64,000 nucleotides of DNA from the IMG/VR virus record IMGVR_UViG_3300017963_000217, positions 35,387 to 99,386 of that record; one strand, written 5' to 3'. Positions 1-64,000 of the stretch are shown here, piece after piece. The position numbers and the translations under genes were made by a program. Source of the stretch: a virus. The notes below the pieces were generated by a model. It saw only the letters and a list, made by a program, of their open reading frames with translations. It was not told where the DNA came from and did not search any database. Position 1 is the first letter of the stretch. Each line of letters opens with the position of its first letter.

Positions 1-1
1 G

Positions 2-1276
2 CTATCAGCTAGAAAGAAAATATGGTCAAAGGGGTTTATGCCTATAGCGTATACCGTGCTAAATCCAACACTAGTTGATATAGAAGGTAGTTTATTATTT
101 AATAATACTAAAGTAACGCTTAAACCTTCAGAGGAATTGGTTAAATTAACAAAAAAGGCGCCTACTGAACTTACTGATGACGAAAAGACTTTAATTAAAT
201 TGTTACCCAGTGATTTCAAAGAGAAAGTTAAATCTGGCAAAGGCATAGAACTCGACCCCATGTATGTAGGCGAGGTAGATTATAGAAAACAGCCTTATGA
301 AAGATATGCTAGACCTAGAGGCATAAAAGTTTTTGATGCTTTGGAATACAAAAAATCCTTGCGCCAGGCGGACCTTAGTACTTTGGACGGCATCACTAAT
401 TACATATTAAAAGTAACTATAGGTAATGATGAATATCCCGTTACTAGTCAGTCAGAATTGCAGACTATAGCGTCTTTATTTAATTCTACTACTTCTAAAT
501 CATTTGATGTAGTATGGAATCATACACTACAAATAGAAAAAATAGTAGCGCCCGAAATTGAAGCCGTGCTTGGGCAAGATAAATATAAGCAGGTTAATGA
601 AGATATAACCGGTGGTTTAGCCATGTCTAGAGGTTTTATAGATGGCGTGACCAACCTTAATACCGGAGAGGCAAATCTTGTAACCAAAACTGTTCTAGAA
701 GAGATTAATTATGCTAGGCGGCAAGTAGAACGTTGGATATATAATGAATACAGACAGATAGCGGAGGCAATGGGTTTTGACAGGTTTCCTAGAGTTAGAT
801 GGGATAACACTATATTAAGAGACATTATATTGTATATGAGTACTATTTCAGCCCTTGTAGACCGCAGAATGCTCTCATATGAGACTGCTCTTGAGCAGCT
901 AGGCTTTGATTATGAAAATGAATTTGGTAATATGAAAAATGAATTACCGTCTGTTTTGGAGGGTATTTTGGGCATTGTTGGAAGCCCTTTTCAACAAAAA
1001 GGATCTGGGATTCAAAATGTTCAGAGAGCCCCTATTGGAACACCATCTAATGGCAGACCAAGGGGACAAGTACCAAAAACTAAACAACCAAGTACTAAGC
1101 CACAAACAAAAACTAAAGTACCTAATCAGGCGCCGAGTCAACAACCAGGTCCGAGCCCGGCAGCTGCATCTACCGATATTAGGTATGTTATGCAATATGC
1201 TGCCGAAGTAATGGATAATGATCAGTTTTTGGAGTTTTTGCAAGGATTTATAGAATCATATAGAACCACTGAGTAA
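2..1276 (+). CDS. Portal protein, C-terminal part (5' truncated by window edge)
   Basis: Frame is open from base 2 upstream of ATG 38. Lies before protease-scaffold-capsid genes; helical portal-like C-terminus followed by a P/Q/K-rich tail. Call rests mostly on synteny. Confidence 0.7.
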   Translation, partial: LSARKKIWSKGFMPIAYTVLNPTLVDIEGSLLFNNTKVTLKPSEELVKLTKKAPTELTDDEKTLIKLLPSDFKEKVKSGKGIELDPMYVGEVDYRKQPYERYARPRGIKVFDALEYKKSLRQADLSTLDGITNYILKVTIGNDEYPVTSQSELQTIASLFNSTTSKSFDVVWNHTLQIEKIVAPEIEAVLGQDKYKQVNEDITGGLAMSRGFIDGVTNLNTGEANLVTKTVLEEINYARRQVERWIYNEYRQIAEAMGFDRFPRVRWDNTILRDIILYMSTISALVDRRMLSYETALEQLGFDYENEFGNMKNELPSVLEGILGIVGSPFQQKGSGIQNVQRAPIGTPSNGRPRGQVPKTKQPSTKPQTKTKVPNQAPSQQPGPSPAAASTDIRYVMQYAAEVMDNDQFLEFLQGFIESYRTTE

Positions 1277-1280
1277 TACT

Positions 1281-2021
1281 ATGGAATGTTTTGGAATAAT
1301 TTATAAATCTACTAATAAAATAAATAATAAGTCTTATGTTGGCCAGACAATATGTGCATTTAATGTTAGAAAATTACAACATATTAATGATTCAGCGGCT
1401 AATAGGGATAACATTTATTTTCATAATGCAATTAGAAAATATGGGCCTACTAATTTTGAATGGGAAATACTTAAACGTTGTTATTCTAGAGAAGAATTAG
1501 ATGCTGAGGAAAAAAGATTTATAATAAAATATAAAACTTTAGAAAATGGATATAATCTAACCACTGGTGGTGCTGGAATGAGTAATTATTCAGTTACGGA
1601 AGAGCATAGACGTAATTTGTCCGTATCACATAAAGGTTATAAACATACGGAAGAACAAAAGAAGAAAATTTCTAAAGCATTAAGAAATAGATATTGCTCA
1701 GAGGAAACAAGAAAAAAATTATCGATATCTAAGATGGGCAGTAATAATCCCATGTGTGGCAAATTTGGAAATACAAATCCCTTTTATAAAGGAAAGTTTT
1801 CGACAGAAGTTATAGAAAAAATAAGAGATTCTAATAGTTTGTATTGGGAAGTGACTTTTCCAAACGGTGATAAACAAATAATAAAAAATTTAAGTAGATT
1901 TTGTAGGGAACATAATTTAAGTAAAGGAGTTATGGGTCTTGTTTCAAAAGGATGTAGGGCACACCATAAATTATATAGATGTAAAAAATTAGGTAAGAAT
2001 TTACCGAATGTAAATTTATAG
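1281..2021 (+). CDS. Free-standing GIY-YIG homing endonuclease with NUMOD3-like repeats
   Basis: GIIYKSTN...SYVGQT, R and E..E...GYN motifs; repeats HTEEQKKKISKA / SEETRKKLSIS. Confidence 0.9.
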   Translation: MECFGIIYKSTNKINNKSYVGQTICAFNVRKLQHINDSAANRDNIYFHNAIRKYGPTNFEWEILKRCYSREELDAEEKRFIIKYKTLENGYNLTTGGAGMSNYSVTEEHRRNLSVSHKGYKHTEEQKKKISKALRNRYCSEETRKKLSISKMGSNNPMCGKFGNTNPFYKGKFSTEVIEKIRDSNSLYWEVTFPNGDKQIIKNLSRFCREHNLSKGVMGLVSKGCRAHHKLYRCKKLGKNLPNVNL

Positions 2022-2034
2022 TGAGGGCAGATAG

Positions 2035-2067
2035 TTATAATAAACTAACCGCTCTTATTATAGAGGG
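2035..2067 (+). promoter_or_regulatory. Candidate phage promoter motif TTATAAT-n3-CTAAC-n11-TAGAGGG
   Basis: Near-identical arrangement at 21260-21291; both sit upstream of structural gene starts. Confidence 0.4.
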
Positions 2068-2104
2068 CTTTATATTTTTGTTTGGGAAGGGGAGGTATAT
2101 AGTA

Positions 2105-3223
2105 GTGGAACATGAATATAAATTTGATCCTGTAACTATAGAGGCGCAGATAGAACTTTTTGAAGGCACTGATGCTCTTAAAAAAGAGGTTGCCTCTATT
2201 GTAAATTTTCCTGAGAATAAGACACCAGATGTGTTGTTTTTTTCGGGTATTTTTGTGTCATCTGGGGCCAACCTAAATGATGCTTTTTTTATGCCCACCG
2301 AAATGGTTAAGGCATATAATACAATAGATAACAAAGCATTGGATATAGAGCATGAAGAGACGGAGATAGTAGGGCATATATATTCCAGTGCTTTTATTGA
2401 TAGATCTGGAAATAAGCTTAGTATAGAAAAATTAAAAGATATGAGTCCGGCAGAACTTGACAGAATGGATTTGGATGTGATGATTGCTGGTATTATATAT
2501 AAGAGCAGGTTTCCAGAGCTGGCAGAAGAAGTAAAAAACAATAAATGGAAACTATCTATGGAAACATATTTTTCAAATTATGACGTAAAAGTGGGTAATC
2601 TGATATTATCACGACAGGAAGCTGAAGCAATGGGATTGGCTTCAGATGATGTGTTAGGACGAGTAGCAAAGATTCTTAAAAAGGGAAAGGAAATAGCAAA
2701 GGGACAGGTAACTAGAGTATTAAGAAACCTGTTGTTTTCAGGATGTGGGCTTGTAAAAAATCCTGCCAACCCCAGATCCTTGATATTGGAAACAGCCAAA
2801 AAGAAGGGGGAAGAGGTTATGGTTGTAGAACTTGAACCTATAGAAACCGAATTAAAAGATAAGGACAAGGAAGATGCCGAAGCTATTGTGACGTCACCAG
2901 CAGCTACGGCCCCGAGCCCTGACGCATACGATGTTCGTACACAAACATCTCCTGGAATTTGTGTAAATTATAAAAGAAGAGTTATTGATGCTACGTTCGA
3001 AGGACCGGATGCAAAGGTTTTACATGAGGACTGGTGTACTCTTTACGATATGGCGTGCACGTCACCGTCAAGAGGAGCAGATCATCCCGAATGTATCAGG
3101 CAGGTAGTTGTATCCAAGACTGGATCGTACACTAAGTATAAACTATCAGATTTAGAGGCCATGGATAGACGAGGCAATCTATTGGCTACTCTGATAGAAG
3201 TTTTGAATAAATCGAGGAGGTAA
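2105..3223 (+). CDS. Prohead (capsid maturation) protease
   Basis: LDIEH..IVGHI, LSMET and FSGCGLVKNPA motifs typical of phage prohead serine proteases; between portal and scaffold. GTG 2105 chosen because of SD GGGGAGG upstream (ORF track starts at 2021). Confidence 0.75.
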   Translation: MEHEYKFDPVTIEAQIELFEGTDALKKEVASIVNFPENKTPDVLFFSGIFVSSGANLNDAFFMPTEMVKAYNTIDNKALDIEHEETEIVGHIYSSAFIDRSGNKLSIEKLKDMSPAELDRMDLDVMIAGIIYKSRFPELAEEVKNNKWKLSMETYFSNYDVKVGNLILSRQEAEAMGLASDDVLGRVAKILKKGKEIAKGQVTRVLRNLLFSGCGLVKNPANPRSLILETAKKKGEEVMVVELEPIETELKDKDKEDAEAIVTSPAATAPSPDAYDVRTQTSPGICVNYKRRVIDATFEGPDAKVLHEDWCTLYDMACTSPSRGADHPECIRQVVVSKTGSYTKYKLSDLEAMDRRGNLLATLIEVLNKSRR

Positions 3224-3229
3224 TCGCTC

Positions 3230-3646
3230 ATGCCACAAGCACAAACTGGAAAAACTAAGAGTGTACCCAAGGTAGTTAGGGTGAATGCTTCAGATGGTGA
3301 AGCTGTTCTGTTCAGAAATCTTGGGAATGGACGTAGACTCCCATTTATTTGGGCAGATACGTTTACATTGGCATCCGGTACCACAGAAACAGTGGTATCC
3401 AGCGGTGTTTCGTTTCATGACTATGATGTATCGGGTGGCATCATTACTTTTAGTCCTATGTCATCCGGTGGCGCTGCTCTGACCACTTACATTGATAAGA
3501 ATACTACAACTAATGTAGTAAAATTAGTGGCTACTAGCGCGCCCAGTGAAGATTGTGATTTTGACATTATGTTCATGTTGGGTGTTGGGTATAACTTTGA
3601 CAGTACACACACCAATCAAATTTGGCGTAGATATTATAGTAATTAA
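3230..3646 (+). CDS. Hypothetical beta-rich virion protein
   Basis: 138-aa ORF with SD GGAGG in the head module; several x-x-S-G motifs. Confidence 0.6.
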   Translation: MPQAQTGKTKSVPKVVRVNASDGEAVLFRNLGNGRRLPFIWADTFTLASGTTETVVSSGVSFHDYDVSGGIITFSPMSSGGAALTTYIDKNTTTNVVKLVATSAPSEDCDFDIMFMLGVGYNFDSTHTNQIWRRYYSN

Positions 3647-3744
3647 TTTTTACGTAGGAATTGGGACGAGGAAATGGTTGATTTAAAGTTTTAAACGAGG
3701 TTGGTTTGCTGATTAACTTAAACTAAGTTTAGGAGGGTTTTTTC

Positions 3745-4587
3745 ATGACCGACAAATTAACTCAAGATGTACATGCTATAGTCGATAGCATCTTTAAGCA
3801 GAAAGAAGAAGACGCTATGAGAAAAGAAACAGAAGAAGCTCTCAATAAGTCTGCTGAAATAATTAATAAGCTTGATGAGTCCTTAGAGGCAAAGGGCCAA
3901 GAGCTTTCTAATTTAGAGGCTAAGAATGGGGAGTTGGAATTTACTATTTCTGAGCTTTCTGCTAAAACCAAAGAGCTAGAAGAGAATCTTGAGAACGCAA
4001 AGTCTGACTTTGAGGCCAAGGAAAAAGAGCTTACTGAGCAATTAGAGGCGGCTCAGTCCGAGCTAGAAGAAATTAAAAAGCAGCAACTTGCGAAAGCAAG
4101 ATTTGATGAACTTGCTAGTGATGGTGTGGCTGCTATTAATGAGCAGGCCATTGAGGATCAGATGAACAAGATTCGAGATATGAGTGATGAAGAATTTGAA
4201 TTGTATAAAACTGATAGGCTTGAACTTCGTAAGTCTATCATAGCTGAGCTAGAGTCGTCATCCAGTACTGATACAGAGGAGAACGAAAATAGCGAGTCAG
4301 AAGTTGCCACAGAGGAAGAAACTAATGAAGAAGAATCTGCTTCCGAAGAAGAAACTTCAGAGGAAGAGACCGCTGAAGAAGAAACTTCAGAAGAAGCTTC
4401 AGAAGAGGACACCGAAGTGGAGTTAGAAGATGAGGAGGAGGCTGCTGCCGAATCTGAAGATTCGATTGATCCGATGAAAGCTGTTTCAGCTATGCTAAAT
4501 CTAGAAGCTGATATTAGTTCTAATATTCTCAGTAAATACAAAGATTTAGGTAAAGCTTTGGCTGAGAATGTTAAGAATAGGAAGTAA
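3745..4587 (+). CDS. Capsid scaffolding protein
   Basis: Long coiled coil and very acidic low-complexity tract (EEETSEEETAEEETSEE); between protease and capsid genes. Confidence 0.75.
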   Translation: MTDKLTQDVHAIVDSIFKQKEEDAMRKETEEALNKSAEIINKLDESLEAKGQELSNLEAKNGELEFTISELSAKTKELEENLENAKSDFEAKEKELTEQLEAAQSELEEIKKQQLAKARFDELASDGVAAINEQAIEDQMNKIRDMSDEEFELYKTDRLELRKSIIAELESSSSTDTEENENSESEVATEEETNEEESASEEETSEEETAEEETSEEASEEDTEVELEDEEEAAAESEDSIDPMKAVSAMLNLEADISSNILSKYKDLGKALAENVKNRK

Positions 4588-4621
4588 GTAATCGTAAAAT
4601 TTTGCAAGGAGGAAAGTTATT

Positions 4622-5191
4622 ATGTTTATTCCGAGACATCCCGTAGTAGAGAATCAATTCTGCCAGTTCTATGGCCAGACCACGGTTTCTGGTGGAGCAG
4701 GTGATGTTTTAGCATACGCAGGTTCCGTTTGCTATTTGGATGATAGCCAGACAGATGCCACAGTTAAAATTTATGTTGCTGATGAGAATAAGTACCCATT
4801 TGGGTTTTTGATGCAGAAGGTTAAAACTGGATATCATTCAATTCATCCGGCTGGGTTTATGATGCCTGGTGATCTCGGATCTTCCGATGTTATCGCACAG
4901 CCTAGCTACAACTCAAATGGACAGATTAACGGAAGTAAACCTGCGCCTGTTGGCGTTGCTCATCTTGGTATATGGGATACTATCCATTACTATGATACTT
5001 CAGCTATTAACGCTGGTGCAAGAATGCAGGTCCGTAAGAACAGTATGTCAGAACTTACTGATCTGGGCGCTGCTACTTATACCAATGCAACTGTAGTAGC
5101 TGTTGTTCTCAAGGGCGCAAGCGCTGCACAGGTTACTGCTAATGTTAATAACACCACACTTTATCCTATTAGGGTAAAGCTTTTAGTATAA
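4622..5191 (+). CDS. Head decoration / capsid cement protein
   Basis: 189-aa Gly/Ala/Val-rich beta protein immediately upstream of the capsid gene; strong SD. Confidence 0.6.
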   Translation: MFIPRHPVVENQFCQFYGQTTVSGGAGDVLAYAGSVCYLDDSQTDATVKIYVADENKYPFGFLMQKVKTGYHSIHPAGFMMPGDLGSSDVIAQPSYNSNGQINGSKPAPVGVAHLGIWDTIHYYDTSAINAGARMQVRKNSMSELTDLGAATYTNATVVAVVLKGASAAQVTANVNNTTLYPIRVKLLV

Positions 5192-5264
5192 TATTTATAT
5201 TTAATTATTGGATCAAAAGCACGTTTAGTGCATCCAAAATTACTTGACGGAGGCGAGTTAAGTT

Positions 5265-7478
5265 ATGGACAAAAAAGAAATGAGAGAACTGTTTAGGGCA
5301 ACCGCTGCTATAAATACTCCTGAAGGCATCATGGCCTATAAGGCGTTTGCTGCTGCTCTGACAACTCCAATCCTTCAAGCAATAGAGAGAGATTCCATAA
5401 TGAGACAGCTTTTTGCTGTTGAAGAACTAGGTCCTGGAGCACAAGCTTCATATCCGGTCGCTGAGGATTTCGAGATCCCAGTTTGGGTATTACCAGGACT
5501 TGGCTATGTTGCCCAGAATTTTATAGAAGGTATCGGTGAAGAGGTTAACTGTATAGCCTCTTAATTTTGCTATATGCTGGAAAGCCCTAAAGGCTCTTTT
5601 ACTGCTATCGTAATAATAAGGAGTATGTAACAATGGGTAATCATGCAGGAAACTTTGATATTGCACATCTTAAATGGTTAGGTGGGTTGATAGATGCTGA
5701 CGGTTCTATAGGTATTTCTATAAATACTAGAAAAAACAATAAAATAGTTTATACACCGTGTATAGTAATAACCAACAGCAATGCCATAATGATAGAACGT
5801 GCACATAATATTCTTGATCAATACAAGATAAATCACCATATAAAGCCAAATGGTTCATGTAAAAACCTAACCATCTCTAGGCCAAATATAATAGATTTGT
5901 TTTGTAGACTAATGAACGGTTTAATTTTAGTAAAAAATAACGAGCTTAGACTTATACATCAATTTTGTTTAAAGCGAATAATTAATATAAATGAATCTGG
6001 ATGTAATTGGAAAGCTAATTATAACAAAGACGAAATAGATATAGTCTACGAGTTAAGATCATTGAATATGAGACATTATGGTAAATGCGAGGAATATGGG
6101 ATAGTAGACAATGAAGTAAGTGTAGATTTGTTGAACTGTTTTAGCCTAGAGTGGTTGGCTGGTTTTATAGACGGTGACGGTTGTTTTAGTATAAGTAAGA
6201 TAAAAAGACCTTCAGGAAAATATCAATATCAACCTTTGACTAGTATAGTAACTGGATCATTGATTGCTAAAAATATTATTTCTATTTATTTAGATAGATA
6301 TAATATTAACTATTATTTAAATAAATCAGTATCTGGACCCAATCATAAACCTAACTGCATTAAAAAGAAATTTGAATATGTCATTAGATCTCAGAAAGAT
6401 TGTATAAAAATTTACAATTTACTATCAAATAAGGTTGTTGGAAAGAAGCATAGATTGAAGTTATTATTTAACTTTTGTTCTAGTAGATTGAATCGTAAAA
6501 ACAAACCCTATTCTGATTTTGAGATATTTTTATATAAACAACTTAATGATGATATCAGAGGATCCTCAACGACTATATGCAAAACGTCGTATGACGAAGA
6601 GATAGTCTGAACTATATGGAGACATATAGAGGAGGCGCCGAAGAGCCCTCCCGCCCGAAAAAAGTCGGGTCATAAAAGTAACAGATTGATACGTACCTAC
6701 ATTTTCCATCGATGCATCGGGCGACTGGAAACTCACTTATGCTAGGGATTCGAGAGTGGATATTGCGGCAAGAGCTGCAGAGAAAGCTGCTAAAGCGATT
6801 GCTGATTACGAAGAGGAAAGTGGATGGAGAGTAATTCTACCCGCCGCTACTTCAAGATTCTTTGGAAAGGGACTGCTTGGCTCACGCCCAGCTCCTATTT
6901 ATGAGATTAACCCCGCATCTACTGGTGCTGGTTATCTTTCTAAAGAACTTCTCAACAAAATGATTGTTGGGTTCAAGAGAATTGGAAGAACTTTGACGGA
7001 TCTGTATGTTTCACCTGAAGATGCAGCTGACATCAGAGAATGGACCGACACAGATGTTGACCCAATGACGAGGCGTGAAATTTTCCAGGCTGCTGGAATG
7101 GGCAGTATTTGGAATGTCACCCTTCATGAGGTACAGCATCTTGGTGCCACGGGTCTGTATAATATTAATGGTAGTACTTCAGCTTATGGTAAGTTTATTG
7201 CTGACGGTAGTGAGCAGTATAATGCATACCAGCTGGATAACCCAAATGTTACATCAGCTGATGGTACAGTTTCTACTTTGGGGGAAACTCAGGTGCTTGG
7301 TTTTGACCTTGGCGTCAATGACTCACTTGTTATGCCTATCCGTAAGACCTACGAAGCTCATGATGATCCAACCCTACTTAGGGTCCAGAAAGCTGGATTC
7401 TTTGGCTGGGAGGAAATAGGATTTGCATGTCTTGATCCTCGTATGCTGGGTATGGGTATAATCGACAGGTCGTTATAA
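5265..7478 (+). CDS. Major capsid protein, spliced: join(5265..5545,6689..7478), 356 aa
   Basis: Removing 5546-6688 gives a continuous frame ...GIGEE-V-YVPTFSIDASGDWKLTYARDSRVDIAAR... Size, position and C-terminal GFFGWEEIGFACLDPR fit an HK97-fold capsid protein. Confidence 0.88.
5546..6688 (+). ncRNA. Group I self-splicing intron in the capsid gene (1143 nt)
   Basis: P1: exon GAGGU pairs with GCCUC 5556-5560 (U.G at splice site). P10: GUAU pairs with exon 2 AUAC. P ATGCTGGAAA, Q AATCATGCAGG, R TCAACGACTA, S AAGAGATAGTC; terminal G at 6688. Confidence 0.93.
5633..6610 (+). CDS. Intron-encoded double-motif LAGLIDADG homing endonuclease
   Basis: WLGGLIDADG and WLAGFIDGDG motifs. Confidence 0.93.
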   Translation: MGNHAGNFDIAHLKWLGGLIDADGSIGISINTRKNNKIVYTPCIVITNSNAIMIERAHNILDQYKINHHIKPNGSCKNLTISRPNIIDLFCRLMNGLILVKNNELRLIHQFCLKRIININESGCNWKANYNKDEIDIVYELRSLNMRHYGKCEEYGIVDNEVSVDLLNCFSLEWLAGFIDGDGCFSISKIKRPSGKYQYQPLTSIVTGSLIAKNIISIYLDRYNINYYLNKSVSGPNHKPNCIKKKFEYVIRSQKDCIKIYNLLSNKVVGKKHRLKLLFNFCSSRLNRKNKPYSDFEIFLYKQLNDDIRGSSTTICKTSYDEEIV

Positions 7479-7490
7479 TATTGATATATA

Positions 7491-7525
7491 ACTAGTGCGC
7501 TTGTTAAACATGCGAGCGCACTGGT
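7491..7525 (+). terminator. Stem-loop after the capsid gene (terminator or mRNA-stabilising)
   Basis: 13-bp stem ACTAGTGCGCTTG / CGAGCGCACTGGT; no U-tract. Confidence 0.55.
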
Positions 7526-7546
7526 CTATATACCTTGGAGATTAAA

Positions 7547-7891
7547 ATGACCTTTATGTTGGGAATAATAGCTACAATAATTTTAATAGAAGCTATAACT
7601 GGTATTATAAGTAAGTCAGAATTGTTTAGACCTTTAAGAGAATTTTTATTTGATAGAAGGGAAAACAAATTATTTGGATTTATGCACAGAATAATAGATT
7701 GCCCTTATTGCTTATCAGTATGGGTAGGCATGTTCTGTGGTGGTGTATTATATTTATACATAAATAATTTGCTCCCTTTTATTATTATGTGGATATTTAT
7801 ATCTTTAATTTTTCATAGATTGTCAAATGTATTACATTATATTATTGATAGAATTGATTCAAACCATGAAAGTTTGGACAAGGACACTTAA
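7547..7891 (+). CDS. Small membrane protein, DUF1360-like
   Basis: Three hydrophobic segments and CPYCLSVW motif; ATG 7547 follows SD GGAG. Confidence 0.65.
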   Translation: MTFMLGIIATIILIEAITGIISKSELFRPLREFLFDRRENKLFGFMHRIIDCPYCLSVWVGMFCGGVLYLYINNLLPFIIMWIFISLIFHRLSNVLHYIIDRIDSNHESLDKDT

Positions 7892-7907
7892 ACGGAGGAC
7901 AAGGTAG

Positions 7908-8396
7908 ATGAAAGGATATGTAAGAAATAAAACAGCAGGGTGGCGACATGCCATGAAAAGGTCCGTTGGACCAGGACATAAAATACCTATGAACGAGTTG
8001 TTCGAACAGTATGGCGAAAAGCATGGACTTGAGCCAGGCAATGAGTTTGTGGAATGGCTTAAGAATGTTAAACTGAGAGACCGAGGTACTTGGGAGATTG
8101 TGACTGAGGATGATAATATCCAAGTTTCAGGGGGTAGTAAATCTGAGGAGAAGACAGTTGAACACAAGCCAGATAATAGAGGGTCTTCTTTAACAAGTCC
8201 ATTTGTTAAAAAAGCCATAGAAATAGATGAAATAGTTAATATGACGGTAAGAAATGCTAGAGTAGAATTGAAGAAAATAACTGACTTAAGATTATTGAGA
8301 CAAGCCTATGAACAAGCTAGACAACTAGCGCATAAAGATACGTTGTGCCAATATTTGAGAAGGCGTATACAAGAGTTAGAGCTTACTAGGAGGTAA
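7908..8396 (+). CDS. Hypothetical protein
   Basis: 162-aa ORF with SD; helical C-terminal domain. Confidence 0.6.
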   Translation: MKGYVRNKTAGWRHAMKRSVGPGHKIPMNELFEQYGEKHGLEPGNEFVEWLKNVKLRDRGTWEIVTEDDNIQVSGGSKSEEKTVEHKPDNRGSSLTSPFVKKAIEIDEIVNMTVRNARVELKKITDLRLLRQAYEQARQLAHKDTLCQYLRRRIQELELTRR

Positions 8397-8401
8397 ATCG
8401 T

Positions 8402-8656
8402 ATGCCTTTTGTACCTAAATCATATGATAGAAATCTACGAATTCCTAAATACTACAGCACCGCAGTTGGGGCTGAAGGGTACAATCCAGACGTAACCATT
8501 TATTATGGTTCTGATGATAACATTGTGCATGTAAGAGAAATTTGGAGAGGAAAGCAATACGATCAAACTGTATCTGGTACTAATTATGCTGAGTATTGGC
8601 CAAGTTTTAGCTACAGTGTTACTTATTTTGCTTGGGAAGAAACTACAGTATCATAA
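8402..8656 (+). CDS. Hypothetical small virion protein
   Basis: 84-aa ORF with SD GGAGG. Confidence 0.55.
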   Translation: MPFVPKSYDRNLRIPKYYSTAVGAEGYNPDVTIYYGSDDNIVHVREIWRGKQYDQTVSGTNYAEYWPSFSYSVTYFAWEETTVS

Positions 8657-8678
8657 AAATAAATAAGTAGAGCCTATC

Positions 8679-9581
8679 ATGATAAAACTAACTATACAAG
8701 TAGCTGATATAACTAGCGTTATGTTAGCATATAATCAGATACGCATATACACATCTGACGCCGAAAATGGTACGTATACATATTTGACATCTCTATCGTT
8801 GTTAGCTGGTGTGTCAACCTATACCTATACCCATGCTCAGGGTACATCAGATACATGGTATAGATCTTCTTACTACAATTCTTCTACTAGTGCTGAAAGT
8901 TCATTGTCAAATGCAGCTCATGGAGAATCAGCTTCTTTATATCATGTAGTAACCTATCCAGAAGAGTGTGAATTTGATAGTAATTCTGATATAATTATAC
9001 GTAAGATAAGAAGATTGATAGGGGATTTAAAGGGCTTAAAAAGAATATATGAATGTGACGGGGAGTTTTGCACATCTATACAGCCCGACGATCATACTTT
9101 TGATCTAGGCGAAAAAGGATGGCCGGTATCAGTATCTGTTGATGGTGTGGAATACACTTCTTTGGAAGATCCTGTAGTTCAGGGCTATCAATATCTTACT
9201 TTCAGTGGTAGTTTAGTCAGTGGTACTCAGAGCGCGTGTATTGATATATGGTTTCATACATTTATTTTTTCTGACAGGGAAATATATGAGGCATATAGTG
9301 ATGCTATAGTGCCACCAGGAGTACCTATTGATTGTGTAAGTGAGGACCATCTAATATTTCAAGCAGCTATTGATCTATTAGAAAGTATAGCGTTGGATAA
9401 TTTAATTAATGATGGTGCTGTGGTTAGAGATGATCAAACGGTTTATGATCCGTCACCAGGTCTAAGAGGTTTAAGTTCTGCGGATGGACCTATAGATAGA
9501 CTAAAAAAACAACTAGATGGTTTGATAAAAGAATGTATAAGAAGTAGTTTATTAGGAACATCAGGCTATTTAATAGATTAA
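8679..9581 (+). CDS. Putative head-tail adaptor / neck protein
   Basis: N-terminal FN3-like beta segment, then IRKIRRLIGD..FSDREI..AAIDLL helical adaptor-like pattern; follows the capsid gene. Confidence 0.5.
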   Translation: MIKLTIQVADITSVMLAYNQIRIYTSDAENGTYTYLTSLSLLAGVSTYTYTHAQGTSDTWYRSSYYNSSTSAESSLSNAAHGESASLYHVVTYPEECEFDSNSDIIIRKIRRLIGDLKGLKRIYECDGEFCTSIQPDDHTFDLGEKGWPVSVSVDGVEYTSLEDPVVQGYQYLTFSGSLVSGTQSACIDIWFHTFIFSDREIYEAYSDAIVPPGVPIDCVSEDHLIFQAAIDLLESIALDNLINDGAVVRDDQTVYDPSPGLRGLSSADGPIDRLKKQLDGLIKECIRSSLLGTSGYLID

Positions 9582-9599
9582 AATTCATAATACGGAGCA

Positions 9600-12500
9600 G
9601 TGTATATGTGGGTACTGGCATACTTCACAGAAGAGGGTCAGCCAGTTACTGGACTGTCACCGACGGTTCTTATAAAGGATGTTGATACTGGTGCAGATGT
9701 TATAGCTGGCGCCTCTATGGATGATATAGGTGACGGGTTTTATAGATATGATTTCAGTGCCTATAATCCTACTAGGAATTATGCTGTAACCTGTGATAGT
9801 ATAACACTATCTGGCGTGGATAGGTATACCTATGCGGCTAGCGGTGAATATGGAGAAGTATTAGATTCTATTGAATCCACCGTTGGTTTGGTTGATATAC
9901 GGACAACTCTACTTAGAAAAATACAAACTAATAGATTAGAACTATTTGATGGAAATACAAATAACTGGATTTTATATGATGACGATGCGGTAACTCCGCT
10001 ACTTACTTTTAGTGTAAGTGATAAAAATGATGATATAATTGTTCAGTGTCCTAATTCTCCCTCAAAAAGATCTGGTGCAGCCGGAGTTAGTGGTACACTA
10101 TCTCCGGATATTTATATGCGCAAATCCGTGTATGATCCTGATGATGATGGATGCGTATCTTGTGCAGAAAATGTAAGTGATGGAATATATACTTCCACGG
10201 CTTCTGGAATAAAATACGCAGTAGATAATGCCCACGATCCTTGTATGATTTGTACTACGTTAGTGAATGAGTCCACTCAAGGAGATCAATTAGTACTAAA
10301 ATACGATGCTGCAACGGACAGGATAATTTATGGTCTTCCAGGCGTGTCTGGTTCAGTTTCTGGTACAATTAGTCATAAATATTTACTAGATCTTGATAGT
10401 GATGATCACTTACAATATGTGCCTAGAGACGGTAGTAGAGGATTTACCAATACTGTTTCTGGTGTATGGCCTACAGAAAGTTATCACTTAACCACCAAAC
10501 AATATGTTGATTTTGCGATAGGCGGTTTGGATTGGCAAGAAAGCGTTCTAAGTATGACAACAGAATATGGAGACGCTGTTGCCTCGGGTACTAATAGATA
10601 TATAGCCCCTTCGACATCTGGGGTATGGACTGAAAATAATGTTTATCAGTGGGATGAAGACAGCATGTCGTGGACAGAATTTGTGTCCAATGAAGGATTC
10701 GCTGCTTGGATAGAAGACACTGATTATGTTTATATCTATAATGGTACAGAGTGGATAAAGTTTAGTTCTATTACACCACATAATAATTTAGCTGGTATAC
10801 AAGGTGGATCATCTAACAATTATTATCATTTAACTCAGTCCGAATATAACACCCTAACATTTGCAGACGCTTCACTTGATGATGCTAGTTTATTACATAT
10901 TCATGATAGCAGATATTATACAGAAACAGAAATAGATGTTATAAGTGGATCTTTACAGTATAATATAGATAATCATACACATGATCATACCGCAATAACC
11001 GACTGGGATGAGGCAGTGTTAGATACTGTAGGTCCAAACATTGTTGGAGCTGGTATCGTCACTGTGACATACGACGATGGTTCTGATTTAATTACTGTTA
11101 GCGGATCGGACACATCTATTACTGATCATGGATTATTATCTGGGCTTGGTGATAATGATCATACTCAATATGTAAATGCGGTAGGTGGACCTCCACTGAC
11201 ACTGGCAGCTCAAACAATAACATTTAATTATGATACTAATGATTTTCAATTAAGTGGTAATAATCTCCAGATTAAGGATAGTGGAATTGATCATGGTAGT
11301 CTGTCAGGGTTGTCCGATAATGATCACCCACAATATATATTACATTTACATCCAGTTGGTACAAATAATTTAGTAGGTGGCCCTAATGCCGGTGCTAGTA
11401 TAGCTGCTGGAGCATCAAATAATATTGTATTAGGTAAAGATGCTGCTAGTAATTTGGCCACGGCTGACAATAATGTTATGATAGGCGTAGAGTCTGGTAA
11501 ATCTGCCACGACTGCCGATTCAAATGTTATGGTGGGATACCAGTCTGGTGAATTTCATACTTCTGGAGATGATAATGTATATATTGGTAATAGCGCGGGA
11601 GCTTCGGCTGGATCTGCTACCGGGCAAGGTATAGGCAATGTTTTTATAGGATCCCAAGTTGCTACAGCAATAACTACTGCAGATCAAAATGTGTCGATTG
11701 GTTATATTGCTGGTCAGAGTTTAACTACGGGAGATGGTAACGTTATTGTTGGAGGATCTGCTGGAAATTCTATTACAACAGGTCAAGGTAATACTATTAT
11801 TGGAAAAGCAGCTGGACTTTCCACAACTGGGTCAAAAAATGTATTTATAGGTTATGAGTCTGGACTAAACGAAACTGGCAGTAATAAGTTATATATAGAC
11901 AATTCAAGCACGACAACACCATTAATATATGGTGATTTTTCTTCCGATTTACTGAGATTTAATGCTGATGTAGAAATCAGAAACGGTAAAGAACTTAGAT
12001 TTTATGATGTTGATAATAGTAATTATGTTGGTTTTGAAGCTCCACCATTAACGAGTAATCAAATATGGGTGTTGCCACCTACTGATGGATTATCTGGTCA
12101 GCAGTTGACTACGGATGGATTGGGTAATTTAACCTGGAGTGCAGCTAGTGTATCAGATCATGAGTTACTAACTAATCTTTATGGTGGATCAGCTAACAAC
12201 CACTATCACTTAACATCTAATCAACATATGTATTTAACTAATGTTAGTGGTATATTAGATGCTAGCAACCAACATATACATGATGATAGATATTACACTG
12301 AATTAGAAATACAACAATTAATAGGTATAAATAAATCTGGATCTGAATCAGTGATTAATGGATCTACAGGAACTTCGGTATCATTTTCTACTGCATTTCC
12401 TAATGATGATTATGCTCTATTTGTTAGTCTTGAGAATATTACAGATTCACCAGCGTCAGAATATGCTATAAATATTGATGGTAAAACAGCATCTGGTTTT

Positions 12501-13085
12501 TCAGTGCATTATTCTGGAGATATAGATTCAGATAATTATATTTTGAATTGGTATGCCACTACGTCTGGTATACATGGGGGAAATTATATTTCCGAACTGG
12601 CGGATGATAGTTCGCCTGAATTAAGTAATGATTTAGATTTAAATAGTTATGGAATAAATTTAGATACAACTCCTAGTGGGCAAGTAGTTTCAACACAGAT
12701 AATTGGTTATAGTGGTGAAATATCCACTATGCAAATTGATTTAAATGATACAGGGTTAAACGGAATAGGGGTTCCATTACATATGAAATCTAATGGACAT
12801 TGGGAAAGGTGTACTGCTGCAAGTGGTACTACTAGAATGCCGTGTGCAGCATTATCTATAGAGCAGGGAACAGGATCAAAAAAAATATTATGGAAAGGCA
12901 TAATGAGAAAAGGATCATGGTCTTGGACGCCAGGGAATATTATTTATGTTTCCACAGTTGATGGAGCATTGACTAGTACAGCACCGATTAATGCGGGTGC
13001 GTGGGTACAGCCTATAGGAGTAGCGATAGCCTCGGATACAATAAGATTTGATACAGGATTTAATCCAGGGGTAATAAATTCTTAG
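9600..13085 (+). CDS. Mosaic fibre protein with His/Asp repeats and YadA-like beta-roll repeats
   Basis: Repeats DHGxLSGLxDxDHxQY, HIHDxRYYTExE, YHLT; about ten NVxIGxxAG-type repeats; domains shared with neighbouring genes. Confidence 0.7.
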   Translation: MYMWVLAYFTEEGQPVTGLSPTVLIKDVDTGADVIAGASMDDIGDGFYRYDFSAYNPTRNYAVTCDSITLSGVDRYTYAASGEYGEVLDSIESTVGLVDIRTTLLRKIQTNRLELFDGNTNNWILYDDDAVTPLLTFSVSDKNDDIIVQCPNSPSKRSGAAGVSGTLSPDIYMRKSVYDPDDDGCVSCAENVSDGIYTSTASGIKYAVDNAHDPCMICTTLVNESTQGDQLVLKYDAATDRIIYGLPGVSGSVSGTISHKYLLDLDSDDHLQYVPRDGSRGFTNTVSGVWPTESYHLTTKQYVDFAIGGLDWQESVLSMTTEYGDAVASGTNRYIAPSTSGVWTENNVYQWDEDSMSWTEFVSNEGFAAWIEDTDYVYIYNGTEWIKFSSITPHNNLAGIQGGSSNNYYHLTQSEYNTLTFADASLDDASLLHIHDSRYYTETEIDVISGSLQYNIDNHTHDHTAITDWDEAVLDTVGPNIVGAGIVTVTYDDGSDLITVSGSDTSITDHGLLSGLGDNDHTQYVNAVGGPPLTLAAQTITFNYDTNDFQLSGNNLQIKDSGIDHGSLSGLSDNDHPQYILHLHPVGTNNLVGGPNAGASIAAGASNNIVLGKDAASNLATADNNVMIGVESGKSATTADSNVMVGYQSGEFHTSGDDNVYIGNSAGASAGSATGQGIGNVFIGSQVATAITTADQNVSIGYIAGQSLTTGDGNVIVGGSAGNSITTGQGNTIIGKAAGLSTTGSKNVFIGYESGLNETGSNKLYIDNSSTTTPLIYGDFSSDLLRFNADVEIRNGKELRFYDVDNSNYVGFEAPPLTSNQIWVLPPTDGLSGQQLTTDGLGNLTWSAASVSDHELLTNLYGGSANNHYHLTSNQHMYLTNVSGILDASNQHIHDDRYYTELEIQQLIGINKSGSESVINGSTGTSVSFSTAFPNDDYALFVSLENITDSPASEYAINIDGKTASGFSVHYSGDIDSDNYILNWYATTSGIHGGNYISELADDSSPELSNDLDLNSYGINLDTTPSGQVVSTQIIGYSGEISTMQIDLNDTGLNGIGVPLHMKSNGHWERCTAASGTTRMPCAALSIEQGTGSKKILWKGIMRKGSWSWTPGNIIYVSTVDGALTSTAPINAGAWVQPIGVAIASDTIRFDTGFNPGVINS

Positions 13086-13100
13086 GGAGGAGTATAAACC

Positions 13101-14690
13101 ATGGCTAAATTTGTAAGCGGTGATTTGAGGCTGAAGGACGACCAAAAGGCTACGTTTGGTACTGACTTAGACTGTTCTATGTTCTGGGACGGATCAGATG
13201 ATCAGTTGAGAGTAACTTGTACTGTTAGTGGCGTTGATCCTATAGAGCCCTATCACTTAACAACAAAATGGTATGTTGACACCGTATTTTCTGGAGTCGA
13301 CGAGCATAATGAATTATTAAATATTCAAGGTGGTACTACAGATCAGTACTACCACATGACTCAGGCACAACACGGTTTATTAACCGACGTTAGCGGCGTG
13401 TTGGATGCAAGTAGTCAACATATTCATGACGATAGATATTTTACTGAAAGTGAAATTACTACAATTAGTGGCGACATAGTGAGCCAGATCATTACAGATC
13501 ATGGAGCTTTGACCGGATTAAATGATGATGACCATCTACAATATGTGCCTAGGACGGGTGTTAGAGGATTCACCGGTACCGTATCTGGTGTTGATCCTAC
13601 GCAGTCCTATCATCTTACTACTAAATGGTATGTAGACCAAGCCGTACAGCAATCTCTGTATGGATTGGATTGGCAGAACAGTGTTATAAGTCAGAATGTT
13701 GCTTTTGGTGACGCCGTGGCTTCTGGTACTAATAGATATATCGCACCAACCACTTCGGGTGACTGGATTGCTGAATATATCTATGAGTGGACTGGTACTT
13801 CATGGTCTGGTATAGAACCTAACGAAGGGTTTGCTACATGGGTAGAAGATGAAGACATTGTATATTTTTATGATGATGCTTATCCAACTGGTGATTGGAT
13901 AAAAATTAGTAGTATGACCCCGCATAATGATTTGAGTGGTTTACAAGGCGGGACGACTAATGAATACTATCATTTGACATCAGACCAATATACTAGCGTT
14001 ACCAATAATGGTGGTGTTGAAGATGCAAGTGATCAGCATACGCATGATGATAGATATTATACAGAGACCGAAGTTGATACTATTAGTGGATCTTTGCAGA
14101 TTCAAATAGACAACAAAGACAACTATCAATATTGGACATTTTCAATAGATGGCACATCTTACGATAATATTACTTCCACCGATACTTTGGATTTTGTAGC
14201 TGGTGCTGGAATGTCAATCACAAGGACAGGTGATGATGAAATTACTTTTGTTGCAACTTCATCTGGTATAGATCATGGTGGTTTGAGTGGTTTAGGGGAT
14301 GATGATCATTTACAGTATGTTCGAGCTGATGGTGGTGTAGGAGATTCACGTGGATTTACTTCTACTGTAAGTGGTGTGTACCCTACACAGTCATACCATC
14401 TAACTACTAAGCAATACGTGGACGATGTTACTGCATCTGGTGGAGTAGATAGGCATGGGAGACTTGCTATAAGTAATGGCAGTAGTCAATTAACTGTAAC
14501 TTTTGCTGATCTTGGGCATGTTAATTATACTGTAAATGCTACTATGGAAAATGACAATGATTCTCCAGCTTCTATTTATGCATTTATTATAACAGGAAGA
14601 ACTTCGAACAGCTTCACTGTAGACTTTTCAGGTGAAATGGATTCTGCTAATTACTATCTGAATTGGATGGTTATAGAGGACGCTGTTTAA
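13101..14690 (+). CDS. Fibre protein, paralogue of 9600..13085
   Basis: Shares GLDWQxSV..GTNRYIAP, YHLTTKxYVD, DDDHLQYV and the C-terminal DSPAS..DSxNYxLNW domain. Confidence 0.7.
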   Translation: MAKFVSGDLRLKDDQKATFGTDLDCSMFWDGSDDQLRVTCTVSGVDPIEPYHLTTKWYVDTVFSGVDEHNELLNIQGGTTDQYYHMTQAQHGLLTDVSGVLDASSQHIHDDRYFTESEITTISGDIVSQIITDHGALTGLNDDDHLQYVPRTGVRGFTGTVSGVDPTQSYHLTTKWYVDQAVQQSLYGLDWQNSVISQNVAFGDAVASGTNRYIAPTTSGDWIAEYIYEWTGTSWSGIEPNEGFATWVEDEDIVYFYDDAYPTGDWIKISSMTPHNDLSGLQGGTTNEYYHLTSDQYTSVTNNGGVEDASDQHTHDDRYYTETEVDTISGSLQIQIDNKDNYQYWTFSIDGTSYDNITSTDTLDFVAGAGMSITRTGDDEITFVATSSGIDHGGLSGLGDDDHLQYVRADGGVGDSRGFTSTVSGVYPTQSYHLTTKQYVDDVTASGGVDRHGRLAISNGSSQLTVTFADLGHVNYTVNATMENDNDSPASIYAFIITGRTSNSFTVDFSGEMDSANYYLNWMVIEDAV

Positions 14691-14710
14691 AAAATAATAT
14701 TCAAACCTTG

Positions 14711-14738
14711 GCTGCTCGGGTTTAAAAGCTCGAGCAGC
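14711..14738 (+). terminator. Stem-loop after the fibre gene
   Basis: GCTGCTCGGGTT / AGCTCGAGCAGC stem; no U-tract. Confidence 0.5.
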
Positions 14739-14767
14739 GTTCCAAATTGGATGGAGGTACAGGTTTA

Positions 14768-15631
14768 ATGGTTAAGATTAGGACATACGATATTTTTATA
14801 ACTGATAATGATAAACTTATATTCGGCGACGACTTTGACAGCGAGTTGTTTTGGGACAACCCTGATCAAGAACTTCGTTTGACCACTACTATTAGCGGAG
14901 TGGATCCTACACAATCCTACCATTTAACTACCAAATATTATGTAGATCAGGGAGATATAGATAATTTTCTTGAGTTAACAGATACACCTGTTACTTATAG
15001 TGGATACGCGGATTATATAGTGACTGTAAATCCTACAGAAACTGGTTTGATATTTGATGATATAAGTAATGCGCTGAGTGGTACTATATCTCATAGTAGT
15101 TTATTGGATTTAGATGCTGATGATCATTTGCAGTACGTACCAAGGGATGGATCTAGAGGATTTACATCAACTGTAAGTGGTGTATATCCAACAGAAGACT
15201 ACCATTTGACTACTAAAGAGTATGTTGACTTTTCAGTAGCTACATTGTCTGGTCTTTTTGGGGGGTATAATAAATATGCACAGTCCGTAGCAGAGTCCTC
15301 AACAAACAGCACTGCATACATAGAAAAAGTTAATTTAACGACGGTTGATGTGCCTGAAGGGGTATATAGAATAGGATGGACTTGGGAATGGAGACATAGT
15401 AAATCTAATACTAATTTTTTAGCTAGAGTTCAAATAGATGACACTACAAATGTCTATGTATTTTCAAGTAGTCCTATTGTAGATGTTAACACTTGGCGTT
15501 TAGTTACGGGATTTAGTCATCAGACCCTTACTTCAGGTGTTCATACTATAGATATAGATTATGCTTCATCTAGCGCGGGTTCCACATCTTATATTAGAAA
15601 TGTCGAAATAGAATTTTGGAGGGCTGAATAA
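14768..15631 (+). CDS. Fibre-family virion protein
   Basis: N-half paralogous to 13101; C-terminal beta-sandwich (ESSTxS..GxYRIGW..YIRxxxIEFW) shared with the next two genes. ATG 14768 follows SD GGAGG. Confidence 0.65.
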   Translation: MVKIRTYDIFITDNDKLIFGDDFDSELFWDNPDQELRLTTTISGVDPTQSYHLTTKYYVDQGDIDNFLELTDTPVTYSGYADYIVTVNPTETGLIFDDISNALSGTISHSSLLDLDADDHLQYVPRDGSRGFTSTVSGVYPTEDYHLTTKEYVDFSVATLSGLFGGYNKYAQSVAESSTNSTAYIEKVNLTTVDVPEGVYRIGWTWEWRHSKSNTNFLARVQIDDTTNVYVFSSSPIVDVNTWRLVTGFSHQTLTSGVHTIDIDYASSSAGSTSYIRNVEIEFWRAE

Positions 15632-16560
15632 TGTCAGTAGATTATCAATATACTAAAAGTCCTGTGGATCCAGATTCTCTCAGACTGGAAATATTAGACG
15701 AGAGCAATATAACTACAGAATTTGAGTACTCTATGTTTACTGCGCCGGATGATTTGACTTTACGGTTTGTTAGCACACTATCTCCTACAGAGGAATTATA
15801 TTTGGATGCCGTTGTTTCTGGCCATGCTGGTATAACAGAATATGTGCCTTCTACATGGGTGATGGTTTCTACTGGTGACGGTACTGGTTACTTTTATCCC
15901 ATAGATGTTTCTCTGTCTGGAGTAAGCCTTAGTCAGTATATACAGGATTCATTATATTTTACTAATTTATACGACGTGCCAAACACTTATAGTGGATCAC
16001 AGTATTTATATCCAAGAGTAAATTCTACTGTATCTGGGTTAGAATTTGCGCCTGCTGACGCTCTCTATTTAAATGGGATTGTGGTAGATAATTCAAGTTT
16101 GGCTGATGGATATATATTAAGATATAACGAGGATGCTGATGATTTACAGTATGAAAGCATAAGAAATATTATACGAGAAGAATATGGTGTATTCGGTGAA
16201 AATGCTACTCATACAGAATCAGAAGAAGAATCTTCTACAACTAGTGATCTATGGCAAGAAAAACTTAGTTGTACTATTTCAGGATTAGAATACGGATCAT
16301 ATAGAATAGGTTGGAGATACCAATGGCAGATAGACAACAGTAATTTCAAATTTAGAGCGCGATTACAATTAAATGATGATTTTGAAGCTATGTATCACGA
16401 AGAAAGACCGGCTAATGCAGGATCTTGGTCTGGAGAATCAGGTTTTTACTATGTGACTACTTCAGGTACTTTAAAAATGGATTTAGACTTTGCTTCGGAA
16501 ACCACTGGTAAAACAGCCTCTATCAGGAGGGCGCGTTTAGAATTTTGGGGGGTAAGTTAA
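15631..16560 (+). CDS. Fibre-family virion protein
   Basis: N-terminus similar to 16560 and 17506; C-terminal domain similar to 14768 and 16560. Confidence 0.6.
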   Translation: MSVDYQYTKSPVDPDSLRLEILDESNITTEFEYSMFTAPDDLTLRFVSTLSPTEELYLDAVVSGHAGITEYVPSTWVMVSTGDGTGYFYPIDVSLSGVSLSQYIQDSLYFTNLYDVPNTYSGSQYLYPRVNSTVSGLEFAPADALYLNGIVVDNSSLADGYILRYNEDADDLQYESIRNIIREEYGVFGENATHTESEEESSTTSDLWQEKLSCTISGLEYGSYRIGWRYQWQIDNSNFKFRARLQLNDDFEAMYHEERPANAGSWSGESGFYYVTTSGTLKMDLDFASETTGKTASIRRARLEFWGVS

Positions 16561-17504
16561 TGAATGTGAAATATGATTTTAATTTAAGCAAGTTTCCAAA
16601 TAGTACAGTAAATGGCGGCATTCTTCATAAAGAGGTTGAAAATACTTCTATATCTGGATTTTTGTATATAAATGTTGATCCAAACGGCGCCGAAGTATGG
16701 TTTGATAATACTCTATCTGCTGAAGATGAAATTACTCTTAGTGGAGTTATATCTTCTCACGGTGGAGAGGCGCTTCTTTCTTTAGCAGAAGTAATAGCGG
16801 ATGAGCCTATCGGCAAGTCGAAGGCTGTTTATATATATACTGCAAATAGAGTAAGATTAGCAAAAGCGGATTCAGAAGATACTTTACCTCCTATGGGGTT
16901 TACTATAGATACAGTTTCTAGTGGAGAAACAATATTTATACAGACTAATGATATTTTAGGTGGTTTTTCGGGATTAATTCCTGGTGCAGAGTATTATTTA
17001 AGTCAAACCGTTGCCGGCGAAATAACAACTCAAAAACCACAAACTGGAGCAGTAGTTAGAGTTGGCACAGCTAAAAACAGCACAGAAATGGATATACATC
17101 TGATGAGATTGGAAGAAGAAATTCAAAGTGATTATGCCGTCTCTGATGGAGAATCATCAACTACATCAACATCATGGCAAGAAAAAACTAATTTGCAGAC
17201 CTCTAATATTCCAGCTGGAACTTATGAAATTAGTTGGTTTTTTGAGTGGTCTTTTTCAAGGACAACGCCTCCCGGTGCTAAGTTCGGTGTGCATGTAAAT
17301 TGGGGTGCTATCACAGTATCTGAAATAGATATCACACCTACTCAATCATACGGAGACGGAGGTTTTTATGCTTCAAGTGGTTTTGGTTATGTAGATTTAG
17401 ATAGTGGAAGTCATAAGATTGCTATAAATTATAGAGCTGGTGGAGATTCATCTACTGCATATATTAGAAGAGCGAGAATAAAAATATTAAGGATACCTGA
17501 TTAA
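16560..17504 (+). CDS. Fibre-family virion protein
   Basis: Middle domain (KAVY..LAKAD..GFSGLxPGAxYYLSQTxAGEITTQKP) nearly identical to 17506; TAATG-coupled start at 16560. Confidence 0.6.
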   Translation: MNVKYDFNLSKFPNSTVNGGILHKEVENTSISGFLYINVDPNGAEVWFDNTLSAEDEITLSGVISSHGGEALLSLAEVIADEPIGKSKAVYIYTANRVRLAKADSEDTLPPMGFTIDTVSSGETIFIQTNDILGGFSGLIPGAEYYLSQTVAGEITTQKPQTGAVVRVGTAKNSTEMDIHLMRLEEEIQSDYAVSDGESSTTSTSWQEKTNLQTSNIPAGTYEISWFFEWSFSRTTPPGAKFGVHVNWGAITVSEIDITPTQSYGDGGFYASSGFGYVDLDSGSHKIAINYRAGGDSSTAYIRRARIKILRIPD

Positions 17505-17505
17505 A

Positions 17506-18423
17506 ATGTCTGTAAAATACACCTATTCAATTCAAAATGATTTTACTAATTCTCAAATTAATCCTACTAGGTTAACAAGAGAAATTGAAGGTAGTAGTAT
17601 ATCTGGAACTCTGGAATATATTAATACAAATTCCGACGTTTGTGATCTCTATTTTGAATCCAGCTTGAGTGGCGCGGACGAATCAACTCTTAGTGGTTGT
17701 ATAACCACACACTCTGGTATTTTCAGTGAAATAGTGGCTGGAGAAAATATTGGATCCTTAAAGGCTGTTTATATGAGTGGCACGGGAGAGGTAAAACTAG
17801 CAAAAGCTGATACAGAAGACACAGCATCTTGTATAGGCCTGACACCTGAATCGGCCTCAATCGGTGAAGGGATTTCAGTGTATTATTCAGGGCTTATAAG
17901 GGGATTTTCTGGACTAACTCCGGGAGCGAAATATTATCTAAGTCAAACTAATGCTGGTGAGATAACAACCCAAAAACCGGATGACGGAATTATAGTTAGG
18001 GTTGGAATAGCTATGAATTCTAAAGAACTAAATATTCATATTCTAAGATTAACATTGTTAGAGTGGAAACAGTCTGTACGGGATATTAGCTTTGCTTTTG
18101 GTGATGTTATAACGAAAGGTACAACATGGAGAAGTATAAGGCGCTTTACATTTAAAGGGTCTGATGATCTTGGAATTCCGACTGGTTGTAAATCTGTTGC
18201 TTATATGGGTGTGTCGGGTCAAACAGGGTCTTTACAAGTATATGATACCACAAATAATAATGTGATAGCTAGTATAAATAATATTACTAGCACTGATCCG
18301 TATGACTATGAAGCACCGTGCTATAATATTCCAACAGATAAAGCTATTTTTGAGATTAGAGCGCAGACAGACCCACCTAGTGCTAATATGTATATTGACT
18401 CATTTTTATTAGAGTTCGTATAA
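17506..18423 (+). CDS. Fibre-family virion protein, paralogue of 16560 with a different C-terminal domain
   Basis: Shared N-terminal and middle domains; unrelated C-terminus. Confidence 0.6.
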   Translation: MSVKYTYSIQNDFTNSQINPTRLTREIEGSSISGTLEYINTNSDVCDLYFESSLSGADESTLSGCITTHSGIFSEIVAGENIGSLKAVYMSGTGEVKLAKADTEDTASCIGLTPESASIGEGISVYYSGLIRGFSGLTPGAKYYLSQTNAGEITTQKPDDGIIVRVGIAMNSKELNIHILRLTLLEWKQSVRDISFAFGDVITKGTTWRSIRRFTFKGSDDLGIPTGCKSVAYMGVSGQTGSLQVYDTTNNNVIASINNITSTDPYDYEAPCYNIPTDKAIFEIRAQTDPPSANMYIDSFLLEFV

Positions 18424-18464
18424 TAAAGTAATATTCACTGTAATTTATAGTAAGGAGAAACGAG

Positions 18465-19244
18465 ATGGTCGATGTATATAAATATAGATTATATTGTATG
18501 ACGGAGGACAAATATGTGGATACGTGGGATGAATCCACTCCAACCGCATGTCCAAATAATAACACACATACTATTATTTCGGGATCAATTTCCATTATAG
18601 ATGTTCAGATAGATGATGGTCCTAGAATGGTAGACGATGGCCGGCCTATTGTTAGAGCTGATACCAGACCATTAGGTACTCAAACATATTTTACCATGAG
18701 AGGAGACGATCTTGATAATGGTACTTTTGGAGATGGTCAAGACTTTAGATGGGATTTTTCTAATGATGATAATCCATATGACCCGAGTTTAGTTGAGAAT
18801 GGACCAACTATAGCTAGTGGATTTAAGGCTAAGAGGATAGATTTATCTTTTACAGATCCTGTTTATTTGAAGGATGGTGATATGTACTTTTTTGATGCGC
18901 CTTGGGGAGCTTATGGTAATATGTACATCACTGTTCCATCCGGTAATTATTATCCAAATCCTAATGGTACTATACCTGCTTATATACTAGGACTGTCTGG
19001 TGACGATATGTATTCTTATGCTACTAAAGATGTGTTCTATGCTTGTTATGTAAATAGCCATTTTATGTATGGTGATTGTCCTATGGGTAATGAACTGAAT
19101 GCCGAGGGGTCACAAACCGACCCAGTTCCATCGGGATGGTATTTAACCGCATTATTATTTGCTCCAGAAGATAACACGACTTTTAAGGGATTTTCGTTGT
19201 TTGAGATGTATAGGCAGACATTAGGACCTTTGCCAGGGGAATAG
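18465..19244 (+). CDS. Hypothetical virion protein
   Basis: 259 aa; SD AAGGAG; N-terminal C..C..H cluster. Confidence 0.55.
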   Translation: MVDVYKYRLYCMTEDKYVDTWDESTPTACPNNNTHTIISGSISIIDVQIDDGPRMVDDGRPIVRADTRPLGTQTYFTMRGDDLDNGTFGDGQDFRWDFSNDDNPYDPSLVENGPTIASGFKAKRIDLSFTDPVYLKDGDMYFFDAPWGAYGNMYITVPSGNYYPNPNGTIPAYILGLSGDDMYSYATKDVFYACYVNSHFMYGDCPMGNELNAEGSQTDPVPSGWYLTALLFAPEDNTTFKGFSLFEMYRQTLGPLPGE

Positions 19245-19261
19245 GGAGAAAGATAATACAG

Positions 19262-19741
19262 ATGTGGATAACTACATATTTTCATATAGCTGGTGCACCT
19301 GCTGAGGGACTATCTCCTATTGTTAGGATAAGAGATGTAGAGTCTGCGGGCACCGTTGTAGAAACTGGTACCATGGACGATCTTGGAGACGGCATTTATA
19401 CATATGAGTTTACCGGATATGATATAACTACTGAATATGCTATATTGTGCGATGCAGTGACTCTTCCTAATAATTATAGGTATAAACATTTGTCTAGTGG
19501 AGAATACGGCGACGTTATAGGTACTGTAAATATTTTAAGCGATAATATTGATATACGGACTTTATTGATAAGAAAAATACTGACTAATAAATTGGAATTA
19601 TTTGACGGGGGAATTGATAATTGGATACTGTACGATGACGATTCTTCTACTGTTTTGACCACGTGGGATGTAACTGATAAAGATGATACTGATATAGAAC
19701 AGGATGCTCTTACAGATGCTAAAAGATCTAAGGGGGTTTAA
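19262..19741 (+). CDS. Stand-alone paralogue of the N-terminal domain of fibre 9600
   Basis: Aligns along its length with residues ~3-160 of 9600 (GLSP, MDDxGDG, SGEYG, NxLELFDG, NWILYDDD). Confidence 0.7.
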   Translation: MWITTYFHIAGAPAEGLSPIVRIRDVESAGTVVETGTMDDLGDGIYTYEFTGYDITTEYAILCDAVTLPNNYRYKHLSSGEYGDVIGTVNILSDNIDIRTLLIRKILTNKLELFDGGIDNWILYDDDSSTVLTTWDVTDKDDTDIEQDALTDAKRSKGV

Positions 19742-20473
19742 ATGAGATTTATAGATATTAGCGGTAAAAAGTTTAATAGGTGGACTGTTCTTGAATATGC
19801 TGGATTTACCGATGGTCTGGATAAACGAAGATCTTGGAAATGTAGATGTGAGTGCGGCACAATTAGAGTAGTCGCTGGCACTAGTTTAAAACTAGGCAAA
19901 AGCAAAAGCTGTGGCTGTTTAGGCAGAGAAATATCTAGCAAAAACACTAATAATAGGATAGATATGTGTGGAAAAAGATTTGGTAGGTTGTTGGTTCTAA
20001 AATTTGCTGGCCATGATAAATATAAGTCTGCTTTATGGGAAGTTAAATGCGATTGTGGTAATATAAAAATTTTAAATGGTAATTATTTGAGAAGAGGTCA
20101 TACTACTAGTTGTGGATGTTATAATTTGGAACGATCTATAGAAGCTAATACAGGTAAGAATAATCACCAATGGAAAGGTGGCATTTCTTTGTCAGATCGC
20201 AAATCCGTTAAATATACTAAATGGCGTAGAAAAGTTATTAAAAGAGATAAATATAAATGCCAAATGTGTAATAGAACCTTATATAAATCTTTACATGCTC
20301 ATCATATTTTTCCCTTCGGAGATTATGAAAAACTTAGATTCAAAGTTTAGAATGGTATATCTCTTTGTAAAAAATGCCATGAAAGTATAAAAAATAGAGA
20401 ACACTGCTTTATAGATAAATTTATAGCTATAACAAATGGTTATAAATATCGGGAGGGAATAACATTGGGGTAA
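19742..20473 (+). pseudogene. HNH homing endonuclease interrupted by an in-frame TAG (20348-20350)
   Basis: Two WxCxCxCG..SCGC repeats, RDKYKCQMC..HAHHI; after the TAG the frame continues NGISLCKKCH to TAA 20473. Confidence 0.85.
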
Positions 20474-20715
20474 GTACATGGGGTTGGGGAAGTGCGTGTG
20501 GTGGAATAATAACCTCGTGGGGCTGGGGCCAGTGCCCATGTGAAGACTTTATACCTTCGGCTTCTGTACAGGATATTTGCGGTACTCCTGTGAGAACGTG
20601 CGTAGAAGTTAGGAATAGGCCATCTGATCTCGCATCTAGAGCCAGACCCTCTGAATTTGCGTCTAGAGCTAGACCGGCTGTTATACCTTCGCGCAGTAAT
20701 ATATGTGATGACTAA
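20464..20715 (+). CDS. Small Cys/Trp-rich protein with probable ATT start (missing from ORF track)
   Basis: 83-codon frame filling the gap to 20726; SD GGAGG at 20452-20456; two WGWG motifs and repeated RPSxxASRA. Confidence 0.55.
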   Translation: MGVSTWGWGSACGGIITSWGWGQCPCEDFIPSASVQDICGTPVRTCVEVRNRPSDLASRARPSEFASRARPAVIPSRSNICDD

Positions 20716-20725
20716 GAGGTAATGT

Positions 20726-21265
20726 ATGCCACGTAGAAAAAAAGTATGGAGTAAAACTAAGACGAACTTTAAGCGTACATGGGATCGTGTTGTTGATGGA
20801 CTAGGGCGTCGAGTAACTATATATATGCCGTATAGAAAAAGCGAGTGCCCGGCGTGTTATTATGATAAAGTTAACAGATCTAGCTCGGGAGTAAGTAAGT
20901 TAAGTCCCGGTGATCCTAATTATTTTACTGTTGGTAAATGCCCCGTGTGTCATGGTAGAGGTTTTTTAATAACGGAAAGAAAGAGATGTATAGATGCCAT
21001 TGTTATATGGGATCCAGTTGGTAGTGGTCGAATGAATTATATTACGCATGGTGAACCAGGATGGGAAGGTGCTACTAAGGTAGAATTAAAGACAGATCCA
21101 TGCCATTTAGATTTAATAAAACAATGTGAATATGCTTTAATAGATGGAATTAGATGTAAATTATCTAATCCACCTATATTGCGTGGTATAGGAGAAAAAC
21201 ATTTATTAGTCGCTCGGTTTTTTACTACTGACAAGCCCAAGAGAAATAGCGGTGAATATTTATAA
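20726..21265 (+). CDS. Putative head-closure / neck protein with Zn finger
   Basis: CPAC and CPVCHGRG motifs; precedes tail completion genes. Confidence 0.55.
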   Translation: MPRRKKVWSKTKTNFKRTWDRVVDGLGRRVTIYMPYRKSECPACYYDKVNRSSSGVSKLSPGDPNYFTVGKCPVCHGRGFLITERKRCIDAIVIWDPVGSGRMNYITHGEPGWEGATKVELKTDPCHLDLIKQCEYALIDGIRCKLSNPPILRGIGEKHLLVARFFTTDKPKRNSGEYL

Positions 21266-21291
21266 TTATCTAACTACTTTATATTAGAGGG
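21260..21291 (+). promoter_or_regulatory. Second copy of the candidate promoter motif (TTATAAT-n3-CTAAC-n10-TAGAGGG)
   Basis: Matches 2035-2067. Confidence 0.4.
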
Positions 21292-21298
21292 GATATTA

Positions 21299-21897
21299 GT
21301 GAGTCCTTATAGACTTCATAGAAATAGTTTGGTACGTTTTCTTAGAGAAATTATAAAGGAAGAAGTAGATAATGTAGCAGATACATTAATGGATAGATTC
21401 GATAAGGAGATAGTACCGTTTGAGGACGAAGAAGATCCGGCCAGACCCTCAGTATTAGAGAAGGGTTTGAGCGGGTTTTGAAGGATACAATTAGAGATAA
21501 TATATCAATAACTTCTACTTCAGCTGGGAACAGAGGATTATCTGTTTCGGTTGATATAGGGGTAGGTGATGAATCTAAGTTGGGATTCGGTGAAAGATTA
21601 GATGAAGAAACAACTGATGGATTAAGAATTATAGGAACCATACTTCAGGGCATTGTAGGTAGATATGTATTAGTTACAAGTGAGATGACTGGTGGACATG
21701 AAGGCAGATTTGGTAAGGCATTTTTACTATCCGAAGATCTATATAGAAAAGAAGCTATATATAAAGGATGGGATCCAAATAGACCTATTTGGTCGTTTTC
21801 TAATTTTCCAGGGGTACAGGATTTTTTCAGCGACATAAATTTCAAAGATATAGCGGCTAGAATAGCAAAAAAACTGGCGGAGGCAGTTAAAAAATAA
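21299..21897 (+). CDS. Neck / tail-completion protein split over two frames (21299..21481 and 21478..21897); -1 shift gives about 199 aa
   Basis: Second frame is open upstream of its TTG and has no clear SD; G GGT TTG heptamer at 21463-21469. Confidence 0.5.
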
Positions 21898-22703
21898 TGA
21901 AAAAATTTCGTAAGGAGGATTTAAGTTTACATCATTATCTCCGCTATAATGTTCTTGATGAATATATAGAGACTGATACTAATGTATCTCTTACATATTT
22001 GCCCGATATTTCTAGTGCTGGATCCCAAGTTTATGAAGCAGAATCAAATAGACTTCCACCACCTATTAGTCTAGGACGTGGTTGGGTTTATATAGATGCA
22101 TATGGAGATGTTACGGAACAACAGAATGCAGTTACTGTTTATAACTCAGTGGGTTCAGTTATAAGTGGTACTGAATATATGATAGATTATATAGATGGTC
22201 GGGTTATTACGGATGGTTCGGTTACTCCATCGGTGGTAACTTATAAATATTTTTGTGTATCTTTAGTAAATGAATGGCAAGATGTAGAAGCAGCAGATGT
22301 ACCTGTTGTTGTAGTAGATTTAAACACATTTGAAAAAGAGGGATTTCAACTCGGCGGGGGAAAAAGAGTCCCTAGAAAAGGTTATTTACATATATTTGCC
22401 ACTAATCAGGCTGAACGAGATGATTTAATGGAATTATTGTACGATGGGATAAATGAAAAATGCGTCCCTAACCAAAACTGGACTAAGGGATCTATGATAG
22501 ATTGGAATGGAACTTGGAATGATGATTATATTTATGAATTAGTTCAATATGAGAGCGGTCTGCATATTGAGAACGTAAGAGCAAGACACATAACACCACC
22601 ATTTACTAGTGGAATACCTAGAACTGATAGTACAATGTTTAGTGATTTACATAGATATAGAGCTAGAATTGATTTTGAAATGTTTTATTGGAAAAATAAT
22701 TAA
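21897..22703 (+). CDS. Putative tail terminator / completion protein
   Basis: PVVVVD..GFQLGGG..IFA....ERDDL pattern; upstream of the tail tube gene. Confidence 0.6.
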   Translation: MKKFRKEDLSLHHYLRYNVLDEYIETDTNVSLTYLPDISSAGSQVYEAESNRLPPPISLGRGWVYIDAYGDVTEQQNAVTVYNSVGSVISGTEYMIDYIDGRVITDGSVTPSVVTYKYFCVSLVNEWQDVEAADVPVVVVDLNTFEKEGFQLGGGKRVPRKGYLHIFATNQAERDDLMELLYDGINEKCVPNQNWTKGSMIDWNGTWNDDYIYELVQYESGLHIENVRARHITPPFTSGIPRTDSTMFSDLHRYRARIDFEMFYWKNN

Positions 22704-22719
22704 AGGATTGTGAATTAAT

Positions 22720-24327
22720 ATGGGAAAAAAATATACTATAGGATATATAGAGGAAAATTTTAATAAAGAAGGTTATAAATTATTAACTAGTGAATACAAT
22801 GGGTGCAAACAAAAGCTAGATTTTATATGTCCTAATGGCCATAGACATAATATAAGTTTTGATAAATGGTTAAAAGGCCAAAGATGTTATTACTGTAATG
22901 GTAATGTGAGATTGAGTAACACAGAAGTAAAAAGAGAATTTGAAGAAAATGGATATATATTATTATCTCAATATAAAAACAGCGGCACTAAATTGAAATA
23001 TAAATGCCCTCAAGGCCATATAGGTGAGATGAAGTGGGATCATTTTAGGGACGGTCATAGATGTCCAGAATGTTCGGGGAATAAACCTATTAGTAGAGAA
23101 AAGATATCCGCTAGATTTAGCTCAATGGGTTATAAATTTTTAGATAAGATAAATAACAACGGTATTAGACGATTGTCTTATGTTTGCGATAAAGGTCATT
23201 ATGGAGAAACCACATGGTATAACTTTAACAAAGGTATAAGATGTAATGAATGCGCGGGCAAAGCAAAAAAGACGGTGGATTTTTTACGAAATGAATTTAA
23301 CACAGAGGGATACGCACTTGTAACAGAAAATTATGAAAACTGTCACCAAAAATTACATTTAGTATGCCCTAATGGTCATAATTATTATGTATCATGGGAT
23401 AATTGGAATAATAAAAACTCTCGTTGTACGAAATGTAGTGAATGGGGCAGATCTAATCAAGAAACTGAGTTATTCGAGTTTTTGAATGGTATATGTGACA
23501 AAATAATTAGAAATGATAGATCATTAATAAGCCCTTATGAGATTGATTTTGTAATACCTGAAAAGAATGTTGCTATAGAATATTGCGGCTTATACTGGCA
23601 TTCTGAATTAGCTGGTAGAAATAGGAATTATCATATAGATAAATTAGATAAATGTCAATCCAAGGGTTATAGACTTATAACTATTTTTGAGGATGAATTT
23701 GTAAATCGTAAAGAAATTGTTTTTTCAAGGCTCAAAACTATTCTTGGTTTAAATAGTAATAAGATATTTGCTAGAGATTGTTTAGTAAAAGAGATATCTA
23801 CTAATGAGGCATCCGAGTTTTGTAATAAACATCATTTACAAGGATATCACGGTTCATCAATTAAAATAGGTGCTTTTTATAAAAATAAATTAGTATCAGT
23901 AATGACTTTTTCTAAACCATCTATAGCTAAAGGTAGTAAATATAAAGAAGATTTTATTTGGGAACTGTCTAGGTTTTGTTCCATCCAAGACTATATTATA
24001 ATTGGTATAGCTTCAAAGTTATTAAAATTTTTTGAAAGAAATTACAAATGGAATGAGATATTTTCATATGCAGATAGAAGATGGTCTGATGGTAATTTAT
24101 ATATAAAAATGGGATTTGAATATTCTAGTATTACTACTCCTAACTATTGGTATTTGAGTAAACAATCAAGAATTCATAGATTTGCTTTGCGTAAAACAAA
24201 AGAGGATCCTAAGGATCAAACAGAATGGCAAATAAGAAAATATGATGGTTGGAATAGAATATGGGATTGTGGGAATTTGAAATATAAAAAAATTAATGCC
24301 TCATATTTAAGCAACTATGTTGCTTAG
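22720..24327 (+). CDS. Hef-like free-standing endonuclease: Zn-ribbon repeats, PD-(D/E)XK-like domain, GNAT/Mom-like C-terminus
   Basis: Four CxxGH..RCxxC repeats; EIDF..AIEYCGLYWH..IFEDE; WELSRFC..GIASKLL..SYADRRW..GNLY..WDCG. Confidence 0.75.
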   Translation: MGKKYTIGYIEENFNKEGYKLLTSEYNGCKQKLDFICPNGHRHNISFDKWLKGQRCYYCNGNVRLSNTEVKREFEENGYILLSQYKNSGTKLKYKCPQGHIGEMKWDHFRDGHRCPECSGNKPISREKISARFSSMGYKFLDKINNNGIRRLSYVCDKGHYGETTWYNFNKGIRCNECAGKAKKTVDFLRNEFNTEGYALVTENYENCHQKLHLVCPNGHNYYVSWDNWNNKNSRCTKCSEWGRSNQETELFEFLNGICDKIIRNDRSLISPYEIDFVIPEKNVAIEYCGLYWHSELAGRNRNYHIDKLDKCQSKGYRLITIFEDEFVNRKEIVFSRLKTILGLNSNKIFARDCLVKEISTNEASEFCNKHHLQGYHGSSIKIGAFYKNKLVSVMTFSKPSIAKGSKYKEDFIWELSRFCSIQDYIIIGIASKLLKFFERNYKWNEIFSYADRRWSDGNLYIKMGFEYSSITTPNYWYLSKQSRIHRFALRKTKEDPKDQTEWQIRKYDGWNRIWDCGNLKYKKINASYLSNYVA

Positions 24328-24441
24328 GAGAAGGACAGGAGAGTTCGTTAATAGTCAATGCCTCGATCTATTAGAACTCTAGGGTATAGCTTAAATCCAA
24401 CCTCGAGCTGTAACAAATATTTATAGGAGGAATAACATACT

Positions 24442-27132
24442 ATGGCAAGAAACAGGATCATTTATGGTTCTCAATCAGTATGGTGTAATGGTGAAATCCT
24501 ATATAGAGTGCAGACACTGGGCAGTACCACAACTTTTACGTCTGAGGACATATTTGAACTAGGTCATTTAGATATAGTAGACGTTGTGGACGACGTAAGA
24601 TAGTTGCGTCCTTGTTGGGTAACCAACATGTAAAACTTCATGATATGCTGGAAACTCCCACTAAGTTTTTACTACTAACCGATATCGGAGTAATAATGTA
24701 AAAAATAGGGACAATCAGCAGGGGAGATTTTATAATGAGAAAAAAAATGCCTTATAGTAAGGATGAATTACAAAAGTTGTATATGGAAGAGGGATCTATA
24801 GGTAAAGTAGCATCAAAATTATCTAAACCTTATAGTACTGTTAGATATTGGTATGAAAAAAATGATATCAAAGTACAACCTTCATGCATGACTATCTACC
24901 AAGAATTAAGAGAAACCCCCATGTCACAATTTCAAAAATCTATAGTTTTGGGTTCGGTTCTTGGTGATGGGAATTTGAAATTAGCCCCCCATAGTAAAAA
25001 TGCTAGACTAAGAATTGGTCATTGTAAAAAGCAAATAGGTTATTTAAAATGGAAATACGATATGCTACAACCCTTTTCTAGAAAATTTGGTTTAGATCAG
25101 CCTGCCAAAGAAAAAATTTATAAAGGGAAAAAGTTTAAGTCGACTGATTTTTACAGATTTCATACGGTAGTTCATCCAGATATTACTTATTATTATAGAA
25201 AATATTATAATAAGGGTAACAAAATAGTTCACAGAGACGTTATAGATGAACTTGATTTAATATCACTTGCTATATGGTTTGGTGATGATGGATCTTCATA
25301 CAGAGATAAAAGAACTGATGCTGTTATGTGCTCATTTGCTACTAATTCATTTAGTTATAAGGAACAAGTAGTGCTAGTAAAGGCTTTAAGAAGGTTCTTT
25401 GGTGGTACCATAAAAATAGATGAGCAAGGTAATAAAGGCAGATCAGATTTACTTTTAAGAATGTATAAGACCGTTTATGTAAAAGACTTTTTGTACAATA
25501 TTAAATCAATTTTACCAAAATGTATTCATTATAAAATCGCCCTCAGAGACTAGGTATGAAGCTCCTATTTTATTATAGGATGAAGGTATAGTCCGAACTT
25601 ACAGGAAACTGTAAGAGGGAATGCCGAAGAGCTTCCCCGCCTAACAGGTAAAGCTGAGGTCATTATAAGTAACAGATTGACCTGCTGTCGCAGTTACACT
25701 TAACACTAACGATTGGGGCGATGTAAAAACCATGGCCGTATTAGCACAAGTTCCAGCAGCTAAACTTGCAATGGACGCTAACGCTACTAATAGTAATGCT
25801 AACTTAGCTACTGTTGACTCAAGTCTTACAGAGTTGGGTTATTACCATCATGGTGCATGTTTAGCTGACTTTGCGGTTACTTGTGGTAACTTAACTGGTG
25901 TTACTTTATGGGCTCCAGTTCAGTCAGAATGTGATCTTGGTACACTAGCTAATAATATAGACCAGACTATGGTAATGGACGAAGTCTACGTAAATAGTCT
26001 TGAATTTGGCTATACTACTGGTGCAAATGCTACTGAGAACTACGGTGCTGAGACTGACCAAAAGCTATGGTTGCTGAATGATGGTAGATTTGTTAACTAC
26101 GAAGAACTAGATTATGATAGTGGTGATTTTACCACTTCTGGTACTTTAGCTTCTGGTGTTACTATAGCCACATTTAGTGATGGAAGTTTGGGATTCTTAA
26201 GAACCGATGTTGATGGCGCTAGGGCAGTTACCTATTTTGATGCAAGTGCGAACAATGGGCTTGGTGAACAAGTTAATTGGGCAGTTGTTTCTGGTACTGC
26301 TGCTGCTACTAGTACATTTGTGTATGATGAATCTACTGATACCTTGTATCTACCTACTGTTGGTATAGCTCCAGCGGCCGGCGACAAGATATTTGCTGTA
26401 TACTCAGCAGACGGTTATGTAACTGCTATGGGTAATAAATATTTTGAAATTCTAGATGTTACTGAGCGCCCAGATACTATTGGCGCTTTGAGACAGGGTC
26501 AGGTAGAGATTTATATTGTATCTGATACTGACGCATCATATGAGAATGCATGGAGATTGACTGCGGTTACTATTACTTCTGACCTTACGCGTGAAGCTTT
26601 GGCTGAACTTGGTCATTTGGGTCCATATGATAGGCCGTTGACAGTTCCAATACCAATTACAGTTACCATAGACACCACTGCTGGTGACTTGGAACATTGG
26701 TCAAGATTTGCTGATAGGTATTCCGAGTTTGCTAATGATACTATGATAGATATAGATCTAGCAGATTTATTCTCATCGGAAGATCTTAAGTTAGTGGTTA
26801 AGGTATTTGCTCAGACCGACGAAGAAGCTGGTGGAACAGGTTCTAATAGAACTATTGCTGTCGGTTCAGATCTTATTGGTCAGGATTATTTTTGGTCAGA
26901 TTCTGCGGCAAGTTCTGTAAAGGGAACCATTGCTGCTGGTCAAACTGAAAGAGCACTTAAGACTATCGTTGTTGAACATCTTAAGATTACGGATGAGGCT
27001 TACACATTGGATCTTGGAACAAACGCTACTCAGACATTTGGGTTTCGTTCAACCAATGATCTCTATGTTGTTAAGGGAGACCTTGATATAGATCATATTA
27101 CTGGTGGTAATAAGATTAGGCGTAATGCTTAA
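24442..27132 (+). CDS. Major tail (tube) protein, spliced: join(24442..24596,25680..27132), 535 aa
   Basis: Exon 1 MARNRIIYGSQ..ELGHLDIVDVVDD (SD GGAGG, absent from the ORF track) joins V-PAVAVTLNTNDWGDVKTM in frame with ORF 25732; lies before chaperones and tape measure. Confidence 0.8.
24597..25679 (+). ncRNA. Group I self-splicing intron in the tail protein gene (1083 nt)
   Basis: P1: exon GACGU pairs with GCGUC 24606-24610. P ATGCTGGAAA, Q AATCAGCAGG, R TCAGAGACTA, S AAGGTATAGTC. Ends AAGTAACAGATTG like the capsid intron. Confidence 0.93.
24735..25553 (+). CDS. Intron-encoded LAGLIDADG_2-type homing endonuclease with N-terminal HTH
   Basis: VLGSVLGDG and LAIWFGDDG motifs; ATNSFS. Confidence 0.9.
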   Translation: MRKKMPYSKDELQKLYMEEGSIGKVASKLSKPYSTVRYWYEKNDIKVQPSCMTIYQELRETPMSQFQKSIVLGSVLGDGNLKLAPHSKNARLRIGHCKKQIGYLKWKYDMLQPFSRKFGLDQPAKEKIYKGKKFKSTDFYRFHTVVHPDITYYYRKYYNKGNKIVHRDVIDELDLISLAIWFGDDGSSYRDKRTDAVMCSFATNSFSYKEQVVLVKALRRFFGGTIKIDEQGNKGRSDLLLRMYKTVYVKDFLYNIKSILPKCIHYKIALRD

Positions 27133-27140
27133 TTAGATTG

Positions 27141-27180
27141 AAGGCGTATGGGTGAGGGAACTATCCCTCACCTATACCTT
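27141..27180 (+). terminator. Stem-loop after the tail tube gene
   Basis: 14-bp stem GTATGGGTGAGGGA / TCCCTCACCTATAC, loop ACTA; no U-tract. Confidence 0.6.
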
Positions 27181-27202
27181 AATTATGGGAAGGAGAAATA
27201 AG

Positions 27203-27472
27203 ATGGTTGAAAAGGTTGATAAACATAAGGAAAAGTTAATGCGAGATGTTAACGAGGAAGTTACTATATTGTTTGAAAAAACATTAGATTATGCCGAAGT
27301 GGCTGTACCTAATGTAGAACAATACAAAAGGCTTAGATCAAAAATACTAAGAGTTGGTAATAATTGTATACGCAATATTAATAAAATTATAGCTGCTCGT
27401 TATTTAGTAAAATTTGATCCGCCAACTGAAACTATTATTGAAACCAAATTAGGTAATACGGCAAAGGACTAA
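27203..27472 (+). CDS. Hypothetical protein
   Basis: ATG 27203 follows SD AAGGAG; the ORF-track start lies inside the hairpin. Confidence 0.6.
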   Translation: MVEKVDKHKEKLMRDVNEEVTILFEKTLDYAEVAVPNVEQYKRLRSKILRVGNNCIRNINKIIAARYLVKFDPPTETIIETKLGNTAKD

Positions 27473-27488
27473 TATAGGAGGATGTAAA

Positions 27489-28253
27489 ATGGAAGAAAAA
27501 GAAAAGGCTATTGTAGAGAACAGAAGGAAATTTGAGGACCCCACTACATCAAAGACTTATTATATTGCTACACCAACAGCTGAAGATGTAAGGGGTGCAG
27601 ATTGGCAATATAGCAAGATGTATACAAAATCTCTTAAAGAAGGTATTGTAACATCTGCTGAAATGGTGGACGTACTTAAATTACGCGGAGTTATAGGACC
27701 TGAATTTGAAAGACGTCAGAAGGAATTAACCGATGAGCTAGCTAAGAAAGTTGAAGAATTGAGATCATCAATAGACATGGATGATAAGCAGAGGCTGGCA
27801 TTAGAAGTTAGTTCTTTAAGGCAGGAGTTATATGAGTGGAATTATAGGCTTAATGGTCCAATGTCTAATACATGTGAGCAGATAGCCGATGATTCTAGGT
27901 TGGAATATTTAACATCAAGAATGGTTCAACGAGATGATGGTGAAAGACTGTGGGAAGAGTACTCTGATTTTTTGAAGGAAAGTAACCAAGCTTTATCTAT
28001 GAGAGCTAGGTTTGAAGTTATGCTCTATTTACAGGGACTAGATTCTGATTTTCTTGAGAAAACTCCTGAGGCTACAGCTATTAGAGAGATAGAACAGGAT
28101 ATACAAAATAAAGCTAGTGAAGCATTGGCTAAATTAGAAGCATCTGTGGCCGAGGACTCAGAGGAAGAGGAATCTGATACTACCGAAGAAAAAAAATCCA
28201 GATCTAAAAGAAAAAGTAGAACAAGAAAAACTACAAGTAAAAAATCGGAGTAA
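27489..28253 (+). CDS. Putative tail assembly chaperone
   Basis: Helical protein between tube and tape measure; similar in layout to the next gene (Y..S..EG, T.E..A..S.L.YL). Confidence 0.6.
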   Translation: MEEKEKAIVENRRKFEDPTTSKTYYIATPTAEDVRGADWQYSKMYTKSLKEGIVTSAEMVDVLKLRGVIGPEFERRQKELTDELAKKVEELRSSIDMDDKQRLALEVSSLRQELYEWNYRLNGPMSNTCEQIADDSRLEYLTSRMVQRDDGERLWEEYSDFLKESNQALSMRARFEVMLYLQGLDSDFLEKTPEATAIREIEQDIQNKASEALAKLEASVAEDSEEEESDTTEEKKSRSKRKSRTRKTTSKKSE

Positions 28254-28255
28254 TT

Positions 28256-29311
28256 ATGACATTACCGATTGGAGAACTAGAAAAATACATAGAGCAAATT
28301 TGTACTGGAATTAAAATAGTTGATATTGATAATTATACCATATTATTCAAGCCGGCTACAAATTTTGTTCTTATGAAAGCTAGACGCCTTTATGATATGG
28401 AGTATAAAAGATCTATAGATGAAGGATTGTTACCTATAGACGAAATGAAAACTATACTTGAAGAGCGTAATTTTATAAGGGCTGAGGATAGAAATAAATT
28501 ATCTAAACTTCAATCACAATTAGAAGCTCAAAAAATATTGCTGGCAAAAACACTAAAAGTTAAAGCTAATCAAGACCGTATAAAAGATGTAATACATAAA
28601 CTGGAAGAAGAGATAAGTCAAATAGAATCAGTGGAAAGGTCCAAGTTTTCTATGACCGCAGAGACTAGAGCTGAGGAATCTAAGTTATTATATCTTTGTT
28701 ATAAGTGCACGTATGATATAGATACAGATAAGTTATATTGGCCTACTTATAAGGATTTTTCCAACGAGTCTAGATTGACATTCAGACAAAAAGTTTTGTC
28801 AGAATTTATATTATTTTACAGTGGTATACCAACTACTAAGATAAGAGCTATAGCTAGAAGTAATTTGTGGAGAATACGATATTTGACAAGTCTGAAGACG
28901 TCGGAACCTCTGTTTGGGGTTCCGACATCTGAGTATACCAACGATATGTTAAATCTTGCATATTGGTCTCACTATTATCAGAATATTTATGAGATGATGC
29001 CCGATGACCAGCCATCGGATTTGATTATAGATGATGATGAGGCGTTAGATGCGTATATGCAAGATTATTATGAGGAAAAAAATAGAGAGGCTGCTGGAAG
29101 GAGAGATACACGAAAGAGGAGAGGTAAGCTACAAGCATTTAATTCTCAAGAAGTTATTGTTACTAGATCCAATGAATTATACGAAGATATTACTTATGAT
29201 ACACCTAGAGAATCACAAGCTATAAAGGACAGGAATTTAATAAGAAAAAAGAGTAGAGTTACAAAAGGTAATAGAGTTGGAACTATACCTGATAAACTAC
29301 CTACCAAATAA
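28256..29311 (+). CDS. Putative tail assembly chaperone / pre-tape-measure protein
   Basis: Directly precedes tape measure; YQNIYEM..PSDLIIDDDEALD motif. Confidence 0.6.
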   Translation: MTLPIGELEKYIEQICTGIKIVDIDNYTILFKPATNFVLMKARRLYDMEYKRSIDEGLLPIDEMKTILEERNFIRAEDRNKLSKLQSQLEAQKILLAKTLKVKANQDRIKDVIHKLEEEISQIESVERSKFSMTAETRAEESKLLYLCYKCTYDIDTDKLYWPTYKDFSNESRLTFRQKVLSEFILFYSGIPTTKIRAIARSNLWRIRYLTSLKTSEPLFGVPTSEYTNDMLNLAYWSHYYQNIYEMMPDDQPSDLIIDDDEALDAYMQDYYEEKNREAAGRRDTRKRRGKLQAFNSQEVIVTRSNELYEDITYDTPRESQAIKDRNLIRKKSRVTKGNRVGTIPDKLPTK

Positions 29312-29383
29312 GGCAAGGAAAGGTCGAAAAGAATGAATAATTATATTATAACATTGGCATATATTTTATAGGAGGACTGACCT

Positions 29384-32300
29384 TTGCCTGCCCCTACCGA
29401 AACATTTCGCATTGAAATACTGGAAGATATTAAAAAGTCAGCTACTGACCAAGAAACCAAGCAGCTCGCTGCTAATATGGTTAAATTGACCCGCGCTGTT
29501 GAAAGGCTTGAAAAGTCACTGGTTAGAACTGCGCCCACTCATCGTGCTGGAGATCCTTCCTTTGAACAAATAAGACGTGATATAAAAAAGATCGAACTGC
29601 GGGAAGATGCTGTTAAGAAATTAGAAATAGCAGTTAAGCAGTTGGAAAGACGTATGGGTGAACTGCCTAATACTATTAGGACAGTTGTAGGTGGTAGTAG
29701 GGGTGTACTTAGACGAGAAGAAGAGAGGCGCGTTGCTGGAAGGCCTGTGGGAGGACTACCTGAGAACAGAGAATTAGTAAGGCAGTTAAAATCATTAGCG
29801 GATGCTCTTAATAGAGTCGAAAAGTCAGCAACTTTTGCAGGCGGCAGAGAACAAACTAGGAAAGATATAGAAGCTATAGCTAAATCTCTAACGGCTAGAG
29901 ATAAATCTGCCTCAGAATTAAGCAAAGCTATTGATAATTTAAGTAAGAAAATAGAGGTTGTTGCTCCTACTAAGAATGTACCAGCTCCTACTTTAAGGGA
30001 ACTAAGTGATGTAAAGCTATTAGGACGGGATTTAAAAGAAATAGGTGCTGATTTCAAGAATATAAAAAATCAGTTAAAAGATAAAATAGTAGTATCATTT
30101 GATATAGAGACTTCTGAAATTAAGAAAGATCCTCAGGGAAAGAAAATAGTTGATGCTATAACTCAAATAGCGTATCAAAAAGGCACACTAGAACAAATAT
30201 TAAAAGGACAGGCTGAAGTAAAACAAATACTTATTAAGCCCCCTAAGGGAACCAGGACTGAGGAATCTTTCAAAAAATTAATAGGCAAAGCTGCAGAAGT
30301 TAATAAAGCTGAATTAAAAACTTTACTTGCTGAAGGTAAAGAAGCTGATGAAGCTTTGAAAGAATTTGCTAATGCACTTAAAGGCGCTTCAGCTGTTGTT
30401 GGTCAAAATATAGGCGATTTTGATATTGGAATACTTGAAGATCATTTTAAGAAGACAGGAACTAAATTAGACGCTGTAGATAGTGAGTTAGAAGGATTTG
30501 TGGACACACTTAGACTAGCTCGTAAGGCATTTCCACAGAGAGCTATTTTAGGACCACAAGCTCAAATTAAAAAACCTTTTGGATTAGAACAATTTGCTAA
30601 AGACTTTGAACTAGCAGGATCATCAGCTGAAGATTTAGGCGAAGAGATGCACGATGCTAGAGGTGACGTAAAGAAAGTAAGATTGTTGTTACGGGCTTTG
30701 GATGGTTCTACGGAAGAGATGAAAGCTGCTGAAGAATTCTTTTCTGCTAGACTTGATCGTATATCAAAAAGACTAGAGATATTAACTAAAGATTATGAAA
30801 GATTAAGTCAGAAAACACAGCAAGCCATTAGTGACCTAGATAAGTTTAGGTCGCAGTCTTCTGATGCTTCTGATGAACTAAAGAAGGTTAAGAAAGCGGC
30901 TGAGCGTACAGTTTTAGAACTAGCTGATCCAGCTAAAATTAGATCATCTATACAAGCAGCTACATTTAGGCCACAGGTAATACACCCTAGAGCTGGCGGA
31001 GGCCCTACACCAATAATTGGTGGGGAAGGTGTACCAGGCCTTGAAACTATGGCTGCTAAAGTAGGAGATCTAGCAACTTCGTTAGATAAGCTACAGAGTA
31101 ATATTATTTCTTCTCTAGAGAAAGGTATGTCTAGGGGGATGGAGATTATAAGAAATGAAGCTGGAGAGGCATTTAGACTTGCTCCTGGTGGTAGAGAGTT
31201 TGAAATAAAAATAGCCAACGTGAGAGATTTGACACGATCTCTTACTCAGGAGTACGGAGAGTTTGTTAGACCAGGAACTAGTGCTTCGCAATTAGTTGAG
31301 CAATTTATTAGAGCTTTTACTAGGTCGTCATTAAGTACCGCTAGATCTCCAGAATCCATGGCTGAAGAAATTATTAAAGAACTAGCACCAATGACAGAGG
31401 AATCTGTGTCTATAATGGGCAGGGAGATACAAGAACTTTTTGGTAGGATCAGACGAGAAGAGATAGGAGTAGCCGAAGTAGCTGGTAGAGCTGATCTGGG
31501 CGAGATATTTAAAAATATTGTAGTGGAAAATAGAGCTCAGCGAAAATTAAACGAGGATTTTATAAAAAGAATAGCTATACCAGCCGTTCGTATAGGCGCT
31601 GGTGGTCTTGGGCTCGAGACAAAACTTGGTGCAGAGAAAGCTATATCAAACTTTGCGACTATAACTACTGGACTAGAAAAATTTGTGAATGAGCTAAAAT
31701 CTCTTGGTGCTCCGGCTATAGAAATAGAAAAATTTGCTGCAAGGGTTGGTGAATTACCATTAGCATTTAAGCGCGCCGGTAGTTTGGCCAGGCCTGGTGG
31801 ACCTGAGGAATCTAAAGCACAAAAGGTTGCTCAAGACTTAATAAACAGAATGATAGAGCTAGGTGGTAGGCAGTTAGTTGGTAGAGGTTATCAAAGAGCT
31901 ATAGCATTGAGGACATTTGAACGTAGAGCGCCTGTGATAGGAAAAGAGCGAGCTACAGAAGAAGCATCTGCCATCGTCCAGAAATCTGGAGAGAGTGTCG
32001 AAACTTTATCACAACAAGCTAAAGATTTGGGAATTACTGCGCTGGATGTAGCAAAGGCTCTAGATACTATAGAATTTGAAAATATTTTTGATATTATAGA
32101 TAGATTATTTCAGGCTGGCAAAGTTCCTTTTTTACAAAGAAAAGCTGGTGGCCTGGGTAGATTTGACGATCAAACTTTGAGAGATATATCCAGCATAGTC
32201 AATTCTGTTACTGGATTATTACCTCTGATAGAGCCTGGACGCCCTAGACGTAGAGCACAACAGGAATCAGTGGTTAGAGTTTTGACTAAGCCCACTACTA

Positions 32301-35300
32301 GAGCTAGGCCTCAAGAACAAGAAAGAAGGATATTAGAAGTAAATTTACTGTGGCGTGATTTAGCTGATCAGGCAGCTAGACTTGGGGAAAATTTAATTGA
32401 GGGTAGAAAAGATCTAGAAGGCGTTATAGGAGAAACATTGAACCTAAGTGATTCTGCTGGCGCAGCTTTTAAAGAACTTAGTGGTCATTTAGGAGAGCTT
32501 AATAAATCACTTATTAGTGTAAGCACGGGAGCTATTCGTGGATTGGCTCCTTTTGAACAGTTCACACCATTAGAAAGACAGGTATCACAATCGCAAGCTG
32601 GAATAGCTGGTGGAATAGGTAGAGCTGGTTTAAGGACGCCATCATTGTTAAGTGCCAGAGAAGAGGCTCTTATCAGATCTGGAGCAGCTGGAAGTCGTGG
32701 TACTGGTTTAGATGTATTAACCGAAATAAGAGATACAGCGGAGACGTTCGAAGATCAGATAGTTATATCCGGTAGATTGGCTAAATCATTTAATAAGATA
32801 GTAGAGCGATTAATAGCTCCAGCTAAAAGAATAGCAGAAGGTGGAGAGATAACCGAGATACAGCCTGGGATAAAACAGATAACTGGCAGAGGCAAAGGAT
32901 TTTTAAAAGCTACTGAGGATTTTGAGTCTGCTTTAGAAGATGTTACTTCTGAATTTCAAAAGATATTTGGTGTTCCAAAAACTATAGAAAGCAGAGCAGA
33001 TGTAGCAAAAATAGGCGACGAAATAATACGTGTTTTAAGAGAACATAGAGGTAAAGAGGTAGAAGTACAAACTGCCAAATTATCAGAGATTTTCTTGAAC
33101 ACATTTGGTAGAAAAATAGCAACTAGGTTTGGTACAAAGGGTGTTGCTATAACACCAGGAGTAGTACCTACAGCTACGAAAGAGGTGCAAAAGGCCTTAG
33201 AGGAAGTCAGAAAGACTATAGTAGGTGGTGCTAAGGCAAAAGTAGTTCCTGGTGCAGGTCTTGGGTATGCTAAAGTGCCTAGGACTGCTGGTGAACTATT
33301 AGCTGATATAATAGGTGAGGAAGCCCCAAAACTTTCTAAGGCTGGCGAATCCATATTTAGTGACAAAGTACTGGAATTTTTACAGGAAAGTTTGGTAAAG
33401 TCTGGTAATAAATTTGTACAGGAATTATTTACTGACGCTAGTAAAGGATTGGTTACTAAAGAGGAAGCCAAAAAGCAAAAAGCCATATTTGACGCTGCTA
33501 CTAAGTTTATAGAGGAAGCTTTTAGAGTTAAATTACCAACTGGAGCAGCTGGTATAAAAGAAATACAGGACATTTTTACTGGATTATTTCCTAAGGAAAG
33601 TTTATTTGAGTTTCAACCTATAGAAGCTAGGATAAGCGCTCGTGGTGTTGCACGTCGTGGTTTACAGTCAGAGGTGCTGGAAGGTATAATTAACAACTTA
33701 ATAGGAACTACTACTGATATAACAACTTTGATAGATCAAGTAGGCAAAAACGCTCTTACAGAGACCGAAGAAGGTAGGAAGCGTATAAATGAAACATTAC
33801 AAGCTCTTGGATTTGAGGCTTATGAAAATATAGATGAGGTATTGAAGAAATTAAAACTAGAATCTCCTGATTTTGATCCATCTAAAATTCTGGAACTAGC
33901 AAACGTATATACTACTGTTATAGATGAATTTGGAAATAAGTTACAAAGTTTTGTATCACCAAAATTTTTACAAACAGTAGAGATTCCAGCTAAAGCACTG
34001 GGAGATCCCATAAAGGACTTAAAACTGGATTTTCAATCATTTGCTGCTTTTGCGGGAATTTTTGGAGAGAACTCCGAACTATTAAAAGAGCTTGCTAAAT
34101 CTTCAACATTTGCATCTAAAGAAGCTTTTGAATTAATTAAAGCTTTTCAATTATTAGATCCAACCGTGGCTAATTTAAAAGATGCGGTATTAGCCGGATT
34201 ACCTAAATTTTCTTTAGAAGAAATAAGAAAATTTTCTGGTGCAACCGGAACATTAGAAGATTTTAAAGACACCATTTTTGACATAGCTAAATTTCCTACC
34301 GCTTTTAAACTACAAATTCCAAGTATGAAGCCAGGTAAGTTAGGTTTTGAAGAATTTTTTGTACCTGGTCCTGCCGCAAGGGGTACATTCGAAGAACCAC
34401 TCATTGGTGAGCGTTCACCTACTGCATTATCAAGGGCTCTTTCTAACGTAATCAGTGCAGCCAAAGACGTAGAAGAACTGGCAGCAGCTGCAGCACGTGA
34501 AGGGGTGGGCCTTAGCGAAGAGTTTCAAAATAAATTTGCTTCAACCATTCGCGGAGAGCTAACCAAGGAACTAACTGATACTATAAAAAAATTTCAGCAA
34601 TATGAAACCGCTTTGACTCCTGAAAATATTAAAATTATGGAGAGAACGCTTGATAGATATATTAAGGCTTTGTCGGAAACGGAGCCGGTAGCGCCTGTAT
34701 TTGCACGCCCTGGTGGAGAGACGCAAAGAGGGGCTGTAGAAGTATTTAGACAGGAGCTTGTGGGTGATCCTAGACAGTTTAGTCGCGTTCTTAGTAGAAT
34801 ATCAGATATATTAGTAGGTGTAAATCCTGCTTCCATTAAACGTGAATCCGAAGAACTGAGAGCAGCTTTAAAATCATTTGAAGAGAGTGGTGGTGTAATA
34901 CCAGCTGAGTTTAGAACACCAGGCAGATTGGGTATATTAGAGCGCGGCTTTCAAGGTAATTTCCCAGCTATGATAGAAAGTTTTCTTGACCGATTAAAAC
35001 AGGAAGCCGAAGCTAAACCACTTTTTGATATCCAACTAGAAGCTGGTAACTTAGAGGAATTTGCGGATAGTGTGGGAATTAGTCTACAAAGATCTGTAGA
35101 AGAAGCTTTAGAACTCAGAAGACAATCATTAACGAGAGCTAGGGCCTCATATGAAAAAGCTCTTGGTGAAGAAGTTATAGGCAGAAAGAAAGGCATAGAA
35201 CAAGCATTTCTACGCAGAGAAGTTCCAGCTATAAACTTAAAAGCCATTAATGCCGCGGCTGATAAAACTGAGGATTTAAATAAATTAATAGATACACTAT

Positions 35301-38300
35301 CTGGTAAAGATACTAATATACAGATAGACATACCTAATGCGAACAGTATTATTAGTAAACTTAAAGAAATACGCGATGAGCATGAAAAGTTTGTTAAGAA
35401 AGCTAAAGAAATTGGTTTGCCAGTTCTCAAAGAGGGTGAAATAGCTATACCAGAAGCTGCTGCGGCTAAAATAAAGGTGCGGACTGGTGAAGCTGGTGAA
35501 ATAAAGACTACACTTAAAGATCTAATAGAGCAACAAAAACGTGTATTCGTTGAATCTGCTAGATTTCCATTTACTGGCACATTGAGTGTGCAGCCACATG
35601 TTGCTAGATTAATGGGCGAAGCTTTTGGCAAGGAAGTTGGTAGATTAGGTACCAATGTAGCTGCTGTGCCAGGCGCTCCAAGGCTAGATATAGAATCCTT
35701 AACTGGAATTTTAGATGAATTAAGTCAATTTGTTGGTATAAAGCCAGGATTTGGTGTAGACGAATCAGGTGAAAAGCGAGCCTACAGTTTACTAGAACAA
35801 AGAGAGATGGCGTGGTCTGAAGGCACGGCCGCTGGTGCAGAGCGTGCTATGGAGCTAACCAAAACCATAGAATCTTTGATATCAGTTATAAATTCTGCAA
35901 CACCTAAGTTTACAAATCTTGAACAAAAACTGGATTTTGACGGTGACGCTTTAGTTATACATACTGGACAGGTAGAAAAATCAAGACAAGATATAAAGAA
36001 ACATTTTGAATCATTTGGTAAAGATGTAACCTCAGTAAGAAATCTGTTTAGAACTATATTTACAGCCATAGATGAGAGAGATATTAATACCCTTGTGGAG
36101 ATGGGGCAGGCGTTTAGTGAAAAATTTCCTAAAGAAAAAGGATTCGAATTTTTAACACAACCTCAGATTAGGGAGAATATAGAAAATCTTAACTTAAATG
36201 AGGTTGCTGAAGCTCTATTTTCTGGTACAAAGGGATTTGAATCTTTAGAAAAAGGAACAGATGAATATATTAAAGCATTGAATGATTTTACAAAATCTTT
36301 ATTAGAGAAAGAAATATTACCAGAAGTATTTACTAAATTAGGGGTTGTAGAAACAGAAAGAGCAGGCGTAGCAGAACGCATAGGAGGTACAGTCACTGGA
36401 TTATCGGGATTAGGAGCTACTGAATTAGACAGGAGTATATCTAAATTAACTCAGGAAATACTTAGACAACAATTATTTGAAAAAAGATACACAGATGCAA
36501 TAACTGGTCAGTTATTTAAATTACAAACCGGGCCTATTGTTGAAGGTATAAGTCGTTTAGCTAGAATTTCTGAATTAGAAACAGGATTTGGCCGTGGAAT
36601 GGCTGGCACAGGTGGTGGAGGGTTGTTACCACCATCAGCTGCGTTTTTAAAAAGATTTCCAAAGGAAAGCATAGCTTTAGGTGCTATTCCTGAGAAAGGT
36701 GAGTTCGCAGACACGGCTGCTGCTTTTGGTACTCGTATAAATGAGATTTTAAGATTCGTTATTCAGCAAGGATTTGATGTAAAACATCCTGGAGTACAAT
36801 CTGCTGCAAATAAAATAATAGAAAATATTGGTAAAAAAGGTGGAATTGAATCTATTATAGAAGTATTGAATGCTGAGGAGGGCCCTCTTAAGAAATTACA
36901 GAAATTTAATGAGCAAATAGAAAATGAAGTTAGACTTAGATTAGGCAAGCATCCCACTGAAGCACTAAGAGAAGAATTAAAAAGATTTGAGCCTGAACTT
37001 ACAGAAGCGGTAGTTGGTAATTTATCTAGAGAAGAAATTATAAAGCGTGTGATTAAACACGTAGATTTGGCTGCTACTTTTGAGGAATTGGGGAGACAAA
37101 TACAAAGACAGGCTGTCAAGGCTTTAACTATAAAACTTACTGAAGAGGTAGAAGCTCTTCCACCAGGCGCTAAAAAAGCTAGGAAATTGGCTGATATAAG
37201 AGCTGCTGGAGGCGTAGAGAAATTTGCAGCTGAGCAAGTAGCTAGGGAAGCCGCGTCTGAGACAGGTATTAGTTTATTTTCTACTATTACTAGTACATTA
37301 CAACCTATATATAGACTAAGAACTAGTATGGAAAATATAGAAACAGCTGCTAGACGTTCTAGACTTCCATTTCAAGCTCAAGAAGTATCTGTGCCTACAG
37401 GAGAAGCCGGCGAGAAGATAAAAAGAGATCTTCAAACAGCGCAAAAAGCTGCTAATGTTTTAAATAGATCGTTGATTCAAGCAGCGCAAGAACCTACTGG
37501 TGGAGTGCAAAAATTACTAGTGGTTTCTGCTTTGAAAGAACGTTTTAAAGAGTTGGAAGAGTTGGAGAAATTAGGGCGTGAAGCCAAAGCCAGTGTTGGA
37601 TCATTTGAATCTACTTTTGGCGACGTAGTAAAAACTAATGAGATAGCTGTAAAAGTATGGCAAGATGCTCTGAGACAAGTTGGAGCTGGTAGATTAGGTC
37701 CTATTGGTCCTAAAGAAATAGAAGAATCTTTTAATCAGATTAGTATGGCTATAGAAATAGCTAAAGATAAGATGAAAGAGATATCTCAAATTGCAGGTCT
37801 TCCACAGATAAGTCCTGAAGAAAGAGCTTTGACTGGTCTAGAAATCAGAGAATCTAAAAGTAAAGAGATATTCGAGCAATCCAGACAATTAGTAGAAGCA
37901 TTATCTGCTCAAGGAGAACCACTACCTGTTCCTGGTGATTTGGAAGCTAGTGCTCAATTACTACATGACAGACGACTAGAGCTATTAGAGTTTATAGCCA
38001 CGATGTCAGAACAGTTTAGACGTGTGTCAGAAGTTATAAAAACTATACCGGCTCAGAAAGAGTCCTTAAAATTAGTATTCCCTGAATTCGGCGATATAGA
38101 AAGAAAGATTGCTGATACTGGCGACGTTGATAAAGCTCAGTCCGAATTTGTTGAAGAACAGAAGAGCAATATGCAAGTTATTCAAGAATGGTTTAACATG
38201 CAGACTCAAAAAGCTTCTGATCTGAAAGACGCGGTAAAAACAACTCAAATCCCTGAAGAATCTGTTACTACCAGACAACTTGAACAAACTACATCTGAAA

Positions 38301-41300
38301 TATCTGACGCGATTGATAATCATATAAATCAGGCCATTTTAAATAGAAAAAGAGCCGCACTAAAACAACTAGAAAAACTTGCTGCTGGACCAGAGGCAAC
38401 CATAACAGCACCTTTACATGAGATATTTAGAGCTAGTGCTATAAAAGCTGGTGGAAAGTATGGTGGTGGTACCCAGGAAGAGTCTATTTTAAGTAGTATG
38501 TTAGGTTTGGAAGATCCTAATGCCATTTTGGAGGTAACAGGTCTAAGAGGAACATCAATACATAGACAGATACAAAAGGAATTGTTACAGCAATTTCCTA
38601 AAGCCGAAATAGAAAAACCCATAGAAGATTTGGAAAATAGACTGGTTGGGCATCTGGATGTTTTATATGAAAAAGCTGGTAAAAAAGTAGTTGCTGATAT
38701 AAAAACTATTTATAGCCCGAAGCAATTTGATTTCCTCAAACAAATATCTGACGAGATTCAGCATAGAGGAATTACTATACAAGAAAAACTGGATGAGTTA
38801 AAATCCAAAGAAATTACCAGTTATGTAGAGCAGAATGTAATACGCAGGCTGGAAGATTATCTAAGCCAGGTTAATGTATATTTAAAGAATGTGGAGAATT
38901 CTGTTGGAGAAATTATAGTTGTAAGTACTCACGATCCTTTCGATAGATTCACATTACCTATAGGCGAATTTGATCCAGAAAGATTTGATAAAGATCTTGA
39001 AGCTATAGAGAGTGCTAGACTTAAAGTGTTAAAGATATTAACTTCGGTAGAGCTAGGGGTAGGTTTACCAAAAGAAACATTATCTGAATTTCCTAAGATA
39101 TATCAAGAACTGGCAGATAGATTAGCAAAAACTGGACCAAAAGGATTCTTAGAAACTTTACCAACAGTTCCTTTGGGAGAAGTACAGAGATCATCGGAAG
39201 AAATATTAAATAGTCTCGATGAAACACAGGAAAAATTATTTGACCAATTAAGCAAAGAGTATTTAGAATTGTTTGAAGCCCTAGGTGGACCTGGTAGAGC
39301 TGAAAAAACGTTTGGAAAATTATTTTCTGCTGGTGGGGCCGCTTTTGGTGCTGCTGGTGGGGCAGGAGGAGCCACACCACCACCTCCACCACCAGGAGGT
39401 TTTGGTGGGGGGTTTGATGATGATGAGGAATTTAAAAAGAGAATAGAAGCTATACTGGCCAAAATGAGGGAAGGCGTAGAACCTGATGTACCAGAGATAG
39501 TAGATTTAATAAAGGCGTTGGAAGATGAAATTCCTATCAGGATACTAGCTGCTCAGAATAGACGCGATGCTGCTATGGCTAAGGCATTAGAGGAATTGTC
39601 TAAGGCTATATTACAGGCTATAGAAGAATCCGGGTCTACTGTAAAATCGTTTAAGAAAATAGTAAGATTATTTGATCAAATAGATCAAGTTAAAAAACAA
39701 CAACCGTCGCCGCAAGACATAAATAGACTTAGAACCCCAGAAATAGTACGCCAGAGGCCTGATGATCCGCAAAATCTATTCACAAATTTAAAAGCTCTAT
39801 TTGAAACCGCTATAAGAGTCAATAAGTTAGCAGATCCAAGTGAAATAGAAAAATTTGGTCCTGAAATAGCCGAATTAATTGGTCAGGCTGCGGAGAGGGG
39901 TCCTGTTAAAGAAATAACAGATCAAATAGCCGATGCCGTTAATAAGAAAAAAGGCGGTATGGCTATAATATGGCAGTATTATAAAAAAGCTGTAGGTGAT
40001 TACTTTGTAAATAGACTTAACGCTTTATCTGAAGAAATAAATGCAGAATCTGGTACTCCGAGGGGTAGAGCTGCTTTTGCAGAGTTTGAACAAGTATTAG
40101 AAAAATATCTCGCTAATATAAGAGGAACTCTTGGTAGAGCGAGTGATATTTACACACAGCGAGGTCCTACAGGTAGGAAAGATATTTTTGTTGAACCAGA
40201 GCTGGCCAGATTAACCGGTATATACAAGACTCCAGCACAATTAAGAGAACAAGCTAGAACACAATACGGACTACAACCTCAATTTGCTCCTGCATTTGAC
40301 GTGTTAACCAGTGATTTAGCTGATTTGGAAAATATTAGAACGCCTCTCGAAAAGATACAGAGCGTTTTTGATATGTTGACTAAGCTAGATCCAGCTATGA
40401 AAGAAATTTTAGAAGACGCTGATTTATTTAGGCGCATAGGTGACCAAGCCGTTGAAGCGTGGGATTTTGAAACATTACAAAGAGGAGTAACTCAGTTAAG
40501 AGAAGCTCTACAAAGTTATGAAAGATTACAGATAGGCGGCTTTGGCGGCATGGGTGAAGATTTTACAGCAACAGCCAAGGCTAATGTATCTGAAACTATT
40601 AAACTGTTAAAAAGAATGGAAAGAATGTTGGTTACTGGAGGAGCCCAATCATCCCCATTAGGACTTGTAGGGGTACCGACAGAATTAGATCCGCAGACAC
40701 AAGCGCTTCTACATAGAAGAAACATAGCTCAGCTACAGAAATACTTTGAGACTCCTGAAGCTGAAGGCGGACCCGAGAAAGGTGCGGCATTTACTTATAA
40801 ACAACGCATAATTGATCCAGCTAGTAAACAAGTTCTATCTAATATGACGGAAGAATTTAAAAAGATAGGGGAAGCTAGTAATAGAGCTGGTGAACAGGTA
40901 AGTTTGTTTACTCAAAGAACTGAAGATCTCATAGCCTCTTTCCAAGAAAGAAAAGGATTAGGACAAGCATTTGGGCGCGTCCTTAGATGGGGTATTGCTA
41001 GTAGATCTGTTTATGGATTAGTCAGAGCACTACAAAGTATGGTTGATACCATAGTGGATGTTGAATCTGGTATAGCTGTGCTTAGACAGGTTATGAATCC
41101 TCTTACTACAGATTTCCAACAAATTACTGCATCAGCTGTTAGTTTCGCAAAAGAATTTGGTTTACCTATTAGGCAGGTTATAGATTCAATGAGAGTGTTT
41201 GCTCAGCAAGGTTTAGCTCAAGCTGAAGTTGTGGATAGAGCACGTACTTCTGCTTTAGCTGCTAATGTTACAACTCTTAGTGCAGTTGACGCTACGGAAG

Positions 41301-44300
41301 CTATAACCGCTGCTACTAAAGTATATAGACAAGAGGGTGAAAGTACTGTTAGATTTCTAGATTCTTGGACAGAAGTCGAAGCGAGACATGCCATTACCTC
41401 TAATGAGTTAGCCAATGCTTTGAAAAAGGCAGCCGCTGCAGCTAAAACTTCAGGAGTGGAATTCGATGAGTTGAATGCTATTGTGACTGCTATCGGTGAG
41501 ACTACTAGACAGTCTGGTAAAGAGATAGGTACTTCATTGAGATTTATATTCAGGCGTATACAGGCTGAGAAGGGTCCTAAAGAATTAGCGAGTATAGGTA
41601 TACCTGTTGTAGGAGCTGGTGGCGAGTTGAGAAGTACTTTTGATATATTAGGAGATTTATCTGATAAATGGAAAGATTTGACTAATGCCCAGAGACTTAA
41701 TATAGCTACAGCTATAGGTGGTAGAAGGCATTATAACAGTCTAATAGTTCTAATGCAAAATTGGGATAGAGCATTGTCAGCGTTGAACAGTAGCTTGAAT
41801 TCTAAAGGTGCTGCCGAAAGACGTAATTATATAGTTATGCAGACTTATGCTAAGCAGCTTCAGCAGGTTAGAGGAGCATTGGTAGATCTGCAAATTCAGT
41901 TTGGTAAATTTGCTCTACCCGTTGCAAAAGGTTTACTACAAAGTATAAAGTTCTTGTTAGAGACTTTAGCTAATATACCACCAGGTATAAAAATAGCAGC
42001 GCTGGCTTTCTCAGGATTGTTTGTTGCTATTGCTAAAGGAAAAACGTTAATTGATGATATTATAAACAGAGTAATGTCATTCGGCAGCGTCTTATCTGAT
42101 TTTGGTAGTCAATTTAGCAAAGAGTTTAAGATAGGTATATTCGAAGCTTTTGGTAAAATACCTAAAGGCTTGGGAGAAATAGATACTAGAGGATTATCGA
42201 CAATAACAGAGGCTGGTAAAAGTATACAAGATTTTGAATCTGTTATAGGTAAAGCTGCATACGTAGTAGCTCAGTTCGGTAGGAGTTGGAACTCTGTTAT
42301 GTCAGAGATAGCTTTTACTGGAACCGCTACTTCTGAAACCTTAAGCAAAGCTTTTGGCAAACTTGGGGGTGTATTAGGTAAAACAGGTCTAGTTGTAGGA
42401 ACTAAGATACCCGTGTTAGGTCAAATTATACAAGCAGCAGCCACTGGAGCTCAAGCGGGCGAGGGCGCGTTTCTTGAGTTAGGTAAATTATTTGGTATAC
42501 CAGCGGAAGCTTTGGCTAAGTGGAGTAAAGAAAATACTAGCTTTGTTAAGTCCATTGCGCCTTTGGCAGGATCTATATTAGCTTTAATACCTATATCTGG
42601 AAAAGCTTCTGATTCTATAAAGAAACTGGCTTTTTCTGCTACACAATATGAAAAATCTTTGTCTCCTATAAGAAGACAACTGAGTGGCCAGTTGTCTGAA
42701 ATTAACCAATTAGCTAATTCATACGATAATTTACAAAAAGCAATAGATAAGGCTAATATGGCTAGTCAGCCAGAAGCCGTGGCTGAATCTATACGTAGGG
42801 AGGAATTTGTTAGTCCGTTATTAGAAATAGCAAAAGCATCTAAGGGCGCAAAGGAATTTGGTAATAATTTATCTAAGGTTAATCTTTCTATGGTGGATAG
42901 CTTTGATCAGTTCGGTAATGCTATTATAAAACCCACTGCAAATTTGAAGGAATACTTTAGGGTATTAAAAGCCGCGAAAATACAAGAAATAGCGGAAACT
43001 GAAATATCAGCATTGGAAAAATTCTCTGAAGAACTTACTAATGCCGGGACTGTGTCAGCGAAATTTAGATCGGAACTGAAGAAATTTGTCAAAGAAATAC
43101 CCGCAATAGGACCTATATTGTCCAAACAGATCCAAATTTCTCCTGCACAGGAATTAAGAGAAGCGGTGGATGCTGTTAATAAGATATTGGAAAGAGGAGC
43201 TGAATTTCCCATGACTACAGCATTCGATGAGTTATTTCAGAGATATAATAAAGATTTAGAAGAAGCAAGAGAAAGATATAGAGAATTTTTTGCAGATTTC
43301 AAAAGAATATTGTCGGAAATTAGTACTGGTGACTTATCCGTAGCTCAAGTACGTGGACTGTTAGATAGAGAAACTTTGCAGCCCGCATTCGAATTAATGA
43401 CTGAATTTGAAGAGAGGTTAAAAACCTTTGCGGACGCTGGAAAACTTGATTGGGAAGATATTTTAGGAATAGAAATATTAAAGAAATTGAAACCAGAAGT
43501 AACTTTTGATTATGCTGCGCCGCTTACAAAAGATTTATTTAGGCAAGCTGGAATAATACAGAGATCTCAAAAGGCTTTTGCTGGGGATATAGTGTTATTT
43601 AGTGACGAAATAGAAAAACAATTTGATATAGCTGGTGATCAGGGTATATTAAAATATAGAGAGGGATTAGGATTTTTTGTAGAAGGTATAGATAAGGAAC
43701 TAAGAACAGTTAGAGAAATCCCGTTTGATACAGTAAGCCAGTTTGTTGATTCTATTTTTCCAGCTCAGAAGATCTCCGAAGGTGTACAAGAAAATGTAGA
43801 TATTCTGAGAGAGTCTTTGGTAGGTGCGGCGGCTGGTATGATAGGTATCGCTGATAAAGAATTTAGGCGTGAATTTGGATTGGGACCTAGATTTTTTGAA
43901 CAAATACCGACAGAAACTTTGATACAGACCCCTGGAGGATTCGATCTAGGTGGTAGGGCATTTGGCCCTCAGCCATTTAAAGCAGAATTTGCCGGTATAG
44001 AGGGTGGATTTCAAACTATAGTTAGAGATTTCTTTGTGAAGCCGTTGGAGCAGCTCGAGCAGTTAGTAGAGGAACCAAAGAGAAGGCTAGATGCTGGAGT
44101 AGGGTTTATACAAGGCCTTGAGAATGAAATACAGAGATTTGGTACTACTATAAAAAATAACCAAGTGGTGGTTCAATATATAGCTGCTTTTGTAGACTTG
44201 AATAAATCACTAGCCGAGTCCACAAGGTTATTGAATGAAAACATAGCTGTAGAAAGAGCACGTAATGAATATCTTAAAGAAACTGCTGGTTTACTGGCAG

Positions 44301-47300
44301 GATTGCCAGAGTCTTTTTCCGATATAAATCTAGGCATACGTAATTTCTTTGATTTAACAAGTCAACAAAGATTACTATTGGAAGAGCAGGCTTTACCGCC
44401 TAGAGAGAGAACATTTACTAGGTTGAGAGGTAGAGTAGCCGAAGAAGATATTAGAAGGCAATCACTTGCTGGAGAATTGGAACGTATAAATAGGACAATA
44501 GTACAGATAGGCACCATACGAGAACAAGCCAGAGCAGCTGGTGCTGTGATTCCAAGGGATCAATTAATGAGCATAACCGAATCTATAGCTGCTGGAGGTA
44601 CTGCACAGCAAGGGTTACAACTAGATCTACAGAAAGATATAAAATCTAACACATCAGATACAGTCACTCGTTTGGACGATATACTAGCGGCTTTGAAAGA
44701 TCCTAAAGCTGAAGCTAGGGGTGTGCAGTTAGCAAAGCAGATAGGAGAAAGCATTGCGTCTGATATAGAATTACTAAGAAATCCTCGTACTATAGATAGA
44801 GTAAATAAAGCTTTGGGATTACCGGTGCTAGAAAGGGGTATAGAATCTCAATTTAATGATTTAGTGAGGTTTAGAAATCTTGCTGAGAAACGTGGCAACA
44901 CACAGATTATAAAGGCTATTGATGAAACGTTGGCCGAACAGTCTAGAAATCTTATTTCTGCTGCTGGTTTAGGAAGAGCTAGAGGTATAATAGATCCAAG
45001 AGCTACTATTGGTGGTGGTATTGTAGAAATAACCAGGAATCTAGAGAACTTAGCGGCAGGCCGTCCATTAGGCCGCTCAATAGCCAGACAACGTATTCCT
45101 GAACTAGCATTTATGGGAGGCCAATTTACTGGACAGGACTTAATAAGTAGAGCTTTAGGTGGCGAAGGTCTAGTAGAATTTATACAAAGAATACAAGGTG
45201 CTGCTAAGATACCCACTGAAGAGGAATTAGGAGAAGCTCAATTAATTAGAACACTTGGTAGATCTATAGGACCTTCTATAGGAGTAGCGCTTACACCATT
45301 TTTGGGACCTGCTGGCATACTTGCGGCGCCAAGAGCTGCAGAGGCAGCAGCTGGGAGAATAGAAGGGGGAAGACTATCAGTACTAGCAGCGTCCCCTGAG
45401 TTTAAAGAATTAAATCAATTAATGAATGACCAGAATAAAACAAGTGTTACAAACTCTAAGACTTTACAGAAACTATTTGCAGCATATGGTGGATTCAATG
45501 AAATAGCAAGACAAGCTGCTAAAAGACAAGAGAGAGCCTATGATGTACAACTAAGGCAGTTAAATGAGCAGCGCAAAGGACTTGAGGTAAAATTTGAGGC
45601 TGGAGATCTAGGTACTGAAGAGTTTAGAAAACAAATGCAACAAGTAGCTTCCGAGATTACAGAAGTAGAAAAAAAGAGAGATGAAGCTGCTAAGACCGCA
45701 AGAAAAAGGGCTACTAGAGAAGCTGTTGGTGTAATAGCTTCTGCTACTACTGGATTTGCTAGAGCAGCGGGTATTAGTGAAGACGCATTAACAGCTTTAG
45801 GAACCACGGCTGCCGGATCAATAGTGGCATGGAATGCTTGGACTGCTCTGACCGGTGAAGAAATGCCCGAAGCGGTAAAAAAGGCTACTGATTCTTTAAA
45901 AGAAATGACCAAAGATATGGAAGATGTAGACTTTAATATTTTTGAAAAAGGCTTATTTGCTTTAGGAAAATATACAGGATTAGGTCTTGGAGCAGCTGGT
46001 AGGGCCGGTGCGGCTGCTAGAGGTGTAGAGAAAATGGCGGAGAATCAAGAAGATATATTAACCGCCGAAGAAAAAGATAAAATAAGGAAAGCTAAAGATT
46101 TACAAGCCACTAGTGAACAGATAAAGAAAGCTGATGAGTTATTAAAAACAATAAAGAAAGGCGATACTGAAAAGCTCAAAGGCGATGAAAAGGTTATAGA
46201 TGTCAATAGAGACCAATTAACAACTTTAATAGCTATAGAAGAAAATACGAGAAAATCAGCCGCTGATACAGCAGAACAGGCAACAGAAGCTAAAAAAGAA
46301 GCTCCAGTTACATCTATTACTAAAGAACTTAGAAATAAGTTAGATGAGATAAAGCAGGAAAGACTGATAGGTGGTGGAGATACAGCTGCAAAAATAAGGG
46401 ATTTTCTAGCGGCTGCTACACTAGTTACCGCGGCTGGATATGCCGGTACTAAGACACAATTATCAGCGGAACTGGGGGAAGCAGAAGATAGAGCGGAAAA
46501 AATAGGCGAAGCTTTTAATAAATTAGTATCTAGGTTTCCTAAAGAAGTAGAGGGTGCTATAGCTGATCTACAAAAACGTAGGGAGGAGACAGCAGAATCT
46601 TTGAGAAGAGCTAAATCACCTACTCAAATAAAATCCTTGTTGTTAGATTCTGAAAAAGCTTATAATGAATTTATTACTCAATTAGAATCAATGGCTTCTG
46701 GTATTGGTATGCAACTAAAGGAATCTGGCGAAGTTATAGCAAAAAGCAAAGATCAACTGTATTTGTTAGAGCTTGCTAAAGATATACAATCAGATTTTAG
46801 GAACGTTGGAAAAACTATAAGAGACTCTATTACGTCTTTGAAGGTAGATTTAGAATTTGGAACAGATTTAATAGGGGCTACCAAAGGCGTGCCTAAATTT
46901 GAAGAAATCCCTATAGGTAAGTTAGAAACGGAACTAACGCCCACAGAAAGGTTAGCAAAAGAGGGTGGAAAAGCATTCCAAGACATGATAGCTACTTTTC
47001 AAATATTGAATAGAGTGAGAGCTGAATTACTTGATGCCATAAAAAAGAATGCCGTTAATATATCTGATGCTAATGTTACTTTTTCTAATAGTATAAATGC
47101 TCACATAAAAACTATTGAAAGAGAAAAATCTAATATAGACAAAGTAAAAGGTGAGATTGATAGCTTAGATAAGACTGCTAAGGAACAAGTAAGACAGCTT
47201 AAAGATATTGGGCCTCCAAAGAAAATGGAGACAGGCTTCTTTATTAATATTTCTAAGTTTTATAAGGATTTGTATAAAAATGTATCTAATTTCTTTAAAT

Positions 47301-50300
47301 CTAAACCAGATATAGATACAGATCAGTTGGGAAGAGATCTTATTGGTAGTTCTTTATCTAATATTAATAAAAAGACCATAGAACTTAGATCAAAAGTAGC
47401 GGAATTCAATAAAACCTTGGATATAGGTAAACTTCTAGACAAGAAAAATATTGATGAAGAAATAGCTAAACTAAAGAAATCTCTCGCTCAAACTCAGACT
47501 ATAGGTAAATCTGCATTGGCTAGATATAGAGAAGTAGCACCTATTAAGCCATTATTTGGTGTATCAGAAGCTGTGAATATTCCAGAGGCTACAAGAGAAT
47601 ATGAATCTGTATCTGCTATTATAGTAAAGGCATCTAGAAAGATGCGTAGGTTGAGGATAGCAATAGATGACTTGGAAAAATTTAAGACTACTCCATTAGG
47701 ACGAGCTATTATAGGTCTGTCTGAAAAATCTAGGTTGGCAGCAGCGCAGCTAAATCTACAAACAAATGCCCAGGAAAAGTATGTTAATGCTTTGAAGTTT
47801 GTCAATACGGAATTAGCCAGGTTAAATCAAATATTAGCTGTAGGAGTTAATCTTAAAAAACTTGCCGGTGATTTCAAGAGTTTGAAGGAAGGGTTAGAAA
47901 TAGAGAATAAGTTAGCTGCGTTTACTAATGCTTTTAAAGAGGCTATGGATAAAACATTAGGAGGAGCACATCCTGAAGCTCCTGTGATTCCTTCTTTTGA
48001 TTTGTTACAAGCTGGCGTACCTATGGAAAGAATATTCAATTTGACAAGGGAAGAAGCAGAAAGAGCAGCAATAGTAGGTAGAACAGGAAGAGCCCCTACT
48101 TTAGCAGAAGAACAAGAGATAGAATTTAACCGTAGATTACGAGAAAGAGCATACAAACAAGCTAAAGAAGATGAGAAGTTGAATCGCCAGCAAAGTGTTG
48201 CTACCAATTTATATAGAAGCGTTGTCGAGGCTCAGCAACGAATAGCTCAGGTAGAGGATCCAAGGCTGAGAAAAAGTATGTTAGATGAGCTAGAGGTAGT
48301 AAGACAGGAGTTGTTAAGACAAGCCGGTGAAGCTCCTGCAAGAGGTGAGGAGATAGCTCCTGGTGTATTTGAAAGGATAGGTTATCATCTAGGAACCGTA
48401 GGAGAACAAATAAAAGAAGTATTTGAAAAGTACGGTGGTGAAGCGGCGGTATCCAGCTTGCAGACGACTTTCGAACAATCCATGGAAGCTCTTAGATCAG
48501 GACTACCAGAGGCTTTTAAACTAGATCCAGTACATGAGCAGTTAGTAAATGCTAATATAACTTTAGAGCAGATAGCTAAGAATACAGCCGAACAACCTGG
48601 GTTGATTGCTTCTGTTCTAGGAAAGGTATTTGGCAGCAAAGAGGAAGTAATTAGAAAGGCGGGAAGGGGGACAACAGCTGGCGGTGGAACAACTGGAACA
48701 TTTCAGATGGGAGGATTCACAGGTATGGTTGATGGTGCTGGAGGACCAAGACAAGATAATCATCCAGTTTTAGTAAGCTCTGGTGAATATGTAGTTCAGC
48801 AGCCTGCTGTCAAAAATATAGAAAAAATGTACGGATCTGGAGCCATGGAAGTGATTAACCAGGGCCAATTACCAATAGCGGGATACGGTGGTTTAATGCG
48901 CCGTAGATATCCCATGGGAGGAAAAATTCCTTATAGATTTGCTGGCGGCGGATCACCAGAACAAGCTTTTATACAACAACAGTTGGCTATGGGTGTTTCT
49001 CCTGAAGAAATAAGAGCGGAGCTTGGTGGTATTAAAACACCGCTTTTTGATCCGGGAGCATTAGTTGCTGGAAGTATAGGTGCTGGTGCTACTACATTAA
49101 CAGGTCCAACTAAGGTATTAGCAGATATCATCGCAACTAAAGCTTCTAGAATAGGTACTAAGAGCGAAGATATATTTGATGTTGCAGGATCATTTTTAAA
49201 GCAACATGTGCTTAGACCAGAATTACCCCCAGTTAATATGCCTAGAGTGACTGGTATTGATGTAAATAGTGTACAAAGAAAAGTTGAAGAAATAGAGAGA
49301 CAACTTGGGTATGAGCCTACTAAAAAACAACGCAGGCTGCGGGGTATAATGGCTATGCAAGAGTTATATGGACGTGGCGTATCTGGTGTTAGTATGTCAG
49401 GAGTACCATCGTTGTTTGGTGTGAGTAGTAAAGTAGCGGAATCGGAGATGGAAGTAGGAGGACGTAAGCCTACTGAATCGGAACAACTATCTCGTGATAT
49501 AATGGCTTTGGAAGCATTATTTGGGAGTAGCTCCGGAGAATTTTTTGGTGGCGGAATGATAAAGCGCTATCAAGATGGTGGTAAGATGACCATAAATGAT
49601 TATGTTAAATGGCAAGAAGAAAGTAGTAAATCGGTGCGGACAGAGCCTAAGTCTAGTTCTATCATGGACTTTTTTAGATCGTTATTTAAGAGAAGATCTA
49701 TGCAATATATGGGAGGGTATCTACCAGAAAGCGCGAAAAAAGCCTATGGTGATAAAATACCATCATTCCAATTTGGAGGCGTAATGCCAGAGGATGGATT
49801 GGCGTTTTTGCACAAGAACGAAACAGTCTTTCCAGATAACGAAAATATAGGAGAAAAAATAGCTGATGCTATAGTAAGAAAACTAGAAGAAGTAAAAATA
49901 GATTTTAATATACCAACCACAGCTGATTTACCAGAACTTACCATTGGTAATTTGAATGATCTACAAAATATATTAAATGAAGGATTGAATAATGCAGGTA
50001 CGGTAGGTGCTGCTAGAGGAAACAGCGCAATAGATAGATTTGTAGAAGCTGCGGAGGAAAGATTTACAGTACTAGAACAACAAACATTATCTAACTCCGA
50101 TAATATAAAAGTGCTGGACAGAAAATCTAATGAATTAGATGATATAAAAACAGATATAGAAACATTAGAATTTAGACTGGAATCAGTGTATAGTAGAACA
50201 GACAGGATGGTTGACGTCGCAGCTGATAGATCCTATGTTGATACAGCAATTAATGAAGCTCTTGGCAGATTTGATACTGATAAACTAGCACCAATGAGGG

Positions 50301-50404
50301 CTGAAATAGGAAGAATTAATATTGCTATATCTCAGTTGAACAACGATCTTAATGATCAGGGAACTATTATGTATAGTAATATTAATAGGTTGGGGATAGC
50401 TTAA
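29384..50404 (+). CDS. Giant tape measure protein (7006 aa) fused to DEDDh exonuclease, two-barrel RNA polymerase and PD-(D/E)XK nuclease domains
   Basis: TTG start with SD GGAGG 29371-29375; canonical tape-measure locus; domain motifs listed in the sub-features. Confidence 0.88.
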   Translation: MPAPTETFRIEILEDIKKSATDQETKQLAANMVKLTRAVERLEKSLVRTAPTHRAGDPSFEQIRRDIKKIELREDAVKKLEIAVKQLERRMGELPNTIRTVVGGSRGVLRREEERRVAGRPVGGLPENRELVRQLKSLADALNRVEKSATFAGGREQTRKDIEAIAKSLTARDKSASELSKAIDNLSKKIEVVAPTKNVPAPTLRELSDVKLLGRDLKEIGADFKNIKNQLKDKIVVSFDIETSEIKKDPQGKKIVDAITQIAYQKGTLEQILKGQAEVKQILIKPPKGTRTEESFKKLIGKAAEVNKAELKTLLAEGKEADEALKEFANALKGASAVVGQNIGDFDIGILEDHFKKTGTKLDAVDSELEGFVDTLRLARKAFPQRAILGPQAQIKKPFGLEQFAKDFELAGSSAEDLGEEMHDARGDVKKVRLLLRALDGSTEEMKAAEEFFSARLDRISKRLEILTKDYERLSQKTQQAISDLDKFRSQSSDASDELKKVKKAAERTVLELADPAKIRSSIQAATFRPQVIHPRAGGGPTPIIGGEGVPGLETMAAKVGDLATSLDKLQSNIISSLEKGMSRGMEIIRNEAGEAFRLAPGGREFEIKIANVRDLTRSLTQEYGEFVRPGTSASQLVEQFIRAFTRSSLSTARSPESMAEEIIKELAPMTEESVSIMGREIQELFGRIRREEIGVAEVAGRADLGEIFKNIVVENRAQRKLNEDFIKRIAIPAVRIGAGGLGLETKLGAEKAISNFATITTGLEKFVNELKSLGAPAIEIEKFAARVGELPLAFKRAGSLARPGGPEESKAQKVAQDLINRMIELGGRQLVGRGYQRAIALRTFERRAPVIGKERATEEASAIVQKSGESVETLSQQAKDLGITALDVAKALDTIEFENIFDIIDRLFQAGKVPFLQRKAGGLGRFDDQTLRDISSIVNSVTGLLPLIEPGRPRRRAQQESVVRVLTKPTTRARPQEQERRILEVNLLWRDLADQAARLGENLIEGRKDLEGVIGETLNLSDSAGAAFKELSGHLGELNKSLISVSTGAIRGLAPFEQFTPLERQVSQSQAGIAGGIGRAGLRTPSLLSAREEALIRSGAAGSRGTGLDVLTEIRDTAETFEDQIVISGRLAKSFNKIVERLIAPAKRIAEGGEITEIQPGIKQITGRGKGFLKATEDFESALEDVTSEFQKIFGVPKTIESRADVAKIGDEIIRVLREHRGKEVEVQTAKLSEIFLNTFGRKIATRFGTKGVAITPGVVPTATKEVQKALEEVRKTIVGGAKAKVVPGAGLGYAKVPRTAGELLADIIGEEAPKLSKAGESIFSDKVLEFLQESLVKSGNKFVQELFTDASKGLVTKEEAKKQKAIFDAATKFIEEAFRVKLPTGAAGIKEIQDIFTGLFPKESLFEFQPIEARISARGVARRGLQSEVLEGIINNLIGTTTDITTLIDQVGKNALTETEEGRKRINETLQALGFEAYENIDEVLKKLKLESPDFDPSKILELANVYTTVIDEFGNKLQSFVSPKFLQTVEIPAKALGDPIKDLKLDFQSFAAFAGIFGENSELLKELAKSSTFASKEAFELIKAFQLLDPTVANLKDAVLAGLPKFSLEEIRKFSGATGTLEDFKDTIFDIAKFPTAFKLQIPSMKPGKLGFEEFFVPGPAARGTFEEPLIGERSPTALSRALSNVISAAKDVEELAAAAAREGVGLSEEFQNKFASTIRGELTKELTDTIKKFQQYETALTPENIKIMERTLDRYIKALSETEPVAPVFARPGGETQRGAVEVFRQELVGDPRQFSRVLSRISDILVGVNPASIKRESEELRAALKSFEESGGVIPAEFRTPGRLGILERGFQGNFPAMIESFLDRLKQEAEAKPLFDIQLEAGNLEEFADSVGISLQRSVEEALELRRQSLTRARASYEKALGEEVIGRKKGIEQAFLRREVPAINLKAINAAADKTEDLNKLIDTLSGKDTNIQIDIPNANSIISKLKEIRDEHEKFVKKAKEIGLPVLKEGEIAIPEAAAAKIKVRTGEAGEIKTTLKDLIEQQKRVFVESARFPFTGTLSVQPHVARLMGEAFGKEVGRLGTNVAAVPGAPRLDIESLTGILDELSQFVGIKPGFGVDESGEKRAYSLLEQREMAWSEGTAAGAERAMELTKTIESLISVINSATPKFTNLEQKLDFDGDALVIHTGQVEKSRQDIKKHFESFGKDVTSVRNLFRTIFTAIDERDINTLVEMGQAFSEKFPKEKGFEFLTQPQIRENIENLNLNEVAEALFSGTKGFESLEKGTDEYIKALNDFTKSLLEKEILPEVFTKLGVVETERAGVAERIGGTVTGLSGLGATELDRSISKLTQEILRQQLFEKRYTDAITGQLFKLQTGPIVEGISRLARISELETGFGRGMAGTGGGGLLPPSAAFLKRFPKESIALGAIPEKGEFADTAAAFGTRINEILRFVIQQGFDVKHPGVQSAANKIIENIGKKGGIESIIEVLNAEEGPLKKLQKFNEQIENEVRLRLGKHPTEALREELKRFEPELTEAVVGNLSREEIIKRVIKHVDLAATFEELGRQIQRQAVKALTIKLTEEVEALPPGAKKARKLADIRAAGGVEKFAAEQVAREAASETGISLFSTITSTLQPIYRLRTSMENIETAARRSRLPFQAQEVSVPTGEAGEKIKRDLQTAQKAANVLNRSLIQAAQEPTGGVQKLLVVSALKERFKELEELEKLGREAKASVGSFESTFGDVVKTNEIAVKVWQDALRQVGAGRLGPIGPKEIEESFNQISMAIEIAKDKMKEISQIAGLPQISPEERALTGLEIRESKSKEIFEQSRQLVEALSAQGEPLPVPGDLEASAQLLHDRRLELLEFIATMSEQFRRVSEVIKTIPAQKESLKLVFPEFGDIERKIADTGDVDKAQSEFVEEQKSNMQVIQEWFNMQTQKASDLKDAVKTTQIPEESVTTRQLEQTTSEISDAIDNHINQAILNRKRAALKQLEKLAAGPEATITAPLHEIFRASAIKAGGKYGGGTQEESILSSMLGLEDPNAILEVTGLRGTSIHRQIQKELLQQFPKAEIEKPIEDLENRLVGHLDVLYEKAGKKVVADIKTIYSPKQFDFLKQISDEIQHRGITIQEKLDELKSKEITSYVEQNVIRRLEDYLSQVNVYLKNVENSVGEIIVVSTHDPFDRFTLPIGEFDPERFDKDLEAIESARLKVLKILTSVELGVGLPKETLSEFPKIYQELADRLAKTGPKGFLETLPTVPLGEVQRSSEEILNSLDETQEKLFDQLSKEYLELFEALGGPGRAEKTFGKLFSAGGAAFGAAGGAGGATPPPPPPGGFGGGFDDDEEFKKRIEAILAKMREGVEPDVPEIVDLIKALEDEIPIRILAAQNRRDAAMAKALEELSKAILQAIEESGSTVKSFKKIVRLFDQIDQVKKQQPSPQDINRLRTPEIVRQRPDDPQNLFTNLKALFETAIRVNKLADPSEIEKFGPEIAELIGQAAERGPVKEITDQIADAVNKKKGGMAIIWQYYKKAVGDYFVNRLNALSEEINAESGTPRGRAAFAEFEQVLEKYLANIRGTLGRASDIYTQRGPTGRKDIFVEPELARLTGIYKTPAQLREQARTQYGLQPQFAPAFDVLTSDLADLENIRTPLEKIQSVFDMLTKLDPAMKEILEDADLFRRIGDQAVEAWDFETLQRGVTQLREALQSYERLQIGGFGGMGEDFTATAKANVSETIKLLKRMERMLVTGGAQSSPLGLVGVPTELDPQTQALLHRRNIAQLQKYFETPEAEGGPEKGAAFTYKQRIIDPASKQVLSNMTEEFKKIGEASNRAGEQVSLFTQRTEDLIASFQERKGLGQAFGRVLRWGIASRSVYGLVRALQSMVDTIVDVESGIAVLRQVMNPLTTDFQQITASAVSFAKEFGLPIRQVIDSMRVFAQQGLAQAEVVDRARTSALAANVTTLSAVDATEAITAATKVYRQEGESTVRFLDSWTEVEARHAITSNELANALKKAAAAAKTSGVEFDELNAIVTAIGETTRQSGKEIGTSLRFIFRRIQAEKGPKELASIGIPVVGAGGELRSTFDILGDLSDKWKDLTNAQRLNIATAIGGRRHYNSLIVLMQNWDRALSALNSSLNSKGAAERRNYIVMQTYAKQLQQVRGALVDLQIQFGKFALPVAKGLLQSIKFLLETLANIPPGIKIAALAFSGLFVAIAKGKTLIDDIINRVMSFGSVLSDFGSQFSKEFKIGIFEAFGKIPKGLGEIDTRGLSTITEAGKSIQDFESVIGKAAYVVAQFGRSWNSVMSEIAFTGTATSETLSKAFGKLGGVLGKTGLVVGTKIPVLGQIIQAAATGAQAGEGAFLELGKLFGIPAEALAKWSKENTSFVKSIAPLAGSILALIPISGKASDSIKKLAFSATQYEKSLSPIRRQLSGQLSEINQLANSYDNLQKAIDKANMASQPEAVAESIRREEFVSPLLEIAKASKGAKEFGNNLSKVNLSMVDSFDQFGNAIIKPTANLKEYFRVLKAAKIQEIAETEISALEKFSEELTNAGTVSAKFRSELKKFVKEIPAIGPILSKQIQISPAQELREAVDAVNKILERGAEFPMTTAFDELFQRYNKDLEEARERYREFFADFKRILSEISTGDLSVAQVRGLLDRETLQPAFELMTEFEERLKTFADAGKLDWEDILGIEILKKLKPEVTFDYAAPLTKDLFRQAGIIQRSQKAFAGDIVLFSDEIEKQFDIAGDQGILKYREGLGFFVEGIDKELRTVREIPFDTVSQFVDSIFPAQKISEGVQENVDILRESLVGAAAGMIGIADKEFRREFGLGPRFFEQIPTETLIQTPGGFDLGGRAFGPQPFKAEFAGIEGGFQTIVRDFFVKPLEQLEQLVEEPKRRLDAGVGFIQGLENEIQRFGTTIKNNQVVVQYIAAFVDLNKSLAESTRLLNENIAVERARNEYLKETAGLLAGLPESFSDINLGIRNFFDLTSQQRLLLEEQALPPRERTFTRLRGRVAEEDIRRQSLAGELERINRTIVQIGTIREQARAAGAVIPRDQLMSITESIAAGGTAQQGLQLDLQKDIKSNTSDTVTRLDDILAALKDPKAEARGVQLAKQIGESIASDIELLRNPRTIDRVNKALGLPVLERGIESQFNDLVRFRNLAEKRGNTQIIKAIDETLAEQSRNLISAAGLGRARGIIDPRATIGGGIVEITRNLENLAAGRPLGRSIARQRIPELAFMGGQFTGQDLISRALGGEGLVEFIQRIQGAAKIPTEEELGEAQLIRTLGRSIGPSIGVALTPFLGPAGILAAPRAAEAAAGRIEGGRLSVLAASPEFKELNQLMNDQNKTSVTNSKTLQKLFAAYGGFNEIARQAAKRQERAYDVQLRQLNEQRKGLEVKFEAGDLGTEEFRKQMQQVASEITEVEKKRDEAAKTARKRATREAVGVIASATTGFARAAGISEDALTALGTTAAGSIVAWNAWTALTGEEMPEAVKKATDSLKEMTKDMEDVDFNIFEKGLFALGKYTGLGLGAAGRAGAAARGVEKMAENQEDILTAEEKDKIRKAKDLQATSEQIKKADELLKTIKKGDTEKLKGDEKVIDVNRDQLTTLIAIEENTRKSAADTAEQATEAKKEAPVTSITKELRNKLDEIKQERLIGGGDTAAKIRDFLAAATLVTAAGYAGTKTQLSAELGEAEDRAEKIGEAFNKLVSRFPKEVEGAIADLQKRREETAESLRRAKSPTQIKSLLLDSEKAYNEFITQLESMASGIGMQLKESGEVIAKSKDQLYLLELAKDIQSDFRNVGKTIRDSITSLKVDLEFGTDLIGATKGVPKFEEIPIGKLETELTPTERLAKEGGKAFQDMIATFQILNRVRAELLDAIKKNAVNISDANVTFSNSINAHIKTIEREKSNIDKVKGEIDSLDKTAKEQVRQLKDIGPPKKMETGFFINISKFYKDLYKNVSNFFKSKPDIDTDQLGRDLIGSSLSNINKKTIELRSKVAEFNKTLDIGKLLDKKNIDEEIAKLKKSLAQTQTIGKSALARYREVAPIKPLFGVSEAVNIPEATREYESVSAIIVKASRKMRRLRIAIDDLEKFKTTPLGRAIIGLSEKSRLAAAQLNLQTNAQEKYVNALKFVNTELARLNQILAVGVNLKKLAGDFKSLKEGLEIENKLAAFTNAFKEAMDKTLGGAHPEAPVIPSFDLLQAGVPMERIFNLTREEAERAAIVGRTGRAPTLAEEQEIEFNRRLRERAYKQAKEDEKLNRQQSVATNLYRSVVEAQQRIAQVEDPRLRKSMLDELEVVRQELLRQAGEAPARGEEIAPGVFERIGYHLGTVGEQIKEVFEKYGGEAAVSSLQTTFEQSMEALRSGLPEAFKLDPVHEQLVNANITLEQIAKNTAEQPGLIASVLGKVFGSKEEVIRKAGRGTTAGGGTTGTFQMGGFTGMVDGAGGPRQDNHPVLVSSGEYVVQQPAVKNIEKMYGSGAMEVINQGQLPIAGYGGLMRRRYPMGGKIPYRFAGGGSPEQAFIQQQLAMGVSPEEIRAELGGIKTPLFDPGALVAGSIGAGATTLTGPTKVLADIIATKASRIGTKSEDIFDVAGSFLKQHVLRPELPPVNMPRVTGIDVNSVQRKVEEIERQLGYEPTKKQRRLRGIMAMQELYGRGVSGVSMSGVPSLFGVSSKVAESEMEVGGRKPTESEQLSRDIMALEALFGSSSGEFFGGGMIKRYQDGGKMTINDYVKWQEESSKSVRTEPKSSSIMDFFRSLFKRRSMQYMGGYLPESAKKAYGDKIPSFQFGGVMPEDGLAFLHKNETVFPDNENIGEKIADAIVRKLEEVKIDFNIPTTADLPELTIGNLNDLQNILNEGLNNAGTVGAARGNSAIDRFVEAAEERFTVLEQQTLSNSDNIKVLDRKSNELDDIKTDIETLEFRLESVYSRTDRMVDVAADRSYVDTAINEALGRFDTDKLAPMRAEIGRINIAISQLNNDLNDQGTIMYSNINRLGIA
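30080..30700 (+). other. DEDDh (DnaQ-like) 3'-5' exonuclease domain of the giant protein
   Basis: ExoI SFDIETS (D240, E242), ExoII VGQNIGDFD (D347), DTLRLAR, ExoIII HDARGDV (H423, D428). Confidence 0.85.
32520..36800 (+). other. Single-chain two-barrel RNA polymerase domain (beta-like then beta'-like) of the giant protein
   Basis: TFEDQIVIS, GRKIATRFGTKGV, PIEARISARGVARR, FVPGPAARG, IGRKKGIEQAFLRREV, ARFP and LDFDGDALVIH, collinear with RpoB/RpoC conserved motifs. Confidence 0.85.
38420..39020 (+). other. PD-(D/E)XK (RecB/Cas4-like) nuclease domain of the giant protein
   Basis: RASAI..GTSIH..EIEK..GHLDVL..VADIKT..QVNVY. Confidence 0.8.
40960..42000 (+). other. Tape-measure core domain (TP901/PhageMin_Tail-like)
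   Basis: VESGIAVLRQV..FAKEFG..FAQQG..ELANAL..TRQSGKEIGTSLRFIF..ILGDLSDKW..IGGRRHYN pattern. Confidence 0.85.
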
Positions 50405-50405
50405 T

Positions 50406-52547
50406 ATGCCATTAGACACATATACGACATTTAGAGATTGGCTAGATGATTTCATAGTTAATTATGATCAGGATGATTATTTTATTCAGGCTCCTGAAGA
50501 ACAGGATAGGAAGCCGGTTGCAGCATGGATAATAGAAGATGTATTTGAGCTAGCATTCAATTTAGATAATGATACAGGACTAGGTAGTTATTTACCAGGA
50601 TATGATATAAAATACAGAGACGCTTATCAGATGATACAACTATCATTAGCCACTGAATTGCGGTACGGTAATTTATATGAATGTTATGCGGATGAAAATG
50701 GTCTAATAAAATATTATTTGGTTGGTGATGAACCATCGGATGCTGACGAACTATATTCTATAGAAACAAGTGAATTAAAAAAACCAGTGGAAAGAGTTAT
50801 TGTTATAGGTTATGATCCTCCACCAAGGACATATATAAATACCGAAGATTCATACTATGTTGATGGTGGGTTTAATTTATTTACTTTCGCTGGAGAATAT
50901 AAAGGACAAGATCCTAATATACCAATTGATACTGTGGGACCTTTATATGATAAAAGAATCCACTCATGGGGAGAAACTTTAGGCCCTGAACTATGTGCTT
51001 ACTATAGAGAAGGTTATATAGAATATGAAGATCCACAATTTGATCATCAGATTGTATTAGACAAAGCATATGGCGATGGAACTGGTATATATAATAGTAA
51101 AAATTGGGAATCCGTATCTACTTATCTGTATAAGATAACGGTACCAGATAATTTTTCTCAGGCTGGTAGTAGGATAGAATTTCATGATAAAACTCCTAGA
51201 TTTGTAGAATTGGCAAGTATGGGAGAATTGCAACCTAGACAATGGAAAGAGCAAACTGAATATATACCAGACTTGTGTCAAGATCCTGGTGAAGCGGTGG
51301 ACGATTCATTAGGTGTAGATTTACCAGAAAGTACTAGTAGAAAGTTTTTAGGTGTTAGAGATGTATATATTTATGGATATAAATTAAAATCTATAAAATT
51401 AGATTATTACAGAGATGGTAATGATAAAGTAGAGAATAGTTTTGATGGTCAAATAGTTTTAAAAGTGGACGTGGATACCACTACTTCAGAAGCATTTAAG
51501 CTTAGTAAGGGTGAAGATTATCAGATAGTACCAAAAAGTAAAGACGATATTTCCCAAGGGTATAAAATAGTATTTGTATCAAATGTACATCCTGATTACT
51601 CAGGAAATTTTGGTAATGTAGAAGTTGATTCCAAAGCTAATTTAAGAATAAGTGCGACTAGTATTTATGGTAGAAGAGAATCTGGTAATTTGTTTCATAA
51701 AAGTTTTGAGGACCATCCTTTAGAGTCTACCACTGGTTTGTTGAAGGATGGGGTTACAGAAGTGGATAGTAACGAAATATTTCAGGAAACTATATTTCCT
51801 GTTGGAGAAGGTAACGCCGGATATGTAGTTAAGAAGGTAGTCGCAGTATACGATTGGGATAATCCATGTGTTGCTTTATATGATGAGGATAATAAAGTAA
51901 CTAGTGACTGGTTGAATGATGTAAGCGTTACTTTTTATCCAATTTTGAGTTATGATCCTCCAGCTCCGACAGCTATGAATGGAGAACTTTTAGATCAAAC
52001 AGTTCTTATAGTGGACAGAGATTTTACTACTGTACAGGATATTGAAAATAGCGCTTATATGCTAGCTATGAACGGTCTTGAAAAAGGAGATATAAAGTTG
52101 ACTCTACCATTTTTAGACGAGGATGGTGTTATAGCTGTATCAGAGGGGTTGTTTAACGTTGTGACAGAAGATCTAGAAGTTAAACAGACAACACATATAT
52201 TATCGCCTAGATCTGAACCTCCTATACTAGGATCAAAGTATGGCGAGACTGGTGGGGTTATAAATTCAATAGATTATTCATATCAAGATGGTAGTCAATA
52301 TCTTATAACAGTGAATACTGGTCCAAGATGGTTGGGATCATCTGGATGGGATACATCTTTATATCAAAGTAAAACCGAAAGAGTGCAGATGGAGGGCATT
52401 GTTTTAGCTGTAGCTGCAAATAATTTTACATGTACAGTAAAATTAGAACAATTAGGTGTTATTGAATGTATAAATGGTAGTAGAGATATATTAGAAGCAG
52501 GAGATAGGGTTAGACTTACAATACACAATAACCCGGTTACAACATAA
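50406..52547 (+). CDS. Putative tail tip / baseplate hub protein
   Basis: First gene after tape measure; acidic, beta-rich; INSIDYSY hub-like segment and OB-fold-like C-terminus. Confidence 0.5.
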   Translation: MPLDTYTTFRDWLDDFIVNYDQDDYFIQAPEEQDRKPVAAWIIEDVFELAFNLDNDTGLGSYLPGYDIKYRDAYQMIQLSLATELRYGNLYECYADENGLIKYYLVGDEPSDADELYSIETSELKKPVERVIVIGYDPPPRTYINTEDSYYVDGGFNLFTFAGEYKGQDPNIPIDTVGPLYDKRIHSWGETLGPELCAYYREGYIEYEDPQFDHQIVLDKAYGDGTGIYNSKNWESVSTYLYKITVPDNFSQAGSRIEFHDKTPRFVELASMGELQPRQWKEQTEYIPDLCQDPGEAVDDSLGVDLPESTSRKFLGVRDVYIYGYKLKSIKLDYYRDGNDKVENSFDGQIVLKVDVDTTTSEAFKLSKGEDYQIVPKSKDDISQGYKIVFVSNVHPDYSGNFGNVEVDSKANLRISATSIYGRRESGNLFHKSFEDHPLESTTGLLKDGVTEVDSNEIFQETIFPVGEGNAGYVVKKVVAVYDWDNPCVALYDEDNKVTSDWLNDVSVTFYPILSYDPPAPTAMNGELLDQTVLIVDRDFTTVQDIENSAYMLAMNGLEKGDIKLTLPFLDEDGVIAVSEGLFNVVTEDLEVKQTTHILSPRSEPPILGSKYGETGGVINSIDYSYQDGSQYLITVNTGPRWLGSSGWDTSLYQSKTERVQMEGIVLAVAANNFTCTVKLEQLGVIECINGSRDILEAGDRVRLTIHNNPVTT

Positions 52548-53158
52548 TGGCAACTATATCAGATAGACAAAAAATTAGAGCTAGAGTTATTTTAGGTACG
52601 GAAACTTTTGATGGGTTGATGGTACAAACACCGAATGTGGTATCTTTTAATGTTAGAAGAGCTAGAAATCAACCATCAGCTAATTTTTCCGCGAGTTTGC
52701 GAATAAAAAATACTGAACTAGACGCTATTGGTCTTGGTGTTATAATAGAAACCCGTGTGTTACCAGGAACTTGGACTAGGATATTTACAGGTGTTGTAGA
52801 AAAAGCAGTACTTAATCCCATACGAACTGATGCCTCTATGGTAATGTTGAATATCTCCGGTAGAGATGCTATGAGGATACTAGAAACTCAGAAAATTAAT
52901 AGAAGAGTAAAAACATACAGGGAAGCTGGTATTCCTCCACAGAGATATGCTGTGGTTAATAGTGTAATAAAACATAATACATCCAAGATAGAAAGGTTTA
53001 AGATAAAAATAACAGATCATAGACCTAAGGCTGTTCAAGAATTACCACAGACACCTTTGGAGAATGTTCCAGAAGCATTCAGACTTAGGAAAAATATAGA
53101 TAGGTCTATAGATTCTCCCACAGAAGGTGGTATAGAAACAACCAAAATACAGGAGTAA
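52547..53158 (+). CDS. Putative baseplate hub-like protein
   Basis: VVSFNVRR..FSASL..IFTGVV..ISGRD pattern seen in hub proteins. Confidence 0.5.
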   Translation: MATISDRQKIRARVILGTETFDGLMVQTPNVVSFNVRRARNQPSANFSASLRIKNTELDAIGLGVIIETRVLPGTWTRIFTGVVEKAVLNPIRTDASMVMLNISGRDAMRILETQKINRRVKTYREAGIPPQRYAVVNSVIKHNTSKIERFKIKITDHRPKAVQELPQTPLENVPEAFRLRKNIDRSIDSPTEGGIETTKIQE

Positions 53159-53167
53159 TAGAGTGAT

Positions 53168-53578
53168 ATGGTTACATCTATAAGTGAACTTAACTTACAT
53201 AGTGAAAACGTGGTGAGATTTACTGCAAGTGTAGGAGATTTAATTCGTCTTTGTCCTCCAGTAGTTTATCCCCCAGAGGGCAAACCCAGTGATGATTCTC
53301 CAGCAACACAATATTTGGCGGGGTTTACAATATTAAAGCCTGATTTAGGAGAGTTTGAGGGTATGTTCTCGGGAAGTAATATGTGTGTCAAGTACAGGCA
53401 TAAGAAAAGCGGTAAACAGATTATACAGTTTGCTTCCATAGGTCTTGGAGACGTCAAGTTTTATGCCGTTATAGATGGAATAACCATTCATGATCATGCT
53501 AGTATACCACAAGGTGGACCAGCTTTTGCTACATATTATGTTGAGCCGCCGTCAGTTCCTGTAGAGGAGGGTGGATAA
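53168..53578 (+). CDS. Putative tail tip / spike-associated protein
   Basis: C-terminal IHDH (HxH) motif. Confidence 0.4.
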   Translation: MVTSISELNLHSENVVRFTASVGDLIRLCPPVVYPPEGKPSDDSPATQYLAGFTILKPDLGEFEGMFSGSNMCVKYRHKKSGKQIIQFASIGLGDVKFYAVIDGITIHDHASIPQGGPAFATYYVEPPSVPVEEGG

Positions 53579-53579
53579 A

Positions 53580-54218
53580 ATGGCTATACAGATACCAAAT
53601 GATGGCGACTGTAGTTGTTTTATAGTTGGTAATGCGTTTCCCGAGCTAGCTGGTCTTGGTATAATATCTATAAACATAAGGATATCTACAGATATTAATG
53701 TTGTAGATGGAGTGGTTTTAACTGGAGCAACTACGGGAGATTTATCTATAAGTGCTTATGCCCCTCTCGGTACTGGAGAAGATTTGGATTGTCCTGGAAA
53801 AGCCAGTGTTAGCTATAATTGGGAGAGAAGATTAGTTTGTGAAGATCCCGGTATAATAGTGGCTCATTTTATACCTAGGGCAGGTACAAAAGCGTATGAA
53901 GAGGGAGAAACATCTTCACAGATAAGGATGACTAGGTATGCACCAACTACTAATATAGTATTAAACGCATCAGCTAGTAGTGGCCCCACAGCACCAATTA
54001 TATATATGAGGCACTACGACGGATATGATTTTTATTTTGATGGTAGCCCGATAAAGATAAATCCATCTGCTGGTACTAATTATATGACGTTAACTGTATT
54101 TGAAGGTATTATTGAAGGAATACCGTCTGAGTTATATTTGCAAAATTTTACGTGGCAATATGAGCCACCAAATGTACCAACAGTTTCTTATTCTTTTATG
54201 TTTTCAATAGCTCAATAA
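53580..54218 (+). CDS. Hypothetical tail tip protein
   Basis: ATG 53580 follows SD; beta-rich. Confidence 0.55.
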   Translation: MAIQIPNDGDCSCFIVGNAFPELAGLGIISINIRISTDINVVDGVVLTGATTGDLSISAYAPLGTGEDLDCPGKASVSYNWERRLVCEDPGIIVAHFIPRAGTKAYEEGETSSQIRMTRYAPTTNIVLNASASSGPTAPIIYMRHYDGYDFYFDGSPIKINPSAGTNYMTLTVFEGIIEGIPSELYLQNFTWQYEPPNVPTVSYSFMFSIAQ

Positions 54219-54233
54219 GGAGGAAAAAGAAAG

Positions 54234-54569
54234 ATGACTGCTCCTATAGTTGGAGATCATACACAACATTCATATAAACTTAGGTCGCAGGGGTTGCAGG
54301 CAATAGGTCCTGGTATATTTTTTATACAGTCTTTTGGTACTGACCATAGCGTGATACAGATACATACAGCTACTACTACTATATCTGAGTCCAAGGATTT
54401 TGCAGGTGCAGATCCCTTAGGACCGCTTGTATCAGCTAATTTTCAACGATTGCCGTATTTTAAAAATGGGGAAGAGGTATTTAGTGGACAGACTGTTGAA
54501 AAACCTATTCATTCGGATAACGATACTCCGCAGCATGATAAAGAGGATGATTTTCTTAACCAATTTTAA
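54234..54569 (+). CDS. Hypothetical protein
   Basis: SD AAGGAGG; 111 aa. Confidence 0.6.
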   Translation: MTAPIVGDHTQHSYKLRSQGLQAIGPGIFFIQSFGTDHSVIQIHTATTTISESKDFAGADPLGPLVSANFQRLPYFKNGEEVFSGQTVEKPIHSDNDTPQHDKEDDFLNQF

Positions 54570-54590
54570 AAATATTGAAGGAGGGACAAT

Positions 54591-54827
54591 ATGATAGAGT
54601 TCATAGATTGTGGTTCTTTGTCTATTAGTTTTGATGCTACTGGAAAGGCTTCAGTGTCAATGACTGTTTTACGGGATGATAGTGAATCTATTGACTTTGA
54701 CTCATATAACAACGGTACTTGGGGCGGCACACATTTTGATCTGGTAACTTTAGCAGCTTCGCAAAAACCCATTGTAGGCGGAGGTTGGTATGAGTGGAAT
54801 GTTCAATTAGAAGGTGTAGGTAATTAA
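54591..54827 (+). CDS. Hypothetical protein
   Basis: SD AAGGAGG; 78 aa. Confidence 0.6.
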   Translation: MIEFIDCGSLSISFDATGKASVSMTVLRDDSESIDFDSYNNGTWGGTHFDLVTLAASQKPIVGGGWYEWNVQLEGVGN

Positions 54828-54828
54828 T

Positions 54829-55038
54829 ATGGGTTGTAATTGTGGTAAAAGTAAAAAGAAATCCGTAAAAGATCCTATGGATGTAAAAGGTGGGTATAAA
54901 TATCTTAAACCACATCAAATAGTTGCTAGGCTAGAGGTTTTTAAAAGAAGGAATTGCAAAGATTGTGAAAAAAGATACAAATGCGACTATAATATGTATT
55001 TAAGCTGTAAAGGAAATGTGAAGCCAAAGCTTAAATAG
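54829..55038 (+). CDS. Small basic Cys-rich protein, copy 1
   Basis: MGCNCGK; GGYKYL..HQI.ARLEVFK; CxxC-x5-C-x7-C. Confidence 0.7.
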   Translation: MGCNCGKSKKKSVKDPMDVKGGYKYLKPHQIVARLEVFKRRNCKDCEKRYKCDYNMYLSCKGNVKPKLK

Positions 55039-55052
55039 GAGGTATATAATCA

Positions 55053-55220
55053 ATGAAGTCTAGAAAGAGATCGAAAGATGTGATGGGTGGGTATAAGTAT
55101 TTGCATGCCCATCAAATAAAGGCTAGGTTGGAAGTATTTAAGAAGAATAATTGTAAAGCTTGTAAAATTAAAGACAAATGTGACTATGCTATGTATTTGA
55201 CATGCAAAGGTAAGAAATAA
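55053..55220 (+). CDS. Small basic Cys-rich protein, copy 2 (55 aa, missing from ORF track)
   Basis: SD GGAGG; MKSRKRSKDVMGGYKYLHAHQIKARLEVFKKNNCKACKIKDKCDYAMYLTCKGKK, a tandem paralogue of the previous gene. Confidence 0.75.
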   Translation: MKSRKRSKDVMGGYKYLHAHQIKARLEVFKKNNCKACKIKDKCDYAMYLTCKGKK

Positions 55221-55237
55221 ATTAGGGGGGACTAAGA

Positions 55238-55978
55238 ATGGCTGTTATAATAGGCGGACTAACGACTGTCTCGGTGCAATTTACAGGACAGGGTATTGTT
55301 ACTGATGGCATTCAATCTATCAACTGGAATGTAAATAGACAACCAAACAGATTATGGGAACTTGGTAATTTCAACCCCTTTAGAACACAAGTATCTAAAA
55401 CTTTGACAGTAAGCCTCACAACATATGCTGCTAGACCAACAGCTGCATCTAGCGTGGATGGTAATCTTATACAGCCAGTAACACTTACTCCTAGTACTAG
55501 TTGTGTAGATAGCACCGCAAAAGCTCATATAATCATTAATGTAGCGGCTTGTGATACTATTGCATCTATAAGTATAGATGAAGAGGATATGTTTCTTACT
55601 AGCTATTCTTATTCTAAAGGAGATCCTGTAGGATTTGGTACTGAGAGTTGGTCATTTCAAGCATGGTTGGCTAGTGATGTTACTGGATCTGAATTTATAG
55701 ATGTTGGAGCCCCCTCATTTATATTACAGGGAAGATCAGATGGTAGTGTCAGTGGTAATGTTGGTACAACTTTCGAACATATGGGTATATTAATGGAGGC
55801 AGACGGTCGGGTTACAGGGCAACAAGGAAGTGTTAGTGCCGGATTTCCAGGTATAGGTAACGCTGATGAAACAACTTTAGGACTAATTAATCGCGTTGGG
55901 GGTGGTACATTAGAAGCGCCTGGGGAAATAGGGCAATCTAGCGCCAACATTCCGCATAATCCTATTTATATTGGGTAA
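55238..55978 (+). CDS. Putative tube-fold tail protein
   Basis: IQSINW..RLWELG..LTVSLTTY resembles VQTLG..IFELG..VAVTLNT of the tail tube N-terminus. Confidence 0.5.
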   Translation: MAVIIGGLTTVSVQFTGQGIVTDGIQSINWNVNRQPNRLWELGNFNPFRTQVSKTLTVSLTTYAARPTAASSVDGNLIQPVTLTPSTSCVDSTAKAHIIINVAACDTIASISIDEEDMFLTSYSYSKGDPVGFGTESWSFQAWLASDVTGSEFIDVGAPSFILQGRSDGSVSGNVGTTFEHMGILMEADGRVTGQQGSVSAGFPGIGNADETTLGLINRVGGGTLEAPGEIGQSSANIPHNPIYIG

Positions 55979-55988
55979 GGAGATAATT

Positions 55989-56417
55989 ATGGTATTTAGA
56001 ATTTCAGAAAAATTTAGATTAGAAATACATTGGAATAAGGTTATATATAAACAAGACGGTGTAGCTACTATAGAGGGATGCTATTTAACTGGACCAGTAT
56101 TAAAAGAAGTATCACAGTTAAATGAAAAAGATGGTATATCTTTGGATTTTGCTAATCAATATAGATTTTTTGTGCCAAGTTATTATATTGCGAATTTGAT
56201 ATGGCAAGGCGTAAAACACACGTCGAATAAAATATTTTTATATAATACAGTTTTGACTAATAAATATGTAAATTCTGTGCCCAAACTTAATAATGATGAT
56301 TACATAGTAGTAGATACTAAAAATCATGAGGACGAAAAACATCAGCGCAACTTAACTTATCCTTCATATTTAATAAAATATGATGGAGAAATTTATAATT
56401 TTGCGGAGTATAAATAA
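55989..56417 (+). CDS. Hypothetical protein
   Basis: ATG 55989 follows SD AAGGAG. Confidence 0.6.
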   Translation: MVFRISEKFRLEIHWNKVIYKQDGVATIEGCYLTGPVLKEVSQLNEKDGISLDFANQYRFFVPSYYIANLIWQGVKHTSNKIFLYNTVLTNKYVNSVPKLNNDDYIVVDTKNHEDEKHQRNLTYPSYLIKYDGEIYNFAEYK

Positions 56418-56809
56418 TGCCAAGATACCCCAATAATAATTGCAGAGCTTATATAGTGAATGGTAATTTACCAGAACATAAAATTAAAGAGTGTGTATCT
56501 ACTATAATAGACAGTAGTGCTTTATCTAATATACAGAATTATTTTCCGTGGGTAGGAATTGAAGATTTTCATTATTATCATTTTAAATGCCCTTATTCTA
56601 CAGAAGCAAACGTGCATTATGTTAGAGGAAGTGATTTTCTAATAAATAATGTAGAGAATGAAGCAGTTAGTCATACATTAACGAGTGGGTTGATGATAAG
56701 ACATTCTAGGGGAAATAAACATGGATGGATGTGCGTGGACCCTATATGTCCATATTATAATGGGACTGCCAGTGGATCTAATGCTGGTACACCATATTTT
56801 TATATTTAG
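56417..56809 (+). CDS. Hypothetical Cys/His-containing protein
   Basis: TAATG-coupled start; CVDPICPY motif. Confidence 0.55.
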   Translation: MPRYPNNNCRAYIVNGNLPEHKIKECVSTIIDSSALSNIQNYFPWVGIEDFHYYHFKCPYSTEANVHYVRGSDFLINNVENEAVSHTLTSGLMIRHSRGNKHGWMCVDPICPYYNGTASGSNAGTPYFYI

Positions 56810-56823
56810 GAGGAGCTTAGGCT

Positions 56824-57759
56824 ATGGTTACAAATATTACAGTTTATGATTTGGAGAATTATCCTGACAATAACAAAACTGTAACTACTGATCATAAACA
56901 ACTAGTGCCGGTTGGTTATGAAGGTGATGAGCAGTGGGTATTGTCATTTACTACAACAGCTTTTAGTGATAACACTAATAGCACGGCTATACAAGATATT
57001 TATGTGCAGGAAATAAAGGCTGGTTGGATTAAAAGTTCTGGACTAGTTGGTACTGGTGGTAAATTCGATATCACCAATTCTAATAAAGTTTTGGGCATTA
57101 AAATGGATGCTAGCAGTGGATGGTATTATATTACATTAGATACTGGTAATAATATCGGAGGCGATACTATAGCCGCTGATATGGAGGAAAAAATAAGAGC
57201 TATACCAGATTCTGCATTGTGGAATGCTAATGATGATTCACTAGCGTATTTAAATGCATCGGTAGAATACACTAATGGTCATTTTGAGATTATATCTGGG
57301 ACTGTATCTTCTTTTTATACGGGAGCTAACAGATCATCCGTAAAAGTTACATCATCCGGAGCTGACACATTGTATAAGGATTTGGGATTTAATTTATCAG
57401 TGGATAGTCAGACAATAGCCGGTACAGCTATAAATGAGTCGCTTATTAATTCTAATTACACTGTAGGCGGTACTACAGTTTCAGTGTCAAATCTAGCCGA
57501 TGTTCAGGCTGGTGACGCGGTTGCTATAACAGATGGCACAAATATTGATTATTTTATAACACAATCTGGTACTAGTAGCAGTAGTTTGGTTGTAACTAGT
57601 GGTGTTATAACTAATAGTTATACCAGCGGAGAAGCTAAAGTGCAGATACTTAAATTGCAAGATCCAGAACAAGAACCCGCACCTATATATGGTGATATAG
57701 ATAGCATTACTAGGTGGGGCATAAAGAGCGTGGTTAATCAGGTGGACTTCAGTTCTTAA
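56824..57759 (+). CDS. Virion structural protein (tail tip / baseplate region)
   Basis: S/T/G-rich beta protein; strong SD. Confidence 0.6.
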   Translation: MVTNITVYDLENYPDNNKTVTTDHKQLVPVGYEGDEQWVLSFTTTAFSDNTNSTAIQDIYVQEIKAGWIKSSGLVGTGGKFDITNSNKVLGIKMDASSGWYYITLDTGNNIGGDTIAADMEEKIRAIPDSALWNANDDSLAYLNASVEYTNGHFEIISGTVSSFYTGANRSSVKVTSSGADTLYKDLGFNLSVDSQTIAGTAINESLINSNYTVGGTTVSVSNLADVQAGDAVAITDGTNIDYFITQSGTSSSSLVVTSGVITNSYTSGEAKVQILKLQDPEQEPAPIYGDIDSITRWGIKSVVNQVDFSS

Positions 57760-57785
57760 ATAATATCAATAACTTAGAGGTAATT

Positions 57786-58712
57786 ATGAATGTATTATGG
57801 AATGAAAAAGAGGTAGAATTTTTAAAAAATAATTATAGTAACATGTATTATAAAGAAATAGCTAAGATGTTAGGGAGATCTTGTAAATCTATTAGTCGTA
57901 AAGCAGAAAATTTAGGACTAATTAAAAGGGATACTAAAGTTTGGAGTGACTACGAAGTAAAATATTTAATAGAAAATTATAATATAATTCCACCTATTAA
58001 GATAGCTAAATATTTGGACAGAACTTATCAGTCTGTGACTTTAAAGGCACATATTCTAGGATTAAAAGTTGATTATAGATATTATGAACCGAATTATAAT
58101 GAAGAATTTTTTGATGTATGGTCAAATGAATTAGCTTGGTTGGTAGGAATAGTTTTATCAGACGGGCATGTATCAGATCCTAATAATGGTAGACTTGTTA
58201 GAGTAAAAATGTGCGATAGGGATGTTATAGAAAAAATAAAAGAAATGACTAATCACACTGGAGAAATGGGCGTATTTACACCTACTAATCCTAAATGGTC
58301 TACTTCCTATATCGTTGAGTTTTGGGGTAATAAAGTTTGGCAATTTTTTACTGATCTTGGTATGGACAATCATAAGTCGTATAATGCTACTTTTCCAATT
58401 GTTCTATATAAGTATATTTCTCACGTTATTCGAGGCGTTTTTGACGGAGATGGGTCTATATGTTTAAGCAAAAACACTTGTTATCCTTTTGCACGTGTAT
58501 GTGGCACGAAAGGTGTCACAGATTTTATAGCCGCATATATGGGATTGCATCATACATCACATCCTAACAGTGACGTGAACATTACTGTTCAGTACCCAGG
58601 CAATGACGCTGTATCGTTTTTAAAATATATATATGAGAATTCAACTAAAGGCACTCGTATGGATAGGAAGTATAATAAGTATTTAAAAATTTTGAAAAAA
58701 TGGTGGGGGTAA
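57786..58712 (+). CDS. Free-standing LAGLIDADG endonuclease with two N-terminal HTH-like repeats
   Basis: WLVGIVLSDG and VIRGVFDGDG; repeats WxxxEVxxLxxNY..IAKxLxR. Confidence 0.88.
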   Translation: MNVLWNEKEVEFLKNNYSNMYYKEIAKMLGRSCKSISRKAENLGLIKRDTKVWSDYEVKYLIENYNIIPPIKIAKYLDRTYQSVTLKAHILGLKVDYRYYEPNYNEEFFDVWSNELAWLVGIVLSDGHVSDPNNGRLVRVKMCDRDVIEKIKEMTNHTGEMGVFTPTNPKWSTSYIVEFWGNKVWQFFTDLGMDNHKSYNATFPIVLYKYISHVIRGVFDGDGSICLSKNTCYPFARVCGTKGVTDFIAAYMGLHHTSHPNSDVNITVQYPGNDAVSFLKYIYENSTKGTRMDRKYNKYLKILKKWWG

Positions 58713-58718
58713 ATTAAA

Positions 58719-59234
58719 ATCGCCGAATTTTATGTACATAACTCACTTAACCCACATAAGACAGTCAAGTTCAATATAACTCTAAGATATTTCGTTATAG
58801 TTGGTGAACGTGGCGAACATATGTGGACTTTAGAAATAGGCACAACACACCCAGATATAAACGGTAACGATATATCTCCGGCTAGGGTGCATAGGATAAG
58901 TGTAGATAATTTAGATGAGATTATAGAAAATTCAGTAGCATCTCTATGCGCTCAAATAGATTGGTCTCCACTAGTAGATGATACTACAGCGCCCTATGTA
59001 TCTGAAACGATACCTGATAATGGAGATACTGAAACTAATATAGGAACCGATGTATTTATTACTATAAAGGATATGTTACCATCGGCGGGAATAGATTTAT
59101 CTAATATGAAGGTATTTTTAAATAATGGTACACAAACTTTTGATATAACATCAGAGATTGATGTTGTAGGTGATCCTTATGAATATGAACTAAGATGGTC
59201 TCCACCACTAAGAGTTTATGATAGATATGAATAA
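58719..59234 (+). CDS. Virion protein with Ig-like C-terminus; probable ATC start at 58719
   Basis: Frame is open 34 codons upstream of ATG 58821; the extension aligns with the N-terminus of 56824. DTTAPYV..P..G..GID Ig-like motif. Confidence 0.65.
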   Translation: MAEFYVHNSLNPHKTVKFNITLRYFVIVGERGEHMWTLEIGTTHPDINGNDISPARVHRISVDNLDEIIENSVASLCAQIDWSPLVDDTTAPYVSETIPDNGDTETNIGTDVFITIKDMLPSAGIDLSNMKVFLNNGTQTFDITSEIDVVGDPYEYELRWSPPLRVYDRYE

Positions 59235-59249
59235 TCAAGGAGTATTTTT

Positions 59250-60506
59250 ATGGGCAGTGAAAATATTAAATTAAGAAAAAGGAATTTTACAGTAGTAGAT
59301 GGGTATTTCTATACTATAGACGAAGATCAAGATAATTTGTTGCAGAAAACCGATGATGGTAACACTTCATTTTCTTATCCATTAGATACGGCTTTAGGTG
59401 CCGCTGAGGATATTTATAGTTTAGAACATGACGGTGTTTATTTTTGGTCTTTAGGATATAGTAGTGCCACAGCTAGAATACTAAGAAGATGGAAAGTAGA
59501 TAATTTTGTATGTAAGCTACAACAAAGCATCACTCTTAATAGCGCAAATTATCCAGGTCATAATTTTGATTCTCAGGCGTTTTCTATAGAACACTATCAC
59601 GATACTTTACCTAATCCTGTTTCTAGTGGTTCATCATCTATAGGCCTTACTACATATTCTGGTCATTCATCTCTTTATGCTGGACTTACGCTTCATTTAG
59701 GACCGAATACTAATGGAGACGAAGAAGACGTAGTTATAAATACTATAACTGCTGGAGGAGCTACACTAAATAATCCTGTGCAGCATGATTATCTAGCAGC
59801 GGATGATGTGAATTATTACACAAATATATGGGTATTTAACGATTATAATGGACTTAGTTCTAATGTGGGGGCTTTATATAAATTTGATCGCACAGGAGCT
59901 TATGTGTCTAAAGAGGCTAGTGGTGCTTATTTAGATGTACAAGCAGCTACCTTCTTTAAGGTGGATTCTTTTTCCGAGTTTGGTCCTGTGGATACGTTAG
60001 CTTATGTTAAAAATAGTAACACATTGTTTATAAATGTTTTAGATGTTAGTTTACCTTTCTATGGATCTATGGTTATGGAAAATATACAAAGTGATGAAGC
60101 TACTATTTTACCCGTTTATGATTTAGCAATGTATGGTGATAATGTTTATAGATTACAGAAAGGCCCAGACGGCGGCGGCGGAGAGACGTGGTCCAATTAT
60201 AGTTATGAGTTGTCATCTCTTACAGGTTTTGTAACTTCTATAGCTTTATCCGCCGATCCAGCTATTATCGCTGCAAATTTGTCTAGTACTTCTACTATAA
60301 CTGCTACAGTTAGAGATCAGTTTTGGGAGCCTATAGCTAGTCGTGCAGTTACTTATAGCGTTAGTGATCCAGGAGGTGGCACTGATGCTACAATTATATC
60401 ACCAAATCCAAAAAATACTAATTCGGAAGGTGTATCTAGCGCAATTTTATTGTCTGGAAATGCTGCTAGCGAAGTTACGGTTACTGCCGTTGTAGAACAG
60501 AGTTAA
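59250..60506 (+). CDS. Virion protein with C-terminal invasin/Big_1-like Ig domain (paralogue 1)
   Basis: LSADPAIIAAN..STITATVRDQF..VTYS..TNSEG motif. Confidence 0.7.
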   Translation: MGSENIKLRKRNFTVVDGYFYTIDEDQDNLLQKTDDGNTSFSYPLDTALGAAEDIYSLEHDGVYFWSLGYSSATARILRRWKVDNFVCKLQQSITLNSANYPGHNFDSQAFSIEHYHDTLPNPVSSGSSSIGLTTYSGHSSLYAGLTLHLGPNTNGDEEDVVINTITAGGATLNNPVQHDYLAADDVNYYTNIWVFNDYNGLSSNVGALYKFDRTGAYVSKEASGAYLDVQAATFFKVDSFSEFGPVDTLAYVKNSNTLFINVLDVSLPFYGSMVMENIQSDEATILPVYDLAMYGDNVYRLQKGPDGGGGETWSNYSYELSSLTGFVTSIALSADPAIIAANLSSTSTITATVRDQFWEPIASRAVTYSVSDPGGGTDATIISPNPKNTNSEGVSSAILLSGNAASEVTVTAVVEQS

Positions 60507-60518
60507 GGAGAATTTTAA

Positions 60519-62951
60519 ATGGCTTATGAGAACATAAGATTTAGAAAACCAAATATGACCATAGCCAATGGATATTTTTATATGTTCGATGAGTCTAATG
60601 ATATGTTAATTGAAAAGATAGATGATGGTGACACATCATTTAGTTATCCTTCAACAGCGGATATTAGTGCAAATGTTATTCAAGATAGTTTTGATATAGA
60701 TGGTCCATTAAATGATGAATATTGGAATGTGAATGGTCCTGGTGTTGTAGCCAATAGTGGCAAAGTTAGATTATCTGTTCCAGGCGTAGATAGTAGATTT
60801 GATGGGATAAATAAAATAGTTATACCAGGTAATTTTGATATTCGTGTAGATTTTGATATTATAAGTGGCCCTAGTACTAATTCATGGGGATTTTTTATAC
60901 GCGCTCAGTATGCTGATGGTAGTAGGATCATGCAAATTGTTAGGGCGTATAATGGCAGCGCGCATAGATACTATAGACAGTATTGGAATGGGTCTTCTTG
61001 GGTAGATTATAGTGATGTACTTACTTCAGATACGTCTGGAAAATTACGTATAACTAGATCTGGAAACACATTTAATTTTTATTATTGGAATGGAACTTCT
61101 TGGTCCAATGTAGGAGGTGGTTTAACATATGCATTAAACCATGATTTATATCCTGTTGTTGCAATAGGGAGGTGGGGCGGTCTTCCAGCAGCTACTGTTG
61201 ACACAGATAATTTTTATTCATCTGTTCCTCTTGGTGATATAACTCAAACACATTATGATGGGTCTAATTTTTGGACATTATATGACAATTCTTCAGCGGG
61301 GTTTACAGCTCGTAGATGGAGAATAGAAAATAAATCTGTAGTAGATCTTAAAGATACATTTATCTATGCTAGTAATAGTTCTAATACTTATAATTCCGAC
61401 GCATTTGGAGTGGAGCATTATATTACCGAGTTCGGATGCACTGTCAGTGGTGGTAATACTTCTTTATGTTTGGATGAATATTATGATACAGTTGTTTCAT
61501 CAGGTATAACACTGACACTAGGCCCTAACGAAGACGGTGAGATAGAAGATGTAACTGTTAGTGATATATCTGGAACGGATGTTATTATAACTAGTGGTAC
61601 GCAGTACACATATAATGTGGGAGATCAGATCAGTTTTTATAAGAGTTTATTTGTATTTAATAATTACGACGGACTTAGTAGTGCGAGAGGAACTCTGTTT
61701 AGATTCGATGCTTATACAGGGGATTACATTAGTTCTGATGCTGATGCGGACTATAAAAATGTAGACGCAGCTGTTTTCGCTAGAATACAAAATGCTATTC
61801 AAGATTATCCTGATGCACATACTCTATTGTATATTAAAGATACAAATGCAAAATTACGTAATATGTCTGATCTATTAGCTGTTGCTGAAGCATCCACTGT
61901 AAATGATGATTTCAGCGGGAATAATTTTGATCCGCCTAACACTACTAGATGGACAAATATAGTCGGTAGTTCTTTTATATGGGATAACAAGCTAAAACTA
62001 GATAGTGGTAATGACGAAACACGATCAAATTATTACTTACTCGGCGATTTCGATGTTCAAATTAGTGGTACTATTGACGCTTATAATCCTACGTTATCTG
62101 GATCATTCGGAGAGACTTATCATTACATGGACGTGTTTTTTCCTAGTCAGTCAAATGACCATGTTTCTATAGGTTATTATACTGCATCTGGGGTATCTAA
62201 TCATAGTATTAAGTTCCAATATAATGGTGCTGATGAACAATCCGATGCTGTTGGTAATATTCATAATTATTTTTTAAGAATTACTAGAAGTGGTGATGAC
62301 ATGAATTTTTATTACAAGACTGTAGTATCTGGTGTACCCGATGTTAATTGGACTAGTTTAGGTAACTATACCATGTTTACTAATGATTGTAAAGTAGAAC
62401 TTGGGGTTCAGTCGGGAGGGCCTACAGCATCTGGTATATTTTTTGATGATCTTATATATAATTCAGGGAGAATTGTTTATATTGCAGCTACTGTTCCTTA
62501 TTACGGTATTGCTAATATGGATAATATAAGGGCTAATCAGATTGACATAATACCAGTATACGATGTGGCAGTGCAAAACAGGACTCTTTACAGATTACAA
62601 GATGAAGGCACTTATTATGGTGTGAACAATGATTGGGGGTCTCAATATAATTATCAAGTGACCCCGCTAAGATCTTTTTTAGATTCAATAACAGTTACTG
62701 CTTATCCAGTTATTTTACCAGCTAATGGTAGAAATATAGCAGAAGTTGATGCGGTCGTATTGGATCAATATGGTAATGGAGTAATATTTAAACCAGTGAC
62801 GTGGACAGATACAGATGCACATGGATATACGACTATAAATCCAGCGTATACCGACATATTTTTTGGAACTGGAAAGGCTGTGACATATTATAGAGCTGGT
62901 TTAGTACCTCATACAGTAACCGTAGAGGGTACAGCTACCCAGTATGATTAA
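60519..62951 (+). CDS. Virion protein paralogue 2 with two inserted ConA/jelly-roll-like domains
   Basis: Collinear with 59250, plus two inserts each with GxFDxx..LRITRSGxxxNFYY..W. Confidence 0.7.
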   Translation: MAYENIRFRKPNMTIANGYFYMFDESNDMLIEKIDDGDTSFSYPSTADISANVIQDSFDIDGPLNDEYWNVNGPGVVANSGKVRLSVPGVDSRFDGINKIVIPGNFDIRVDFDIISGPSTNSWGFFIRAQYADGSRIMQIVRAYNGSAHRYYRQYWNGSSWVDYSDVLTSDTSGKLRITRSGNTFNFYYWNGTSWSNVGGGLTYALNHDLYPVVAIGRWGGLPAATVDTDNFYSSVPLGDITQTHYDGSNFWTLYDNSSAGFTARRWRIENKSVVDLKDTFIYASNSSNTYNSDAFGVEHYITEFGCTVSGGNTSLCLDEYYDTVVSSGITLTLGPNEDGEIEDVTVSDISGTDVIITSGTQYTYNVGDQISFYKSLFVFNNYDGLSSARGTLFRFDAYTGDYISSDADADYKNVDAAVFARIQNAIQDYPDAHTLLYIKDTNAKLRNMSDLLAVAEASTVNDDFSGNNFDPPNTTRWTNIVGSSFIWDNKLKLDSGNDETRSNYYLLGDFDVQISGTIDAYNPTLSGSFGETYHYMDVFFPSQSNDHVSIGYYTASGVSNHSIKFQYNGADEQSDAVGNIHNYFLRITRSGDDMNFYYKTVVSGVPDVNWTSLGNYTMFTNDCKVELGVQSGGPTASGIFFDDLIYNSGRIVYIAATVPYYGIANMDNIRANQIDIIPVYDVAVQNRTLYRLQDEGTYYGVNNDWGSQYNYQVTPLRSFLDSITVTAYPVILPANGRNIAEVDAVVLDQYGNGVIFKPVTWTDTDAHGYTTINPAYTDIFFGTGKAVTYYRAGLVPHTVTVEGTATQYD

Positions 62952-62962
62952 AGGAGTAATTA

Positions 62963-64000
62963 ATGACTTACGAGAATGTTGAATTTGCTAAACCTAATTT
63001 CTGTATAGGACCAAAGTCCGACAATTATGCCAGTATAGATCATACATCTGGTGCGAATGGTATTTTAAGATTCAAAAATAGTACTGGAACTCTTGTAAGG
63101 TCTTACAGTCTTGATACTGGTGTATTGGAAATAAGATCTATAGAATATCCTGGTCCAAGAAATGTGTCACCAGCTTATGCAGATTTTGTAGACGATATGT
63201 TTCCCTTTTTTACTTTAGAAAGAAATAGTAGTTCTACTTGTACTATTAGAGAGTGGAGATTAGATAGTACACTTAATAATTTAAATTTGGAAAACACTAT
63301 TACTAAAACGTTAGCTCATCCATATTATTATAATTGCTGGGATATGTCAGTGGAGTATTATCTGAGAGAATTTGATGGGGCTACTACTACTGGAACAGGT
63401 AGAATAAAGATTAACACATATGATAATGTGGAAATAGGCGATAGATTATTATTAGGTCCTAGCTCTGATGTTACTGATCTTAATGGTATGGAATGGGTGG
63501 AAGTAACAAGTATTTCCGGTGGATGGGTTTACATAGATAGTTTAACTTCTAGTGGTGCTATAGCTCCGATCAATGAATATCAAGATGAGGATGATATAAC
63601 TTATACTAAAGCTATTTATTTGTTTAGTGACGTTGGATATAATTCTAATACGATCAAAGGATCAATTTATAAATTACATCCATACACTGGCGCAGTTTTG
63701 GGTCACCACGAAAGTGCTTTATATATGTCAAATACCCAACCTAGTAGATTTTCGGCTACTGCATGGAGTGTGGATTATGATGCTATAGGCATGGTCAGGG
63801 GTTCAAATTTACTTTATGTGAATCCAAACGATAATTATAATATATTAAAATCTCAAGCTCTAACTAATATAGACGATGATGATGTTACCCTTTTACCAGT
63901 ATATGATTTGGTGTTTGATAATTCTGCAATTTATAGATTACAAAATAAAATAACTCTTAGAGATAATAATGGTAACAAAACTACTACTTCGTGGAGCACA
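62963..64000 (+). CDS. Virion protein paralogue 3 (3' truncated)
   Basis: MTYENVEFAKPNF.., LGP..D..E.V, LPVYDL....IYRLQ shared with the two previous genes; open to the window end. Confidence 0.75.
   Translation, partial: MTYENVEFAKPNFCIGPKSDNYASIDHTSGANGILRFKNSTGTLVRSYSLDTGVLEIRSIEYPGPRNVSPAYADFVDDMFPFFTLERNSSSTCTIREWRLDSTLNNLNLENTITKTLAHPYYYNCWDMSVEYYLREFDGATTTGTGRIKINTYDNVEIGDRLLLGPSSDVTDLNGMEWVEVTSISGGWVYIDSLTSSGAIAPINEYQDEDDITYTKAIYLFSDVGYNSNTIKGSIYKLHPYTGAVLGHHESALYMSNTQPSRFSATAWSVDYDAIGMVRGSNLLYVNPNDNYNILKSQALTNIDDDDVTLLPVYDLVFDNSAIYRLQNKITLRDNNGNKTTTSWST

Follow-up and report, generated by a model that had tools for sequence, protein, structure and literature searches.

A 7,006-residue phage tape measure protein with a predicted RNA polymerase and two nucleases, a candidate tail-delivered transcription machine

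The closest described counterpart of the locus reported here is gp96 of the Thermus phage P23-45, a tape measure protein fused to a virion RNA polymerase (Chaban et al. 2024, Nat Commun 15:317, PMC10770324). gp96 was detected in P23-45 virions and is an active RNA polymerase that transcribes pre-early genes, including the gene of the free RNA polymerase gp64. The protein is flat and clampless, a shape that its authors tie to passage through the tail, and they describe the link of tape measure and polymerase as a previously unsuspected association; fusions of the same type are found in P74-26, G20c and TSP4 (Oshimavirus; PMC10770324). In crAss-like phi14:2 (gp66) and in N4 (vRNAP) the polymerase is likewise part of a giant particle protein that is delivered with the DNA (PMC10770324). 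These two are podoviruses, which have no tape measure, and the N4 enzyme is T7-like and not of the two-barrel type. The multisubunit RNA polymerases of phiKZ and AR9 (PDB 7ogp, 7s00) have beta and beta' folds of the cellular type and are made of four or five separate polypeptides outside the tape measure. The virion polymerases of phiKZ-like phages are injected too. A preliminary description of our locus held that the known virion RNA polymerases, in N4, phiKZ-like and crAss-like phages, are separate from the tape measure; since gp96 was shown to be such a fusion in 2024, that statement is out of date and the principle is already described (PMC10770324).

The DNA analysed here is a stretch of 64,000 nucleotides (the window) from an uncultured, large tailed phage, probably of jumbo size. 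As the preliminary description claimed, a single ORF of 7,006 aa runs without interruption through 29384-50404 on the + strand, the end coordinate including the stop codon. It starts with TTG, about 8 nt downstream of a good Shine-Dalgarno site (AGGAGG), and its features are as follows.

29384..50404, + strand: whole tape measure polyprotein ORF, with a TTG start and AGGAGG upstream; architecture shared by 64 giant homologues and 47 IMG/VR loci
29384..30073, + strand: N-terminal coiled-coil region, aa 1-230, with weak PHROG tape-measure matches (phrog_1535, phrog_167)
30086..30688, + strand: DEDDh (DnaQ/RNase T-like) 3'-5' exonuclease, aa ~235-435, from phrog_403 (E 6.5e-8) and motifs
31031..32023, + strand: conserved block directly upstream of the modelled polymerase, aa ~550-880, from the conservation profile
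32054..34006, + strand: beta/Rpb2-like polymerase half, aa ~891-1541, from AlphaFold model, VIA-align, invariant columns and hhalign
34163..36058, + strand: beta'/Rpb1-like polymerase half, aa ~1594-2225, from AlphaFold model, VIA-align and invariant motifs
35933..35947, + strand: DFDGD metal-binding motif, aa 2184-2188, conserved and in hhalign register with E. coli beta'
36059..37333, + strand: conserved region past the catalytic barrel, aa ~2226-2650, 0.35-0.48 identity among 22 divergent homologues
38396..39088, + strand: RecB/Cas4-like PD-(D/E)XK nuclease, aa 3005-3235, from phrog_1706, invariant columns and PDB 4ic1_A
39311..39418, + strand: Gly/Ala/Pro-rich linker, aa ~3310-3345, read from the translation, with PPPP at aa 3332
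41141..41722, + strand: tape-measure core, PF10145 PhageMin_Tail, aa 3920-4113, Pfam E 1e-25
41975..42595, + strand: two hydrophobic stretches resembling membrane segments, at aa 4198-4216 and aa 4386-4404, by Kyte-Doolittle
42596..50401, + strand: C-terminal part of the ruler, long and ending in a stretch rich in GG motifs, aa ~4405-7006, read from the translation

The domain order given in the preliminary description (DEDDh, RNA polymerase, PD-(D/E)XK, Pro/Gly linker, tape-measure core, GG C-terminus) stands as written, and computation recovered all four domains that it named: the tape-measure core, the two-barrel RNA polymerase and both nucleases. The identity of the protein as a tape measure is carried by its core, which had been placed at aa ~3870-4200. 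PF10145 matches aa 3920-4113 with 91.2 bits, above the curated Pfam cutoff of 33.2, and PHROG tape-measure families span aa ~3825-4330 (phrog_4211, E 1e-74). Nowhere in the protein is conservation higher than in the PF10145 core, at 0.63-0.71. The N-terminal 230 residues have a weak tape-measure likeness and low conservation in the family, and a further weak tape-measure match (phrog_3547) lies near the C-terminus, where the GG motifs are evident from the translated sequence. The linker, with low alignment occupancy, separates the enzyme half from the ruler half, and the two hydrophobic stretches peak at Kyte-Doolittle values of 1.78 and 1.68 in a 19-residue window. The neighbouring genes, which have no Pfam or PHROG match, weakly support a position of the ORF after the tube and before the tip genes. 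Atlas leads connect the upstream 466-aa gene with Phage_tube_2 (score 0.91, a family found on 21% of members) and the downstream gene with baseplate proteins, the latter leads all being sub-threshold (<0.9).

We built two AlphaFold models of the polymerase region, covering aa 881-1680 (m4feed80d5643) and aa 1081-2280 (m00054b04c024), with slices of the IMG/VR loci alongside. Both are of moderate quality (pLDDT 67-73), the FED and GRK..KGV loops being of low confidence (pLDDT <50). The nine best VIA-align matches of the aa 881-1680 model are all second-largest RNA polymerase subunits (beta/Rpb2), with Z 9.0-10.8 and 189-299 residues aligned, and the next match drops to Z 6.7. The ten best matches of the aa 1081-2280 model are RNA polymerase largest subunits or QDE-1 (Z 9.8-11.7); QDE-1 itself scores Z 10.7, human Pol I RPA1 aligns over 269 residues (model 514-1141 against chain 18-627), and designed or minimal double-psi beta-barrel proteins match at Z 7.7-9.2. 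AR9 and phiKZ nvRNAP chains score Z 10.3 and 10.1 with the beta-like half and 8.8 and 7.9 with the beta'-like half. Both modelled parts of the protein show the enzyme folds that were to be looked for. The preliminary description had placed the polymerase at ~1045-2470; its presence holds, and the fold evidence puts its boundaries somewhat wider, from aa ~890 to at least 2225.

According to the model, the beta'/Rpb1-like half would comprise a clamp-like region and a catalytic double-psi beta-barrel with a helical insert of ~90 aa inside the barrel. In beta'/Rpb1 chains the N-terminal 350 residues bear the clamp; model residues 514-860 align with them, and a clamp-like region seems to be retained. 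The motifs that are invariant in the polymerase are FED (aa 1122-1124), GRK..KGV (1242-1254), RxP (2060-2062) and DFDGD (2184-2188). By residue, the invariant positions in the beta-like half are E1123/D1124, R1243/K1244, R1248, K1252/G1253 and G1294..P1299..G1303 (GLGYAKVPRTAGEL), and in the beta'-like half R2060-x-P2062, D2184-F-D-G-D2188 and H2193; no full-length homologue lacks D[FYH]DGD. Motif and model agree on a beta'-type catalytic barrel with a DxDGD loop, and the second barrel is of beta type, with the ED pair and GRxxxKGV-like basic residues in loops modelled at pLDDT <50. A bridge helix and a trigger loop would be expected in aa ~2226-2650, where candidate motifs were picked out by eye. 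The module is predicted to be a single-chain RNA polymerase, its beta part preceding its beta' part, in which the two-barrel active site is complete and activity is putative.

Foldseek, one of the checks proposed for the polymerase, gave the 1,200-residue model no match in the PDB at E <= 0.001, and searches of the polymerase region against PDB, Pfam and PHROGs (sequence and profile) and against INPHARED phage genomes (tblastn) returned only coiled-coil noise. Family blocks compared by hhalign with the individual sequences of RpoB and RpoC from E. coli and of gp96 and gp64 from P23-45 reached low probabilities; only with RpoC was the register right, DFDGD falling, at low probability, on NADFDGD 458-464 of E. 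coli beta'. A better sequence link came from relatives of the phage. Three of the six jumbo relatives searched (228, 238 and 269 kb) encode a free paralogous polymerase of 1,085-1,178 aa, as P23-45 encodes gp64, and the beta-like half (aa 881-1680) matches these free phage paralogues by hhalign with a probability of 97% (E 6.7e-11). The free polymerases carry NFEDQ and/or LDFDGD and have weak Pfam Rpb2_6 and Rpb1_2 matches in the right order. The 99-kb contig of the window itself, 55% complete by CheckV's estimate, yielded no such polymerase.

Both nucleases were located where they had been proposed. The DEDDh exonuclease, claimed at ~aa 235-435, matches phrog_403, and its catalytic residues D240, E242, D347, H423 and D428, in three motifs, align with six relatives. 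The module shares this D-E-D-H-D set with the DnaQ/RNase T family (PF00929), from which it differs in being embedded in a tape measure and in scoring below the Pfam threshold (PF13482 RNase_H_2, 17.5 bits, cutoff 22); PF00929 is above threshold in five of five near relatives from IMG/VR (E 1e-6 to 1e-12). The motifs are missing from distant family members, the module being confined to the window's subclade. The PD-(D/E)XK nuclease, claimed at ~3015-3210, is RecB/Cas4-like and extends over aa ~3005-3235 (phrog_1706, E 8.9e-7), and its profile matches PDB 4ic1_A across H..E..D..ExK (E 1.1e-4). H3060, E3077, D3092, D3105-I-K3107 and Q3162..Y3166 are invariant in 27 sequences, and of the 34 loci that were compared, 27 have the nuclease conserved. 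It thus has the full H, E, D, DxK and QxxxY set of the RecB family and Cas4, but lies within a tape measure and has no cysteine in aa 3005-3235, where Cas4 has four, so that it cannot hold the Cas4 iron-sulfur cluster.

Compared with gp96, the window protein is likewise a giant tape measure (7,006 against 5,002 aa) with a single-chain two-barrel RNA polymerase and DFDGD ahead of the ruler part. In gp96, however, the polymerase occupies aa 1-1200, whereas in the window protein it is internal (aa ~890-2650) and much larger. The gp96 enzyme is flat and clampless, whereas the window polymerase, in beta-then-beta' order, appears from the models to have a clamp-like region; the departure from a flat, clampless enzyme at the extreme N-terminus is thus firm as to position and less certain as to the clamp. 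gp96 matches the aa 1081-2280 model at only Z 7.4-7.8, against 10-11.7 for subunits of the cellular type. phmmer and profile searches of the PDB, including 8h2m and 8h2n, found no homology to gp96, and hhalign of the family against gp96 1-1250 gave a probability of <=4%. The functional analogy is consequently one of architecture. The window protein has no Pfam match to a metallopeptidase domain, and it has two nuclease modules, whereas a word search of the gp96 main text found no mention of any (PMC10770324). The supplementary files of that paper yielded no further tape-measure fusions under the words searched. With phi14:2 gp66 and N4 vRNAP the window protein would share the strategy of a polymerase within a giant ejected protein; gp66, which may be related, is absent among the structural matches listed for both polymerase models. 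The phiKZ and AR9 enzymes share the cellular-type folds of the window polymerase, which in contrast is one chain inside the tail ruler.

The search for homologues with the same architecture, suggested with the original claim, returned about 100 metagenomic protein clusters. All 64 retrieved proteins of 4-8 thousand aa carry PF10145 together with the polymerase region, and the polymerase-tape measure family forms 104 clusters at 50% identity on metagenomic contigs of up to ~325 kb. The architecture is also present at 47 IMG/VR loci, and at 45 of these the polymerase match contains no stop. In another public assembly, a contig 99,389 bases long encodes a 7,006-aa protein that falls into the same 90%-identity cluster as the window protein.

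Since the polymerase and both nucleases precede the ruler in the chain, it is probable that this phage, like P23-45, injects a transcription enzyme of its own. We consider it likely that the protein is a tape measure with an N-terminal enzymatic cargo (aa ~1-3300) that is ejected at infection for early transcription. The cargo would be laid out with the DEDDh module before the polymerase and the RecB-like PD-(D/E)XK module after it, joined by the Gly/Pro linker to the TP901-type core, which the membrane-like segments and the long ruler would follow. By analogy with gp96, the whole protein would be built into the tail and, at infection, leave it before the DNA does; the hydrophobic part of the ruler may form or line a channel through the envelope. 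The polymerase would then transcribe the genes that enter first (pre-early) without relying on the host enzyme, and possibly help to draw the genome in, before the free paralogous polymerase seen in the three jumbo relatives takes over; the probable role of the nucleases would be to process the genome end as it enters or to attack nucleic acids of the host. For such a tail-delivered machine gp96 is a direct precedent, established by experiment. For the window protein we infer presence in the virion, delivery by ejection, transcription with its template and timing, and the activity and role of the nucleases.

It is fairly improbable that the enzyme half is instead removed by proteolysis during tail assembly and acts in the producing cell, the virions receiving only the C-terminal ruler. 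There it could serve in late transcription, for example, or in processing of the genome. In several phages the tape measure protein does undergo proteolytic processing, and cleavage would suit both the flexible Gly/Pro linker between the halves and the difficulty of fitting a folded 2,000-aa polymerase into a tail tube. However, none of the ~100 clusters has lost the fusion, and there are no split forms among full-length matches; a late-acting enzyme has no evident need of fusion to a tail protein, and the fused polymerase of P23-45 was detected in virions (PMC10770324).

We regard as quite improbable an ejected polymerase that makes no mRNA and serves as a primase-like enzyme or a DNA-pulling motor with the nucleases. 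Processing and internalising the genome end, or destroying host or defence nucleic acids, would be tasks for such an enzyme. Two nucleases are indeed fused beside the polymerase, one of them at most of the loci compared, and two-barrel enzymes include the RNA-templated QDE-1 and the DNA polymerase PolD (PMC10770324). Yet the active site has the residues typical of DNA-dependent RNA polymerases, beta and beta' of transcription enzymes lead the structural matches, and gp96, the only studied case, transcribes pre-early genes (PMC10770324).

That the polymerase-like region is a catalytically dead domain exapted as part of the ruler is very unlikely, even though it matches no RNA polymerase by sequence in Pfam or the PDB and its motif loops are modelled with low confidence: the metal-binding and NTP-contacting residues stay invariant across family sequences only 27-54% identical while their surroundings diverge, and a dead domain would not keep them. 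An assembly chimera, or several genes read through, for which the size of the ORF is the sole argument, is effectively refuted, because the same unbroken architecture recurs in the ~100 protein clusters, at 47 IMG/VR loci and in 64 giant proteins whose assemblies come from JGI, ENA, NCBI and Logan, the second assembly repeats the protein, the polymerase match is free of stops at nearly all IMG/VR loci, and G+C and GC skew are even along the whole ORF.

The published tape-measure-fused polymerase is limited to one Thermus phage genus, whereas the family of the window protein is much larger and unrelated to it in sequence. With ~100 clusters at 50% identity and contigs of up to ~325 kb, the strategy is a widespread one that may have more than one evolutionary origin. 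We put forward, tentatively and as less likely than the delivery of the cargo itself, that the fusion arose independently of the Thermus case, from a beta/beta' enzyme of cellular or jumbo-phage type in a widespread lineage of uncultured phages of ~180-330 kb, as a multi-enzyme injected machine whose whole 7,006-aa chain is extended in a tail of ~1 micrometre. At 1.5 A per residue, we calculate a tail of about 1.05 um for the entire chain and about 0.5 um for aa ~3450-7006 alone. The polymerase and the RecB-like nuclease, joined in one subclade by the DnaQ-like exonuclease, might then cooperate at the channel exit in drawing the genome end inward, processing it and transcribing it. New with respect to the main text of the gp96 paper are the nucleases travelling with the polymerase, which bring testable ideas on the processing or defence of entering DNA. 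There is also a physical question, how a polymerase of ~2,000 residues is stored in and passes through the tail tube: gp96 has a clampless shape tied to tail passage, and with a clamp-like region apparently kept, a folded enzyme of this size does not obviously fit the tail lumen.

The survey in the gp96 paper used the filter [RK]xPx{20,100}DxDxD (PMC10770324). In the window protein RxP and DFDGD lie 121 residues apart, so this filter would be expected to miss the family, which may explain why the literature searched holds no description of it.

The window contains no tRNA within its 64,000 nt, and a search of the 99-kb contig for a repeated promoter-like motif brought up coding repeats only. 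Binned genomes were considered as a guide to the host and rejected, the three matches, probably virus sequence binned in error, lying on short contigs within MAGs whose phyla are unrelated. The genome G+C is ~37%. The upstream ORF of 1,656 aa, considered as a second polymerase, was rejected as a fibre-like repeat protein.

The preliminary description had reported one uninterrupted ORF of 7,006 residues at the tape-measure locus, containing an RNA polymerase and two nucleases. The single ORF was borne out, with even G+C and skew along its length. The ORF, its nuclease modules and the free polymerase of related phages are as follows (aa numbers are residues of the giant protein):

Window 29384-50404, + strand: tape measure-polymerase ORF, 7,006 codons, TTG start, Shine-Dalgarno-like AGGAGG eight bases before
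aa ~235-435: DEDDh exonuclease module (phrog_403, E 6.5e-8)
aa 3005-3235: PD-(D/E)XK nuclease module (phrog_1706, E 8.9e-7; profile match to PDB 4ic1_A, E 1.1e-4)
L054:5001-8537, L055:5335-8592 and L056 (the last on the - strand), contigs of jumbo relatives: free polymerase, a predicted single-chain two-barrel RNA polymerase

The 7,006-aa ORF is not an assembly artefact. A 99,389-base contig in a second public assembly encodes a 7,006-aa protein of the same 90%-identity cluster, and 45 of 47 IMG/VR loci have no stop in frame across the polymerase match. Homologues of the same architecture, which the preliminary description had proposed to look for, were plentiful: a word-indexed search with aa 1050-2500 (JGI, ENA, NCBI and Logan assemblies) matched 64 proteins of 3,984-7,955 aa, all carrying PF10145, and aa 1100-2299, run exhaustively with HMMER against 1.8 billion representatives, matched 104 clusters (78 at E <= 1e-30), nearly all of which are 6.4-8 thousand aa long or are pieces of such giants cut off at contig ends. 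The window makes up the final 64 kb of its viral source contig (99,386 bases, CheckV completeness 55%), which has its long ORFs all on one strand and open ORFs at both ends; no terminal repeat was found on it.

The tape-measure identity was confirmed by a PF10145 match at aa 3920-4113 (E 1e-25, scoring 91 bits where the cutoff is 33) and by PHROGs, where 16 of the 18 families matched by the aa 3900-5000 slice are annotated as tape measure, the best spanning aa ~3825-4330. This core is the most conserved portion of the family and is followed by two hydrophobic segments (aa 4198-4216 and 4386-4404). The flanking genes showed no recognisable family by Pfam or PHROGs, and the 466-aa gene upstream gave an Atlas lead, no more, to a tail-tube family.

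In alignments of 35-41 family members (27-54% identity to the window protein), the following residues of the polymerase portion are invariant: E1123-D1124 inside TFEDQ; R1243-K1244, R1248, G1250 and K1252-G1253 inside FGRK......GxKGV; G1294, P1299 and G1303; R2060-x-P2062; and L-D2184-F-D-G-D2188 with H2193. We take the first three motifs to be collinear with 'FEDS', 'GRHGNKGV' and 'LGVPSRMN' of bacterial RNAP beta, and the last two with 'RAPTLH' and 'NADFDGD' of beta'. Since such resemblance is by itself a lead, the fold was tested. The AlphaFold2 model of aa 1081-2280 (pLDDT 72.7) gave no match with Foldseek, the search suggested earlier, whereas in exhaustive VIA-align RNAP largest subunits or QDE-1 took all first ten places. 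Arabidopsis NRPD1 scored Z 11.7 and human RPA1 Z 11.4 (269 aligned residues, model 514-1141 against chain 18-627); further matches were ASFV, QDE-1, vaccinia, archaeal, Pol II and Pol III subunits, with M. tuberculosis beta' at Z 9.1, P74-26 gp62 at Z 8.4 and P23-45 gp96 at Z 7.4-7.8. For the aa 881-1680 model (pLDDT 67.5), the nine best VIA-align matches were all second-largest subunits (Z 9.0-10.8), the AR9 and phiKZ non-virion enzymes among them, and the next match was an unrelated protein at Z 6.7; 299 residues aligned with Xanthomonas beta (model 11-654 against chain 472-1280). With beta subunits leading for one model and beta' subunits for the other, a polymerase whose beta part precedes its beta' part in a single chain is predicted from aa ~890 to 2225 or beyond; model confidence is low for the motif loops in the beta-like barrel. 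The RNA polymerase assignment thus stood up on both motifs and fold. The bridge helix and trigger loop are expected within aa 2226-2650, which is conserved across the family.

Both proposed nucleases were likewise upheld. Across 27 sequences, the PD-(D/E)XK module keeps H3060, E3077, D3092, D3105, K3107 and Q3162..Y3166 unchanged. The matched structure 4ic1_A is Sulfolobus Cas4 SSO0001; because aa 3005-3235 lack cysteines, the module is RecB-like and not a true Cas4. In the DEDDh module, near relatives match D240, E242, D347, H423 and D428 in alignment, and PF00929 is above threshold in five of five near relatives. Distant members lack the module, which is therefore an addition of one subclade; residues 1-550 vary more than the rest of the protein. 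Among homologous giants, P0055 carries several extra helix-hairpin-helix DNA-binding domains, and DFDGD lies at residue 765 in P0099 and 1528 in P0110 (5,013 aa); either N-terminal modules vary by lineage or some gene calls are truncated.

Searching the records of five large relatives with the family profile detected a second, free polymerase-like protein in two, and a search with that protein added a third record (228, 238 and 269 kb, the 269-kb record rated 100% complete). All three proteins (1,085-1,178 aa) align to one family. Of the two scanned for motifs, each contains LDFDGD and one contains NFEDQ, and Pfam gave Rpb2_6 then Rpb1_2, both sub-threshold, in two of the three. By hhalign, the tape-measure family at aa 881-1680 aligned with the free proteins over 553 columns (probability 97%, E 6.7e-11), which argues that the lineage has both a fused and a free polymerase. 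No free copy was found in the window's own incomplete contig. Near the free polymerase, two of the three relatives encode an SNF2-like helicase with LAGLIDADG/intein-type inserts and a phiEco32-like COOH-NH2 ligase.

The preliminary description had considered the fusion possibly undescribed. The principle of a tail-delivered tape-measure polymerase is, however, already in print for gp96 of Thermus phage P23-45 (Chaban et al. 2024, PMC10770324), the only relevant work retrieved by full-text literature searches. gp96 (5,002 aa, DFDGD at residues 779-783) is an active RNAP detected in virions, has a flat, clampless structure and transcribes the pre-early genes, including that for the free RNAP gp64; its authors proposed that transcription is coupled to DNA entry via the tape-measure pore. 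The window's lineage, with free copies in three relatives, resembles P23-45 in pairing a fused with a free polymerase. In contrast to gp96, the window family has no sequence similarity to it, an internal and much larger polymerase, a modelled fold nearer multisubunit enzymes with a clamp-like region, nuclease cargo, no metallopeptidase domain found by Pfam, and far larger genomes. The family would probably have escaped the published survey, whose filter allowed 20-100 residues between RxP and DxDxD (PMC10770324); the spacing in the window protein is 121 residues owing to a helical insert in the barrel.

The ORF and its domains are confirmed, and a tail-delivered transcription machine is supported in silico. 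Most likely, the protein would become part of the tail during assembly, C-terminus at the tip, and be expelled at infection, its hydrophobic and ruler portion forming the envelope channel. The DNA that enters first would then be transcribed by the polymerase; the RecB-like nuclease, together with the DnaQ-like exonuclease in the window's subclade, would act on the genome end or host nucleic acids, and the free paralogue would take over later. At 1.5 A per residue, gp96 is calculated to span ~750 nm, near the 800 nm tail quoted in a preprint abstract, which suggests that its polymerase part is stored extended. The window protein would correspondingly predict a tail of ~1.05 um with its full length as the ruler, or ~0.53 um with aa 3450-7006 alone.

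Other genes and contigs were also recorded. Free-standing homing endonuclease genes, one HNH (phrog_559, E 3e-123) and two LAGLIDADG, lie within the structural module (window 22720-24327, 24735-25553 and 5633-6610). A short way upstream of the window, an ORF of 1,432 aa (L002:11979-16277, genome 29978-34276) matches Terminase_6C barely over threshold (E 2.6e-5) and contains one or more inteins, its sequence being broken up by domains of the intein splicing and LAGLIDADG types. Family members also occur on 16-25-kb contigs (L058, L059, L060) binned into Gammaproteobacteria, Woesearchaeota and Fermentibacteria MAGs; since the contigs are probably viral and mis-binned, the MAGs indicate no host. 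A 1,656-aa fibre-like protein (L001:14148-19118, genome 14148-19118) has no family match and contains internal repeats such as recurring 'EGLQGG..YYHLT' units. Bacterial Ig-like domains (Big_1 / invasin D3) are present in two proteins downstream of the giant ORF (window 59250-60506 and 60519-62951), both likely fibre or adhesin parts. Finally, an actin-fold protein (L002:5877-6872, genome 23876-24871) matches Pfam Volactin (PF25216, E 2.3e-71) and adjoins a coiled-coil protein.

Follow-up and report, generated by a model that had tools for sequence, protein, structure and literature searches.

At this locus of an uncultured large phage lies one giant gene. The window, the whole stretch of DNA analysed, comprises 64,000 nt of IMGVR_UViG_3300017963_000217 (record positions 35,387 to 99,386) and belongs to a 99-kb contig of ~55% completeness on which all genes are encoded on the plus strand, apart from one sub-threshold frame considered below. 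The gene is a single unbroken ORF of 7,006 aa (29384..50404, plus strand, as are all features described here) with a TTG start at 29384, on which the amino acid numbering rests, and an AGGAGG Shine-Dalgarno sequence 7 nt 5' of the ORF; giant homologues (n = 39) range from 5,362 to 7,954 aa. Its product is a tape measure protein. In its TP901-type core (40859..42376), PF10145 scores 90 bits (cut-off 33.2; E 2.4e-25) over aa 3920-4113, which corresponds to nt 41141-41722, and there are matches to tape-measure PHROGs (phrog_4211 at E 4e-84, and 14 others). The polymerase described below is a domain built into this tape measure protein, a point absent from an earlier note that had recognised the polymerase from its motifs.

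Several other elements surround the polymerase. Near the N-terminus is a DEDDh (DnaQ-like) 3'-5' exonuclease (aa ~235-430, 30086..30673; phrog_403, E 1e-7 at aa 159-386), PF00929 being a precomputed match for many homologues, and further downstream is a PD-(D/E)XK (RecB/Cas4-like) nuclease (aa ~3050-3170, 38531..38893; phrog_1706, E 2.4e-6 at aa 3054-3119) with an ADIKT motif at aa 3104. A simple motif search recovered the former in ~28 and the latter in ~27 of 83 giant relatives, and both nucleases would be clade-specific accessory additions. A Gly/Pro-rich linker (39326..39418, with PPPPPP at aa 3332) separates the enzymatic from the ruler portion and might, speculatively, serve as a hinge or a cleavage site. 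Within the ruler portion, aa 4198-4218 and aa 4386-4406 are hydrophobic (41975..42601; Kyte-Doolittle 19-residue windows >=1.6) and make two candidate membrane-inserting helices.

The earlier note had proposed a single-chain RNA polymerase with its motifs in beta-then-beta' order, and fold, profile homology and motif mapping each support that reading. An AlphaFold2 model of aa 1040-2239 (model 1; pLDDT 74.6 overall, falling to 31-70 around the FED and two-lysine motifs, pTM 0.43) was compared with 48,161 PDB chains. Its top nine matches were second-largest RNA polymerase subunits (VIA-align Z 12.8-15.4, 198-226 residues aligned) over model residues 5-498, which delimit a beta/Rpb2-like half at aa 1044-1537 (32513..33994), and the next were largest subunits (Z 9.5-11.7) over model residues 554-1196. 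The top ten matches of model 2 (aa 1930-2750) were exclusively largest subunits (Z 10.6-13.1, up to 303 residues aligned), with alignments continuing into their C-terminal half, the half that holds the bridge helix and trigger loop. The two double-psi beta-barrel (DPBB)-type cores on which the earlier reading depended are supported. Foldseek gave no match at E <= 0.001 against the PDB; the T. thermophilus and Taq beta chains were returned at probability 0.75-0.97. In BFVD the top match was a jumbo-phage protein (E 9.5e-4), and RNA polymerases of large DNA viruses reached probability 0.94-0.96.

At the profile level, the polymerase region matches a stand-alone family of ~1,050-aa proteins (A4) over 431 columns (hhalign 99.8%, E 1.2e-28). 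Members of A4 score 28-40 bits for PF00562 (RNA_pol_Rpb2_6; cut-off 23.4) and 24.6-26.8 bits for PF00623 (Rpb1_2), near or above the cut-off of 25.3. No direct Pfam or PHROG RNA polymerase match was found for the 7,006-aa protein itself, which stays below the Pfam cut-offs. Weak PF00623 matches occur in 17 of the 34 tape-measure-fused members, where no other family recurs, and a profile search of PDB sequences reached E ~0.7-1.4 at best, on the NADFDGD stretch. It could be argued that a helical protein so long and of low complexity would show such motifs by chance, as a lone D.DGD is not rare across 7,006 residues and the only proteins to which ESM Atlas features pointed were helical and tape-measure-like. 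However, a family that attains Pfam RNA polymerase cut-offs is matched at the E value given above, and beta followed by beta' is the order of the subunits matched by two independent models; chance resemblance, which we regard as having a negligible probability, was rejected on the hhalign match, the A4 Pfam matches and the two models' agreement with RNA polymerase subunits.

All nine motifs claimed in the earlier note were located in the translation of the ORF where it had placed them, and they can be set on a domain map. Homology to A4 begins near aa 910, in the stretch 5' of the beta-like half (32111..32512), for which the upstream family alignment matches A4 at 97.3% (E 2.1e-11). The beta-like half contains LAPFEQFTPLER at aa 1054, TFEDQIVIS at aa 1121 (E1123/D1124, nt 32750-32755, with E1123 at nt 32750), GRKIATRFGTKGV at aa 1242 (nt 33107-33145; K1244 at nt 33113, K1252 at nt 33137) and the PIEARISARG... 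motif at aa 1412. A clamp-like connector of beta'/Rpb1 N-terminal type follows (aa ~1593-1944, 34160..35215; model residues 554-905, inside the beta'/Rpb1 match ranges), with YVPG..R and K.G...F.R..P motifs. FVPGPAARG is found at aa 1659, an 11-residue motif at aa 1680 and IGRKKGIEQAFLRREV at aa 1932. The archaeal RNA polymerase clamp domain 3qqc_A matches the connector in model 1 (Z 8.8); A4 aligns to E. coli beta' 242-359, and the polymerase-region alignment aligns in turn to A4. The beta'-type DPBB (aa ~1945-2200, 35216..35983) carries ARFP at aa 2059 (R2060-x-P2062) and LDFDGDALVIH at aa 2183, with the metal-binding D2184-F-D2186-G-D2188 at nt 35933-35947. A designed DPBB (7dww_A) superimposes on it over 86 of 86 residues in both models (Z 9.3-10.0, rmsd 1.7-1.8), and hhalign aligns it to E. 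coli beta' 456-480 at E 0.005. The final part, resembling the C-terminal part of beta'/Rpb1 (aa ~2201-2645, 35984..37318), is matched in model 2 by ten largest subunits over chain ranges up to residues 1200-1660, and by alignment A3 to A4 at 75% (E 2.5e-5); its conserved columns K2379/G2383/E2387 and N2453...K-H2468-x-G are candidate bridge-helix and trigger-loop elements, the residue-level assignment being tentative. When profiles were aligned to E. coli beta/beta', they recovered motif pairs proposed in the earlier note, at GDKMAGRHGNKGV, NADFDGD and PVLPPDLRP...KGKQGRFRQNLLGKRV. Profiles and models together support reading aa ~910-2645 of the tape measure as a putatively complete single-chain beta/beta'-type RNA polymerase core.

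The catalytic residues are strongly conserved. In 34 relatives, at 25-51% identity, no variation occurs at E1123, D1124, K1244, G1250, K1252 or G1253, nor at R2060, P2062, D2184, D2186, G2187, D2188 or H2193, which bears out the earlier statement that all three Mg-binding aspartates and both beta lysines are kept. Of 83 related giant proteins, 82 have DxDGD, 74 the two-lysine motif and 72 FED, and the order of the motifs never varies; given this constant order and the invariance across the 34 relatives, the motif set exceeds chance. A relic that has lost catalysis and persists as a structural plug or spacer within the tape measure would be compatible with the missing direct Pfam match of the window protein, polymerase activity being itself a prediction. 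Dead enzymes, however, usually lose catalytic residues, whereas those of both barrels are all invariant at this divergence and DxDGD is nearly universal among the giants, so that we consider a relic very unlikely.

Structurally, both halves are most like the multisubunit enzymes (RpoB/RpoC and Rpb2/Rpb1) together with the split RNA polymerases of the jumbo phages phiKZ and AR9 (PDB 7OGP, 7S00), which share the FED, GxKxxxRxGxKG, RxP and DFDGD motifs. The window module differs in being one chain of ~1,700 aa as against ~2,700, in that most lobes, and beta's N-terminal half, are absent or cannot be recognised, and in being embedded in a structural tail protein on a contig that lacks alpha, omega and sigma. 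Single-chain two-barrel enzymes are also similar, namely phi14:2 gp66 from a crAss-like phage (PDB 6VR4), YonO of the Bacillus prophage SPbeta and Neurospora QDE-1. Of these, gp66 lay outside the top 50 structural matches of both models; QDE-1 matched at Z 10.5 and 7.6, more weakly than the multisubunit subunits. The QDE-1 match, and the DEDDh exonuclease in the same chain, could indicate a module that makes another product, being primase-like, RNA-dependent as in QDE-1, or a PolD-like DNA polymerase that proofreads or processes ends with the help of the exonuclease; among the usual partners of DNA polymerases are DEDDh exonucleases. Yet the top structural matches are beta and beta' subunits of DNA-dependent RNA polymerases, no PolD DP2 chain is among the top 50, the motifs fit beta/beta', and the exonuclease is absent from most of the family, which places it outside the conserved machine. 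We judge another product improbable. The virion RNA polymerase of coliphage N4 (3,500 aa), also mentioned in PMC10770324, is analogous in function, since this giant protein of the virion enters with the DNA by injection and transcribes early genes, but it has an unrelated fold (right-hand, T7-like and single-subunit rather than two-barrel) and is not a tape measure. In a 2024 dendrogram, the gp66, YonO and QDE-1 type forms a clade separate from the multisubunit type (PMC10770324); gp66 is likewise an enzyme of the virion and forms part of a very large protein (PMC10770324 and general knowledge).

Most near-complete relatives encode a second polymerase. Fused and stand-alone forms co-occur in G001 (268 kb, 100% complete), G003 and G004, three of the four near-complete relatives; the stand-alone paralogue was not found in one relative that is 89% complete, or on the 99-kb contig (~55% complete). 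In a quick FastTree phylogeny, one branch parts all stand-alone from all fused forms (SH-like support 100). The earlier observation that the window contains no alpha or sigma gene extends, at Pfam sensitivity, to the whole 99-kb, ~55% complete contig: PF01000 (alpha) has no match there, and the sole PF04542 (sigma) match is a sub-threshold one of 15 bits in a 94-aa minus-strand frame. An omega gene was likewise not found on this contig, and a search for a repeated promoter-like motif found none.

A tape-measure-fused virion RNA polymerase has already been published for Thermus phage P23-45 (gp96) and also P74-26, G20c and TSP4 (Chaban et al. 2024, PMC10770324; PDB 8H2M, 8H2N); gp96 is active, virion-borne and transcribes pre-early genes (PMC10770324). 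As in the window protein, a two-barrel DFDGD polymerase lies ahead of the ruler part in one giant polypeptide, the lineage has a stand-alone paralogue besides the fused enzyme (gp64 in P23-45, the A4-type protein in relatives here), which mirrors the virion and non-virion pair of P23-45, and the proposed role is the same, injected transcription of the first-entering genes. Sequence similarity is nevertheless undetectable (best BLASTP E 0.23; with hhalign, an irrelevant stretch at E 0.13), and the structural match (Z 6.8-9.1) falls below that to multisubunit beta/beta' (Z 10-15). The gp96 polymerase is N-terminal, flat and clamp-less with a minimal active fragment of ~800 aa, whereas the module described here begins near aa 910, spans ~1,700 aa and is predicted to have a clamp-like region; in place of the two nucleases and PF10145 core, a metallopeptidase domain is present in gp96; and gp96 and gp64 have no Pfam RNA polymerase matches, whereas the stand-alone paralogues of the window lineage do. 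The likeness of this lineage to multisubunit polymerases is closer, and it appears to retain a clamp. Bringing a folded module of ~1,700 residues into or through a tail tube would present a difficulty for injection, the clamp being seemingly kept, unlike in the flat gp96.

We consider it likely that the tape measure carries a complete two-barrel RNA polymerase in the virion, which is injected and transcribes the first-entering DNA. The beta/Rpb2-like half, clamp-like connector, beta'/Rpb1-like barrel and bridge-helix/trigger-loop part would, in this order, form a DNA-dependent RNA polymerase, and, with the protein forming the ruler inside the tail, this would be a virion enzyme. At infection the tape measure protein would leave the tail ahead of the DNA, its hydrophobic ruler part may help to build a channel across the envelope, and the polymerase part would transcribe the first DNA to enter (the pre-early genes) with no need of the host polymerase; the stand-alone paralogue (~1,050-1,180 aa) would probably take over later, as gp64 does after gp96. 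Alternatively, an active polymerase may be cleaved off, for instance at the Gly/Pro-rich linker between enzymatic and ruler portions, and do its work inside the cell that produces the phage, or it may be mainly a DNA-pulling motor or anchor and not the enzyme for early gene expression. A folded, clamp-bearing module of this size is hard to accommodate in a tail tube, and the P23-45 authors explain the passage of gp96 by its flat, clamp-less shape; however, P23-45 virions contain the polymerase domain within full-length gp96 (PMC10770324), and here the fusion is retained without a stop codon or split in at least 83 giant proteins, which argues that one chain is needed. We regard cleavage or a motor role as unlikely, and return to delivery by the tape measure as the preferred reading. 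To our knowledge, the start of phage transcription by an injected, tape-measure-fused RNA polymerase has been experimentally shown only in one unrelated Thermus phage. The lineage with a polymerase in its tape measure is widespread in metagenomes, and the phage described here probably injects its tape-measure RNA polymerase to start its own transcription.

The polymerase-like region of the window belongs to a tape measure protein as one of its domains, because the open reading frame that encodes it also holds a strong PF10145 (PhageMin_Tail) core. This frame (window 29384-50404, plus strand) runs uninterrupted for 7,006 aa from a TTG start that an AGGAGG Shine-Dalgarno sequence precedes by 7 nt, and lies in the 3′ 64 kb of a linear 99,386-bp IMG/VR virus record that has every gene on the same strand and is ∼55% complete by CheckV estimate. 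From its N-terminus the protein carries a DnaQ-like DEDDh exonuclease domain (aa 159-386; phrog_403), the polymerase-like region, a Cas4/RecB-like PD-(D/E)XK nuclease domain (aa 3054-3119; phrog_1706), a Gly/Pro-rich linker (∼aa 3315-3345), a TP901-type tape-measure core (aa 3920-4113) and two hydrophobic segments (aa 4198-4218 and aa 4386-4406). The core matches PF10145 with 90 bits against a cut-off of 33.2 (E 2.4e-25) and phrog_4211 with an E-value of 4e-84, among 15 matching tape-measure PHROGs. Both matches fall downstream of the polymerase part in the same stop-free frame, and the RNAP domain and the tape-measure core are thus joined in one polypeptide, a placement that was absent from the earlier note on this DNA.

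Three free-standing homing-endonuclease-like genes immediately precede the tail genes within the structural region (window 5633-6610, LAGLIDADG; 22720-24327, HNH, phrog_559; 24735-25553, LAGLIDADG), and a 1,432-aa terminase large subunit is interrupted by intein and LAGLIDADG homing-endonuclease domains (L049:11978-16276, genome 29978-34276). Upstream of the window, a 331-aa protein matching the Pfam family Volactin (archaeal-type actin; E 2.3e-71) adjoins a 329-aa coiled-coil protein (L049:5876-6871, genome 23876-24871), and a 1,656-aa ORF with no Pfam match at E <= 0.001 ranks second in size among the contig's unexplained proteins (L048:14148-19118, genome 14148-19118).

All of the polymerase motifs quoted in the earlier note were located in the translation of the giant ORF at the residue and nucleotide positions claimed for them. 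They comprise the elements of two barrels: a beta-type barrel with two catalytic lysines (GxKxxxRxGxKG) and the FED acidic pair, and a beta′-type double-psi beta-barrel (DPBB) with a metal-binding DxDGD (NADFDGD-like) preceded by RxP. A single-sequence pattern scan of IMG/VR returned no match, a word-indexed search returned 39 giant homologues of 5,362-7,954 aa, and an alignment-based scan of IMG/VR returned 47 loci, in every one of which the match lay inside a giant reading frame. In an alignment of 34 fused relatives sharing 25-51% identity, the invariant columns include E1123, D1124, K1244, K1252, R2060, P2062, D2184, D2186, G2187, D2188 and H2193. Beyond the beta′ barrel, K2379/G2383/E2387 and an N2453...KH2468xG block are also conserved, and these are shared with a family of stand-alone polymerases.

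Searching 1.84 billion representative proteins with a profile extended the family to 151 clusters at the 50%-identity level. Of the 83 members with 4,000 aa or more, 82 have DxDGD, 74 the two-lysine motif and 72 FED, and the order FED, Lys-Lys, RxP, DxDGD and tape-measure core was constant among these giants; by simple motif search, the exonuclease and PD-(D/E)XK motifs were each found in only about one third of them. A set of more distant tape-measure proteins of 4,400-5,600 aa (P0137, P0142, P0160, P0106 and P0086, the first of which also carries PF10145) keeps the same motif order with a FED-to-DFDGD spacing of only ∼780-1,000 residues, so that the fusion is not confined to the ∼7,000-aa clade but extends across a broader superfamily. 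The alternative that the polymerase part is an inactive relic would have to accommodate catalytic residues that are invariant across the aligned relatives, and we consider it very unlikely. Two loci have an interrupted polymerase region, one by two in-frame stops (L037:10001-13900) and the other by a frameshift (L042:10001-13826); these interruptions could be assembly errors, pseudogenes or recoding.

The relationship of this region to known RNA polymerases emerges through its stand-alone homologues. Scanned directly against Pfam and PHROG, the giant ORF as a whole matched no RNAP family, and among the 34 fused members PF00623 (RNA_pol_Rpb1_2) was matched weakly by 17, all below the cut-off (best E 1.6e-4), with no other Pfam family recurring. 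The search of 1.84 billion proteins also returned stand-alone proteins of ∼1,000-1,200 aa with FEDQ and LDFDGD. All four of those tested passed the cut-off for PF00562 (RNA_pol_Rpb2_6; 28.5-40.4 bits against 23.4), two were near or above that for PF00623, and they also matched jumbo-phage “RNA polymerase beta subunit” PHROGs. P0130, P0140, P0149 and P0169 belong to this family of compact single-chain beta-beta′ RNAPs. Alignment of the tape-measure family to the stand-alone family with hhalign gave 99.8% probability (E 1.2e-28, 431 columns) and paired FEDQI, the two-lysine motif, the PI..R.S....KR....E.LE block and the YVPG..R block; homology reached upstream to ∼aa 910 (97.3%, E 2.1e-11) and downstream on the conserved K.HTG...E / KH.G stretch (75%, E 2.5e-5). 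Pfam RNAP membership of the window's protein thus rests on transitive homology, since only the stand-alone homologues pass the cut-offs. The profile check on Rpb2_6 and Rpb1_2 proposed earlier accordingly gave a divided answer, with no match for the window's own protein and matches for its stand-alone homologues. Against single E. coli sequences, the best profile alignments to beta and beta′ fall on the pairs that had been named, with the family profile aligning to beta 1062-1076, PGDKMAGRHGNKGVI (E 0.16), and to beta′ 456-480, around NADFDGD (E 0.005), and the stand-alone family leading to beta′ 242-359, PVLPPDLRP...KGKQGRFRQNLLGKRV (E 0.0065). Searches of PDB sequences (phmmer and two profile searches) produced only non-significant Rpb1/Rpc1 matches on the DFDGD stretch (E 0.67-1.4) and coiled-coil noise.

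Structure prediction points in the same direction. An AlphaFold2 model of aa 1040-2239 (mean pLDDT 74.6, pTM 0.43, with pLDDT of 31-70 around the FED and lysine motifs) was compared with 48,161 PDB representatives using VIA-align. Ranks 1-9 were exclusively RNAP second-largest subunits, from plastid, phiKZ, AR9, Pol I, ASFV, Xanthomonas, Pol IV, Pol III and vaccinia (Z 12.8-15.4, rmsd 3.0-4.2, 198-226 residues aligned), and fell on model residues 5-498; ranks 10-16 were largest subunits (Z 9.5-11.7) on model residues 554-1196, with the exception of rank 13, which was QDE-1 (Z 10.5). For a second model, covering aa 1930-2750 (pLDDT 73.2, pTM 0.66), the ten best matches were all largest subunits (Z 10.6-13.1, at most 303 residues aligned), with alignments extending to chain residues 1200-1660 and so into the region of the bridge helix and trigger loop. 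Beta′/Rpb1 chains consequently match across both models at Z 9.5-13.1. The designed DPBB 7dww_A was recovered over its full length in both (Z 9.3-10.0, rmsd 1.7-1.8, 86/86 residues), on residues 909-1156 of the first (Z 9.3, rmsd 1.7, 86/86). Foldseek found nothing in the PDB at E <= 0.001 for either model; its list for the first was filled by beta chains with probabilities of 0.75-0.97, the highest being Thermus beta. A jumbo-phage protein headed the BFVD matches (E 9.5e-4), with giant-virus RNAPs at probabilities of 0.94-0.96. An ESM Atlas feature search gave low recognition and was uninformative, returning only tape-measure-like helical clusters.

The succession of beta/Rpb2 matches followed by beta′/Rpb1 matches, together with the profile homology, bears out the earlier reading of a single-chain polymerase in beta-then-beta′ order, and supports the assignment of aa ∼910-2645 as a predicted two-barrel RNAP core. 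That all of this should be chance resemblance is barely conceivable. A clamp-like region also appears to be kept, because the models align to N-terminal regions of beta′/Rpb1 and an isolated archaeal clamp domain matches the first model (Z 8.8), of which residues 554-905 lie within the beta′/Rpb1 match ranges; at such middling Z-scores, the predicted models suggest rather than establish its retention.

The stand-alone form is a paralogue that occurs alongside the fused one. Three of the four relatives that are at least 86% complete encode both, namely G001 (268,764 bp, 100% complete; L053:1501-4668, minus strand), G003 (228 kb, 86%; L054:1501-4650) and G004 (238 kb, 87%; L052:1501-4782), each with an open frame of 1,088-1,180 aa for the stand-alone RNAP. 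Only the fused RNAP was seen in the fourth, G002 (89% complete), and in ten further fragmentary records (16-72% complete). The 99-kb source contig yielded neither a stand-alone RNAP nor a second long ORF bearing DxDGD, which says little because ∼45% of that genome is missing. As compact enzymes that co-reside with the fused form in near-complete phage genomes of 228-269 kb, the stand-alone RNAPs are candidate non-virion polymerases. In an unrooted FastTree phylogeny with long branches, one branch with SH-like support of 100 parts all stand-alone from all fused forms. The tree lends weak support to a single split between the two, and would fit a history in which one ancient duplication preceded one fusion.

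A tape measure that carries a polymerase is known from the Thermus phage P23-45, in which the polymerase sits in virions within the full-length protein, gp96, and transcribes the pre-early genes, among them the one encoding gp64, a second RNAP that is not part of the virion (Chaban et al., Nat Commun 2024; PMC10770324). That virion RNAP is flat and clamp-less, and a tail ruler doubling as an injected RNAP has so far been shown only for four close Thermus-infecting relatives (PMC10770324). The giant ORF of the window is not recognisably related to gp96 by sequence: the best E-value from BLASTP of the whole proteins was 0.23, the family profile aligned to gp96 residues 1-1200 with hhalign gave 0.13 on an unrelated stretch, the same profile found no meaningful match in gp64, and profile search of PDB sequences did not find 8H2M or 8H2N. 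Likeness to gp96 and to a gp64-type protein is confined to the fold (Z 6.8-9.1) and is weaker than that to multisubunit beta/beta′. The polymerase described here is about twice the size of that of gp96 and much closer to cellular beta/beta′, it seems to keep the clamp, and in the window's clade two nucleases travel with it. Moreover, gp96 and gp64 have no Pfam RNAP matches, whereas the stand-alone paralogues of this lineage do. What is new is not the tape-measure-fused virion RNAP itself but a predicted version that lies far nearer to the multisubunit type and occurs in a widespread lineage of uncultured phages. We found no match in 50,697 GenBank phage records for either the fused module or the stand-alone RNAP (tblastn), and among those records the lineage has no cultured member; a literature search found no paper describing it.

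Judging from P23-45 and from what is generally known of tape measure proteins, the giant protein would be stored in the tail and ejected upon infection, the hydrophobic ruler part would help to form a channel, the polymerase part would transcribe the leading DNA, and the free paralogue would take over afterwards. We regard this reading as a whole, an injected tape-measure-fused RNAP succeeded by a free paralogue, as probable. What the data show is a tape measure with a complete predicted two-barrel RNAP core as a covalent part of it, the catalytic residues of this core being invariant, and a free paralogue that exists in near-complete relatives. That the polymerase is active but not delivered we rate as unlikely. 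Also improbable, in our assessment, is that the enzyme uses a different template or makes a different product; the resemblance of the models is to second-largest and largest RNAP subunits with QDE-1 among the matches. An 11-mer search of the contig's intergenic regions found no repeated promoter-like motif in more than two of them. The eight genes flanking the giant ORF (window 25732-29311 and 50406-54218) have no significant match to a Pfam or PHROG family, so that its tail-module context is not confirmed. The tail tube, chaperone and distal-tail proteins expected of the lineage are unrecognisable by sequence.

Within the preferred reading of an injected, tape-measure-fused polymerase, the DEDDh and PD-(D/E)XK nucleases are clade-specific extras, and we speculate that their role may lie in end processing or in an attack on host nucleic acids. 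A more far-reaching scenario, which we advance tentatively and would not yet favour over its negation, is a second origin of the tape-measure/RNAP fusion, independent of P23-45. A compact, clamp-keeping, cell-type beta-beta′ polymerase would have been duplicated in the ancestor of widespread uncultured phages of ∼180-270 kb, and one copy built into a tape measure of ∼7,000 residues; with its DEDDh and PD-(D/E)XK flanks, the protein of this clade might then be an injected multi-enzyme “landing party” that transcribes the incoming DNA and also cuts or trims nucleic acids.

Our analysis indicates the same ruler-plus-polymerase solution in a different and much larger group than the Thermus phages, one that extends to 151 clusters at 50% identity and 47 IMG/VR contigs, some of them from near-complete genomes of 228-269 kb. 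If confirmed, the fused and free forms would provide a minimal single-chain beta-beta′ pair for studying the reduction of the two-barrel core, and the finding would bring into sharper focus how a phage tail can store a large folded enzyme and let it through. Tape-measure-coupled transcription would, on the same condition, be a general strategy of long-tailed phages.
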